DNA from: Malacoraja senta
Lineage: Eukaryota
Direction of reading: 5' to 3'
Assembly: GCA_038087875.1 (NCBI GenBank)
Contig: CM075990.1
Coordinates: forward strand, 4,342,001 to 4,406,000
Length of the DNA: 64,000 nucleotides
In this document: piece after piece, positions 1-64,000 of the stretch
Position numbering within the stretch: the stretch's first letter is position 1
Layout: each line of letters starts with the position of its first letter
Notes under the pieces: generated by a model
Told to the model about the DNA's origin: nothing
The model's input: the letters and a program-made list of their open reading frames with translations, nothing else
The model's database searches: none
Position numbers and translations under genes: made by a program

Positions 1-310
1 ACACCAGAACCTATTAAACTGGTCGATATCCCATCTCTTGCAGGGCCCCAACCCGAAACGTCACCTATCTATGTTCTCCAGAGATGCTGTCTGACCCACC
101 ACAGCTTTTTGCGTGTATCTTCGTGATGAGAGATTGGATAGATTGCCTTTATTCTCACCGGCTCACAGGAGACTGGAGGGTGATCTTTACCGAGGTCTAT
201 TGAATTATGACGGACATAGGATAAAGCAGCAGAATCTTTATCCCATGGTAGTGGAGTCTAGAACCACCAGCCACTGTGGAAAATGTAGCCGCTCAGATTT
301 CTATTTTGAC

Positions 311-598
311 CGGCACGGTGGCGCAGCGGTAGCGTTGCTGCCTTACAGCGCCAGACACCTGGGTTCAATCCTGACTACGAGTGCTGTTTGAATGGAGTTT
401 GTACATTTTCTCTGTGACCACGTGGGGTTTCTCCAGGTGCTCCAGTTTCCTCCCACACTCCAAAGACGTATAGGTTTGTATGTTAATTGGCTTCGGTAAA
501 ATTGGAAACTGTCCCAAGTGTGTAGGATAATGCTAGTGTACGGGGATCGCTGGTTGGCGCGGACCCGAAGGGCCTGTTTGCGTGCTGTATCTCTAAAC
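311..598 (+). mobile_element. tRNA-derived V-SINE (HE1-like), near full length
   Basis: A box TGGCGCAGCGG (319-329), B box GGTTCAATCC (362-371), V-domain-like core (ttcctcccacactccaaagacg), CR1/HER1-type 3' tail ending ctgtatctctaaac. Confidence 0.85.
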
Positions 599-1327
599 GT
601 TAGTTTAGTTTAGTTTGGTTTAGAGATACAGAGTGGAAACAGGCCCTTTGGCACACGGAGTCCACACCGACCAGCGATCCCCGCACATTAACACTACCCT
701 ACACACACACAGGACAATTTACATTTATCCCAAGCCAATTAACCTGCAAACCTGTACGTCTTTGGAGTGTTGGAGGAAACCGACTGAAACCGAAGATCTT
801 GGAGAAAACCCACGCTGTCATGGGGAGTACAAACTCCATACAGACAGCACCCGTAGTCGGGATCGAACCCGCATCTCTGGTGCTGAAAGCGCTGTGTAAG
901 CCCCTGTCCCACTTAGGAGACCTAAACAGCAACCTCTGGTGACCTTGCCCGCCACCCAAGGTTTCCATGAGGTCACCAGAGGTTTTGGTCACTCTCCCTA
1001 ATGGTCGAAAGTGGTTTCCGCGTGGTCGAGGCTTCATCTAGGTTGCTGCTATTTTTTCATCATGATTAAAACCGGCCTCGACTAAAAATAGTGTTGCCGT
1101 TTTAAAAATCGATAATTTTTTAGTCGCAGGTCTAGTCGAAGCCGGTTTTCTTCATAGTCGAGGAAGGTTTTCAACATATGCGTGGGAGGCGGTAGGAGGT
1201 TGCAGGTCACCTCGACCTTGATTTTTTTTTGGGTGGCGGGCAAGGGCACCAGAGGTTGCTGTTTAGGTCTCCTAAGTGGGACAGGGGCTTAAGGCAGCAA
1301 CTCTACTGCTGCGCCACCGTGCCGCCC
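599..1327 (-). mobile_element. HE1-like V-SINE interrupted by a MITE
   Basis: (TTTAG)n tail at 599-623, body to 898, tRNA head resumes 1290-1327; reverse complement matches the 311-598 copy. Confidence 0.85.
899..1289. mobile_element. MITE with ~60 bp terminal inverted repeats (PIF/Harbinger-like)
   Basis: AGCCCCTGTCCCACTTAGGAGACCTAAACAGCAACCTCTGGTG... at left, its reverse complement at right; TA/TAA flanks; no ORF. Superfamily is inferred from TIR and target. Confidence 0.8.
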
Positions 1328-1963
1328 ACTGACCTAAACTCCCAAATCTAACCCCTCTCACCTTCCACCTATGTCTCTGGTTCTTGATTCCCCTACTCTG
1401 GGTAAAAGACTATGCATCTTCCCTATCTATTCCCTTTATGACCTTATACACAACAAGATCACCCCTTATCCCCCTGCGATCCGAGGAATAAAATCCTAGG
1501 AAAATTCATTTTCATTTTGCCCTTTTACACATTTCCTAACAATTTGATCTACTATTCATATAATAATTTACTGAAACTTAACTTTCATTGCAAGTGTGAA
1601 TTAATACATAATCCCAGCTGTTCATCACTGGGTCACTAAGTACCAAGTCCATTCAAGCCTCTTCGCTGGTCTCCTGCTCTTCTTTCTCTTGGCTCTGGTG
1701 GCACGAGTCCCTTCTGCCCATTGGCACAAGTCTCCAATCTGAAGAAAGGCTGTCTGTTGGGTCCCTCTGCAGATGCTGCCTGACCCGTTGAGTTCTCCCA
1801 AGCTGCTTGTATTTTGTGCAAGATTCCAGCATCAGTAGTTCCTTGCATCTCTAGCCCAAGAGTCATCTGCTTCCCTTCACTTGGACAGTCCTTCAGATAG
1901 AGTACTCAATGGCCCATAGTGAAGTTACTTATTCAGACACGACACCAGCTAACATCGGCCAAT

Positions 1964-2232
1964 GTCTGAAGAAGGGTCCTGACCCGAAACGTCTCTCATC
2001 CATGTTCCCCTGAGACGTGTAGGAAGGAACTGCAGATGCTGGTTTAAACCGAAGATAGACACAAAAAGCTGGAGTAACTCAGCAGGTCAGGCAGCATCTG
2101 TGGAGAAAAGGAATAGGTGACGTTTCGGGTCGAGACTCTTGTCTGCGATGCTGCCTGACCCGCTGAGCTATTCCAGTACTCCGTGTCTTCTATTGTAAAC
2201 CAGTACAGTATCTGCAGCTCCTTTGTTCCTAG
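1964..2232. mobile_element. Penelope-derived hammerhead-bearing element (+) with an inverted copy (2017-2140) inside it
   Basis: CTGAAGAAGGGTCCTGACCCGAAACGTC at 1966-1993; + copy resumes at 2147 (gatgctgcctgacccgctgag); intervening segment is the reverse complement of the same family. Confidence 0.75.
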
Positions 2233-2417
2233 CTGGTTACGAGTGACTCTGGTACAGGCGCAAGAGCATGCAGTGGAGTTTGTGAGGTTCAACACTACAG
2301 TGTGGAATCTCCTCCATTGCAGAGTAATTGAGGCATGCTATTTATCTTTTGTTTCCTTTATATTTATTGTCCTTGTGCTTCATGTCCTTTTATCCTTGCT
2401 GATAAACCCAGAAGTGA

Positions 2418-2594
<177 letters not shown>

Positions 2595-2673
2595 TAGACA
2601 ATAGACAATAGACAATAGGTGCAGGAGTAGGCCATTCGGCCCTTCGAGCCGGCACTGCCATTCAATGTGATCA

Positions 2674-4190
2674 TAGATAGATAGATAGATCCTTTAATAA
2701 TCCTTTACAGGAAATTACAGTGCCACAACAGCTTCAAGACAGACATAACACCACACATTTCCTCAGATAGCTTCCATACTTAATAAGTTAAATACAATGA
2801 ATGAATACTAAAAAATGCAAAATTATTTTAGTGCATTATAAAACCTTATAGCAGCTGGTATACAAGACTTCCTATATCTCTCAGTTTTGCACATTGGTGC
2901 AATCAGCCTCTGACTGAAGATGCTGCTCTTGATCACCTTCAGGGCGTGGAGTGGGTGAGTGGGGTTGGTCATTATTGAACCCAGTTTGTTCAGAGTTCTG
3001 GCCTCTGCCACCTGCTGGACCGTTAGTTGCTCAGCCCCGACCACTGAGCCGGCCTTCCTGATCAGCTTGTCCAGTCTGTTTTTGTCTGCTATGCGGGCGC
3101 CTTCTCCCCATCAGGCCACAGCAAAAAACAGAGCACTGGCCACCACTGAATGGTAGACACTGCACAGTAGGGGCTGGCAGATGTTGAATGACCTTAGCCT
3201 CCTTAAAAAATACAGACGACTTTGTCCCTTCCTGTACACCGCCTCCATATGACTCTTCCAGTCCAGCTGCACACCAAGGTACCGGTGGTTGGCGACCACC
3301 TCCACCTCAGTGCCCCTGATGGTGATTGGTGTTGGTTGAGTCCTCCTCCTCCCCCTCCTGAAATCCACAACTGTCTCCTTCATTTTTGTGGTGTTGAGAT
3401 GGAGGTTATTGTGTGCACTCCACTCCACAAAGTTGTTTATTGTATCTCTATACTCCTCCTCATTGCCCCCTTTGAGCTGTGTCATCTGAAAATTTCTGCA
3501 AAAAGCAGCTGTTGGTGTTGTATTGGAAATCCGCTGTGTAGATGGTGAACAAGAATGGAGCCAGCACAGTTCCTTGTGGAACCCCCTGTGCTGCTCAGGA
3601 TGGTGCTTGAGACATTGTTCTGTAGGTGCACGTACTGTGGTCTGAGGAGAAGGTAATCCAAACACCACAGTACCAGTAATGGATCCACCTGCATCTTCTC
3701 CGTCTTCTCCCCTAGCAGTCGGGGCTGAATTGTGTTAAAGGCGCTTGAGAAGTCAAAAAATGTAATCCTTACAGATGCATCAGGGATGTCCAGATGTGTG
3801 TACACACTCTGCAGCATGTAAATGAGGGCATCATCGACACTGATGTTGGGCTGATATGCAAACTGTAGAGGATCCATTTGAGTTGACACGCTAGTCCTGA
3901 TGTAGAAGAGGACAAGTCTCTCAAATATCTTCATAATATGTGAGGTGAGCGCTACTGGTCTGTAGTCATTGTGGTGAGTGGGATGGGTCTTCTTTGGGAC
4001 AGGTACCAGGCAAGATGTTTTCCACAGCCTTGGAACCTTCTGTAGATGCAAGCTCAGGTTGAACAGGTGTGTTAGAATACCACACAGCTCTGAAGAGCAA
4101 GTCTTCAGTAGCCTTGGGCTGGTATCATCGGGCCCCACTGCTTTCCCTGGCTTCAGTCTGTCCAGCATCATCTTGACATGAGCAGTATGA
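2674..4190 (-). mobile_element. Rex1/Babar-like LINE, 5'-truncated and frameshifted, nested in a CR1 tail
   Basis: ORFs 3482-4171, 3111-3668, 2823-3044 give RT motifs ([45 protein letters not shown]); (GATA)n tail 2674-2690; the CR1 tail at 2594-2673 resumes at 4194-4305. Confidence 0.85.
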
Positions 4191-4409
4191 AGTCATGGCT
4201 GATCATCCCCAATCAGTACCCCGTTCCTGCCTTCTCCCCATATCCCCTGACTCCGCTATTTTTAAGAGCCCTATCTAGCTCTCTCTTGAAAGCATCCAGA
4301 GAACCTGTCTTAATGTTTTAATGAAATGCCTGTAAACAGTACGGTTCAGTGTAGATAGTAGATCCAGTGCCTCACAGCACCAGGGACCCTGGTTCACTCG
4401 TGACCTCTT

Positions 4410-4439
4410 GTGGTATGTGTACGCGTGCATGTGTGTATG

Positions 4440-4471
<32 letters not shown>

Positions 4472-4932
4472 TTGTATGTGTGTATGCGTATGTGTTTATA
4501 TGTGTGTGTATGCGTGTGTGTGTATATGTGTGCGTGTGTATATGTGTGCGTGTGTATATGTGTGCGTGTGTATGTGTGCATGTGTATATGCGTGCATGTG
4601 TGTATGTGTGCGTGTGTATATGTATTGTGTACATGTGTGTGTATGCATGTGTATGCGTGCTTGTGTGTATGTGTGCGTGTGTGTGTATGCGTGTGTGTGT
4701 GCGTTTGTGTATGTGTGCGTGTGTATATGTGTGCGTGTGTATGCATGTGTGCGTGTGTGTATATGTGTGCGCATGCGTGTGTGTATATGTGCGCGTGTGT
4801 GTACGTGTGTGTGTATGTGTGCCTGTGTGCATGTGTATATGCGTGCATGTGTGTGTATGCGTGCGTGTACGTGCGTGTGTATATGTGTGCATGTGTATGC
4901 ATGTGTGTGTGTATTAGTGTGTGTATGTATGT
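4410..4932. repeat. Compound (TG)n/(TGTA)/(TGCG) microsatellite, ~520 bp
   Basis: Alternating purine-pyrimidine run; source of the His/Thr and Cys/Val ORFs. Confidence 0.95.
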
Positions 4933-5044
4933 GTTTTCTCCCTCTGACCACGTGAGTTTCCCCAAGTGCACCTTTTTCCTCTCATGTCCCAAAGACGCAG
5001 GTTGAAAGGTTAGTAAGCCTTTAGTGTAGCTGATTTGTACAATA

Positions 5045-6331
5045 GCAGTGACTAGTGGGGTGCCGCAAGGCTCAGTGCTGGGACCCCAGTTATTTACACT
5101 ATCTATTAACGATTTAGACGAGGGAATTAAATGTGACAGCTCCAGGTTTGCGGATGATACAAAGCTGGGTGGCAGTGTGAGCTGCGAGGAGGATGCTATG
5201 AGGCTGCAGGGTAACTTGGATAGGTTGGGTGAGTGGGCAGATGCATGGCAGATGCAGTATAATGTGGATAAATGTGAGGTTATCCACTTTGGTGGCAAGA
5301 ACAGGAAGGCAGATTATTATCTGAATGGTGTCGGATTAGGAAAAGGGGAGGTGCAATGAGACCTGGGTGTGCTTGTACATCAGTCACTGAAAGTAAGCAT
5401 GCAGCAACAGCAGACAGTGAAGAAAGCTAATGCCATGTTGACCTTCATTGCGAGAGGATTTGAGTTTAGGAGCAAGGAGGTCCTACTGTAGTTGTACAGG
5501 GCCCTGGTGAGTCCGCACCTGGAGTATTGTGTGCAATTTTTGTCTCCTAAATGGAGGAAGGATATTATTGCTATTGAGGGAGTGCAGTGTAGGTTCACCA
5601 GGTTAATTCCCGGGATGGCGGGACTGACAGAATGGGTCGACTGGGCCTGTATTCACAGGAATTTAGAAGGATGAGGTGGGATCTTATGGAAAAATATAAA
5701 ATTCTTAAAGACTAGAAGCAGGAAAAATGTTCCTGATGTTGGGGGAGTCCAGAACCAGGGGTCACAGTTTAAGAATAAGGGGTAGGTCATTTAGGACTGA
5801 GATGAGGATAAATAGTTTCTCCCAGAGAGTTGTGAATCTGTGGAATTCTCTGCCACAGAAGGCAGTGGAAGCCAATTCACTGGTTGTTTTCAAAAGAGAG
5901 TTAGATTTAGCTCTTGGGGCTGAAGGAATCAAGGGATATGGGGAGAAAGCAGGAGCAGGGTACTGATTTTAGATGATCAGTCATGATCTTATTGAATGGA
6001 GTGTAGACAAAACTGCTGGAGAAACTCAGCGGGTGCGGCAGCATCTATGGAACGAAGGAAATAGGCAACCTTTCGAGCCGAAACCCTTCTTCAGACTGAT
6101 GTAGGGTGGGGGGGGGGGGGGGGGCGGGGAGAAGAAAGGAAAAGGGAAGAGGAGGAGCCAGAGGGCTGAGGGATAGCTGAGAACGGGAGGAGGCAGCAAG
6201 GGCTACCGGAAATTGGAGAAGTCAATGTTCATGCCGCTAGGGTGCAAACTGCCCAAGCGGAATATGAGGTGCTGGCTCGAAAGGCCGAATGGTCTACTCC
6301 TGCACCTATTTTTCTATGTTCTATGTTTCTA
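5045..6331 (+). mobile_element. CR1/HER1-type LINE 3' fragment; tail split by a Penelope fragment
   Basis: TSGVPQGSVLGPQLF, FADDTKLGG, HLEYCVQF, WNSLPQKAVEA; stops and frameshifts; tail resumes 6274-6331 (ggccgaatggtctactcctgcacc...ctatgtt). Confidence 0.9.
6002..6274 (-). mobile_element. Penelope-like element 3' end: endonuclease C-terminus plus terminal repeat with hammerhead motif
   Basis: Minus strand 6274-6203 reads QHLIFRLGSLHPSGMNIDFSNFR*, the typical end of PLE GIY-YIG ORFs; followed by CTGAAGAAGGGTTTCGGCTCGAAAGGTTGCC (6094-6064). Confidence 0.8.
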
Positions 6332-7029
6332 ATTTGGGGGAAATTGATGAGAATGCGAGGAGAATAAAAAACAAATGGCACTAATGTAGAAATAATGTAG
6401 AGACTAATGGCGGCAGACAGAAGATAGGACCATTTGATGAACTTTTGTAACTTTGTCAGTGCCAGTCCCGTGGTGACTCTTGTGTACTGTCGAGGTGAGG
6501 TCTGCTGTATGATTTTACTGGGTTGAATGCAAAACAAAGTAATCCACTGTGCTTAGGTGCATGTGACAATAACGTATCATTGGAGTGAATCGTTGAATCA
6601 GTGTGAGTGGGTGGGTAGATGGACAGCACGAACACGATGGGCCGAAGTGCCCGTTTCAATGCTCTATCTCTCCGCGCCCGTATCTGTGAGACAAGTTTTG
6701 ATAACACCTTGTTGACGTGCTACAGCATTTTCTGTTTTTGATTTAAGGTTTTCAGCATGGGTTTGTTTATAAACAGGATGCTACTTATTTTCTTATCTTC
6801 CCAAAATGCAAAATGCATAATCGACCCATTTCCAGCTCACAGCAGATAAGGAAGTGAAAAGAGTCTGTTTAAACATTGTTGGCTGGAAAGTCACCCCGCT
6901 CTGTAACATTATTCACACAGTTGGTAATGTTATGGACTGCACTCCATTCCCGAAATGCAGTTCCGTTGAGCCATTATTTCGGCAGGAATCTTTCTGCTGC
7001 CATTACGCATCTTTGTGATAGATATGTGC

Positions 7030-7507
7030 ACATGCCTGTCGGGGAATGTTACCGACTGGCCCGCACCAGACTGCAGGAGTACGTGCTGAGGGACGCACTG
7101 AAGCTCGGTGCAGCCAACGCCAAGGCACTTTAGTTTAGTTTAGAGATACAGCGCGGAAACAGGCCCTTCGGCCCACCGGTTCTGCACCGACCAGTGATCC
7201 CCGCACATTAACACCATCCTACACCCACTAGGGACAGTTTTTACATTTACCAAGCTAAGTAACCTACAAACACTGTGGGGGAGGACCACAGTCTAGGGTC
7301 CTTCCGCTGCTGGACATTGAGGGGCAGATTCTAGTGGGGACACCCCTCAAACAGTGGCAAGTGTGTTTACTGTTATTTTAAAATAGGTGCAAACACTACC
7401 GAGCATGACACTAAGGAAGGTGTCAATAGTGAAAATGACTATTGCACAGGTTTTGCGATGTAAATATCTTGTCAATTCTGAATAAGGTTTATTTTGGGGG
7501 GGAAAAA
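7030..7507 (+). mobile_element. Tx1/L1-clade LINE 3' end split by a SINE tail (7131-7270, minus)
   Basis: ECYRLARTRLQEYVLRDALKLGAANAKAL / WGRTTV* flank the SINE fragment; a related minus copy lies at ~60480-60860 (SRLQEYMLRDPL). Confidence 0.6.
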
Positions 7508-7909
7508 CATGGGCATTTCCCAGTTTTTCCTGAAGAGGACAATGGCGTTGCACATTAGTGTGATATGTAGTTTTTGTTCACGAATAGTCCATTGCTTTAG
7601 TGTGGATTATGAGCACCCTTGGATATGTTCGAAAGGTTTTTCCACAGAGAGCGAGGTGTGAATTCCACCTGGGTGTGAGTGTGGCAGGGGGAGAGGGTGG
7701 AAGAGCTTCTCCAGGGAAAGGACAATTAAAATAACGAGAGCCTTTGCTCACTTTGTGGATGCTCGGGCCTGGAGCTGGGAGCCTTCAGCTTCCTCTTGGA
7801 CAGACAGTGATGTCTGCTGTAGGAAGGGGCTTTGGTTGTATATGTACCTCAGAAGTGCGAAAAGAAGTATTTGTAATTCCAGTTTGTGCAGTCGCCTCAG
7901 CTCGTGCTT

Positions 7910-8530
7910 TCATTTACCTCCTACCATCGGGAAGAAGGTACAAGAGTTGGAAAATCATGACCTCCAGGTTGAGGAACAGCTTCTTCCCAATAACCATCGG
8001 GCTCTTGAGCACTACGAACACAAACTAAACTATGAACTATTAACTGTCTTGGTTGCACGAAGGATGAGAGCAATTTTGCACTAACAGTGGGGTTTCACGT
8101 TTATAGATTTTTGTTTATTTTTTTATGTATGAGTACTCCGAGGAGTCAAGAACCAGAGGACATGGGTTTAAGGTGAGAAGCGAAACAATTCATAGTAACC
8201 CGAGGGGCAACTTATTGTACACACAGGGTGGTGGGTATATGGAACGAGCTGCCAGAGGAGGTAGTGGAAGCAGGCACTATAGCAACATGTAAAAGACATT
8301 TGGACAGGTACATGGATAGGGAAGGTTTATCGGGATACGGGCCAAATGGCAGACAGGTGGGAGTAGTGCAGGTGGGTTATCTGGTTCGGCATGGGCAAGT
8401 TGGGCCGAAGGGCCGGTATCTGTGCTGTATGACTCTCTAACTCTACTGTGTTTACGGACCCGTTATGCTGCTATGAGTGAGAATTTAGTTCTGTTTTCGG
8501 TACACATGACAATTAAACTCTCTTAACTTG
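7910..8530 (+). mobile_element. Rex1-like 3' fragment with nested CR1 3' fragment (~8140-8445)
   Basis: LLPSGRRYKS...RLRNSFFP motif; WNELPEEVVEAGTI CR1 motif; Rex1-type tail catgacaattaaactctcttaacttgac. Confidence 0.7.
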
Positions 8531-8580
8531 ACTCCTGACCCATAGCAGTTTGATCCATGTCTGGCCTACTTTGAAAAAGT

Positions 8581-8864
8581 GCAGGTATATATCCACTTTT
8601 TTCTTTCTTTCTTTCTTTTTTTCTTCTTTTTTTTTTCTTTTCCTCTCTTATATCTTTATTCACTCTTTGACCACACTACTTTGTAAGTCTAGGGGTTCTA
8701 TTTTTTTCACTTTTTCCCTTTCTTGTTCTTTCTCTCTTCTTTTCCTTCATTTTCAGGTTAAACGGTCAAAATTGAAGCTGTACAATAATAGTATAATTTT
8801 ACATGCCGAATGTTTTATTCTTGTACAATTGCTTCTAATAAAAATAAAAAATAAAAAATAAAAA
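8581..8864 (+). mobile_element. L1-like 3' end with AATAAA/A-rich tail and 14 bp TSD
   Basis: TACTTTGAA(A/G)AAGT at 8567-8580 and 8865-8878; ends cttctaataaaaat + (AAAAAT)n, same terminus as 47671-48009. Confidence 0.6.
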
Positions 8865-8944
8865 TACTTTGAAGAAGTTCTCCTCTCTCCGACGAGAATT
8901 CCGCAACATTCTCTCTCGTCGCTCCCCTCCGTGATTATCTTCAT

Positions 8945-9093
8945 CCCCTTTGATCTCTGGTTTTCACACCTTACCCTTCCGTATCTCTCTTTCCCTCTCC
9001 CCTGATTGTCGGTCTGAAGAAGGGTCTCGACCCTTCCTTCAGTCCAGAGATGCTGCCTGTCCTGCTGAGCTACTCCACCATTTTGCGTCTCTC
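8945..9093 (+). mobile_element. Penelope-derived terminal fragment, hammerhead with GAAA arm deleted
   Basis: GGTCTGAAGAAGGGTCTCGACCC (9011-9033) joins directly to ttccttc...gagatgctgcctgtcctgctgag. Confidence 0.7.
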
Positions 9094-9128
9094 TTTAATG
9101 CTGAAACTTGCCTTTATTTTCCCCTCAG

Positions 9129-9218
9129 GTGTGCCATGTGAACCTCGAGGGCCAGCCATTTTATTCCAAAAAGGACAAGCCGCTCTGCAAGAAGCATGCC
9201 CATGCCATTAACGTTTAA
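9129..9218 (+). CDS. LDB3: LDB3 terminal coding exon, end of LIM3 and stop
   Basis: ttttcccctcAG acceptor (9127-9128); [32 protein letters not shown] at 9216-9218; in frame with exon 2440-2555 and completes the CxxC..HxxC..CxxC..CxxH LIM pattern. Confidence 0.95.
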
Positions 9219-10484
9219 ACACCAGGGACCATCAAAGGAAAGATCCTGGTGGGGAGAGCACATCTCATCCAAAACCAACAGAACCAACAACTGCCTTTTA
9301 AGTCTTTTTCTTCTTTTTTTGTTTTGTTTTTGTTGTTTTAACAATGTTTCACATAATTTACCTAAGATTGTGAGTGATTGAAATAAATGAGTTGCTGGGT
9401 GGGATGCAGTATCATCTCGCCACGCTTTGTCAGGCATACTCACTACTAACAAAACACATTGCACATACCTGGAAAGTTTACAGAGTTAAGCTTGATGAAT
9501 GCTATTCCTCTGATGCTGATTTGGTGGCTATTTTTACTCAAAGCCAGCAGGTTTCCAATCGAATGATATATTGTCTACACCTGCATTACACAGCCATCTT
9601 TCAGACTGCATCTGCACTAACTGTGTTCAATCGCCTAGAATGTCCTTTAAAAAAAAATAATAAGTGCTCTGCCTGGCTGCTGGATTTAATTTGATACTCT
9701 TGGTTTTCAGAGTCTTGTTTGAGTTTGTACACATGGGTTCATTGAAGAGCCACAGCTGAGCACTAACAATATTTCAGATGCATTTTCTCATTTAGATTCT
9801 TTAAGCTAACTGTCAAAGGAGTAAAAAGCCTTAATGTGGGTGTGTATAATATTGGCTGTTCCTCCAAAGCTGTCCAAAATGTAATGCCTCCACAGTGTGG
9901 GAGGACGAGGTAGGGTTTACCTGTGGGCAGGATGGAGCTGACCGCACAAGATTCCTACAGTGTTGCAATCTCTGATTTCATATTTATGTTTAAATAGTTA
10001 CCCAAAACCTCAACACAAGTCTAGGCAAGGAGCCCCTATATCACAAAGCAGCCAGTACTGTTTACTGGTATGTTGTGCTTGTTTCATTTTGAACATTGAA
10101 AGTTGCTGAAAATTGATGCAACCAATTTAAAGTGCAAATCACACTGAGCCCCGAGTTCTCCCCATCTTTTGTGTGACCACGCGAAGGTGGCGCTGGCTCT
10201 ACCTACAAACTTCAGTATAGACCCAGAGTGAACACCCCACTACTGCAGGCCCCTGCTAAACGCACTATTTTGCAGGGCTTCAACAGGAGACAATTAAACA
10301 GACCGTCTTGAATGAGAGGACACAATTAATATCTTTAATTTAACAATGTGGTTATTTTTAATTTATGAAGAAAGTGTTTGCTGTTCAATATATCAAACAA
10401 ATAGTTCTTTTTTAAATTTACTTTAAGTAGTTTTGGCGTTACTCACAGCTAATGAAGATACTCTGATTACATTTTATTTTGTGA

Positions 10485-10910
10485 GGTTTAGGTTTATTAT
10501 TGTCATGTCTACTGAGGTACAGAGAAAAGCTTTGTTTTTTGCATGTTATCCAAACAGATCAGATATGCCATTCATTTAGATGCAAAGTTCAAACTCAAGT
10601 TCAATAGATAGAGCAATGGGGAAGATAGTGTGCAGAATATAGCTCTCAGCATTGCAGAGCATCAGTTCCACAGACAAATCCCACAGGTAGGTCGTCAATG
10701 GGGAAGAGGTGAATCAGACAGTACCCTAGCTTATGGAAGGGCCGTTCAGAAGCCTGATAATAGAGGAGGAAAAGCTGTTCCAAAGTCTGGTGATGTGTGC
10801 TTTCAAGCTTCTGTACCTTTTGCCAGACGGGAGCGGGGAGAAGAAGGACTAACCGGGGTGGGACGTCTTTGATGATGTTGGCTGCTTTTTCGAGGCAGCT
10901 CGCATTAATC
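10485..10910 (-). mobile_element. Rex1-like LINE 3' fragment
   Basis: CLEKAANIIKD; tail matches copies at ~11085-11220 and ~63285-63460. Confidence 0.7.
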
Positions 10911-11559
10911 AAACAGTACTAAGTTATACTTATAGAAAAGGTACATATTGTAAATTAACTCTTTCTAAAATTACATTTTAAACTCCTTCTTGATTGTTCT
11001 GCTCTGTGATAGATTTTGTACATGGTGATATGGAAACAAGTTTGAACAGAGATGTGAACTGAGTGTACTTTCTGCCTCGATTATCCAGTACAATAGAGTA
11101 AAGGGGAAGATACAGAGTGCAGAATATGGTGCTCACTTGTGCAGAGGTTCAGCTCCATAGACAAAGTCCAATGCCCTCAATGGGGTAGAGATGAATGGAT
11201 ACCCTAGCTTATGGAACGGCCGTTAGCCCAGCCCCTGCATCACCAGGAAGTTACTTTGCCAACAGTTAAATTTGCCCACATTTCCTCATTTTGAGCTGGG
11301 CAGGACTGGTGAGAATTACCGTTAATTAATTCTCTCAATTTGTGGTTCTCATACCGCTTTGAGTGGGCCAGTTTATTACTGGATTGACGCTGGCTTTATG
11401 AAGACGGGGGGGGGGTCAGATACAGTTAAATTGAAGTGGAAAGTCATGACTTAGTCCACCCCCTGCATGTTACTTGAAAACATACTGTGCTTTGAGAAAC
11501 TATTGCACTAAGATACTTTGAGTTTCTTTCCTGAGTAACAGTGATCTAGCAGTGAGATT

Positions 11560-12170
11560 TAATCGGCAAGACTAGGCGACCATTTTACCTAACGTTTGCG
11601 TTTTGTCCGCCAAGGCCTGCTTAATCTCCCCTTTTAACTCCCCTTCTCATTTCTGTCCTTGATCTCCTTCATTGCCTGAGTGAGGCCACATGCAAACGTG
11701 AGGTATAGCACCTCATATTCCGCTTACAACGGTATGAACATTGAATTTTTGAAGTAATACCCCTCTCTTTCCCGTCCCCCTTCCACCCCAGTGCGCGCAC
11801 ATATGTCCCACTACTCACCCCCTCCCCTTTCCCAGCCACCTTGCTCCTTTCCCTTCTTCCGTACACTCATCTTCCACCCCGGAGTTCCCTCACCTCTGTT
11901 ACTTACTTCACACCGTCTGCTAATCAACTCCCCTCACCCATACTGTCCCGCTGAGTTATTCCAGCATTTTGTGTCTACCCCTCTCACCTATATCCATCCA
12001 CGCTTTGCCCACCCCTAACTTTCCCAGCTTTCTACCGCCTACTCCAGTAGTTTGATGAAAGATCCCGTTCCGAAATGTCATCTGTCTATTCCCCATGCAA
12101 ATACTGCCCGATAAACCGAGTTCGTCCAGCAGTTTGCGGTTTGCTCAAGATTTGAGCACGTGTGTCTCTA
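11560..12170 (+). mobile_element. Decayed Penelope-like 3' end
   Basis: agactaggcgac..., gcacctcatattccgctt...ggtatgaacattgaattt (HLIFRL..GMNIEF), pyrimidine-rich UTR, degenerate hammerhead near 12052-12080. Confidence 0.65.
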
Positions 12171-12405
12171 TTTTATCCCCATTTCGTTAATGTAAGTTAG
12201 TAACATCATGAGATATTGTGTCGGTGGATTACACATGTCATGTTTGATAGGAAGCTTTGTTTATTTTTTGTTCCATGTTTTATCTATTTGGAATTATACC
12301 TTTGAGGTATACTTGTCTGAGAGCACTGTCATTCGAACACACAACGGGCTAGGACTTGGAATTTGTACATGATCGGAAAGCTAACTTGCAGTAACACAAT
12401 AATGA

Positions 12406-12607
12406 AATGGAGCGAAGGAAATAGGCAAAGTTTCGGGCCGAAACCCTTGCCTATTCCAGGAAATAGGCAACGTTTCAGGGCGAAACCCAAGGGTTTCAGC
12501 CCGAAACTTTGCCTATTTCCTTCGCTCCATAGATGCTGCTGCACCCGCTGAGTTTCTCCAGCACTTTTGTCTACCTTCGATTTTCCAGCATCTGCAGTTC
12601 CTTCTTA
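12406..12607. mobile_element. Rearranged Penelope terminal-repeat fragments (two minus, one plus)
   Basis: gaaataggcaa(a/c)gtttc..g(c/g)cgaaaccc at 12418-12448 and 12460-12488, then the inverse from 12489 running to catctgcagttcc. Confidence 0.7.
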
Positions 12608-13729
12608 AAAACAATGAAGTTTGGGTAGCAACCTTGCAAGAAGACAGCACTGCCCGGAAAATATATTTGTAGAAGCTGACACTAATTGATGTTTTGCATA
12701 ATGCTCAATGCCTTATACTGGGAAAGCACCTGCAATTTTCCAGGGTTGAACCTCATTGCAAGTTCCCGTCCCATATTTGGTCTGGCACGACACACAGGGG
12801 CTGCCAACACGGAGTGGGGAAAACTGCATTCACCAGCAGCTCGTAAGGGTTGCAGCTAACACTTTGAGGAACATGGCCACTTAGAGAGAGATTATTGTAC
12901 ATAGGATAAAAAAAGATACTATTGAAATCATGACTGAAGTTCTAAATCTGGAGAAGCTAAAAATGGTACCTTGCAATTATTAATGAGACGTTGTGGGCAA
13001 ATAACCAGAAATGTTCATTAGTAAAACTTAGAGACACTGAAACCACCTTCCCATTCCCATTACCAAACTCTTTTCTGGGCAGATGCTGGTTTACACCGAA
13101 GATAGACACAAAATGCTGGAGTAACTTAGGGGGATAGGGTCTTGACCCGAAATGTCGCCCATTCCTTTTATCCAGAGATGCTGCCTGCCCGCTGAGTTAC
13201 TCCAGCATATTTTGTCTTTTCCTTTTCTCCCCAACATAGTTAATAGAAAATGCGGGAAGTGACAGCAAGGGGACATATTGTTTATCAGACCCGTTGGACT
13301 TAGAAACTGATCTGAAAGAAGGTAAGACTACTCAGCAGATGGCCCAAGTAGTTATGGGCCGAAGTCAAGCCTGTCATTCCACATCTGCAGCCAACACTGT
13401 GATAAAACCATATTGTGGCATGCAAATTACAACTGCTCCCATTGTCACCGCTCTCCCACCAGTGGAAACATCCTTTCCACATCCACTCTATCTATGCCTT
13501 TCATTATTCTGTAAGTTTCAATTAAGTCCCTCCTCAACTTTCAGCGAGTAGATGACGCAAGATCATCTGGTGACACTGTAGAAAGCCTGCAGCCTGCCAG
13601 GTTAATTCCATAAATCTCTTCTACTTAGGGAAATAAACTGCTAGTGCCTTAGGCAGCTGGGTTAGGCAATTGTTGCCTTCAGTGGGGATGTGGATCTAGA
13701 AATTCCTCAATGATTTGAAAAGTGCATTC

Positions 13730-14300
13730 AACTAAACTTATCGCAGCACACCACAGAAACAGGCCCTTTCAGCCAACTTCATCCATGCCGACCACAATAC
13801 CTATCTGTGGCACGACTATTTGCCATTTTAGGCCCATAATCCTCAATGCCTTTTTTAAAATCTCTGTACCTGTCAAAACACCTTTTACATATTGTATTTG
13901 TATTGGCCTGGACCACCTCCTCTGGCAGCTCATTACAGATAACTACCTCCCTCTCTCAGCTTAAACCTGTGCTTCTTGATCTAGCTTCATTTGCCTTGGG
14001 AATGAGAGTTGACTATATATCCAATTTATATCCCACCTCTATAAACACCCTATATGCCAGTGAGAATAAACTCAGCTTACACTATCTATCCTTACAACAT
14101 AAGGATAAGTTAAATAAGGAGAGCCTCTTTCCAGGCAACATCTCTTCTGCACTCTCGCTATTGCTAAGTGCTTGTGATGCTGCTGCAAGCAAGATTTTTC
14201 ATTATACCTGTAGCTCATTGTACTTGTGCAATGTGACAACAAACACAACACCGTCCTTAGGTGCGGCAACCACAACTGCACACAATACTCCAAGGACATT
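13730..14300 (-). mobile_element. Old CR1 fragment
   Basis: cacagaaacaggccctttcagccaac tail; SLEYCVQLWLPHLR. Confidence 0.6.
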
Positions 14301-15261
14301 GATGAAGGTGCAATATCAGTGCTGTAAATGATCTCCAGCAACAGTATTGAATCACACGAACACCCCAGGGTAGGTCTTGCACGCAAGAGTACACAAATAG
14401 GACTTCACTCCATTTACATAGCTAGCACGAGAGATCAGGTGGGCCACAGGTCATTGTGAATGGGGGAGGGAGGAGTGTACCTGAATGGTCAGAGGTAGTG
14501 GTGTTGGAAGAGGGTAGAGTGAGGGGCAACTTGAGGGTTTGGGATATTGGGGGAAAGGACTTCAAGGGGACCAGGATGATGTGGCAAAGTATTGGGGCAG
14601 GCACACATTCGGAAAGTCAAGGGATCACAAATCCGTCTGGTGGATGTGTTCAAAGCCTTGAGTGAACGCCGATAATGGATTGGACACAATCTGGTGGTGG
14701 TGGAAATTAAACAAATCAATTGGTTGGGGAATTGTCAGAGACATTTTCAGGGGCACCAAAGTAACAACAAAGGCCTGAGAGTTGTAGGTAGGTTTGGGAT
14801 ACTTGCAAATATTGGATACAAGGTGGGAATAAGCCAAAAAAAAATTAAAAATCCCAGTGTCTAAACCCTGACCAAAGATCAATGACTTTGGAGTCCTTAG
14901 CCATGGATTTGGTGAAGCTGGTTCCTTTTTGCAGATAAAACCTTCGGTGCTCCAATGAAGGCTGGCTTCTCTGTGAGTGGTGTACATAATATGCAGAAAA
15001 TGGGCGCACTAATGTATTTCGTAAGTGTTATTGAAAAAATGTCACTGTAACCTCCTGGTGTGTGCGTGCATTCCATATGGAGAACCAGGAACCCACTTCA
15101 GTTGTATGATCTGCACTCAAAGAACATGATTCAATTTAGCGATTGGGTTATAGATTAAATTCCTTTGACTACCACACAAAAATGTTGTTGTAAGCTAAAA
15201 TAATATGTTATATGCAAAATTAGGTCACACCAATATTTGCAGGTGGTATATTATATATGCA

Positions 15262-15326
15262 TTGTAAGGTGTCCTTGGGTTTTAGAAAGGCGCCAGTAAA
15301 TAAAATGATTATTATTATTATTATTA
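15262..15326 (+). mobile_element. L2-type LINE/SINE 3' tail with (TTA)n
   Basis: ttgtaaggtgtccttgggttttagaaaggcgccagtaaataaaatg + (TTA)n; near-identical copies at ~39082-39150 and ~40747-40815 inside CR1. Confidence 0.65.
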
Positions 15327-16210
15327 CTGGGAATCCAAATCCTATTTTGGAAACAAAAAAAACTATAGGCAGGTGACTGACTACAGTGGGTGAATTTCCA
15401 TGGAACATAAACTGGCTCAGTCCTGACCCAGCACGTTTAACAGATCAATTCCCAAAAGTCTTTCCCACTTTGGAGTACTGGGGCAGCCAATATAATTGGT
15501 GACCTCGTGTTTCTGGTCAATTGGGCTTTGGTATTTGTTCACCACTCTGGCAAAACTTCTTTCACCTTGTACTTAATGTGCCAATGTAAGCTTACTCATT
15601 AATTTCATTGCCTTGCTAACTGCCACAGTAATCTTCATCTCAACATCGTGCCTTTAAAAAAAAAAACTTATCTTCAAAAGTATTGGCAATACTTCACAGC
15701 TTGTTTGCCTACTAATTTGCAGATGGTCAGTTCTTGGGTTTCATGTAAATATTACACTTTAAAGAAGAAAAAAGTGCATTTTTTAACAATAGTCTCGTTA
15801 ACATGTCGAACAAAATCAGTAATAGAAGTTGATCTCAGATATATACAGATAAAAGTTCCTTTTCTGCTCATGAACTTTGGAGTCCACATCAAATAGACAT
15901 GGAATGAATGGGTAAATCTGATCCTGACCAGGTGGAAAATTTAAAATGGTGCTGTAGGTTTTGGTGAGGCTATTAGTCAGACTGAAAGGTCTACATTTTG
16001 TTGGATATCCACGTGGTTTGGGAACAGACTCGGCCAATCCATCATCCACCCTGCACTGTTACTGCCCCATACCGTAGCAAATTAAAAGTATTAATTGGGG
16101 ATTTTTTTTAGGAATTTGTATTTCTAAAACCCATCTTACCATGAATCTGGTTGTGCAGACATTTCTTTGTTTTCTCAAAGACAGTTCTTTTTCACAAACC
16201 AGCATAAGAA

Positions 16211-16782
16211 ATATTTTGCTTGGGCAGCTTACAACCCAATGGTATGAATATCGATTTCTCTAACTTCAAGTAACCTTGCTTTCCCTCTCTCTCCATCCCT
16301 CCCCCATCCTAGTTCTCCGACTAGTTTCACTGGCCGAAGATAGACACAAAAAGCTGGTTAGGCAGCATCTCTGGAGAAAAGGAATAGGTGACGTTTTGAG
16401 TTGAGAAGATACTGCCTGACCCGCTGAGTTACTCCAGCTTTTTGTGTGTATCTTCAGTTTAAATCAGCATGTGTTCCTTCATAGTTCCTTCCTACAGTTT
16501 CACTGGCCTCCTGATTAATTTTATTGATTATATACCTCATTGTCACCTTCCCCACAGCTAACAATGATCCATTCTACATTTCCTTGAGCATCGTCTGCAT
16601 TGATCTGAAGTTTTCACACTTTATCCGTCCATATCTCCAGTCTCCCTCTCCCCTGACTCTCAGCTTGAAGAAGGGTCGCGACCGGAAACGTTACCCATTC
16701 CTTCTTGCCTGTCTCGCTGAGTTACTCCAGCATTTTATGTCTATTTTCGGTGTAAACCAGCATCTGCAGTTCCTTCCCACAT
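16211..16782 (+). mobile_element. Penelope-like 3' end with nested fold-back copy (16336-16495)
   Basis: 16211-16273 reads IFCLGSLQPNGMNIDFSNFK*; degenerate hammerhead 16665-16695; inner insert bounded by AGTTTCACTGGCC at 16323-16335 and 16496-16508. Confidence 0.8.
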
Positions 16783-17427
16783 AAGAAATAACCAAGCCAG
16801 CTGTACTGACTTTCTGCACACAAAAATATAAACCTAGAATTCCATTGAACAAAGCTCCTTTTGACAGTCTTTTTTTTAAACCAAATTGCAAAGCAATTAT
16901 TTCTGGGTTATTTCATAACTTTCTACAATTTCAGGCAGGCACCTCCGGGAATGTGATACCGTTATTACCTGTTTCTATGTTGGAACATAGGATTGTGTCT
17001 TTCACCTGCAATGTTACTTTTGCAGCATTGTATGGGAACTAAGACCATGTGGTACTGTTGCATCTATTGTTGAGCACTCCTGGGACAATTTAGTTTAGCC
17101 AGCACGTTGTTGAACTGAGGAGGTAATTACTTTGCTGCATCTTTAAAAGTGACAACTCTTGGTGAAAGATTTAAGTGAAAGAAAGCTGACGAAAGATCAG
17201 TGACTTCTTCCCTTGAATATCTGTCACGATGAGGTGTCATCTCAATGAATATTAAATCAGTTAAAAGCTGTTGAAATAGCGCAGGGAAGTGGCACTGAGG
17301 TAGAAGATCAGCCAAGATCTTATTGAATGTCGGTAAAATCACAAGGGGCCAATTGGCCCTTCCTTACTTTTATTTCTTCTGCTAATATGTAAACTGCAAT
17401 AGTATTGAACATAAACTTCCAATTTAA

Positions 17428-17455
17428 CTGAAGAAGGGTCTTGACCCGAAACGTC
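17428..17455 (+). ncRNA. Minimal hammerhead ribozyme core (stem I 5' strand lost)
   Basis: CTGAAGA-A-GGGT-CTTG-ACCC-GAAA-CGTC; element 17428-17518 lies between CAATTTAAC repeats (17420-17428, 17519-17527). Confidence 0.6.
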
Positions 17456-19160
17456 ACCCATTCCTTCTCTCCTGCTGCCTGTCCCACTGAGTTACTCCAG
17501 CATTTTGTGTCTACCTTTCAATTTAACAGATCCCTTAAATGGTAAATATTTTGACAAACAAAAAATTGGGAATTCCATGTGAACAACTATATGGAATTTA
17601 GTTTGATTTTGGATGGCAGAGGTTGAGCAGCCATTTTAAAATAACACAGGCCTCAATTGTACTTTCTTTTATTAGTTTGATGATGCTTTTATAATAGAAT
17701 TAATACAGACAAATGAAACAAAACAGAAGAATGCTGGGAGCAAGGTGTAATGTTAACTTCACTGGAAAAAAAGTAACTTTTTAACAATAAAAAACGAATC
17801 TATCCTTGAAAGTAATGTTGATACACTTGATGAAAGCTACATAGAAACTTACTTATAAACTGTTTGCACTGTGGCCATAGCAAGACCAATTTTAGAGAGA
17901 GTATGTTTCTTAACAGAAATCCATTAAAAACGACATTGTCTTATTTATATCTTTTAACCAGCAAATTATATTGCTACACCTCAAAAATGAACTAGTATTC
18001 TCATCGCAGGACTGTGGAAACCAGATAGAAATCAATCATATTGAGACACTGGCCACATTAGGTTTAGTTTCTCATTAATAACATATACATTTATATCTGC
18101 ACATGCTAATTGTGATATGCAAAAACTGAAAAATAATGTTTTTGCCTGGAACAAATTATTTAATTCATTTTAAATATAATGTAACAATTTGAAATTTATA
18201 TATCCAGAAAAAAGTTAATATTAGAATAAGCTTCTAATAGGACTTGTCTATTCAAATATATTATCTTGTTGTAATTGTGATAAATGCAGATTAACTAACT
18301 TAATATATATTTTATTTCATGTTGTTTCACAATTATTTCCCCGGGGCCATTCTTGAGTTATCATTGGGAAACTGCAAAATCAAGCATATTATCAAAAGAT
18401 CCATTACTTTTAAAATAATGATAGATTTGAGTATCCAATCTACCTTGCTTTACGTGTAAGTTGGATCAGTTGGCGTGTCTGATCTTTTTCTTCTGCAAAC
18501 AGAACGTTTATTATATCATGCATATTTTGCAGCAAAAGGCCTCAACAGGTTTAACTGATAGTTAAAACAGCGAATGAACAAATGTGTGAATGGGATTTGA
18601 ACTGCCTGAAAGTCATTTAATTTTGCTTTTTTGACTAAAAATGTGTTCCAACCTCTGGCTATAGGAATGTTTTTCAGTCTAGATGTTACGGCATGGGGGT
18701 TGGAAAAGGGTGCCATAGATGTTGTTGCTTTCATGCAACTGCAATAATAACTACTTTATGAGCATGTGGCATTAATTAGGTAGAGACTGCCTTCTACTAT
18801 GGGTGATTAATTTGAGTATTATTTTTAGAGTGCTGAATAATGAATTAGTATATTGAGAGTATCACTGAACACCTAGAATTTTAAATTGTGTCATGGATTT
18901 TTAAATGTTTTTTTTTATATATGAAATCATGCTACTTGCATGTGCTGTTGCAAAGACACTTTTTTAAAGTTGGAAATTAGACTGATACTGCAAAACAATT
19001 TGTATGTAATTTAGATTGCCCTCTGTACCTAAGAGTCCCAAACCTTCTGTCCTGTAGAACATCTGGACTGCATTGAATGGCTGGAGGCCAAAGGGTTTGT
19101 TATTATTTCCAATTTTGCATGACATTGAATGCATGAAAGATACGTCTCTGACATTGTATC

Positions 19161-19210
19161 AATAAAAAAAATAAACTTACTTGGAGTCGGTATTCAGTGT
19201 TATGTCGTCA
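19161..19210 (+). promoter_or_regulatory. Candidate distal polyadenylation site
   Basis: AATAAA at 19161-19166 and 19170-19175, several upstream TGTA motifs, downstream GT-rich gtcggtattcagtgttatgtcgtc. Confidence 0.4.
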
Positions 19211-20143
19211 GGGTAATGGAATGAATAACAATAATGATCAGCATTATTACATTATTTAGCATTTCAAAAGAAAATCACTGTTCATGTGCACACATGCTGA
19301 CCTACCAAACACCCAACAGATTCAGAAATCTTTCAAAGAGCCGACAACTAAAAATGACAAACTTAAGATTAACCCAAAACAATTTCTGGTGTCAAAATGT
19401 ACTTATGATTATTTCATAAAACTACAAAATGTTGATGTTTTGGGATTGCACTCTGCAGTTCAAATTATCAAAATCTAAAACTAATGGACTCTGAGAAAAA
19501 CAAATATTTATAACTGGGACATGAACCTTGATTAAGAGTTTAAGAAGGAACGTTGCCTATTTCCTTCTGCTCCATAGATGCTGCCTCACCTGCTGAGTTT
19601 CACCAGCACTTTTGTCTACCATGAACATTGATTGTTTTGTTGATGAAGATCTAGAAGAGGTATTATAAATAAATGAAAGATCAGCATTGATATGCAGGAT
19701 TGAGTTTAGGAACCTCACATACATGAATATGGATATGTTACTTTTGGGGAATTTTCACTGCAACTATTACATTTAAACTTTCTAGTGTGTTCTATAGCAT
19801 TTTCACATGTACATTCTGTGCTTGGTGTCTGCACTCGGATATTCCTGTGGTCTATGTTGTGTGCCATCACTTTCTGGAAATGCGGGTCAATGTAATCTGC
19901 GATCTGCCAGGTGGCCATATTCCCTTGGAGGCCGTGTATTCATATCTATGGAATTTATGATATGCAGGCTTCAGTTCCTATCCCCCCCCCCTAAAATGTT
20001 ACTAATTCATGGAATATGAATGCCAGCATTTAATATTTGTTCCAATTAATCATGCAAATGTGTGGTGAAGATAGTCTTATTAAGTATGGATTTCTAGCAC
20101 TCTGATCCATTAATTAAGAAATGGCAATTTCCAAGTCAGAATG

Positions 20144-20873
20144 ATCACAATCACAATAATACTTTATTAGCCAAGTATGTTTTGCAACATACGAGGAATT
20201 TCATTTGCCAAGTCAGTCATACAATAAAAAGCAACAGAACACACAAAATACATTTTAACATAAACATCCACCACAGTGACTCCTCCACATTTCTCAGTGA
20301 TGGAAGGCGAAAAAAAAGATCAAATCTCTTCCCTTCTTTGCTCTCCCGCGGTCGGGGGCCTCGAACCCTCCGTTGACGGGACGATCTTGACCCGTAGCTG
20401 GCGGCATTTGGGCCCTCCGCATCGGGGCGATCAGCTCCTGCATCGGGGGGTATGTCAGCTCCCCCGCGTCAGGCGATCGAGCCCTGTGTCGGGGTTGGTT
20501 GAGCCTCTGCCTCTTTGGAGCTCCCGCCTCGGCCACTCTCGAGACTGCGAGCTCTTGATGATAAGTCCACAGGCCGCGGTTGGAGCGAACCCAGGCAAGG
20601 GATCGACTCTGATGTTAAGTCCACGCCCCGCAGTGGGGCTCAAGTCAGTCCGTGGAGGCCTCCAGCTCCATTGCGACCGGAGATGCAATCCGGAAAATAA
20701 TTGCATCTCCAGCAAGGTAAGAAACTGAAAAAAGTTTCCCCGACCCCCTCCCCCTCCCTCTACATAAAACAAACCGGAAAACATTTACAGACTTTTAACA
20801 CACACTAAAAATAAAAAAAAGACGAAAAAACAGACAGACTGTTGGCGGGGCTGCCAATCGTTCGCCGCCCCTG
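20144..20873 (-). mobile_element. GC-rich non-autonomous retroelement, family A
   Basis: (GATTGT)n tail and AATAAA at left end, CpG-rich body, G-tract, T-tract; 11 bp hairpin 20679-20710; architecture shared with 27072-27885 and 59481-60467. Confidence 0.65.
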
Positions 20874-23800
20874 ATGATGCATAACAAAAGAAAATTCCAT
20901 GGTATTCTGAAGCATCTGCAACCCTGGCCATTTGATAGTAGGTTTGGATGTGCACTTGAATAAGCCTTGATAAAAATTGTTGGCACTGTATCTTGCACTA
21001 GGTGATGGATTTCATCGACAAAGTCACGTGGGAAACATAAACATCTCGAGCAACGGTTTTGGCTTAGATTTGGCTAGGCAAATCTCTCATTGAACTGAGG
21101 CTCTCTATGCTCCACCACCTCAGCTCTGCGTGCTTTCTTGATTCTGCCATTAATGTACAAAGAAAATCAACTAGTCCATCCATTTCTTGGCACTACTGGA
21201 TGATGAGGTGCGGTTTAGACTTACTGCCTACGGGATTTGGGAACCTTGAAGGGCCGCCAAGTTTATATATAAAGTGTTGCTGAGGCTCACACTGCTCCCA
21301 TCAAATATCTTGTCACATAATGATAAGGCATTGCATGTTTTTCAGCTGCTCAGCAAGAATCAGAGTTCCAGGTTTACTTCCTGATCTGTGTATAATTGGC
21401 AACTGCAGCCTTTGGTGAGGGAGAGGAAAACGAGTCTGATTGTCTGCTCTTTTTCATTATCCAGTGACCATTGAAAGCTGATACTGGATCAGATTTGGCT
21501 CCAATTTAGCATAGGAAAATTCAACGAGGTAGAAACATCTCCTCAGTTACATTTGCAGCTGTGTGTGTCAGACACTTCCAAAATGTAATTCCTTAAAAGA
21601 CAATGGAATGCACATTCAGTACAAGCAACCAAAGACAATTTTCTAGATCATTAACTTGCATATACTTGGACAAGGTACTGATGGAAAGATCTGTTAACTC
21701 ATTGTTTGCAGGTCCATATGTGACCTCAACTTTAAAACATTCAAGGAAAGCGGTAGGAATAAAAAGGCAATGGGTTTCAAAACCAAGATACCAATCTATA
21801 GTTTTGCACTATATACGGTACTGGCATTTATTAAACAGAATTCTGAAATTTTCTGTCGTCATTGTGCAATATGGAAAGACAACAGCAAAACAGAATAAAG
21901 GTGCACTATACTCAAAGCAGGCTTGTCAGGAGCATTTCAATGTACATCACTTGTGAGGTTTCTTCCATGTTCTTCATCCACCCCCACTCTCCCAAAAACA
22001 AAAATGGCACCACAAGTTACTGCAGTGTGAACTGACAGTGGAGTAGCAAGGTTGACCATACTTATGGTGTCTCTGTAAATGGCAGGATGTGAAATCTTCT
22101 CAGCCAGACATATTAGCAGTGAAATAGATAAAGAATGAAATGGGATAAATTAGTCATAATAGATAAAGATAAATAAAAATGGAAAGATTGGATTAAGGGA
22201 CGAAGCAAACAAAAGCCAGATCATTTTCTAAAATTCTTTTAAAAAAATCCTTAGGAACATATGATCTGCAAAAATGAAACTCCTTTACATTGTTCCTGTT
22301 CCAGACTGCAAGATTAAGGAACATTACAGAAGCATAAGTGTCATCTTAAAGGAATCCTATATTGTTAAATACCAACTCTAGCTTTCTGTAGCAGTTTTTA
22401 TTTATGTTAATAACCTCTGTGACAATGACATGAAAGGCAAAGATTGGTTAATGAAGATTTGTTACTATAGTTGAGTGGCATCATTTGGTGATTTGCAACC
22501 CAGACTGTATCTCTCCCTCACCAGAACTTGATAGGTTGTCTCCAGCATCTTTGGTTTTCCCCATTAACTCCAAGATTTTAATAAAGTTCAAGGTTTGCTG
22601 GGAAAATAAAATAGAAAGATGTATTTATACAGCAATATAAATGGTTCTTTTGACCCTTCAGATTTTTTGTCTGCTTCCTAAGGGAGGAAAATCAGAAATC
22701 TAATCTTAATGTAGAAAATACAAATGTGTATTATAAGATTAACAGGTTACAACCAATCCACTTGGTTCTTTGTTCATCTTGGGGAACAGGGCAGGTCAAT
22801 GTAATCACAACAATCCTTTAATTGGATGGAGAATTAACATTATATGGTTTTACTGAATGTTATGGTTCCCATTATTTATATTACATCATTCTAAGAAAAC
22901 TATGCCTATCATCATTTTACTTCAAATTTTGGTGTGCTAAAAGATTGGATTATTTAATGACACCAAAGTGATTCCCCATCAGAAAAACTGGCCAAGTTCA
23001 GTGTGAAGTGATCAGAATGGTCCACTCCCGAAGACAAGAACACAGAACCCCAAAGTAATTTAGCACAGCTAATGATACTTTGCTGCACAGCAGTCAGAAA
23101 TGGACATCAGCCTTTACATCTAGACTCCCAATGACAACCATGGAGGAGAAACAGGCTGCAGGTTAGGAGAGAGCAATCACATGTATGCGAAAGGACATAC
23201 AAGCTCTGCGCAACAAAATATAGCAAGAAGGTTCTGGAAATCCACCAGGACCATCATAAAAAAAAAAACAGGCAGCACATGACATACAGTAGTTGCCACC
23301 TCAAGGAGGGAGAATCCCTGCATAATGGAGCAGTGTTGAAAGAAATTTGGTGTTGTCATGATAAGTCAGGGCGATCTACAGATTACTATTCTTACACCTG
23401 GAGAATGGAGATAGACACAAAAATCTGAAGTAACTCAGCGGGACAGGCAGCATCTCTGGAGAGAAGGAATGGGTGACGTTTCAGGTCGAGACCCTTCTTG
23501 AGATCCTCACCAGATATGTGTTTCATGCAGAGGTCTGGATTCTTTAAGTGAGGTCCCAAATAACAGGAAATGGTGAGATGTAGCCTGTCCATAAAGTCAT
23601 TGAAATAGGGATCCATTCATTCAAGAGTCAAGAGTGTTTTATTGTCATATGTCCTGAAACAGAGCAATAAATGTCTTGCTTGCAACAGTAGCAAAACAGG
23701 TTTGTAAACACAGCACTCAATAGATAACATAATAAAAAAGATTAAAAAACAATGTTTCATTTGCAAAAACAAAACAAAGCTCCTAGTCAAACCCAGGCAG

Positions 23801-24013
23801 TTTGTACTGTGGAGTTTAGTTGGAGTTTGTAGTATTCAGTAGCCTGATGGTTGTTGGGATAACCTGGATGTTATCATCTTCTTCACGTGATATAATAAGT
23901 ACAGAGTGAGGACAAGTTCCACCAGGCAGAGGAGAGTGTTAGTTGAGGACAAACGATTGGGTCTCTGTTCAAGTAAGCTTTGGTTTTCTACAACCCAACG
24001 ATATTAAAATTGA

Positions 24014-24144
24014 CGTTTAAGAAAGAACTGCAGATGCTGGAAAAATCGAAGGTAGACAAAAAAGCTGGAGAAACTCAGCAGGTGAGGCAGCATCTAGGGA
24101 GCGAAGGAATAGGCGACTTTTCGGTCGAGACCCTTCTTCAGACT
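24014..24144 (-). mobile_element. Stand-alone hammerhead-bearing element with 14 bp TSD
   Basis: GATATTAAAATTGA at 24000-24013 and 24145-24158; minus strand AGTCTGAAGAAGGGTCTCGACCGAAAAGTCGCC. Confidence 0.8.
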
Positions 24145-24174
24145 GATATTAAAATTGAGGTGAGGCAAAAATTG

Positions 24175-24208
24175 AGTCTGAAGAAGGGTCTCGACCCGAA
24201 ACATCACC
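24175..24208 (+). ncRNA. Minimal hammerhead ribozyme motif
   Basis: AGT-CTGAAGA-A-GGGT-CTCG-ACCC-GAAA-CATC-ACC; ACGT palindrome changed to ACAT. Confidence 0.6.
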
Positions 24209-24452
24209 TGTTCCTTTTCTCCGGACATGCTGTCTCACCCGCTGAATTACTTCAATATTACAATTGAATTCTCTAATTACAAGTTGTACCCATCCCTTTT
24301 TTCCCCTTGCCTCCCAGCATGCACAGAATTCTCCCACCACCTGTCTCCCTGCACATTTCCTCTCCTCTGTACTCTCAACTAACATCCCCTATCATCTCAT
24401 ATTTCCCCCCTTTCCACTCCCCCTGTCCCCTTCAATCCATATACCTCCCTCC

Positions 24453-24682
24453 AAACAAAAGGTGGTGCGTGTATGGAACAACCTGCCAGGGGAGATAGTT
24501 GAGGCTGGGACTATCCCAACATTTAAGAAACCGTTAGACAGGTACATGGATAGCGCAAGTTTGGAGGGATATGGACCAAACGCAGGCAGGTGGGACGTGT
24601 AGCTGGGACATGTTGGCAGGCTGTGTGGGAAGTTGGGCCAAAGCGCCTGTTTCCACACTGTATCACTATCACTCTAGATTTA
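24453..24682 (+). mobile_element. CR1 3' fragment
   Basis: QKVVRVWNNLPGEIVEAGTIPTFKKPLDRYMD; tail runs to the gap. Confidence 0.8.
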
Positions 24683-24882
24683 NNNNNNNNNNNNNNNNNN
24701 NNNNNNNNNNNNNNNNNNNNNNNNNNNNNNNNNNNNNNNNNNNNNNNNNNNNNNNNNNNNNNNNNNNNNNNNNNNNNNNNNNNNNNNNNNNNNNNNNNNN
24801 NNNNNNNNNNNNNNNNNNNNNNNNNNNNNNNNNNNNNNNNNNNNNNNNNNNNNNNNNNNNNNNNNNNNNNNNNNNNNNNNNN
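24683..24882. other. Assembly gap (200 N)
   Basis: Exactly 200 N; a fixed-size spacer, true length unknown. Confidence 0.99.
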
Positions 24883-24949
24883 GCTGCGTTTGTGCTTGCG
24901 CGATCCGGCGCGCATGAAGTCGCATTTTGCCTGTGTCTTAAAATGAGTT

Positions 24950-25820
24950 TGACACCTCTGCCCTAAGTCTATATAGTTTGGAGCTCAGTTGGAGGTTGTA
25001 GTGTTGAATAATCTGATTGTTGTTGGGAAGAAACTGCTCCTGAACATTGGTTTTCAGGCTCCCATACCTTTTTCCCTTAGTCAGGGTGGTGTGGGTCTCT
25101 GATGCAGGCTGCCCTTTTGAGGCAGCAATTCCTGTAGATCCCTTTGATGGTGGGTCGATCAGTACCACTGATGGACTGGGCAGTGTTCACCACATTTTGC
25201 AATCTTCTTTGTTTCTGGGCGTTGTTGCCAAACCAGGCGGGGATGCAACTAGCCCATATGCTCTTTACTGTACACCTGTGGATGTTCAAGGGATTATTCG
25301 TCGACATACCGAATCTCCTCAATCTTCTAAGGAAGTAGAGGCATTGATGTGCTTTTTTTTTTTAAATGAGTGCATCAATGTGCTGGGTCCAGAGATATGC
25401 ACGCCCAGGAATTGGATGTTTTTTACTGTCTCCACCACCGTCCTTTCGATGAAGATAGGTTTGTGGAGACTCAACCGTAATCTTCAAAAGTCAACAATCA
25501 GTTCCATGGTTTTCCTGACATTGAGAGCAAGGTTGACACAAAATGCTCAGCAAGTAACTCAGCGGGACAAGCACAATCTCTGGAGAGAAGGAATGGGTGA
25601 CCTTTCGGGTCGAGACCGTTCTTCAGAAGTTGCGAGCAAGGTTGTCGTCTGGCACCATTCAGTCAGTCAATTGATCTGCCTCCTTATTCTCTGACTCATC
25701 ATCATCTGTAATTTATCCAACAACAGTGGTGTCATTGACAAATTTAAAGATGGAGTTAGAACTGTGTAAGGCTGCACAATCATGGGTATAGAGTGAGTAG
25801 AGCAAGGGGCTGAGCACACA
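24950..25820 (-). mobile_element. Decayed Rex1-like fragment containing a hammerhead element (25536-25629)
   Basis: RRFGMS...RCTVKSI...CIPAWFGN; insert bounded by TTG(A/C)GAGCAAGGTTG at 25521-25535 and 25630-25644. Confidence 0.75.
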
Positions 25821-26869
25821 CTGGTAAACTTCCTCTGCACCCTTTGCAAAGCCTAAATTCTATTTTTCTTTACTTCAATATTGGTCTTAGTTGCACTTGG
25901 ATTTAAATTTCTGCATAGACCTCTGATATCCTTTTATGCATTCCAATTCCCTGCTCCGAAAAACTACAGAATACCTGTTGTGGTCACCTGTTGCCACCAA
26001 TATTGAAAGTTGTGCAAGTAAAACAGGTGAAAGTTGTGATGAAATCAAAATTTGCCACTGTCCCAATTATTGATGCAGGAAAGAGGTCAGAAAGCAGATT
26101 GTGTGGAATAAGTATTGCCTCATTATAAATGAATAGGACAGCATGGCTATTTATAGAGGATTTAATTGCAAGTTAGATGGTAAATTTGTGACTACCAGTG
26201 GCAATTTAAAATGTTTGTACTGTCAAGCTTCTGAAGTTTGTTTGGATCATATAGTTGACTATCTTAGATTATAATGTTAATGTTTTAAATTTCCTTTTGT
26301 TTTCATTTAGTAATTTATATGAACATGTGACACAAATACCTCAATTGTATTAACATGAAGGAATGCTACTACTTGCTGGTTTGAAGCAATCCAAATTTAA
26401 ATCATTTCAACAAATATTTATATTTAGTGAATAAAATGACGCCATTTTCAGCTGTTTATGCTCAGAGTTGTTTGTGCTGGGGACAGTAATGATTGCTCCA
26501 CACAGCTGTTTGGATTTACTCAGATCAATGTCATGTGCTGATCCTCCTTCATTTGTTTCATCAATGATTTTATTTATGTCGTAAGGTTAAAAAGAGGAGT
26601 GCTTACAAATGAAAGTGCAGTATTTATTTCCCATTGATGCACCTTGGATAGAGAAGCAGTTCGCACTTGCACATGGCAAATTCTGGGCAACCTTCAGGCT
26701 TGCACTGATAAGTAAATAAAATAAGGAAAGACGGATTCTAGTCATTGTCCATGGTTGACTTTGCCATTGTCCAATCCTTCACCATAACATTGGAAATATT
26801 CATTGACCACGTGCAATAACAGAAACAACAGAAAGAGTGTGATTACAAAATTAGTCAAGGGATACAGTA

Positions 26870-28635
26870 TTGGCTTCGTGGAACTGAGTGGAGGATGGTG
26901 GAAGGGTGTTTTTCCGACTGAAAGCTTGTGATTAATGGTGTGCCTCAGGGCTCAGTGTGGAGCCCATTGCTCTTTGTGGTTTATATCAATGATTTGGATG
27001 AAAATGCACAAAGCATGATTAAGTTTGGAAATTACACTAAAATAGATGGTATTGTAGACAGTGAAGGCTATCAAGATTCAAGATATTTTATTTGTCACAT
27101 TCACATACACCCGGGTGTAGTGAAGTGAAATGCTTTTTGCCATTATCAGCACACAAAAAAGAGAAGGGAATACAGACACACCAAGATAGTCTTAACACTG
27201 AACATCCCCCCACAATGGCTCCCACCATGAGGGAAGGCACAAAGTCCAGTCCCCAACCCCAGTTCACCCATAGTCGGGCCCATTGAGGCCTCCACAGTTG
27301 CCTCTACGGAGGCCCGATGTTCCAGGCCGTTCTCGCCGGGTGATGTTGTTCCAGCGTCGGGAGAGTCCTCCCAGCGGCCTGGGAACCCTGGAACGGCCGC
27401 TTCTGCACTGGGGGCCGCGGCCACAACTGCCGCTCTCATCTGGAGATCCCAGGCTCCCGGTGTAAAGTTCAGCGCCGCCGCCCGCAGCTGGTCGCTCCAC
27501 AGTCCCGCAGCTCCGCGATGTTTTCTCCAGCGATCCTCAGCTCACGGGAGCTCCAGCGTGGCGACCCGGGCAAGGCATCGCCCGCTCCGCGATAGCGCTC
27601 CAGTGCTGTGCCGTCGCCGAAGCCGAGGTTCTGGGCGGTCCCCGACAGGAAACGCCGCTCCAGGCCCGCTGGTAGGCCGCGAGGACGGGTCGAAGCTGCA
27701 GCCCGGAGAAAAGCTGCCTCTCCGGCCAGGTAGGGACCCTGAAAGGTAGTTTCCCCCTTCCCCCCCCCCCCCACACAAAAAGGTCTAGACTCCAAAACAA
27801 AACACTTTACTGACTAAAATAAAAAATAAAGGTGAAAGGACAGACAGCTGTTGGCTGGGCAGCCGCACACAGGTCAGCGCCCCCTAGGAGGAAATTACAA
27901 CAGGATCTTGATCAACAGGGCAAGTGGGCTGAGAGATGACTAATGCAGAGAAGTGCGAGGAATTGCATTTTGGGGAATCAAACCAGGGCAGGACTTCCAC
28001 AGTGAATGGTGGTGCTGTACAGCAGCGGGATTGAGGTACATGGTTCCCTTACAGAGGCATCACAGCTAGCTAGGGTCGTGACGAAGGGTTTTGGTACGTT
28101 TTCAATCAGGTATTGAGTATAGAAGTTACAATGTTGGGTAACAGCTGTACAAGAGTTTGGTGATGCCACATTTGGAGTAGAGTTTTGGTCACCCTGCAAC
28201 AGGAAGGATGTAATAAAGCTATAGGAAGAGATTGGATAGGCTAGGACTTTATTCCCTGGAGTGCAGGAGGCTGAGTTGTGATCATTGAGGTGCATAAAAT
28301 AATGACTGGAATAGATATTGAATGCACAGAATCTTTTACTCGGGGTAGGGGAATCAAAAACCAGAGCACATAGATTTAAGATGAGAGGAGCCAAATTTAA
28401 TAGGAACCTGCAGGGCATCATTTTCATTCAGAGGGTATGAAATGGACTGCCAGAGGAGGTAGTTGAGGCAGGTACTATAACAGCATTTAACAGACACTTG
28501 GGACAAGTACAGGGGTAGGAAAGGTTTGGAGGGATATGGACCAAACGTGAGTAAATGGAGACAGCTTAGACAGGGCATCTTGGTTGACTTGCAAAGTTGG
28601 GCCAAAGGCTCTGTCTCTCTGCTCCATTACTCTAG
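26870..28635 (+). mobile_element. Old CR1 fragment interrupted by GC-rich element B
   Basis: NGVPQGSVWSPLLFVVYINDLDE (26928-27070); resumes ~27890 (ttacaacaggatcttgatc) to tail. Confidence 0.8.
27072..27885 (-). mobile_element. GC-rich non-autonomous retroelement, family B
   Basis: caagattcaagat tail, CpG-rich body, hairpin 27692-27723, G-tract, 5' motif GGGGGCGC...GGCTGCCCAGCCAACAG; cleanly splits a CR1. Confidence 0.7.
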
Positions 28636-29084
28636 ATTATGTGTATTGCAGAATGTAACTTCTAGATTCATCATTTTCTACAGGGCTCTCGCTTAACTTT
28701 TTTTCCTGTTGCCAGCCGGGCAATCTTGGCAGCTTTTTAGGTTGCCAAATGACAGTTTAAGTGGTCATTTAAGATGGCTTGCATGACGCGTGCGATAATG
28801 TGCTCGGACGAAGTGCGTAGTTACCAGTCGGAATTATACTCAATGAAGCATTCACATATTATTTCTGCTTCAAATAAAGTCACAAACTAAACATATTCAC
28901 CAATCAAGACATGATATATCCCACAATGACATGCAGCAAAATTATAAGACAGTATCTCAACTCTTTTTACACATTGCAATTAATGCATTTTCTATTAGTT
29001 CTTTTCCACTTCCAAACAAAAATGTGGTTGGATTATTCAGCGTATGATCAACCTGTGTCCATCTCCTCCTCCTCCCGCACCCCG

Positions 29085-29267
29085 CCCGCCCTGATAGCGG
29101 CCTCTGCTTGTAAATCCGCTAACGGCGCAAAACAAACCCTCCCGCACTCCGAGGCCTCCCCCTCCCTCCCTCCCTCCCTCCATCCCTCCTCCGGCCTCGG
29201 AGTGCGGGAGGGTTTGTTTTGAAAGCCCGTTAGCGGATTTACAAGCAGAGGCCCTTATCAGGGCGGG
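29085..29267. repeat. Long inverted repeat, ~72 bp arms with (CCCT)n spacer
   Basis: 29085-29156 is the near-perfect reverse complement of 29193-29267. Confidence 0.9.
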
Positions 29268-29467
29268 AGGAGGAGGCGGTGGAGCCGTTGTTCGCGGCCG
29301 CTGCTGTCGCTGTTCGGGGCCCGTCATTCGCTCCGACCCTTCCTCACCCCGCACCTAGTATCTTTGCCCCGCAACACAGCCGCCGCCGACACGAAACGTC
29401 GCGTTCCTTTTCTCCAGAGATGCTGCCTGACCCGCGGAGTTACTCCAGTTTTTTGTGTATCTTCGGT

Positions 29468-30632
29468 ACATAGAAACATAGAAAATAGGTGCAGGAGTAG
29501 GCCATTCGGCCCTTCGAGCCTGCACCGCCATTTGATATGATCATGGCTGATCATCCAACTCGGTATCCCATCCCTGCCTTCTCTCCATACCCCCTGATCC
29601 CTTTAGCCACATGGGCCACATCTAACTCCCTCTTAAATATAGCCAATGAACTGGCCTCAACTACCTTCTGTGGCAGAGAATTCCACAGATTCACCACTGT
29701 GTAAAAAATGATTTCCTCATCTCGGTCCTAAAAGTCTTCCCTCTTATCCTTAAACTGTGACCCCCTAGTTCTGGACTTCCCCAACATTGGGAATAATCTT
29801 CCTGCATCTAGCCTGTCCAACCCCTTAAGAATTTTGTAAGTTTCTATAAGATCCCTCCTCAGTCTTCTGAATTCCAATGTGTACAAGCCGAGTCTATCCA
29901 GTCTTTCCTCATATGAAAGTCCTGCCATCCCAGGAATCAGTCTGGTGAACCTTCTCTGTACTCCCTCTATGGCAAGAATGTCTTTCCTCAGATTAGGAGA
30001 CCAAAACTGTACGCAATACTCCAGGTGTGGTCTCACCAAGACCCCGTACAACTGCAGTAGAACCTCCCTGCTCTTATACTCAAATCCATTTGCTATGAAT
30101 GCTAACATACCATTTGCTTTCTTCACTGCCTGCTGCACCTGCATTCCTACTTTCAATGACTGGTGTACCATGACACCCAGGTCTCGTTGCATCTCCCCTT
30201 TTCCTAATCGGCCACCATTCAGATAATAGTCTACTTTCCTGTTTTTGCCACCAAAGTGGATAACCTCACATTTATCCACATTATACTGCATCTGCCATGC
30301 ATTTGCCCACTCACCCAGCCTATCCAAGTCACCTTGCAGCCTCCGAGCATCCTCCTCACAGCTAACACTGCCCCCCAGCTTTGTGTCATCCGCAAACTTG
30401 GAGATGTTGCATTCAATTCCCTCATCCAGATCATTAATATATATTGTAAATAGCTGGTATCCCAGCACTGAGCCTTGCGGTTCCCCACTAGTCACTGCCT
30501 GCCATTCTGAAAAGGACCTGTTTACTCCTACTCTTTGCTTCCTGTCTGCCAGCCAGTGCTCTATCCACATCAATACTGAACCCCCAATACCATGTGCTTT
30601 AAGTTTGTATACTAATCTCTTATGTGGGACCT
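29468..30632 (-). mobile_element. Young CR1/HER1 LINE 3' fragment, RT frame open
   Basis: KVPHKRL...QGSVLG...FADDTKLGG...HLEYCVQFWSP open for ~300 codons; (catagaaa)n tail. Confidence 0.92.
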
Positions 30633-33600
30633 TGTACAAACCAGTATCTGGTTGCCAAGCCAGGCAAAATGACTCGGTTGCCCGGCGGCGCTTCGAGTGG
30701 TCAGTGGCACCCGGGCAACCTCTAATTTCGAGCCCTGATCTAGATACATCAGCAATATGATGGCATATCTTCTGCCTAGGTATTGGAGCTCCATACCAGA
30801 ACAATGACCCACTTTATCAGCAGGGATTTACTATTTGTAAGCATTCTCTCCCTCAATCTCTATGAACACACTGAACATTAGTAGCTTTTACAGATTTCCC
30901 CAACAGTGTCATCTAAACCTGTAATCCCTTCACGCCTTGAGGATTGAAAAAAGCAGCTATTAGGAAAATCATCTTTTGCAAACTTGCTTCCAAGTTGGAC
31001 ATCATCTCGATGTGGACAAAAGTGCTTTCCTTGCAAGGTGAAGGGCCAGGAACATAGTTATGTGCTATTTACAGCAGTATATTGTTGTATGTAGATCTCA
31101 GTCATATCCAATTAACAGCAGTCAGTTGAGAAAATGAACACTGAGAGCACCTCACCAAGAGAATACAGTGGCTGAAGGAGCTAACTTCTACTTTTGTGAG
31201 GTGTGAAAAATAAAAGCTGTGCTTTTCAACAAAATCCAAAGTGCATGCTTGAATTAAAAATATTGTTGGATTTTACTATCTGTAAAAAATTGTGATTATG
31301 TTTATTTTGATAGTCGCTGATTCAGGTCTAACATCCTGGAGAAAGTTCTTTCACCCTAATGACCATAATATTTTATGGTTATTTTAAAAAATTGAGAAAT
31401 TAAAGTACACAAAGTTTATTTTAGATCATGTGTAGGAAAGAACTGCAGATGCAGGTTTGCACCGAAGATAGACACGAAATGCTGGAGTAACTGAAGAGAA
31501 GAAATGTGTGATGTTTCGGGTCGAGACCCTTCTTTAGAACATCATCCAAATTGTAGCATAGTGAGTCACAAATCTGCACTTGTAACTAAAAAGCACACAC
31601 AATTGCTAAGTAAATCTGAATCTTAAAAAAGATTAAAAAATTAAGGAAAAATCTTTTTGTTTCTTTCCATTCAACAGAAGGAAATGTCATGCAGTGCGGA
31701 CTGATTTTGTCCATCTCATTAGAGTTGTGGAAGAGTAACATTAATATGAAATTTTTTGGTTTTAATTCCCCAAAGAGCAAGCTTGAAAGGTATTTTTTTG
31801 ATGTACGTAGTTGATAGCAGAAAAATGTGGCCCATCAAGTCTACCCTGCCATTCAATCATGGCTGATCTATCTCTCCCTCCTAACCCCTGTCATGTTGTT
31901 TCAAGCAGGGCGACATTGTGAATGTTGTTCAGTGGTAGCCTATTATATGGTTAAGGTAATTGTTAATCATAGTTTCATAGTTTAAAATTTTCTCTAATCT
32001 GTACTAAGATGTACATGTCCAGATAACCATATTATATTTATCCACAGTGCCCTTTGTTGAGAAAACAATGTTAAGGCACAAGCCCAGTAAGACTTTCATC
32101 TGTAAATAGGGACTTCATGTGTTAATGGATTAATAATTGGTATATGGAGTAATATAAATATTGATGTGTGGGAAAGAACTGCAGATGCTGGTTTAAATCA
32201 AAGGTAGACACAATGCTGGAGTAACTCAGTGGGACAGGCAGCATCTCTGGAGAGAAGGAAAGGGTGACGTTTAAGGTCAAGACCCTTCTCGATGATGGTG
32301 TTGTAGAAAGCTCCCCTTTTAAAACAAGTTTAATTTGAAATTGCTGTACTCTGAAGTGAAAAAGAACTAGATGCTTGTTTTAACCGCTGAGCTTTGATCA
32401 ATTAGAGCATGCTTTATTCTGAATTTGTGCTGGTAAAAATATATGGTTCATTTCCAAATGCTTAGTAGCAGCATGTTTTTCATTCTAAGTCTGGCCACTT
32501 TATTTGCAGTAAAATGGATAGTTTTGCCTGATTTACTGTATTTGGTATGAGTCATTGTCTCCTGGGGTTTCTTAATTGTGATAGGGCCTGCACTTCTGGC
32601 ATGCGCTCTTATGTTGCCGTTAAGCATTGTCCAGAGTTAGAATAGGCAGTGCATTTCTGAACACAGTCAAATTAAAAAGGGACTGTTAGGAACCTTGTAG
32701 CCTGAGCACTGCAGGAAGGACTATTGTTTTCATTCATGAGCTAGAATGGGCTATTCTAATAATGTGTCTGTGTACAAAATAGTTATATTTGAGATTGATG
32801 GCATCCAGAATTTCTCAAAATCTTGACATTGAATTGGGGCAATTTAGATGTTTGGACAAGGAGGAGAAAGGATTGTGTACCTCGTTGTGTAAATATATTA
32901 ATTAATGTTATTCATCATATTGGATAATTCTGTAAATAATCTGTTTTCCATAATGAATCACAGTCTGTATTAAAAATATTTCATTTGATTTCTTGCCTAG
33001 GAACATTTACACTATTGATAGCATTGTTATAATTGTTGTCTTTTATCAACTTTTCTATGAAGGATTGCACTGCAGATTAATTTTTCTATCGGCGTTGACG
33101 GTGTAACATCTCAGATCTACGTCTCCCGACTCCTTTGTTGATCTGCAGAGAAACTGACATCAACCAAGTCAGCTTCTGTGCTTCCAAATTTATTTGTAAA
33201 AGTTTCCATTCAAATAATGGAGCATTAAATGAAAATTAAGTGGTCGAAATAAACCCCTGATTACGCTTGTTCTTGATTCTCTGTGCACCAGGGTAGTTAC
33301 CGAATCTGTGTTTGAATTTTATCACATTAAGATGCAAATTATACATGTGCTAATTAAAATCAAAAGCTGCAAATGCCAATCTGAAATGAAAATAGAAAGT
33401 GCTGGAAACGGGGGGTTTCAACTTGAAATGTTAACTGTTTATCTTTCCACTGCTTATTAGTGTTGTAGTGTAGCGGATTACGCAATCGGGTGTATCACCT
33501 TGAAGTGATTCCAGATTCCAGCTGCTGAGCTAAAATTGATTAGTACCAATTAAACTTCTGACCAACTGTAAACATTTTTTTTTAAAAGTGATTGTTAATA

Positions 33601-34878
33601 AGGCAAAGAAGGAGAATAAATCAGCTAAAACAGCAGTTAAAATGGTTGTTTTCTTCCTCTCTATTCCCCACCCGCCAAAGCAGAGTCAAATTGTCAGAGA
33701 ATAAAATGAACAATGCATTTCTTTCAGCAAGCTTATTGATTTTGCAACTAGCTCAAACAATTCAAGCAGACATTATTTCAATAGCAGTACATCTTTCAAA
33801 ATAAACTGTTCTGAATAAAATGTTCCAATTTTACACTGAATTCTTGAGACTGTGGTGCAAGTTCCTGGAAATATTTTCTCAGAGGCCTCCTTCATCTGGA
33901 ATCACTTGTATGTGTTCTGCAATTCTTCCAGACGCATCACAGCATCCATTTCTGTCCCTTAATGAATCCAGGCCTTGAAGTTCTAAAATCCAGTCTCAAG
34001 TGCTCCACCTTCATGTATGCTTTCATTGGCTTTGATCCTTCCCAAGAAGACTTCATAATATAAACAAAAGTGATTGCAGTTTATGGTGATTCAAATGAGG
34101 GGGAAAAAACCCAGGTATGGTAATGGCTAAGTTAGTGAAACAACAGCCAGTGTTGTGGACCTTTGAACCAAAGAAATGGATTCAAATTCAACATGGCAAC
34201 TGGGAATTGAAATTCAAATAATTACATGAATATATAGAATTTAAAATGAACTAGCCTTGTTAATAGTAGTCATGTCATTTTCCCATGCATCAAGAAATGC
34301 AAGTTAAGAAAAAAATAGCATTAATTCATTTACTTTTTTTCACATAAATTCTGCAAGAGTAAATTACATTTCGTATTACAACATTTTGGCTAGTGATTTG
34401 TAGTTCTGTAAGGGCAAATTTATTTTATTCAAACAGCTGTAAAGATAGAGGCCTGTAATTACAGTCATGGCAAGACATCAGCAATTTTTAGCTCTCCCCA
34501 TTTCCTTTGCTTAGGCTGCCTGTTGTTGTGAGGAAGCAAGTAACACAGGAATAATTTTCTCTACTTGCAGTGAACCCTACCTACGTGTAGCATTCAGTAT
34601 TCACTACAGTATGATAGAAAATTGAAATGGGAAGAGAAATCAAATCTGTGTCCCATTATTCATTGGCATCATTATTGTGAGGTGTGCCACAATTGTAACA
34701 TTTTAAAATAAAACATGTATTGTGCTGAATTGTGTATAAATGTGGCTTCTTTCCCTCTTTCCTATATCCCATGCTAGCACACAAAGCCTTAAATTCACTG
34801 TTAAAATGGTCATATAATAGAGTGCAGATGTTAGCTTCTGGATTGGAATATGCAACAACAGGAATAACTGTACTCTTA

Positions 34879-36471
34879 CAGTGCCCATCATAATGTTTGG
34901 GACAAAGACCCATCATTTATTTATTTGCCTCTGTGCTCCACAATTTGAGATTTGTAATAGAAAAAAATCACATGTGGTTAAAGTGCACATTGTCAGATCT
35001 TAATAAAGGCCATTTTTATACATTTTAGTTTCACCATGTAGAAATTACAGCAGTGTTTATACATAGTCCCCCCATTTCAGGGCACCATAATGTTTGGGAC
35101 ACAGCCATGTCATGTAAATGAAAATAGTCATGTTTAGTATTTTGTTGCATATCCTTTGCACGCAATGACTACTTGAAGTCTACGATTCATGGACATCACC
35201 AGTTGCTGGGTGTCTTCTCTGGTGAAGCTCTGCCAGGCCTGTATTGCAGCCATCTTTACTTTATGCTTGTTTTGGGGGCTAGCCCCCTTCAGTTTTCTCT
35301 TCAGCATATAAAAGGCATGCTCAATTGAGTTCAGATCCGGTGTTTGACTTGGCCACTCAAGAATTGACCATTTTTTAGCTTTGAAAAACTCCTTTGTTGC
35401 TTTAGCAGCATGTTTGGGATCATTGTCTTGCTGTAGAATAAACCGCCGGCCAATGAGTTTTGAGGCATTTGTTTGAACTTGAGCAGATATGATCTGTCTA
35501 TGCACTTCAGAATTCATTATGCTACTACCATCAGCAGTTGTATCATCAATGAAGATAAGTGAGCCAGTACCTTCAGAAGCCATACATGCCCAGGCCATAA
35601 TACCCCCACCACCGTGTTTCACAGATGAGGTGGTATGCTTTGAATCTTGGGCAGTTCCTTCTTTCCTCCATACTTTGCTCTTGCCATCACTCTGATATAA
35701 TTTAATCTTCGTCTCATCCATCCACAAGACCTTTTTTCCAGAACAGTGGTTGCTCTTTTAAGTACTTCTTGGCAAACTGTAACCTGGCCATTCTATTTTT
35801 GCAGCTAACCAGTGGTTTGCATCTTGCAGTGTAGCCTCTGTATTTCTGTTCATAAAGTCTTTTGCGGACAGTGGTCATTGACCAATCCACATCTGACTCC
35901 TGAAGAGTGTTTCTGATCTGTCGGACAGGTGTTTGGGGATTTTTCTTTATTATAGAGAGAATTCTTCTGTCATCAGCGGTGGAGGTCTTCCTTGGTCTGC
36001 CAGTCCCTTTGTGATTAGTAAGCTCGCCAGTGCTCTCTTTCTTCTTAATGATGTTCCAAACAGTTGATTTTAGTAAGCCTAATGTTTGGCTGATGTCTCT
36101 AACAGTTTCATGTTGATAAACAGCAATACAAGTTTCCAAAGGTGATGGATAGACTGGAGGAAAGACTAGGTGCTGAGAGCTCTCTTATGCCTGCATTAAG
36201 GAGGCATTAAAACACACCTGAGCAATTACAAACACCTGTGAAGCCATGTATCCCAAACATATGGTGCGCTGAAATGGGGGAACTATGTATAAACACTGCT
36301 GTAATTCCTACATGATGAAACCAAAATGTATAAAAAATACCCTTTAATAAAATCTGACAATGTGCACTTTAGCCACATGTGTTTTTTTTCTATTACAAAT
36401 CTCAAATTGTGGAGTACGGAAGCAAATAAATAAATGATGGGTCTTTGTCCCAAACATTCAGGAGGGCACTG
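34879..36471 (-). mobile_element. Tc1/mariner DD34E transposon, near full length, IR/DR type, inactive
   Basis: ~225 bp TIRs starting CAGTGCCC after TA (34877-34878), with inner repeat cataatgtttgggaca; ORFs 35714-36139 (HTH, GRPRK) and 35134-35727 (WMDETK, QQDND, DLNSIE with 34 residues D-to-E), one frameshift near 35725. Confidence 0.95.
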
Positions 36472-36522
36472 AATAATTGCTCAGATTCCCTAACCAGGAT
36501 TTGCTGGGAAGCTGCAGTTATG

Positions 36523-36658
36523 TCAAAGAGAGACACAAAGTGGCGGTGTAACTCAGTGGGTCATGCAGTATGTTTCGCAGTATTATTTAGAGATACTACT
36601 TGACCCGCTGAGTTACTCCAGCACTTTTTTGTAAACCAGCATCTCCAGTTTCTTGTGT
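36523..36658. mobile_element. Fold-back Penelope terminal fragment with 11 bp TSD
   Basis: CTGCAGTTATG at 36512-36522 and 36659-36669; arms gtaactcagtgggtca / tgacccgctgagttac. Confidence 0.7.
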
Positions 36659-36972
36659 CTGCAGTTATGACAACTTAATCCTGCAGATTTGTTAAACATG
36701 GACATTATTTTTCACATTTGTTGGTTAAAATCATTCGTCTTGGCTTGGTAGTGCAAGGGAAATTATACTCTGCCTTATTACTGTTATGTGGTGTGTGACA
36801 TGATACTCTGATATCGTGTAAAACTACAGTTCCTTTGCCACCCAGTGTGCTTTTTCTCAGCAATAATATCTTTGGATTTTCTGTAAGACTTTCGTAGTCA
36901 AGGTTAGCATCATCATCAGTAAAAGAGTAGATTGGACAAAAAGTTTTGATTTTTTTTTGTTCATATTTTGTA

Positions 36973-39315
36973 AATAGAAAACATAGACATAGAAAATAGG
37001 TGCAGGAGTAGGCCATTCGGCCCTTCGAGCCTGCACCGCCATTCAATATGATCATGGCTGATCATCCAGCTCAGTATCCTGTACCTGCTTTCTCTCCATA
37101 CCTCCTGATCCCTTTAGCCACAAGGGCCACATCTAACTCCCTCTTAAATATTGCCAATGAACTGGCCTCAACTACCTTCTGTGGCAGAGAATTCCAGAGA
37201 TTCACCACTCTCCGTGTGAAAAATGTTTTCCTCATCTCAGTCCTAAAAGATTTCCCCCTTATCCTTAAACTGTGACCCCTTGTTCTGGACTTCCCCAACA
37301 TCGGGAACAATCTTCCTGCATCTAGCCTGTCCAACCCCTTAAGAATTTTGTAAGTTTCTATAAGATCCCCCCCTCAGTCTTCTGAATTCCAACGTGTACA
37401 AGCCGAGTCTATCCAGTCTTTCTTCATATGAAAGTCCTGACATCCCAGGAATCAGTCTGGTGAACCTTCTCTGTACTCCCTCTATGGCAAGAATGTCTTT
37501 CCTCGGATTAGGAGACCAAAACTGTACGCAATACTCCAGGTGTGGTCTCACCAAGACCCTGTACAACTGCAGTAGAACCTCCCTGCTCCTATACTCAAAT
37601 CCTTTTGCTATGAATGCTAACATACCATTCGCCTTCTTCACTGCCTGCTGCACCTGCATGCCTACTTTTAATGACACCATGGTTTCGTTGCATCTCCCCT
37701 TTTCCTAATCGGCCACCATTCAGATAATAGTCTACTTTCTTAATTACTCTGGGATGCAGCCTATCTGGCCCTGGGGATTTATCGGCCTTTAATCCATTCA
37801 ATTTACCTAACACCACTTCCTGGCTAGCCTGGATTTCACTCGGTTCCTCCATCTCATTTGACCCCCGGTCCCCTGCTATTTCCGGCAGATTATTTATGTC
37901 TTCCTTAGTGAAGACAGAACCAAAGTAGTTATTCAATTGGTCTGCCATGTCCTTGTTTCCCATGATCAATTCACCTGTTTCTGACTGCAAGGGACCTACA
38001 TTTGTTTTAACTAATCTTTTTCTCTTCACATATGTATTATAGCTTTTGCAGTCAGTTTTTATGTTCCCTGCCAGTTTTCTTTCATAATCTATTTTCCCTT
38101 TCCTAATTAAGCCCTTTGTCCTCCTCTGCTGGACTCTGAATTTCTACCAGTCCTCTGGTAGGCTGCTTTTTCTGGCTAATTTGTACGCTTCATCTTTTGT
38201 TTTGATACTATCCCTGATTTCCCTTGTTATCCATGGATGCACTACCTTCCCTGATTTATTTTTTTGCCAAACTGGGATGAACAATTGTTGTAGTTCATCC
38301 ATGCAGTCTTTAAATGCCTTCCATTGCATATCTACCGTCAACCCATTAAGAATCAATTGCCAGTCTATCTTGGCCAATTCACTTTTCATACCCTCAAAGT
38401 TACCTTTCTTTAAGTTCAGGACCCTTGTTTCTGAATTAACAATGTCACTCTCCATCCTAATGAAGAACTCAACCATATTATGGTCACTCTTGCCCAAGGG
38501 GGAAGCGTTGCTCTCTAACCAGCAACGCACAACAAGACTGATAACTAACCCTTCCTCATTACTCAATACCCAATCTAGAATAGCCTGCTCTCTCGTTGGT
38601 TCCTCCACATGTTGGTTTAGAAAACTATCCCGCATACATTCCAAGAAATCCTCTTCCTCAGCACCCTTGCCAATTTGATTCACCCAATCTATATGTAGAT
38701 TGAAGTCACCCATTATAACTGTTTTACCTTTGTTGCATGCATTTCTAATTTCCTGTTTGATGCCATCCCCAACTCCACTACTACTGTTAGGTGGCCTGTA
38801 CACAACTCCAACTAGCGTTTTCTGCCCCTTAGTGTTTCGCAGCTCTACCCATATCGATTCCACATCCTCCAAGCTAATGTCCTTCATTTCTATTGCGTTA
38901 ATCTGCTCTCTAACCAGCAACGCTACCCCACCTCCTTTCCCTTTCTGTCTATCCCTCCTGAATATTGAATATCCCTAGATGTTCAGCTCCCAGCCTTGGT
39001 TACCCTGGAGCCATGTCTCCCTCATTTTACACCCCATTAATAGCTATCTGCACATTCAACTCATCCTCCTTATTCTATGCCTTGTAAGGTGTCCTTGGGT
39101 TTTAGAAAGGCGCCAGTAAATAAAATGAATTATTATTATTATTATTATTACGAATGCTCCTTGCATTGAGACACAAAGCCTTCAGGCTTGTTTTTACAAC
39201 ACTTATACAATTATGTTGAAAAGTGGCCCTTTTTTATTTTTGCCCTGCATTTGTCTGCCTGCCACTTTTACTTTTCACCTTGCTACCTATTGCTTCTACC
39301 CTCATTTTACACCCC
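36973..39315 (-). mobile_element. CR1 LINE with AP-endonuclease domain and internal deletion of the RT core
   Basis: APE motifs GVVYRPP, IMGDFN, ILDWVL, GKSDHN (38144-38920); near 37740 LHPRVI joins directly to KKVDYYLNG, skipping the RT core; tail at 36973-37070. Confidence 0.9.
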
Positions 39316-41966
39316 TCTGGCTATTTCCTCTCTATTTTTATCTGGATGAAGGGTCTCAATTGAAATGTCAACTCCCCAATTCCCATCACAAATGTTCTTC
39401 CAGTAGCTCTCCCTTTTCCCTACATTTTGGCACTGACAGACATCCAGAATATATGCTAAGTTGTTCTATAGAGAGAGAATGTAGCCATCCATGCCTTTGG
39501 TGCTCTATATTAATAATCTAGCAAATGTTCCGTATATAAGCATGCATATCGAAAATAATCTGAACCAAATCAGACACCATAACATGCATATAAGAAAGCT
39601 GGCAGTGCATATTTGAATTTTATCCTGGGCGCTGTAATTGGGCCGTTGAATTATATTGCAATCTTTTCCTGCAGACATAACTATGTTAGTTAATTGTATC
39701 AATATTTTGTGGGGCAGTTGCATTCACTCATTAAAAGATGTGTGATTTCATACAATGGCACATTTTTTGTCATCTTTCAAGTTGCTTACCAAGCAATCAA
39801 GTTGCAGCACACATTTGTTTCGATGGACTTGTACCTTGCCCTAAATTTGTAGTAGTCGTGCACACATTCCTTGGAGCATATTCTTTGCTACCCCTTTGTC
39901 AACTTCCTCACCAGTTGTAAAACGGAAACAATAGAGGAATATCATTCATAACATTTCATGTGCTGTCAAGGAATTCCCACAGCAAATTTTACTTCCTGCT
40001 GATTAGTTCACTTTGTTTAAGGTTCTGATTTCTGCTTCACATGGATAGTCAAGCATCCCATAGAAAGATTAATCAATTGCTTCAGGTTAAGGGAATCCCT
40101 GGATTATGAAAGATTTGACTTCTAGAAATCCGTCTTTTTGAAAATTCAACCGTAAGTTTAAAAAATATTTTTCAAGATTATTTCATGTTACTCACAAACA
40201 ACTGAATATAATGTATAATCCATTAGTTTAATTATGAGTCATGGTAGGCTGTATGTTTAATTGATTGAAAGAATTCTTGGAAGTTTATGTGGGATATTCA
40301 AGAAATCCTCTTCCTCAGCACCCTTGCCAATTTGATTCACCCAATCTATATGTAGATTGAAGTCACCCATTATAACTGTTTTACCTTTGTTGCATGCATT
40401 TCTAATTTCCTGTTTGATGCCATCCCCAACTCCACTACTACTGTTAGGTGGCCTGTACACAACTCCAACTAGCGTTTTCTGCCCCTTAGTGTTTCGCAGC
40501 TCTACCCATATCGATTCCACATCCTCCAAGCTAATGTCCTTCATTTCTATTGCGTTAATCTGCTCTCTAACCAGCAACGCTACCCCACCTCCTTTCCCTT
40601 TCTGTCTATCCCTCCTGAATATTGAATATCCCTAGATGTTCAGCTCCCAGCCTTGGTTACCCTGGAGCCATGTCTCCGTGATCCCAACTATATCATAGTC
40701 ATTAATAGCTATCTGCACATTCAACTCATCCTCCTTATTCTATGCCTTGTAAGGTGTCCTTGGGTTTTAGAAAGGCGCCAGTAAATAAAATGAATTATTA
40801 TTATTATTATTATTACGAATGCTCCTTGCATTGAGACACAAAGCCTTCAGGCTTGTTTTTACAACACTTATACAATTATGTTGAAAAGTGGCCCTTTTTT
40901 ATTTTTGCCCTGCATTTGTCTGCCTGCCACTTTTACTTTTCACCTTGCTACCTATTGCTTCTACCCTCATTTTACACCCCTCTGGCTATTTCCTCTCTAT
41001 TTTTATCTGGATGAAGGGTCTCAATTGAAATGTCAACTCCCCAATTCCCATCACAAATGTTCTTCCAGTAGCTCTCCCTTTTCCCTACATTTTGGCACTG
41101 ACAGACATCCAGAATATATGCTAAGTTGTTCTATAGAGAGAGAATGTAGCCATCCATGCCTTTGGTGCTCTATATTAATAATCTAGCAAATGTTCCGTAT
41201 ATAAGCATGCATATCGAAAATAATCTGAACCAAATCAGACACCATAACATGCATATAAGAAAGCTGGCAGTGCATATTTGAATTTTATCCTGGGCGCTGT
41301 AATTGGGCCGTTGAATTATATTGCAATCTTTTCCTGCAGACATAACTATGTTAGTTAATTGTATCAATATTTTGTGGGGCAGTTGCATTCACTCATTAAA
41401 AGATGTGTGATTTCATACAATGGCACATTTTTTGTCATCTTTCAAGTTGCTTACCAAGCAATCAAGTTGCAGCACACATTTGTTTCGATGGACTTGTACC
41501 TTGCCCTAAATTTGTAGTAGTCGTGCACACATTCCTTGGAGCATATTCTTTGCTACCCCTTTGTCAACTTCCTCACCAGTTGTAAAACGGAAACAATAGA
41601 GGAATATCATTCATAACATTTCATGTGCTGTCAAGGAATTCCCACAGCAAATTTTACTTCCTGCTGATTAGTTCACTTTGTTTAAGGTTCTGATTTCTGC
41701 TTCACATGGATAGTCAAGCATCCCATAGAAAGATTAATCAATTGCTTCAGGTTAAGGGAATCCCTGGATTATGAAAGATTTGACTTCTAGAAATCCGTCT
41801 TTTTGAAAATTCAACCGTAAGTTTAAAAAATATTTTTCAAGATTATTTCATGTTACTCACAAACAACTGAATATAATGTATAATCCATTAGTTTAATTAT
41901 GAGTCATGGTAGGCTGTATGTTTAATTGATTGAAAGAATTCTTGGAAGTTTATGTGGGATATTCAA
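38642..41966 (+). repeat. Tandem duplication, two ~1.66 kb near-identical units
   Basis: 38642-40298 repeated at 40299-41966; identical ORF translations offset by 1657 then 1665 bp; junction microhomology CAA. Confidence 0.95.
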
Positions 41967-41983
41967 AACAGTGCAACTATTGT

Positions 41984-42470
41984 ACAATACGATATGATAC
42001 GATAAACTTTATTCATCCCCGGAGGGAAATAGGTCTTCCAACAGTAACAACACACAACAAGGTACACACAAACTTGAAATTAAAAGCGAAAAAAAAAAGA
42101 AAAGGACAAGCGACTGTTGGCTGGCTGCCGTGTGCACAGCGCCTTACCCGGAACGACCCCGAATCAACAAATAAATAAAGGAACGTAGACTTATCCCCTG
42201 GGAAGAGGATTCTAAAACTACAGTGCTCCCACCCCCTTTGTTTTCCCACTGTCCCTCACGGCGGTCCCCTCACGCCGGGTCTTCCATTGTTCTTCACGGC
42301 GGTCCCCCACGCCGGGTCCCCATTGTCTTTCCCCCCGCCCCCCACCACCACAGAGATTCCTGCTGCTGAGGATCCCATCATCTCCGCCGCTGAGGCTCCT
42401 TTGGCCCAGACAGGCCTCTCCGTAGTTCCCTGGGAGGCCTGTGGGGCGAGTCGGGCTCTAACGTTCTGGG
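41984..42470 (-). mobile_element. GC-rich non-autonomous retroelement fragment, family D
   Basis: (GATAC)n tail with ccctccggggatgaataaag; contains the GGCGC...GGCAGCCAGCCAACAG motif at ~42113-42143. Confidence 0.55.
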
Positions 42471-43794
42471 TGTCTGTAAAGCTTTGACCTCAGTAAAGTT
42501 GTGACTTCAGAGAGTTGAAAGATTGCTAACAATCCAGTTTATACATTTGTATTTATTACAAACTGGCGGCACAGTGGCTGAGTGGTTGAGCAGCTGCCTT
42601 CAGTGCCAGAGACCTGGGTTTGATCTTGAACAAGTGGCGTTCATATGTTTTACCTGTGACCATGTGGGTTTTCTCCGGGTACTATATATATTTTTTAAAG
42701 ACACTAAAGGATGTCCTAAGTCGGCCATAATGTGGCTAATATTATTGCAATGCAAAACCCAAACATGAATACAATGCTGAGGATACTCCAGAACACATGG
42801 AATATCACAAATTTGGACTGACAGTAGATGTAAGCATCTAATCAATGCCATAAGCTTTCCAAGACAACCAAGGCATTTTTTTCAGCAAACATCCATTCAG
42901 ATGCCATAGCTTTTGGGTTCAGCAGTTGCAGAGGATATTTTATTAACATACAAGCTGGCGCACTCTTCAAAAAGTAAGAATTAAGACACAAAAGACTGCA
43001 GATGCCGTACTCTCGAGTAAAACACAAAGTGCTGGAAGAACTCGGTGGGTTAGGCATACTCTGTAAAGGCACGATAAGAATAGCTGGTTATTCTAGCAGA
43101 CAGACAAGCCTTCATCTGTTTACCCACAATTGAAAGTATTTGAAATAACATCTAAATTGATTTACAAGATCTTTATTCACCATTACTTTAATTTTATTAC
43201 TGGTTCCAAAATGTTGGCACATAGGATTACAAATATCATGCAACGCTTTATGCTAAAGAAATTTGAATTTGCCCTTCCTTTCCTTCCTCCTTATAGTTTA
43301 TTGTTTTGAGTTCTCAAGTGATAATTGCTTTTATGTGGTAGTCACTGTCAGGCTGTTTATGATTGGTCCCCAATGCAAATTATATTTCTTTACTCCCTTT
43401 CACTGGTAACTAACTAAAATCAAACCCATATTGTTCACAATCTTGATGGCCTTTATGACACCAAAATGGCTTTACAATCCTAGGCAAGGTTACAGGGGAA
43501 TGAATCTGATTCCACTCGTGTGAGCTCAACAGCTGCTAAAAGTCTCATCCATGCCTATGCCATCAGACTTGGCTTTTCCAGTGAATTCCCAGCTGGCCTC
43601 TCATATTTAGTCACCTTCAAATGTGAGATCATTTAAAACTCTACTGCCTCTGCCCAAAGTTGCAGCAAATCTTGGACGCCATCACTTGCGTTTGTAGTTA
43701 ATGCCCAATGTTGCCGTCCAGCACTGTCTCACCCTCTCTCTATTTGTAACTCCTGTTTAAAAGGCTATGAAACACTTCTGAAATCCTTGTCTTG

Positions 43795-44332
43795 AGGGCC
43801 TGTCCCACTTGGCCGTCATTGGCGCGCCATTTACGTGACCTGGTAGTGTGTGGGTAGCGCGGGACGGGCACATAGAGTGGCGTGGAGTTGCGCGCGGTAT
43901 CGCGCAGAGCTCCAGGATTTTTTTCTGGATGAAATCTTCGCGCACAACTGGCCTGTCGCGAAAATGACGGCCAAGTGGGACACTCTGGCGCGGCACAACG
44001 TCTCACCTCCAACAGCAGCAGAAGCAGGCAAGCGATCGCCGAGCTCGGCCTGGGGCTCACGGCCGTTGCGGATCTGGATCCACCCCCACTCCAACTCCCA
44101 GAGCGGGGCCAAGACGATTGGAGATGGATATGAGACTGAAGAAGTCTCGATCCGAAACATCATCCATTCCTTCTCGCCAGAGATGCTGCCGGTCCCGCTG
44201 AGTTACTCCTGCATTTTGTGTCCATCTTCAAATGACGTCACGTGCTCCAGACGGCTGTGCGGATGCATGATGATGCGCGCGACCGTCGCTACCGGCCTGT
44301 CGCGTAAATGACGGCCACGTGGAACAAGCCTT
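43795..44332. mobile_element. Harbinger-like MITE with duplicated right end, inserted in an old L2 fragment (~43540-44560)
   Basis: AGGGCCTGTCCCACTTGGCCGTCATT at left; complementary ends at ~43963-43982 and 44307-44332; Penelope fragment inside at ~44134-44230. Confidence 0.7.
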
Positions 44333-46519
44333 TTATGTTCTATCATTAATGACCATGCTTTCAAATGCAAAGGCTTTGAGCTCTGAAATTCTCCTCCTAA
44401 ATCTGCATCACCACCTTTCTCTTTTTGTTTAGGTGATCCTGTAAAATACACCCCTTTGACCAATATTTAGGAACTCTTGTTAATGTCTTCTTAATGTAAC
44501 TTGGTAACATATTGTTTGATGATGTGCCTGCAAAGCACATTGACAGCTATGTAAATTGAAATTGGTGTTGTCAAGCAAACACCAGCAAAAAAGTCTGAAA
44601 AGGGGTCCAGGCCCGAACCATCACCTATCTATCCATTTTCTCCAGAGATGCTGCCTGACCCACTGAGTTGCTCTATCATTTTGTGTCTATCTATGTTATA
44701 TTCATCAGTCTGGATAAATTGATTTTGCTACTCAAGTTGGGTAATCCCTGACAGTAATTTACATTTTGCACAAACTTAGTTTGCATGCGGTTTCTGTGTA
44801 CAGTACCGCATTTTCTGATGCAAATAGAACCTGCTGCTTTGTTGGGTTATCATCCCTGTTAAATGAAGATGAACATGTAAACAGCATTTACTTGAGAGTA
44901 TTCAACATTGGTATTTATAACTATAAAGAAACGGAAAGAAAAAGTTGCAAGTGTGTTGGTTATGCAAAAAAACACTGGAATTTATGGTATTGTAGAATTC
45001 TGTTTGATTCATTGAGGCTGCTGCTGAAGTTTGATTCATCTTATTGAATTCATGTTGAACTGTAATGCTTCCTGAGTAGAAGAGAAAAATAGGTAGCAAC
45101 ATCCAGCCACAATGATGTTACTCTTGTCATTCCTCAGCAGACAATTAATGATGACATTGGTTTGGTACCGGCGTCAGGCTGACTGCCTATTGTCTCCTTA
45201 GCATGGATGAGGTATTGCGCATTTAAAGTGAAAAAACCTGGAAAAGGTAAAACAAATTCAAGGCAAAAATAATTCAAAGTTTTATGTTTATTTCCTGCAA
45301 TTGATAGGTATCAATGATCAGAGCGTATCAACAATTTGAATGGCAGTAATTGCAACAATATTTACATTATTTTAGTTTAATTTGATCATGTTTTCCTTCA
45401 TCTAATTTTCCTTTTCTAAGTTGATTGCATACATTATGCCCTCTCAGAACCAATAGATCTTTTAGATTGATGGCTGAAACATGTTGGATGTACTTATTCT
45501 CTCTATCTGTATAATTGCCTTTTCCTCTCGTCAGCTTCAGCAGCCACTTTATTTTTTCAGTTAAATATGACATTTTGTTGTCTATGTGGTGGCAAGTCTG
45601 GACCAGCATGTTTACAGTGGGATAGAATCAACGACCTTTGTGATGAGGAGAGTATCACAGTTGAGTTCCAGCGAGCTCTTTCCAGGGTGCATGGATTAGC
45701 TACTTCTTTCGTTAGCTGTCTTAACTCTTGGGTTCATCCCATCGGGCTATTGATGGTCTCAACAACGGGGATCGTCAAGTTGCCTATTAGGTGCTGTCTG
45801 AAAAGAGCTATCTTTGAAGGTTCTTGAGACCTTCAGTTGATTTTCTTGTGGTGTTTGCTGACGCCATTATTTTGTTGACGATAACAGAACGGGTTCGGTA
45901 GTGGTCAGTCTGGTGTGGTAATTATGGATATCATTGTGGTTTCTCACATCTGTCAGTGTTATCAACTGACAGATACCAGTGCCTGTCTTGACAGTGTTAT
46001 CATAAGATCTTGCACTTGTTTATCGTACAAAACTGTGTTGGTTTTGACAACGTGCTGTTCCAAACATTTTGTCTGGAGCAGGACTTCATTGAGAGATTGG
46101 ATTTTCCCATTCTCTTATCTGTCACACCTTTCCAAAGGATTGCATCCTCTCTTCCCCTGGCATTAAAGGTTTTATTGGTAGTCTTGTGGAATGTAGACCA
46201 ATGTATTTTCAAAGCTGAATGTTATGAGATCCTACAGTGAGAGATCCTACAGTGAGTCACTAAGATGCCAGACCAGCACAATCCGGACGGCATGGCACAT
46301 TTTGTAAAGACACCAGAGTGCTCCTGGTGTACCTGCTGCCTTGTTCTTTGACCTAGCCATTAGCTGGCCATTGGGTCTTGCTGAAGGTGGTTATCTCACT
46401 GTCAGAACATCTGGATTATGATAGCAGAGAGAAGTTCAGAACTGGTGCTATTGGGATTGTGCATAATAGTCTCGATATTACAGACCCCCAACCTTCATGT
46501 TTGTTTTGATTCATTGATT

Positions 46520-46812
46520 GAAAGATACAAGAAGGAAGCACGCCCTTCAGTCCACCGAGTCAACGCCGACCATCAATCACCTGGTCACACTAGTTCTATG
46601 TTATCCCACTTTTGCATCCTCTCTTTACACCCTAGGGAAATTTACAGAGGCCAATCAATCTACAAACCCGCATGTCTTTGGTACATGGGAGAAAACTGGA
46701 GCATCTGGAGGAAACCCATGAGGTCACGGGGGATGTGCAAACTCCACGCTGACAGCACCCGAGATCAGGATTAACCCTAGATCTCTGGTACTGTGAGGCA
46801 GCAGCTCTACTC
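46520..46812 (-). mobile_element. HE1-like V-SINE, diverged
   Basis: Reverse complement matches 311-598 across head, V domain and tail. Confidence 0.75.
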
Positions 46813-47375
46813 TTATAAGATGGGATGGGTGTGCACCCCAGAGCAAAATGGCAACTTAATTGGCTATTAAGGCTATTAATTGGTTAATGAGGCTATTCAA
46901 AAATCAATAGATACCAAGCTCTGTTGCATGGACATGAACATGCGTGCGCACAAGCAAATTTGTACATAGCCATTCCTCCTCTCTCTCCTTGCATCAATGT
47001 CCCTCCATCAAACAACCTCCCTTAGCCCTCATTTTCCTCATCCTGTCTCTTATTCTGCCACCTGGTCTCTTCCTTCATTCCCTGCTGCAGGTCCCCCCTC
47101 TCCTCTGGGTGCACTACCTTCCCATCTCTGCAGCCCCTCTCCCCCTGCTGCCTTCCTCCTTCACACCCACCCCAACTTCCACATACATACACACTGCCTA
47201 ATTCTGCCACTAACTGCTTTCCTTTGCCTCTTCCCTTTTGGCTCAATTCCCTTGGCTGCCAATTTCCCCTGTTCTCTACTCCTGGGTGGAAATGTGGGGA
47301 GACCTGGTAATTTTGCTGCACTGAAATTATTTTCCTTAGTTACACTTTAAAAACAACGGACTTTAGGATATACTT

Positions 47376-47650
47376 GTGTAAGAAGGAACTGCAGATGCTG
47401 GTTTAAACCGAAGATAGACAGAAAAAGCTGGAGTAACTCAGCGGGACAGGCAGCATCTCTGGAGAGAAGGAATGGGTGACTGAACGTCCATCGTAAAGAT
47501 GAGGGAGTGGGGGCTCAAAGTGCAAGTCATTAAAGGGACGAAGGACATGTGAGGTATCTTGGAAATAGGTCGGGTGAGATTGGACCAGGGGGGATAGGAT
47601 GGAGTCGAGGTACGTGGAAATCAATTCCCTGGGACAGGAGCATGTGCAGA
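47376..47650 (-). mobile_element. Penelope RT fragment fused to terminal-repeat fragment
   Basis: CSCPRELISTYLDSILSPLVQSHPTYFQDTSH is a PLE RT-type segment; joined at ~47480 to gtcacccattccttctctccagagatgctgcc. Confidence 0.65.
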
Positions 47651-47670
47651 CCAACTGGCTGGAGTTTTTT

Positions 47671-48009
47671 TTTTTTTTTTAATAATATTTTTATTAGAAG
47701 CATATACATATCGTAATCAAAACACAATTTGTTTATCAATTACATATTGTTAGTAGCTGGGATCCCAGCTATCAAAATCCTTGTTTATCAATTACATATT
47801 AACACTGCTTCTGATTGTTTATTTTTATTTATAGATAGAAAGAAAGGAATAAAAAAGATGAAAAAATAGAATAAATTACCAATAATACAGCTTAGGAGAT
47901 AGGTCCGTAGAATATAAAACGTAACTATTCATCTAATCTTGGATTCAAGTTTCAGTCAGGCTTCCGTGCTGGACCAATTTACCCTTTCAGAAAGTCAATA
48001 AATGGAGAC
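47671..48009 (-). mobile_element. L1-like 3' end with poly(A) and long TSD
   Basis: Poly(T) 47666-47680 with TTTATT nearby; CCAACTGGCTGGAGTTTTT at ~47651-47669 and ~48010-48028; minus strand SPFIDFLKG*. Confidence 0.65.
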
Positions 48010-49495
48010 CCAACTGGCTGGAGTTTTTACGGACATTTTCAACTTCTCACTTCTGAGGTCTGAGGTTCCCACCTGCTTCAAAAGGGCATCAATTATACCG
48101 GTGCCCAAGAAGAGCAAGGTGACGTGCCTCAATGACTATCGACCAGTGGCACTAACGTCTGTGGTGATGAAGTGCTTTGAGAGGTTGATCATGGCGCAAA
48201 TCAACTCCTACCTCGACAAAAACTTGGACCCTCTGCAATTCGCTTACCGCCACAACTGATCAACGGTGGATGCGATCTCGCTGGCTCTCCACTCTGCTCT
48301 GGACCACTTCACTTGGACAACAAAAACTCATATGTCAGGCTGTTATTCATTGATTACAGCTCGGCATTTAATACAATCATCCCCTCCAAGCTGGTTACCA
48401 AACTCGCAGAACTGAGTCTCTGCGCATCCTTCTGCAATTGGATCCTCGACTTCGTCATTCACAGACCACAGTCAGTTCATATTGGAGGAAAAGTGTCAGC
48501 CTCGATAACAATCAGCACGGGAGCACCTCAAGGCTGCGTGCTTAGCCCCCTGCTGTACTCACTCTATACTCATGACTGCGTAGCTGGTCATAGTGCGAAC
48601 TCCATCATCAAGTTCGCTGACGATACCACTGTTGTGGGACGTATCACTGATGGGGACGAGTCAGAGTACAGAAGTGAGATCGACCGACTGACCAAATGGT
48701 GCCAGCACAAAAACCTGGCCCTCAACGCCAGCAAAACCAAGGAACTGATTGTGGACTTTGGAAGGAGTAGGATGTGGACCCACAGTCCCGTTTATATCAA
48801 CGGGTCGATGGTTGAAAGGGTCAAGAGCTTCAAATTCCTGGGCGTGCATATCTCTGAAGATCTTTCCTGGTCCGAGAACACGGATGCAATCATAAAGAAA
48901 GCACATCAGCGCCTCTACTTCCTGAGAAGATTACGGAGAGTCGGTATGTCAAGGAGGACTCTCTCTAACTTCTACAGGTGCTCAGTAGCGAGCATGCTGA
49001 CTGGCTGACTTGGTTGGAAAACTTGAGCGCCCTGGAGCGGAAAAGACTACAATGAGTAGTAAACACTGCCCAGTCCATCATCGGCCCTGACCTCCTGTCC
49101 ATCGAGGGGATCTATCACAGTCGCTGCCTCAAAAAGGCTGGCAGCATCATCAAGGACCCACACCATCCGGGCCATACATTCATCTGCCCACTACCTTCAG
49201 GTAGAAGGTACAGGAGCCTGAAGCCTGCAACGACCAGGTTCAGGAATAGCTACTTCCCCACAGCCATCAGGCTATTAAACTCGGCTCGGACAAAACTCTG
49301 AACATTAATAGCCCATAATCTGTTTATTTGCACTTTATCTGTTTTATTTATTCATGTGTGTATATATTTACACAATGGTATATGGACACACTGATCTGTT
49401 CTGTATTTGTGCCCACTATGTTCTGGTGTGCTAAAGCAAAGCAAGAATTTCATTGTCCTATCAGGGACACATGACAAACTCTCTTGAACTTGAAC
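48010..49495 (+). mobile_element. Rex1/Babar-like LINE, RT region to tail, with stops
   Basis: [56 protein letters not shown]; (CTTGAA)n tail. Confidence 0.9.
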
Positions 49496-51432
49496 AATGG
49501 ATATACTTGGTGTGTGAGTGGAGCTGCGTACTTTATTTTTTATGTCTTCACTTATCTTTCATACTCTATCTTATCTACCTCTGCCTGTTGAATTTAGGTC
49601 TATAACCCCTTGGATATAAGTCCTGCCAGGGATAAGGTAGGGTACCTTTCCTCTCAGCTGTTTGTGATGTCCCTTAATAGGATTCAAAAAATGGACATTA
49701 ATGTGTTAATTGGGATGTATTTGTCCTGTGTCTGATGTGACACATTTCCAGATACTGTTGAGAACAATCTCCCTGCAGTAGTCGGTAAATCCACCCTGTC
49801 AATTTTCCAAACCCTTACTTGTACATACAGGCTGTGCAGAAGACAGGCATCCGTAAACTGAGATGACGTATACTTTTGTTGAGGGATTTCAATTGCTGGC
49901 AGAACCAACTTGGCTAACCTGCCTTTATAGTCAAATTCAGCTGCTGTTTTGTGTACATTTTGCCTTCCTGTAGAAAATGTAGTGAGATCTATATCGGCTA
50001 TTGCTTCCTAGTTACTTAATTAGAGGTGTTGGAGAGGAAATGCTCAGATGCAACTATCATGTACAGACCATGAAAGAACTTAATTGGTACATGTGACAAT
50101 ACACTGACCTTGAAACCTTGAACTTTGGCGATTAAGAGTCCATTTGCAGTTTAGGATCCTCAATGAGTCTTCAAAACCTGGGCAAAGAAATTATAACTAG
50201 ATCAGTATCAACAATTAATGACAAGCCCAAACTCGATTAGTAATTTTATGCGATATTCGGTTCCTGTTTTGTTGTTATGGCATTACTCCAGTAGTGAAAT
50301 ATGAACTTTTCTTGATAGTTCTTGAACATAACACATGATAGTTTGATTATGTTATCTCCATATATAATCTCGCAATGCAGATTTTGTTTTGTCTGGCTCA
50401 CGGAAGAATCCATACAATTCATGCAGTGTGCAAAAAAGTCTGAAGAAGGGGCTTGAAACGCCATCTCTCCGTTCCCTCCTCAGATGCTGCCTGACCTGCT
50501 GAGTTCCTCCAGCTCGTTGTTTTGCTGTACACAAATTAGTTGCAGCAGCATAAACTGTACAAAATGGTTAAAGCTCCTGCTAGAGTCTAATACCTTGATT
50601 AATTACTGCCACTTTACCCCTTTCCTTTTCACTAATATTTTGGAGTATTTAGAGTTGAACAAATTTATTGATTGATTCAGAGGTGCAGGTTAGATTGCAT
50701 TCATAACTTTATTCAATTGCCGATGTACAGCAATTGATGTCTGTTTTCGAGATTCAGCGAAATATTTAAATGAGCAAATAACAAAACTTCACAGAAATAT
50801 AACATGGCACTTTTACTTTCCCAACAATCCTTTACCTCTGGTCTCTTGCCCCAGACACACACACTCCTACCACAGTCCCTTGGTAATTTTGGATGTATAT
50901 TCGAAGAGAATTAGTTTGCTTTCTTGCTCCTTTTAACTTCCTGTTAATCAGCAAACATCAAAACCTCATTACAAAAGAGTTCATTTGACCCATCATCTCA
51001 ATCTTGGCTCTTTGCTGAATCAATTGAAAATCAGTTGCAGCCCTGTTCTCTCCTAGTAACCCTTTCTACCAGCTATTCTAATATGGTCCAATGGTCGCTG
51101 CCTCATATACTCTGTTCCAAACTAGTGCTATTTTACTTATCATGTTTTTTTAACCACTCCCTACACTCAGTGAAACATTTTAAGTGTTATATTTGTTTGA
51201 ACTTCTTGGCAGGAGGAGAAAGCAATCTATTAGAGGAAGTGTGTTTGCATGGATTGAAAACTGGCTGTCACATAGAAAACAGAGTTGGACTGTGTAGGCT
51301 AACCTGCCTTTATAGTCAAATTCAGTTGCTGTTTTGTGTATACTTTGGTTCTTATTCAGAGGTCTATTCTGTCTGAAGAGAAAATGTGATCAGTAATATG
51401 GGAATTTGGTATTCGTTTTTGTGACTGGTGGT

Positions 51433-52197
51433 CTTTACTTTAGAGATACAGCACAGAAACAGGCCCTTCGGCCCACTGAGTCTGCGCCAACCAGTGATCA
51501 CACAGTACACTAACACTATCCTAGACACTAGGGACAGTTTACAACTATTATCAAAGCCAATTAACCTTCAAACCTGCACGTCTTTGGCATATGGGAGGAA
51601 ACCGCTGTTGCGGACAGGAAGGCACTACAACGGGTGGTGAAAACCGCGCAGCACATCATCGGTGCCCCGCTCCCTGCCATGGATTCCCTCCACCGAAAAC
51701 GGTGTCTGAAACGGGCTGGGAAGATCATTAAAGACCCCTCCCACCCCAATCATGGACTGTTTGCCCTCCTCCCATCAGGGAGGCGGTACAGGAGCCTCCG
51801 GTCTCGTACCAGTAGGATGAGGAACAGCTTCTACAATTATACCGTCGCATTGCTGAACTCGGAGTCCCGCCGATAGATTCCTCCGGTCCCTCCGTCCCCA
51901 TTGTTAATTATTCTGTATTTTTGATTATTCTGTATCCTCTTTTTTTTTAAATTTCTATATTGCACTACTACTACGGACTGACGCAAAACTGCATTTCGTT
52001 GTACCCATACTCAGTATTTGTGCAATGACATTAAAGTTGAATTGAATTGAATTGAATTGAATTGAAACCGGAGCATCTGGCGAAAACCCACGCGGTCACG
52101 GGGAGAATGTACAAACTCCATAAATACAGCACCCGCAGTCTGGATCGAACCCGGCTGCTGTAAGGCTGTAGCTCTACCACTACGCCATTGTGCTGCC
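51433..52197 (-). mobile_element. HE1-like SINE with nested + strand Rex1 3' fragment (51605-52063)
   Basis: TSD GAAACCG at 51598-51604 and 52064-52070; LLPSGRRYRSL motif; (TTGAA)n tail. Confidence 0.85.
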
Positions 52198-53199
52198 CTC
52201 GTCCTGGGATAGAAAAATGTAAATATAAGAGCATATTATTCTGTTGTTGTTGAATGTGCCGTAAACTCTGCACATGCCACTTACATGATTTGTATTGAAA
52301 GACTGAACTTGCTAAAAGTTAAGTCCAATTCTGAATGCCAAGGAACTGCATGGCACCAGGACGTTGCTCACATAACTGCTGTCACTTGGATGGCTAGAAC
52401 AAGCCCTGCCCATAAAAGACCGAGTAAACCTTTTCACAGAGGATATAATAAGCCTTCAACTTTGCCATTTGTCTGAGCTGTCAAGTTTGTCCTTCAATGT
52501 TACCAAATGTATTTCAAATCTAGCAAAATTTAAAAACTTTAAAAAAAAATAATGTATTGCTTCAAAAATCACTTCTAAACACCTTTAAATAAAATTAGTT
52601 CCAATGGACTCAAATAATCAAGCAATGGTGTTGTACAGCTCAGGCAAATCTTTTCTGCCTTTATCGCAATTACCTTTCGAGGAGACAGTTTTATGGTGCT
52701 GAATATTCTGATACCCAAATCCAAGTGATCTTTCATACAAAACCTTCCTAGTGTGTTTTTGATTATTTAATGGGACTCTCACACAGTTCCAGCAGAAATG
52801 ACTGAAAGGTGATCAGATATCCTTGGTTTTTCACCCAATCTCATAAAGCTGAGGAAACTGAGGTAGAGAAAATAGGATTTGACAAAACTGCTCGAGTTGA
52901 AGAGTGAACAGCAACGTGTTTATATGGTGTCTTCAATTTAGATAAGTGGTTCATGAGCAGGTAATCAAAAGAAAGGTGCCAATACTCCAGGAGATATTGT
53001 GAGAAGTGATTATAAGCTTGGCTAAATACACGTCCAATTGAAATACAGAAAAGGGAGGTGGAGTGGCAGATATATTTAGTCATGGGGTCGAAATTGTATA
53101 GCAGAGAAATGATATACATGCCAACCGTGAATACTAATCTTATTTGTTCATATTAGATCTGTATGGTTCTGTGCCTTGCCTAGTCAAGTGCGTGGCTAA

Positions 53200-53770
53200 A
53201 TGTCTCAACTGTACAAATTGTATCTGATTCCTCCTCCACTTTCTGGTAAAGAGATCCTGATATGAGCCATGCTCTAAAATATACTTCCCCTCAAATCCCT
53301 TTCAAACTCGCCTGCTTTAAACACTTGTTTTTGACACTCCCAACAAAGGGTAGATAGCCAGAATCTTTTTCCTGTCTATGCTTCCTATAATTTTATATAT
53401 CTCTATTAGGTCATCCCTCAGCCTCCTTTGCTTCAGGGAAAACCAGCCAGCTCAATCCAGTCTCTCCCAAAAACTAAAGTCCTCTAATCCAGGCTGCATC
53501 TTGTTGAATCTCATCCACGCTGTCGATAACACAACAGCATCCTTCCTACAGTGTGGTGACCAGAAATGCACACAATACTTCAAAAATGATCTAACCAGTG
53601 TTTTATTAAGTTGCACGTAATGACCCAACTTGTATATCTGCTGCCCTGACATGAGGGCAAGTATGCCATTTGCCCCCTTCACCACCCAATCTATCTCTGT
53701 TAACACTTTTGGGGAACTGTGGACTTGAGGTCCCTCTGTACATCGACATACTTGAGATCCCTACCATTTA
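53200..53770 (-). mobile_element. Old CR1 fragment
   Basis: LVRSFLKYCVHFWSPHCRKD. Confidence 0.7.
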
Positions 53771-56271
53771 TAGGAACATTTTAGATCATTGGCTTGCCAT
53801 GCCTTTCAATCACCTTGCATTTGATGAAAAGGCGTGCTCTGAATAGTTTTCTTCTTTGGGATAAATACAGTGCTTTCAAGAAATGTGTGGCTTAGCCTTC
53901 ATTGAATGTGTTGAGCTGCGGCGGAAGTGTGTGATTATTTTGTGTGTTGAGTGACAATACAAATTACTATGATACTCGTTCTATAAATATTTCTGACATT
54001 TTAAAAATAATTAGTCATCAAATTACCAAGTAGGAAGTAACTGACATCTGGGAACTGAAATAGGTATTTGTTGGTGTAGCAAAAGATACTAGTACCTATT
54101 TACTACCTCTCCTCTTTATTCTTATAATACTAATTGCCAAGCCATTACTCAAGAGAAGAATTTGCACTTCCAAATGCTAACAAACATGAAGTGAGATTTG
54201 ATTCTCTTCCAACATTTCTTTCCTGAGTTCTGACTGGTAATTTAAATGCGATGCTGAATGAAGGAATTAATTTGCAGTATCTCCTCAATTTGCAAAAGCA
54301 ATGGTTTCCTGGATTTTTTTTTTTAGCTAAAAATGTTGTGACTTGAAAAGACTGGGTATTGTTGACATTCTGATATAACAGAGTAGCATACCATTGGGTG
54401 CAGAGAAAAATAGTGTGTAAATCAAAGATACATGTTGCAAAGAATGAATTATGCTGTACTAAAAATGCATATAAATAGAACATTTGTAAATACTAAGCAT
54501 TTATATGCATCTGGAGGAAAATAAATAAATATCTTTGAACATGACTTCTGCTATCTGTCATCCTAAAGTGGCTCAGATTCTCACATTGGTCAGGCATTTC
54601 ATTGATTGTTTCTTGAAGAGAAGGAAATGTTCTAATGGTGTAAGCTGGCCCAAAAGAGAGTGTATTTGAGTTTCTAGACAGCTCTAAATGCAACAGCATC
54701 CATTTTGATTGTTTTGGCGCGATGCAGGATTCCTAACAAAATCCAAGGATGGTTGAGGATATGACCGCTAGGTTCATGGATCACACTGCACAACCCTACC
54801 TCGGCACTAAACTACTGTACATCTTGTATAAGGTTGCACTACATACTTCAGCTTGCACTGTTATGGTCTGGGTAACAAATATAACGGATCATTTATTGTA
54901 TATTTATTTGTTGTGTTGCATAATTTGCTTGTAAAGCTGTAGATAACAAGTACATGATAATTAAACAGTGTTGATTCTTACAGTGCCTTATCAAATGCCT
55001 TTCATAATCCACTGTTTTTTGCATCATCTAGATTAGATTAGATTTTATTCTTGTCATTTGAACCTCAAAGAGGCTCAAACGAAACTCCGTTTCCTACTTT
55101 GCTACTTTAATCTACTTTGCTACGAACAGGCTCATAAAACCATTGAATATGTCAGGTTTTTATCAACAATATATTTAATACTTTCTCTTCAACATTGTCA
55201 TTGAAAAAAAAAAGTGATTCTATATTATTAGATCTTTAATTCTCATCTTTATTATCCCATAATTATTTTAGTAACTTTGCCGTACCCTTGCTTTATTTCT
55301 TTGCTTCATTCTCTTTCAATGTCAGGAGTTTGAAAAGCATTCTCACTGCTTCTCCGCCATGTGTTTGTGTCTCTTTGCTGCTCGCTATTTCCACCCATAT
55401 TAAATCTGCAACCATTTCTTCAGGGCAAATGTCATCCTTTTCATAGCAAATTATTGGTCTTGCCTAATTAATCAATGAGACTGTTTTACAGTGTAAGTGT
55501 TGCAGTGGAATTTGTCCCATAATACGGTTCAAGTTCTATGCTCCCTTGCTATCAGAATTAAATTTAGCTCTGTGGAAAATGTTACATAAAATTCACATTA
55601 AAGAAATAGATTATTAAACTCTCTATTGTACAGTATGTGGATGCTTCTCATGAGGTTTTCACCTGTCACCTTCATCAAAACCTCTTATCCCTTAAATCTT
55701 ATGAGTGTTTTCTTCTCTACTGTGTCCGTGCTTGTTATCCCAAGCACTTGTCACTGTGGGAGCAATGTCAAGAGTCTAGTCAGGAGTGTTTAATTATTAT
55801 ATGCACTGGGACCGAACAGTGACATTCTTGCTGCAGTTTTATAGGCACATTAAACACAACTATTAAGTATACAATATATTATCAGTCATTAGGTAAACAG
55901 GACCATAATAGTGCACACCAAAGTATATAATTAAACTTTATACAAAGTTCATAGGAGTTCATGCAGTCTTGTGGTTCGGGTTGTTCTGAGTGGTTGAAGT
56001 GCCTAATGTTCACATTTGAATCAGTTTCCAGGTAAGGCAGTCTCTTCAGAATTCTGCTTTGGATTGTTTGGTAAGTTTTCCCCATTTATAATTTCTTGCG
56101 CAAGTTCCTTCTTTACGTAAAAATATATTTGGATATATGTTGGATATTCTATATTACAAGATATTGAAGAAGTCATTCTTCGGTATATTTGTTTCTGGCG
56201 CACAAGTATTGTTAAATGGGAGATATAACCTCTCAGTTTTAATAATTATTAACATTTAAAATTTTGAAACG

Positions 56272-57278
56272 CTAATAGAAAATAGGTGCAGGAGTAGGCC
56301 ATTCGGCCCTTCGAGCCAGCAACGCCATTCAATGTGATCGTGGCTGATCATCCCCAATCAGTACCCCGTTCCTGCCTTCTCCCCATATCCCCTGACTCCG
56401 CTATCTTTAAGAGCCCTGTCTAGCTCTCTCTTGAAAGTATCCAGAGAACCGGCCTCCACTGCCCTCTGAGGCAGAGAATTCCACATACTCACAATTCTCT
56501 GTGTGAAAAAGCGTTTCCTCATCTCCGTTCTAAATGGCTTACCCCTTATTCTTAAAAAGACTCCCCCAACATTGGGAACATGTTTCCTGCCTCTAGCATG
56601 CCCAAACCCTTAATAATCTTATATGTTACGATAAGATACCCTCTCATCCTTCTAAGCTCCAAAGTGTACAAGCCCAGCTGCTCCATTCTCTCAGCATATG
56701 ACAGTCCTGTCATCCTGGGAATTAACCTTGTAAATCTACTCTGCACTCCCTCAATAGCAATAATATCCTTCCTCAAATTAGGGGACCAAAACTGCACACA
56801 ATAATCCAGGTGTGATCTCACTAGGGCCCTGTACAACTGCAGAAGGACCTCTTTGCTCCTAGACTCAACTCCTCTTGTTATGAAGGCCAACATGCCATTC
56901 GCTTTCTTCACTGCCTGCTGTTACCTGCATGCTTACTTTCATTGACTGATGAACAAGGACCCCCCCAGATCCCGCTGTACTTCCCCTTTTCCCAACTTGA
57001 CACCATTTAGATAATAATCTTCCTTCTTGTTTTTGCTACCAAAGTGGATAACCTCACATTTATCCACATTAAACTGCATCTGCCATGCATCTGCCCATTC
57101 ACCCAACCTGTCCAAGTCACCCTGCATTCTCATAGCATCCTCCTCACAGTTCACACTGCCACCCAGTTTTGTGTCATCTGCAAATTTGCTAATGTTACTT
57201 CGAATCCCTTCATCTAAATCATTGATGTATATTGTAAATAGCTGAGGTCCCAGCACCGAGCCTAGCAGTACCCCACTG
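56272..57278 (-). mobile_element. CR1/HER1 LINE 3' fragment
   Basis: GSVLGPQLF, FADDTKLGG, HLDYCVQFWSP; frameshift; tail aataggtgcaggagtaggcc. Confidence 0.9.
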
Positions 57279-59480
57279 ACTTTGCCTTCACCTATGACTT
57301 TATATCCTTTCATAACATGGACACTAGAACTGCTCGTAGCACACAGATTTGTTTAGACATCTGGGGGTTGTGCACAATGTCCTGTAAATACTTGCAAATT
57401 TACAATTTTAAGGCTGAATATAAAAACTATTGATCCAGTCTATAAATGATGCATGTGTTGGTTTGAAATAGTTTGCCTGTCTGGCAAAGAGAGGGACTGG
57501 TCATCAGCATTTGTTGTCATTTGATATCCCTTCAGTTTCAGATTGCCCTGCTTCCCAAGGTTTAGTATTTGCTGGAGCTTTATCATGCTGAATCTGGTGG
57601 GAATTTTATTTTCATAAATGAAGTGAAGACAGCAAGAAGGTCACCTTCAATTCATGTTAGATTTCCTGCTGAATTTGGTGTTTATAAAACTGTGAGCTGT
57701 GATGCCAGATTACAGTTGACTATTGCTGTAGAATGTACTGATCGTTCATTGGTGATGGGTTGGGTTTGGGGAGTGGGGGGGAGGGATTACTACAAAGTGA
57801 GACCACAGGATGTGTGGTCTGCTGTGGTGTTCACAGAAACATGTTTTCTTTTGTTTCTTGGTGTCATCTATTTTGGGTTATTAGACAACATTAAATACAG
57901 GCAACCCCGTAAGTTACAGCAGTTCGGGTAACCAAAACTTGCCCTGACACAATTCACAAACCAAAATATCTGGCTGCAGAATGAAAATCCACTCTCATAT
58001 AAATAAAAGTATAAATAATATACTTTTCTCCAACTTTCGTTTCTTAATATGGGTAGATGACGCAGCTTTGCATCCCAAAATATTACGATTGGGACAGTTT
58101 TCTAAGAATATAACGCCCCAGCCCCCCCCCCCCCTCCCGTAACATGGAGGTCATCTTAGTCTTGCTTTCACATTTATCATACATTCAAATTAATTCAATT
58201 CTTTGATCCCACTCTTAATCTCAGCATTAACTGGGATAATTGTTGCAATTTAAACTGCAATGTGTGGAAGATTTATTTTGTAGGGCAAATTGACTTTAAT
58301 CAATCTTCTAAAATCCTAATGTTTAATAATTATGTAAATAAAAAGAGATATAACCCAATTTTCTCTGTTAACTTTATTTAATCAGTTGACTTGTTTTGTA
58401 AATTTGGGCAGAAGGTTCTGGTATGTTCTGGAGAGTCATATCAAGTTTGGAAACCTTTTCTGAAGTGTATTTCTGGGCCATTAATTGTATGCAGAAATGT
58501 ATTTTGTCTTTTTAGTTAGTAACTGGTACTGAGAATTGGGTGAATTGAAAGTTGCTCGTCCATGATAGAGTGGATAGTGTTAATTTTTTTTTTTGAAGAT
58601 GTTTGGAAACACTCATGATGTTTACACTTGGGAACTCCATGATGTAAAAAATATATTGATTTGTACATTTGTGTCAATAGAACTATCTCCTTTGATAACC
58701 AAGTGCACATTGATGGGTGTTAATGTACTTAAATGTCTGTCGAAAAGGAATAAGATCAGGAGACTGAAGTGCTGGATGGAAAACAAGGCTGCAGATCAGC
58801 AGTAGAATGGAACATAATACAGATCTGGCTTATCAGAAATGTTTCGGATCACGACCCTTCTTCAAACTCTGAAACGTCACCCATTCCTTCTCTCCAGAGA
58901 TGCTGCCTGTCCCGCTGAGTTACTCCAGCATTTTGTGTCTAATGTTGTGTACATCCTTGGCCACTATGTCTCGAGTGTAATTCACTTGCTGCCATTGTTT
59001 ATGTTGTGTCTTAACAATAAAAAGATACTGATGGAGGGATCTAGGTTGCTAGTTGAAAGATATAATGCTATGGGTGTTGATGTATAGTGGACCTAGTTAC
59101 AGTGGATAGTCGACACAAGCAAATGCAAAAGCTGGAATCTTGAGCAAGTTTCATTCTTTTTCAGTTGATGTGGGTATAAGATACAAATGAGTACTTTTCA
59201 GAAGGCAGCTGAGAATTGCTTTGCATATTAAGTCACGTACACTACATCAAACAAGTAGATCAAATGAAGACAATCGTTTATTCAATAAAAGAATAAAAAA
59301 TATAAACAAAATCGAAAACTGCAAAATCTCTTCACTCATTCTCAAAATCACCTCACACTATATGGCATTCAATAGTGTCATATTCAGTAGTGTTTGCACC
59401 TATCTTTAAACAAAGCACCCTTGCCACTCGTGGCCCTCTGGGGTGATATCCCCAGATTTTTAGATCCCCGGTTTTTACTC

Positions 59481-60467
59481 CAGGAGCACTGTTCAGGCAG
59501 CAGCCATGCGTCAGTTTTTTAAACTTTAAAAAAAAATTTTGTATGTTTTAAAATGTGTATTTAATGTTTCTTTGGGTGTCTTGTGTGGGTGGTGGTGTGG
59601 GGGGGGGGGTAAGGGGGAAACCGCTTCGGTCGCCTCCTCCATGGAGAGGCGACTTTTTCCAGGTCGCCTCCCCCGTGGCCTAACATCAAGGATCGGCGCG
59701 GCCTTTCCCGGAGACGTGCCCGGCGCGGCCTTTCCCGGAGACGTGCCCGGGGCTTCAGCGGCGGGTGCAGTGTGGACTCTCGGCGTGGAGCGGGTGAACC
59801 CTCGCTGGAGGGGAGCGCTCCGTTTCGCTGGCCCGGGGCAGCCGGCAGCCTGAAGTCGCAGCCTGAAGCCGCGGTCTGCAGAGCTCCAGCTGGTGCGGCG
59901 TCTACAGCCCGGGATCCCTCGTGGGGGACCCGGGGGAAGAAGAAGCCATCATTGCTGGCCCGCGGCCAACTTCTACTGCGGGGCCGGCATGGACTTACCA
60001 TCACCCCTGGAGGGGAGGTTCGACCGCCGGCCCTGCAGTCTACGGTGCTTCTGGCTGCGGCGGGGACTTTAAATCTTGACCGCCGGCCTGCGGCCTACAA
60101 CAATCTAAAGCCGCGGTCTCCGGTGAGGAAGAGCCGATCCTGGACTGACTTGGACTCTGGTCCTGTCCACGGGGTGAAATGGAGGAGGACTGGCCAAATT
60201 TTTGTGCCTTCCACCACAGTGATGAATGCTGTGGTGGATGTTTGTGTTACATTTTGTGTGTTCTTTATTATTGTATCGCTGCTGACAACCCAATCCTTGC
60301 CGGGTCACTGCTCGTGCGGTCGACCGGTCGGTGCAGAGAGTAGCTTTGAATGTTTGTCTTTCCGTTACGTTGTTTGTATCCCTTTTTTTTTAAAAAGCTA
60401 CTGTAATGCGCCCTTTTAAATTGCCCCTTGGGGATGAATAAAGTGCTTGATTGATTGATTGATTGAT
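59481..60467 (+). mobile_element. GC-rich non-autonomous retroelement, family C, with second tail module
   Basis: T-tract, G-tract, GGGGGAAAC, hairpin 59643-59673, 27 bp tandem repeat (59695-59748), ends ccccttggggatgaataaag + (GATT)n. Confidence 0.65.
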
Positions 60468-61894
60468 CCCTTTCCTTGTTTGAGTGGTGTCCCCACCGGA
60501 CTCTGCCCCTCAATGTTCAGCGGTGGTTGGAGCCTAGACTCTGATCCTCCCCACAGACCCTTGGTGTTGACTCCACCATGGTTCAGTGGGTCCCTCAGCA
60601 TGTACTCCTGCAGTCTGGAATGGATTAGTTGAGAGACCACCAAGTTTCGAGAGAGTCTTTAACCAAGTTGATAATCTTCCAGCAGCATTTGATGTCTATC
60701 TCAATTTGTCCCCGGGAACAGACCGTAAATCAGAGAGTCTTCTGTTTACAGTGTTGTTCGGGATGAACCGTGACAAGGACCCTTGCATTATTCTCCAGAC
60801 CCTCTTCACAGATCCTCGTTCTATGAAGAGATGGGAAAACGTTCCGTAGCAGGGAATTGATAACAATCAAAGTGGTGAAGGTGTGTGGATCGTATGTAAG
60901 TGGGAAAACACTAGAGCCAGTGAGAAGGATGAATTTAAGGGAGGAAGAAATGGGTTTAGTGAGGCAAGAGCAGCCTCTATGGGGAGTTCAAAAGTCAAAA
61001 TGGGTCAGTGTCAAATCAGCAATGAGCATCAAATAGCTGTGGAGAGAGTGAAGGTCAGAGGTTGTTCTCCGGAGATGCTGGCTGACCTGCTGAGTTACTC
61101 CAGCACTTTGTGTCCTTTTGTGTATTAACCAGCATCTGCAGTTCTTTGTTTCTACTTTTCTTTACACAATGGGGAAATGTAACCATGATATTTTCCCTCT
61201 ACTGGACACACCCCCTCAGGTAAAAGAGGACCAGGCCGGCTTGCTTCATTAATGGGATGAGAATCTTTTTAAAATAAAGAGAAAATCTGCTCTTTTAAGA
61301 AAGCCTGTGAGCCATCCACCAAACTATTCCGTTCCACCTGTTTAATTTGAGCACTGATCTCAACTCTTTTTCTCACCTATAGTATTGTACATTTCTGAAG
61401 TTTCAAATAACTGCCCAGCTCCTATAGAAAGCGCAACTGATTGCCTCGACTATCCCCTGCATCAAATAGTCTATGTTCTTAAAAACGTTTGTGTAAAGTG
61501 TCCCAATTACTTTAACTGCTCTATCTTAGTGAGTTCTAGCTCACTTTGTACCAAAGATGATCTTTGATCTTTGCTTTGTACTGTATCCTTTTCCTGGAGT
61601 GACAGGTTACCTCGACTGTCATATGGATTTGTACATGAATGAAAAGCTTGTTTTCCAGCTTTACTCTATGGCTTTATATTCCAAACACATGTAAATATTA
61701 AGATGAGTGCTGTTGGTCCAAGTAATTAGGTCATGGTGTGTCAGGAGTCTGGACTAAAAAGTCCTAGATTTGAAACACATCCATCAAACCCAGATGAACA
61801 AACTTAAAGAAAAATTGGAGTCAATACTAAAAAGTAGACACAAAATGCTGGAGTAACTCAGCGAGACAGGCAGCACCTCTGGAGAGAAGGAATG

Positions 61895-61928
61895 GGTGAC
61901 GTTTCGGATTGAGACCCTTCTTCAGACT
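61895..61928 (-). ncRNA. Minimal type I hammerhead ribozyme, best-preserved copy
   Basis: Minus strand AGT-CTGAAGA-A-GGGT-CTCA-ATCC-GAAA-CGTC-ACC: full core, 4 bp stem II, palindromic ACGT helix III, GUC triplet; element 61834-61930 bounded by ATACTAAAAA (61824-61833, 61931-61940). Confidence 0.7.
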
Positions 61929-62599
61929 CCATACTAAAAAATCGGTTGCAAACTGCTTTGAGTGAAACTGCTGTTTGGTGCATTCAGTAATGTGAGCAGT
62001 CCTAGAAAAGAGCTACCCCAATTTATAAATAGATTTTATTGGACATTAATTGCATTGGGGTAGTCAGTATGACTTCTTAACCCTGCATTGCTAAAATGGA
62101 GTCTAATTTACATCAGATTTTAACAAAGGGGAAATCAGTACATTGAAAATACAATTTCCATTAAATGCGATGATTCAACTTCAAAAAGAGAAAAGAACAT
62201 GACAGAATATAGTCTAATGTATATTCTGTTGAGCCAGGGTAATGGGGAATTGGCAGAACCTTAATATAACCGACACATGAGCTTATGTTTGACATTTGGT
62301 GTGTGGACCAATTTCAAAGTTAGTTTTAGGTGGTAGGGAGAAGGAGGGGTATAGAGAACAAAAGGAATGTCTGTAATAGGGTGGAGACCAAGAGGCTAAA
62401 TGAGACAAATCATGAGAGTAGTGTTGGTTGAGAGAGGATCGTGAAGGCTTGTTTATCAAAGTTGGTCTGTATGGAGGCGACGGAGGTGGAAAGTGGTGGA
62501 TCAGAACAAAGAATAGAAAACAAAACCAAGGCTAATATTGTGAATACCAAACACTGCTGTTTCTGGAAATCTGAAATAAAAGAAAAAAGATCACCTGGC

Positions 62600-62990
62600 T
62601 GCCAATCCATCGTTCACTCTTCCAACTCCACAATCACTTCCATTTTTTTGCTCCCTACAACTGCAGAAGGTGTAATACTTGTTCTTTTTACCTTTTCTCC
62701 TCGCACCATTAACAACCCAAGGAGAAGCACTACCTTCAGTTTAGTGTACTACAAACTCACAATATCATCTCTAGATTGGAAGAAAATGCATGCAGATTAG
62801 GTGACTGCTTTGCAAAATACATTCATTTGGTCCACAAAGATAACGTTGAGCTTCTAGCTACATATCTGTACCATTCTCCATCTCATTCCTGTTTTGTGCT
62901 CTCTCTTTGGCCTGGTACTGTTCAAGCAATTCCCAACATTAGGTCGATGAAAGCGTCTGATTTTTCAAATAGCCGCATAACCGTTTTAAG
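62600..62990 (+). mobile_element. Decayed Penelope GIY-YIG fragment
   Basis: CRLGDCFAKYIHLV...YHSPSHS resembles the PLE endonuclease RLGDRFAEH...HFNSPSH segment. Confidence 0.5.
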
Positions 62991-64000
62991 GGCTGAACAT
63001 GAAACCTTGAAGTTAGATAGAGTGGTGAAGGTTGCATGGAGGTTATGGTGCAATTCAGATCAAATTATTATGTTTAAAGGGCATTTTTGACTAACACTGA
63101 AATAGGTAAGGAATAAAAGAATTATGGTGCGAATGCGGACAAATATGATTAAAGTAGATGGGAATATAGTTTGACATGGATGTAATGTCCCAAAGGTTAT
63201 TTCGTGTCTATGCTGTACACTCCATGACTCTATTAAATTCAACGATATCAGATTAAATTGGCCAGTTTTGGTAAAAGGTCATTTTTAGGTTTATTATTGT
63301 CACGTGTACCGAAGTACAATGAAAAGCTTTGTTTTGCATGCTATCCACTGAGATCAGATGATACTATGCATTGATACAACCATGTTAAACTCAAGTACAA
63401 TCTGGGAAGATGCAGAGTGCAGAATATAGTTCTCAGCATTATAGCACATCAGTTCCATATACATAAATCTGTAACTTTAACTCTTTTTTTCTCTCTCCAC
63501 AGATGCTGCCTGACCTGCTGATTATCCCCAGCATTTACTATTTACCTTCTTGGTAAGTTATTGATATGACATGATAACAATCTACTTCCTCACTTTGCTA
63601 ATAAAGATTGAAAGCACTCATTGGCATTAAATGGTTATATTGGATTTATTACTCGTTTTATGAATAGAATTTATGGATAACTTTGGCAAACCAGTATTGT
63701 AGGCAGAGTAGCCTAGCTGATGGTGCTAGGAGCACAGATCTTCAGCACAAATGGTGGGTAATCTGGATATGGAGGGTGATTAAGAACTGTCGATACATTT
63801 CCAAGTCCGGATGTTATTCTCGGAGGGGACCCTGCAGGAGTTGATGTTTCCATGCACTTGCAGACCTTGTCTTGCTGGAAAAGGTTGAGCATTTGGGAGA
63901 TACCTGGCTACTCTGACAGCAAGTAACTGTGGGACATTTTGTGGATGCTACATCTACTGTGTGCTAGTGATGGACGGTGTTCTAGTCCTAGCTGAATTTC

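Follow-up and report, generated by a model that had tools for sequence, protein, structure and literature searches.

An abundant dispersed repeat of Malacoraja senta as the probable 3'-terminal module of Penelope-like elements with a minimal hammerhead motif

The 64,000-nt stretch of the Malacoraja senta genome analysed here (GCA_038087875.1, contig CM075990.1, positions 4,342,001 to 4,406,000, forward strand; the window) is interspersed with short, similar pieces of DNA that carry a hammerhead-like motif, which raises the question of what these pieces are and whether the motif can act as a ribozyme. A sequence-only reading had counted about 20 copies, one per ~3 kb, with a shared tail of ~100 bp. 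The common tail is real, and all 14 listed positions (plus strand 1966, 9014, 16665, 17428, 24178, 44136, 44595 and 50440; minus strand 6094, ~23500, 24141, 25626, ~31536 and 61925) were recovered by blastn and profile search. The count, however, was too low: a single module copy as blastn query detected 34 pieces and a profile search (nhmmer) 36 copies or fragments, together 3,337 bp or 5.2% of the window bases and one piece per 1.8 kb. A pattern search with up to 3 mismatches gave 9 matches in the window versus none in 100 shuffles; the full pattern is present without mismatch in 2 of the 18 window copies that retain the motif end (1966 and 17428). Across the 1.94-Gb genome the exact 28-mer CTGAAGAAGGGTCTCGACCCGAAACGTC occurs 18,728 times (reversed control, 0) and its variant CTGAAGAAGGGTTTCGGCCCGAAACGTT 19,101 times by exact count, and extrapolation gives roughly a million module copies and fragments. 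Genome samples of 464 kb contained 242 module pieces.

The module is about 100 or 135 bp long and starts 3 nt 5' of CUGA. Its 3' end lies past the start by about 97 nt in the short form and by about 133 nt in the long form, which has an extra 36-nt 'tail'; both classes of end are present, 36 nt apart, within a single young subfamily. The copies in the window are the following.

39..124, plus: module copy, profile 15-108 (nhmmer)
1744..1849, plus: module fragment lacking the motif end, profile 31-138 (profile)
1964..2016, plus: 5' half of a copy interrupted by a nested one, intact motif CTGAAGAAGGGTCCTGACCCGAAACGTC (pattern, profile)
2014..2142, minus: nested long-form copy inserted in copy 1964-2226, profile 15-143 (blastn, profile)
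2145..2226, plus: 3' half of the split copy, profile 57-136 (profile)
5995..6101, minus: short-form copy, profile 4-110, young-type loop TTCG (pattern, profile)
9008..9100, plus: short-form copy, internal deletion in motif (profile)
11943..11978, plus: fragment, profile 67-102 (profile)
12045..12147, plus: short-form copy, old and decayed (profile)
12408..12614, both strands: inverted arrangement with 5' ends facing, minus fragment 12408-12448 and plus long-form copy 12489-12614 (profile)
13079..13219, both strands: inverted pair joined at 13136-13138, 3' ends outward, minus arm profile 66-125, plus arm 18-102 (profile)
16214..16273, plus: PLE ORF-end remnant (...LGSLQPNGMNIDFSNFK, stop 16271-16273) of a 5'-truncated copy extending to 16788
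16336..16495, both strands: composite insertion, minus arm 16334-16406 (profile 22-108), plus arm 16407-16498 (profile 58-141), duplication AGTTTCACTGGCC at 16323-16335 and 16496-16508, inside the 3'UTR of the copy running from 16214 to 16788 (profile)
16658..16788, plus: long-form module, profile 4-146, adjoined upstream without a break by PLE 3'UTR and ORF end (profile)
17428..17523, plus: short-form solo copy, intact motif, duplication CAATTTAA(C) at its flanks (pattern)
19536..19622, plus: fragment, profile 19-105 (profile)
23405..23503, minus: short-form copy (pattern, profile)
24010..24148, minus: long-form solo copy; insertion 24014-24145, GATATTAAAATTGA at 24000-24013 and 24146-24159 (profile)
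24173..24256, plus: copy, profile 6-89, 25 bp from copy 24010..24148, 5' ends facing (profile)
25528..25627, minus: short-form solo copy, duplication CAACCTTGCTC (profile)
29387..29479, plus: fragment, profile 25-121, adjoining the 3' end of an unrelated CR1-like LINE (profile)
31426..31538, minus: long-form copy, internal deletion (pattern, profile)
32160..32296, minus: long-form copy, profile 8-146 (profile)
36510..36657, both strands: inverted pair with 5'-truncated arms, minus 36510-36571, plus 36588-36657 (profile)
42990..43093, minus: fragment, profile 31-133 (profile)
44129..44235, plus: short-form copy (profile)
44591..44702, plus: short-form copy (profile)
47369..47480, minus: 5'-truncated long-form copy, profile 36-147 (profile)
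50435..50523, plus: short-form copy, deletion in motif (profile)
58869..58947, plus: fragment, profile 29-107 (profile)
61064..61149, plus: fragment, profile 49-135 (profile)
61830..61930, minus: short-form solo copy, duplication TTTTTAGTAT (pattern, profile)
63492..63556, plus: fragment, profile 49-113 (profile)

In longer copies the motif lies on the same strand as, and 3' of, an ORF with reverse-transcriptase similarity whose C-terminus carries a GIY-YIG-like domain; the ORF end (...LSVLGLLHCQSEAKRKLEEQHLIFHLGSLQPSGMNIDFSNFK, then stop) and the 3'UTR upstream of the module are common to copies in the window and its flanks. Stop codon and module are separated, in sense orientation, by 110 nt in element L035 and about 120 nt in L042, and by about 185-230 nt in two older copies, as read by us off the coordinates. 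Five near-intact elements (L041-L045), 94.9-99.3% alike, keep the frame open over 749-1087 aa, with similarity to RVT_1 and GIY-YIG; the strict pattern finds a sense motif past the stop in four of them and the profile a module in all five, and in L044 the module stands on both flanks of the ORF, as pseudo-LTRs would. The open frame of L042 (911 aa) comprises RVT_1 followed by GIY-YIG, with a DKG motif, a C-x4-C-x2-C linker and LIY...YIG. It contains no Met among its first ~460 residues inside the element, and no full-length copy was found that has both a start codon and a pseudo-LTR upstream. L035:4461-5123 matches GIY-YIG with E = 1.5e-4. Pfam scores of the genome's own ORFs are under the curated cut-offs (RVT_1 26.9 versus 29.6; GIY-YIG 19.7-22.5 versus 22.6). 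Database relatives are elasmobranch proteins, one of which (889 aa) has RVT_1 (36.4 bits, over cut-off) and then GIY-YIG; a PDB search gave no relative. For the ORF C-terminus the genome holds 70,860 first-look candidates, and the 150 that were scored all have E <= 1.5e-19.

The module copies also bear the marks of their insertion. Truncation at the 5' end is massive; 147 of the 242 sampled pieces have an intact 5' end (99 solo, 24 running on into a PLE, 24 in head-to-head pairs). Neighbouring opposite-strand pairs have their 5' ends facing in 41 cases versus 3 with 3' ends facing, and 82 pieces, about a third, belong to inverted pairs with joined 5' ends and outward 3' ends. One inverted pair scores as miRNA-hairpin-like in Rfam, below threshold. 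Target-site duplications vary from 8 to 14 bp, and duplications of at least 8 nt were found at 11 of 84 solos versus 0.36% in controls. The truncation, inverted pairs, duplications and dual 3' ends agree with PLE insertions as described in the available parts of PMC8557442 and PMC11167929. Because of the ORF linkage and these hallmarks, the repeat is very probably the 3'-terminal (pseudo-LTR) module of an endonuclease-bearing Penelope-like element (PLE) family, whose stretch CUGAAGA-A-GGGU(N4)RCCC-GAAA-CG-UC/UU fits the PLE minimal hammerhead motif, with cleavage predicted only as a dimer or with the help of protein. The earlier attribution to minimal type I hammerheads of Penelope-like terminal repeats was thus essentially right, the ORF linkage and the flanks of L044 placing the copies physically at the ends of PLEs. 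Its description as a high-copy ribozyme-derived repeat holds for the abundance; the repeat is a PLE module and not a free-standing ribozyme family. It is a very abundant, newly seen representative of an already known kind of element.

The motif agrees with the minimal hammerheads of PLEs (PMC4209133) in the base between positions 9 and 10.1, the G10.1-C11.1 pair, the palindromic 15.2-16.2 and H17 = C or U. A scripted version of that descriptor gave 17 matches in 464 kb, all within this PLE family, and none in reversed-sequence controls. Comparison with the Rfam hammerhead models, proposed as a check, produced no match to the motif even at E <= 10. Three subfamily consensuses agree at all 11 core bases and differ within the 28-mer only in two loop bases, the closing pair (U-A to U.G) and H17 (C to U), and by our count in about 15 of the next 64 bases, an argument for core conservation made post hoc on three related consensuses. 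Divergence outside CpG is 8.0% in the core versus 15.2% downstream. That stem II stays paired while its loop varies holds for the copies listed earlier but is no sign of selection, since the loop variation is mostly CpG decay (CTCG to CTTG or CTCA) plus subfamily differences, and pairing among 115 genomic copies is close to that of partner-shuffled sequences (64.3% versus 61.5 +/- 1.9%, the observed value being attained in 208 of 2000 shuffles; no significant covariation).

Whether the motif cleaves is a separate matter. Helix I has 2 bp and helix II 4 bp. The hammerhead is missing from the minimum-energy folds predicted for monomer and dimer, and with helix I this short we share the doubt about monomer activity raised before. 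With the hammerhead imposed, the dimer is predicted at -13 kcal/mol, whereas its best fold reaches -24 to -32; through its two 'loop' changes the youngest subfamily gains a full 6-bp rival hairpin, GUUUCG/CGAAAC, predicted to bury GAAA. Copies that start at the predicted cleavage site are not in excess. Any cutting of RNA by the motif would likely require the pairing of two units or the help of a protein.

It is quite possible, if not our favoured explanation, that the motif is a catalytically dead hammerhead relic kept for a non-catalytic role, for instance within the promoter, the RNA 5' end or the protein-binding fold. It begins 3 nt past the apparent RNA 5' end, the long form is predicted to fold with the motif's CUGAAGAAGG paired to the 3' tail CCUUCUU (z = -2.1), and rival hairpins are predicted to be more stable than the hammerhead. 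In vitro cleavage by PLE hammerheads is poor (PMC4209133); in the available part of PMC11167929, insertion of an Anolis element is unaffected by core mutants and RNA ends at the cut site were looked for without success, and PLE clades without the motif proliferate well according to the accessible text of PMC8557442. Against a relic, three subfamily consensuses keep the core in full (11 bases) along with G10.1-C11.1, the additional base, the palindrome ACGU and, at position 17, a base other than G; their changes fall at positions that hammerheads tolerate, and the same portion of PMC11167929 reports that the Anolis PLE hammerhead does cleave in the presence of its protein.

For the PLE module we propose the following course. 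The PLE protein would bind the structured ~100 nt 3' of the motif, nick AT-rich DNA and start reverse transcription within the bound region at either of two sites, possibly priming from both DNA strands by analogy with the Anolis Poseidon element in vitro; internal start and two-strand priming would yield two 3' ends, inverted pairs and heavy 5' truncation. Two-thirds of the copies begin precisely at the A of TCA directly followed by GTCTGAAG, where we presume an initiator consensus; these are likely copies of short RNAs begun at a pseudo-LTR promoter or initiator. Once two units pair via the ACGU palindrome, the hammerhead would cut 3' of GUC/GUU, and the genomic copies would all stem from uncut RNA.

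The short units could instead form an independent non-autonomous lineage, SINE-like or a non-LTR retrozyme, with masters of its own and moved in trans by the PLE enzyme rather than arising as by-products of autonomous elements. The 99 solos among 147 intact-5'-end copies with their sharp start would suit such a lineage, as would the 93 of 159 starts that fall into a single 40-nt bin of the extended profile, contigs of other runs that return from 6152 to 6056 through a 97-nt junction of tandem or circular type, and the derivation of animal retrozymes from PLE pseudo-LTRs argued for in the accessible part of a 2026 preprint (10.64898/2026.07.22.740005). We nevertheless consider it rather unlikely: solo, inverted and ORF-linked shares are alike in four subfamilies (solo 8/12, 28/43, 10/17 and 31/48; ORF-linked 2, 5, 3 and 8), and therefore solos bear the same diagnostic changes as autonomous copies. 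Tandems are rare, with 10 neighbouring same-strand pairs among the 242 pieces, though in 4 of these 10 both units retain the motif end head-to-tail.

A LINE-mobilised SINE on the opposite strand, ending 3' in the hairpin GGGTCGAGACCC and then CTTCTTCAGAC and resembling a hammerhead by chance, was suggested at first by the impression that many copies retain the motif end without the far end, a pattern expected if an antisense RNA were truncated 5', and by GGGTCGAGACC, which we take to be loosely B box-like. This was rejected as highly improbable, since the motif strand is the ORF coding strand in every ORF-linked copy examined, the far end falls into two sharp classes with no smear, and composite insertions place far ends at duplicated target sites; moreover, the CR1-like LINE beside one copy stops before the module and shares no tail with it, ARAGORN detects no tRNA-like sequence in the window, and the hammerhead descriptor is silent in controls. 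A foldback or MITE-type DNA transposon with the inverted pair as its unit, to which the frequency of such pairs and the hairpin-like score of one of them might point, is scarcely credible, since pair arms are unequal and variably truncated at the joint, duplications vary in length, most copies are single, the module is the 3' end of an RT-encoding element, and neither fixed-length duplications nor precise excision footprints were seen.

Seen as a PLE module, the repeat can be placed among known systems. With Rfam Hammerhead_1 (presumably RF00163) it shares the catalytic core boxes and the type I topology with open helix I, but it differs in its 2-bp helix I and in having no helix III hairpin. 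Animal non-LTR retrozymes, as far as the available parts of Cervera and De la Pena 2020 (PMC7229834) and Li et al. 2026 (10.64898/2026.07.22.740005) describe them, are likewise short non-coding units with a type I hammerhead and kinship to PLE pseudo-LTRs, and some head-to-tail dimers occur here too; they are defined by tandem arrays, one hammerhead per unit and circular RNAs, whereas the present units, known from DNA, are mostly solo or inverted and rarely tandem. Poseidon PAc of Anolis carolinensis (Mob DNA 2024, PMC11167929, in its accessible part) also has a hammerhead just 5' of the RNA segment required for protein binding and internal RT initiation, an AT-rich target and insertions from uncleaved RNA. 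There the ORF start overlaps the hammerhead; here, judged from sequence, the motif comes only past the stop codon, and further stops occur in the ~100-135 nt that follow it. Extension of both DNA strands by PAc is seen in vitro, and two-strand priming of this kind should, we infer, produce inverted pairs like those found here. A further comparison is with the minimal hammerheads of metazoan PLE pseudo-LTRs (Cervera and De la Pena 2014, PMC4209133): both have CUGANGA and GAAA boxes, the unpaired base between 9 and 10.1, G10.1-C11.1, H17 = C/U and a palindrome (here ACGU) in place of a helix III hairpin, and both sit in a repeat beside an RT/GIY-YIG ORF and are found for the most part as scattered single copies, full elements being few. 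Helix II is shorter here (4 bp versus typically 6-8 bp), as is helix I (2 bp versus typically 4-5 bp, with 2 bp reported for D. virilis), and the abundance is far higher, with about 38,000 perfect 28-mers of both versions counted genome-wide and about 70,000 descriptor-intact motifs by extrapolation, versus about 9,000 in Xenopus and about 4,000 in coelacanth.

A search of the window with the pattern CTGAAGA-A-GGGT-N4-RCCC-GAAA-CGTC gave nine matches at up to three mismatches, compared with none in 100 shuffled sequences. When one copy served as query for blastn, 34 pieces were detected, and a profile built from the copies detected 36 pieces covering 3,337 bp (5.2% of the window); all 14 copy places named in the sequence-only reading were recovered. 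The aligned copies define a unit that starts with (A)GTCTGAAGAAGGG and is about 100 or 135 bp long, here called the module. Twenty arbitrarily chosen places on 14 contigs (200 kb) contained 83 module pieces, corresponding to 4.1% of the bases, and 264 kb around the window contained 159 (5.8%); both sets together form a sample of 464 kb with 242 pieces. Exact matches to two 28-mer versions of the motif number 18,728 and 19,101 across the 1.94-Gb genome, and the reversed control of either is absent. Extrapolation yields a genome-wide total of roughly 0.8-1.2 million pieces. The very high copy number that had been supposed from the window is borne out by these genome-wide figures.

Many copies share a C/T-rich stretch upstream of the motif, and many are preceded by an inverted copy of the module. 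Traced upstream, the C/T-rich stretch leads to the end of an open reading frame, ...LSVLGLLHCQSEAKRKLEEQHLIFHLGSLQPSGMNIDFSNFK*, with its stop codon at 16271-16273 in the window. The C-terminus ...LSVLGLLHCQSEAKRKLEEQHLIFHLGSLQPSGMNIDFSNFK has 70,860 first-look candidates in the genome, of which 150 were scored, all with E <= 1.5e-19. An open piece of 221 aa at one of these ORF loci (L035) matches the GIY-YIG family of Pfam with E = 1.5e-4 and 22.5 bits (cut-off 22.6). Its database relatives are uncharacterised shark and ray proteins, some of which are longer and carry RVT_1 followed by GIY-YIG; in one of them, P0012, RVT_1 scores above the Pfam cut-off and GIY-YIG is present as well. A genome search with a reverse transcriptase (RT) piece revealed open frames of up to 1087 aa. 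Five loci (L041-L045) share 94.9-99.3% mutual identity, every one is 5'-truncated at its own point, and in all five the module lies 3' of the ORF on the coding strand. At L042 the motif starts about 120 nt past the stop codon of a 911-aa open frame, in which RVT_1 (residues 395-564) is followed by GIY-YIG (815-848), both just under the Pfam cut-offs, with a DKG motif, a C-x4-C-x2-C linker and LIY...YIG visible. At L044, one of the five near-intact loci, the ORF (3667-6060) is enclosed by modules at 3351-3480 and 6195-6330 in direct orientation, an arrangement like that of pseudo-LTRs. A sequence search of the PDB with the ORF gave no match.

Endonuclease-bearing (EN+) Penelope-like elements (PLEs) are defined, in the relevant passage of PMC8557442, by a single ORF with an RT followed by a GIY-YIG nuclease at the C-terminus. 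The present elements combine RT and GIY-YIG in a single ORF with pseudo-LTRs, heavy 5' truncation, an inverted copy and, at some ends, a tail of 36 nt, as expected for EN+ PLEs. A Neptune-like placement is only suggested by the C-x4-C-x2-C linker, judged by the passage on linkers in PMC8557442. In the longest PLE copy, the frame in which the N-terminal part (L041:2610-3698) is open is not that of the RT part (3007-6267). A frameshift, a programmed shift or an intron left unspliced might account for this change; retained introns are known from PLEs.

In order, the motif itself consists of C3-U-G-A-A-G-A9, one additional A and a helix II of GGGU/ACCC or GGGU/GCCC that closes a loop of 4 nt; then come G12-A-A, A15.1-C-G-U16.1 and, at position 17, C or U. 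The core boxes CUGANGA and GAAA with stem-loop II are present in three subfamily consensuses. According to Cervera and De la Pena (PMC4209133), a base between positions 9 and 10.1, a G10.1-C11.1 pair and a palindromic 15.2-16.2 pair emerge in the minimal hammerheads of PLEs beyond the search descriptor. We find an A between 9 and 10.1, G10.1-C11.1, the palindromic C-G in ACGU and a position 17 other than G, and the motif is located 3' of an RT/GIY-YIG ORF; the proposal of a minimal type I hammerhead from PLE terminal repeats is thereby supported. Helix I comprises 2 bp (U-A, G-C) in solo copies, where genomic flank lies upstream, and equally where the 3'UTR of the PLE does, which agrees with the very short stem I (2-3 bp) noticed before. 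A script version of the minimal hammerhead descriptor matched 17 times in the 464 kb, always within the module family, and not at all in the reversed sequence; no second, unrelated family of minimal hammerheads was detected by this search in the 464 kb. The comparison with Rfam that had been recommended turned out negative: no hammerhead family matched at gathering score in the window, nor even at E <= 10 in L042 or its 171-nt module. This is expected for a motif that lacks a helix III hairpin.

The genomic copies are dead on arrival, so they cannot tell whether the motif is under constraint. Among 115 ungapped copies, all 11 core bases are kept in 49 and every feature in 28. Stem II is fully pairable in 64.3% of the copies compared to 61.5 +/- 1.9% after shuffling of partners, a value reached or exceeded by 208 of 2000 shuffles. 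Stem II had been described as remaining paired while its loop varies; the loop does vary, and pairing of the stem among the copies is in no excess over the shuffles. The loop variants correspond to CpG decay (CTCG to CTTG or CTCA) plus differences between subfamilies. Clustering gave four subfamilies with mean identities to their own consensus of 81%, 86%, 91% and 94.5%. The three usable consensuses have loops CCCG, CTCG and TTCG, closing pairs U-A, U-A and U.G, and C, C and U at position 17; the one-sided change from U-A to U.G is the single helix change between them. The three consensuses agree at all 11 core bases; over the 64 positions that follow we count about 15 that differ. Outside CpG, core positions diverge from the majority by 8.0% and downstream positions by 15.2%. 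In this small, post hoc comparison the core is better conserved than its flank, as the hammerhead reading had predicted. The result would fit selection on the motif in active elements, and equally a constraint that is not catalytic.

The anatomy of the insertions was measured in the 464 kb. The motif end is kept in 147 of 242 pieces, comprising 99 solo copies, 24 that continue upstream into the PLE and, by a strict criterion, 24 arms of head-to-head pairs. Of 159 pieces, no more than 21 extend further than 28 nt 5' of the motif. Among adjacent pairs on opposite strands, the 5' ends face each other and the 3' ends point away in 41 cases; the reverse orientation occurs in only three, where random nesting would predict equal numbers. 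Two cases in the window are as follows.

16336-16495, both strands: composite insertion flanked by the duplication AGTTTCACTGGCC
13079-13219, both strands: clear case of a joined inverted pair

Solo copies begin at an A three bases before CUGA, with T at -1 in 75%, G at -2 in 62% and A at -3 in 63%; the frequency drops to 43% at -4, and the sequence further out is A/T-rich background. Exact target duplications of 8-14 bp flank 11 of 84 solos (0.36% in mismatched controls). The 3' ends of the 147 copies fall into two classes, at profile positions 99-120 (74 copies) and at position 133 or later (48 copies). Within one young subfamily the copies stop at either 6151 or 6187 of L042, 36 nt apart, and since both end classes occur among five young, near-identical elements, they represent alternative ends and not subfamilies. 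Reverse transcription is predicted to start at two sites, near module positions ~97 and ~133. Contigs of four other runs, whose RNA label is a guess and which bear on presence, boundaries and the tandem joint but not on transcription or cleavage, rise in depth at L042 6050-6056 and drop after 6146-6151 and 6182-6187; a few of them join 6152 back to 6056, which is a tandem joint. A second very abundant short repeat, ...GGAAACAGGCCCTTCGGCCCACCGAGTCCGC..., with a depth peak equal to that of the module in the aligned contigs, was noted at L042:3117-3207, at L041:2540-2630 and in several copy flanks.

Other identities of the repeat were considered and rejected. A MITE or foldback transposon disagrees with target duplications of varying length and with unequal arms. 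A tRNA-derived SINE might be suspected from a presumed likeness of the module to A and B boxes; ARAGORN found no tRNA-like sequence in the window. A 3' tail in common with the neighbouring CR1-like LINE does not apply, as the LINE ends at ...TTTCTATG, before the module. The LINE fragments, unrelated to the PLE module, and the other features of the window are listed here.

24440-24602, plus strand: CR1-like LINE fragment
29500-30813, minus strand: CR1-like LINE fragment
37339-38974, minus strand: CR1-like LINE fragment
56552-57352, minus strand: CR1-like LINE fragment
35134-36184, minus strand: open frames resembling a Tc1/mariner-type transposase, by a look at the translation only
4275-5000: long, imperfect CA/TG-rich, microsatellite-like tract, open in several frames
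24683-24882: run of 200 N, an assembly gap or a withheld stretch

The 3' end of the LINE reads ...GGCCGAATGGCCTACTCCTGC...TTTCTATG. Identical ORF translations recur 1,665 bp apart (38144-38974 and 40257-40631; 39129-39521 and 40794-41186), which is a local tandem duplication inside a LINE-rich stretch, and GC skew is +0.23 at 4001-8000. Next to the window (loci L008-L010, about 4.318-4.333 Mb of the same contig), module copies identical in sequence and in flanks are paired at a spacing of 12,850 bp (for example at offsets -22219 and -9369, and -24657 and -11807), indicating either that a segment was recently duplicated in tandem or that the assembly contains it twice.

Whether the motif acts as a ribozyme was approached by folding. 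The predicted minimum-energy folds lack the hammerhead. In the predicted fold of the long form, CUGAAGAAGG at the 5' end is paired with the 3' tail CCUUCUU (z = -2.1), and in that of the youngest subfamily the two changes in the loop give a complete hairpin of 6 bp, GUUUCG/CGAAAC, in which GAAA is buried. When the hammerhead is imposed on a dimer, the score is about -13 kcal/mol, and the best dimer fold lies at -24 to -32; predicted folding does not favour an active hammerhead. A dimer model for PLE hammerheads has been published (PMC4209133), and cleavage as dimers by Lunse et al. 2017 is mentioned in a section of the review PMC6765202. Copies starting at the predicted cut site (3' of GUC/GUU; between 6085 and 6086 in L042) are not in excess, which points to insertions from uncut RNA; the same origin is described for an Anolis element in part of PMC11167929.

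Solo, inverted and ORF-linked copies have similar shares in all four subfamilies, from which we infer a common history of solos and autonomous elements, and no separate SINE lineage. The sharp 5' start of solos suggests short RNAs that begin inside the pseudo-LTR as the source of many units. The start at the A of TCA|GTC resembles an initiator element. PLE promoters in the pseudo-LTR are reported in a passage of PMC6765202. Non-LTR retrozymes are marked by tandem arrays in which every unit has a hammerhead, and by circular RNA; such tandems are rare in the 464 kb, where only 10 adjacent same-strand pairs occur among 242 pieces, four of them with two motif ends. A bolder reading, which we consider rather unlikely, is that the PLE harbours in its unit of 97-133 nt a retrozyme-like replicator that is self-contained. 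Besides the hammerhead, this unit would possess an initiator of its own, 3 nt before it, and a fold for RT binding and initiation; any inserted copy might be transcribed and then copied again by the PLE enzyme from both DNA strands. With the help of protein, the motif would switch between two states, one a panhandle or competing hairpin and the other a dimer that cuts. If true, such a replicator would account for a ribozyme-bearing module at about a million pieces and 4-6% of a vertebrate genome, and no larger family with a hammerhead motif would have been reported in a vertebrate.

The repeat is a very abundant family and a new instance of the known class of PLE hammerheads, as correctly identified from the sequence. 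About 4-6% of the sampled bases of a probably elasmobranch genome of 1.94 Gb are now tied to PLEs and their hammerhead motifs. That PLE pseudo-LTRs carry hammerhead motifs, and that these are dispersed in massive numbers, has been published (PMC4209133), PLEs as a class are reported from the whale shark in a part of PMC8455134, and a 2026 preprint surveying retrozymes includes one chondrichthyan. Our literature search found no description of this module family or of its scale in cartilaginous fishes; it may already be in Repbase or Dfam. Large as it is, and with ages spread over four subfamilies (81-94% identity to consensus), the family is good material for two open questions on PLEs, namely the purpose of the hammerhead and the origin of inverted pairs, tails and internal initiation. 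In the repeat annotation of cartilaginous fishes, pieces of about 100-135 bp belong under PLE ends and not under unknown SINEs. A further pitfall is that miRNA precursors can be mimicked by pairs in head-to-head orientation: the inverted module pair at L042:8406-8596 forms a long hairpin that scores 43.8 bits with Rfam MIR5084 and 22.9 bits with mir-7578, both far below gathering, and pairs such as that at 13079-13219 in the window could be mistaken for, or be a source of, hairpin small-RNA precursors.

Compared with known systems, the insertions resemble published PLE insertions in truncation, inverted copy, partial tandem and tail: the pertinent section of PMC8557442 describes insertions that are heavily truncated at the 5' end and have there an inverted copy, itself 5'-truncated, as well as partial tandems and, at some ends, a tail of 30-40 bp. 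For the Anolis Poseidon element, part of PMC11167929 reports that both DNA strands are cleaved and extended, that AT-rich targets are preferred and that reverse transcription initiates internally, directly downstream of the hammerhead. The copy number exceeds published counts of minimal hammerheads in Xenopus and coelacanth by one to two orders of magnitude. Relative to the PLE hammerheads of PMC4209133, helix II has 4 bp instead of 6-8 bp and helix I 2 bp instead of about 4-5 bp; a helix I of 2 bp has been reported for the PLEs of D. virilis (PMC4209133).
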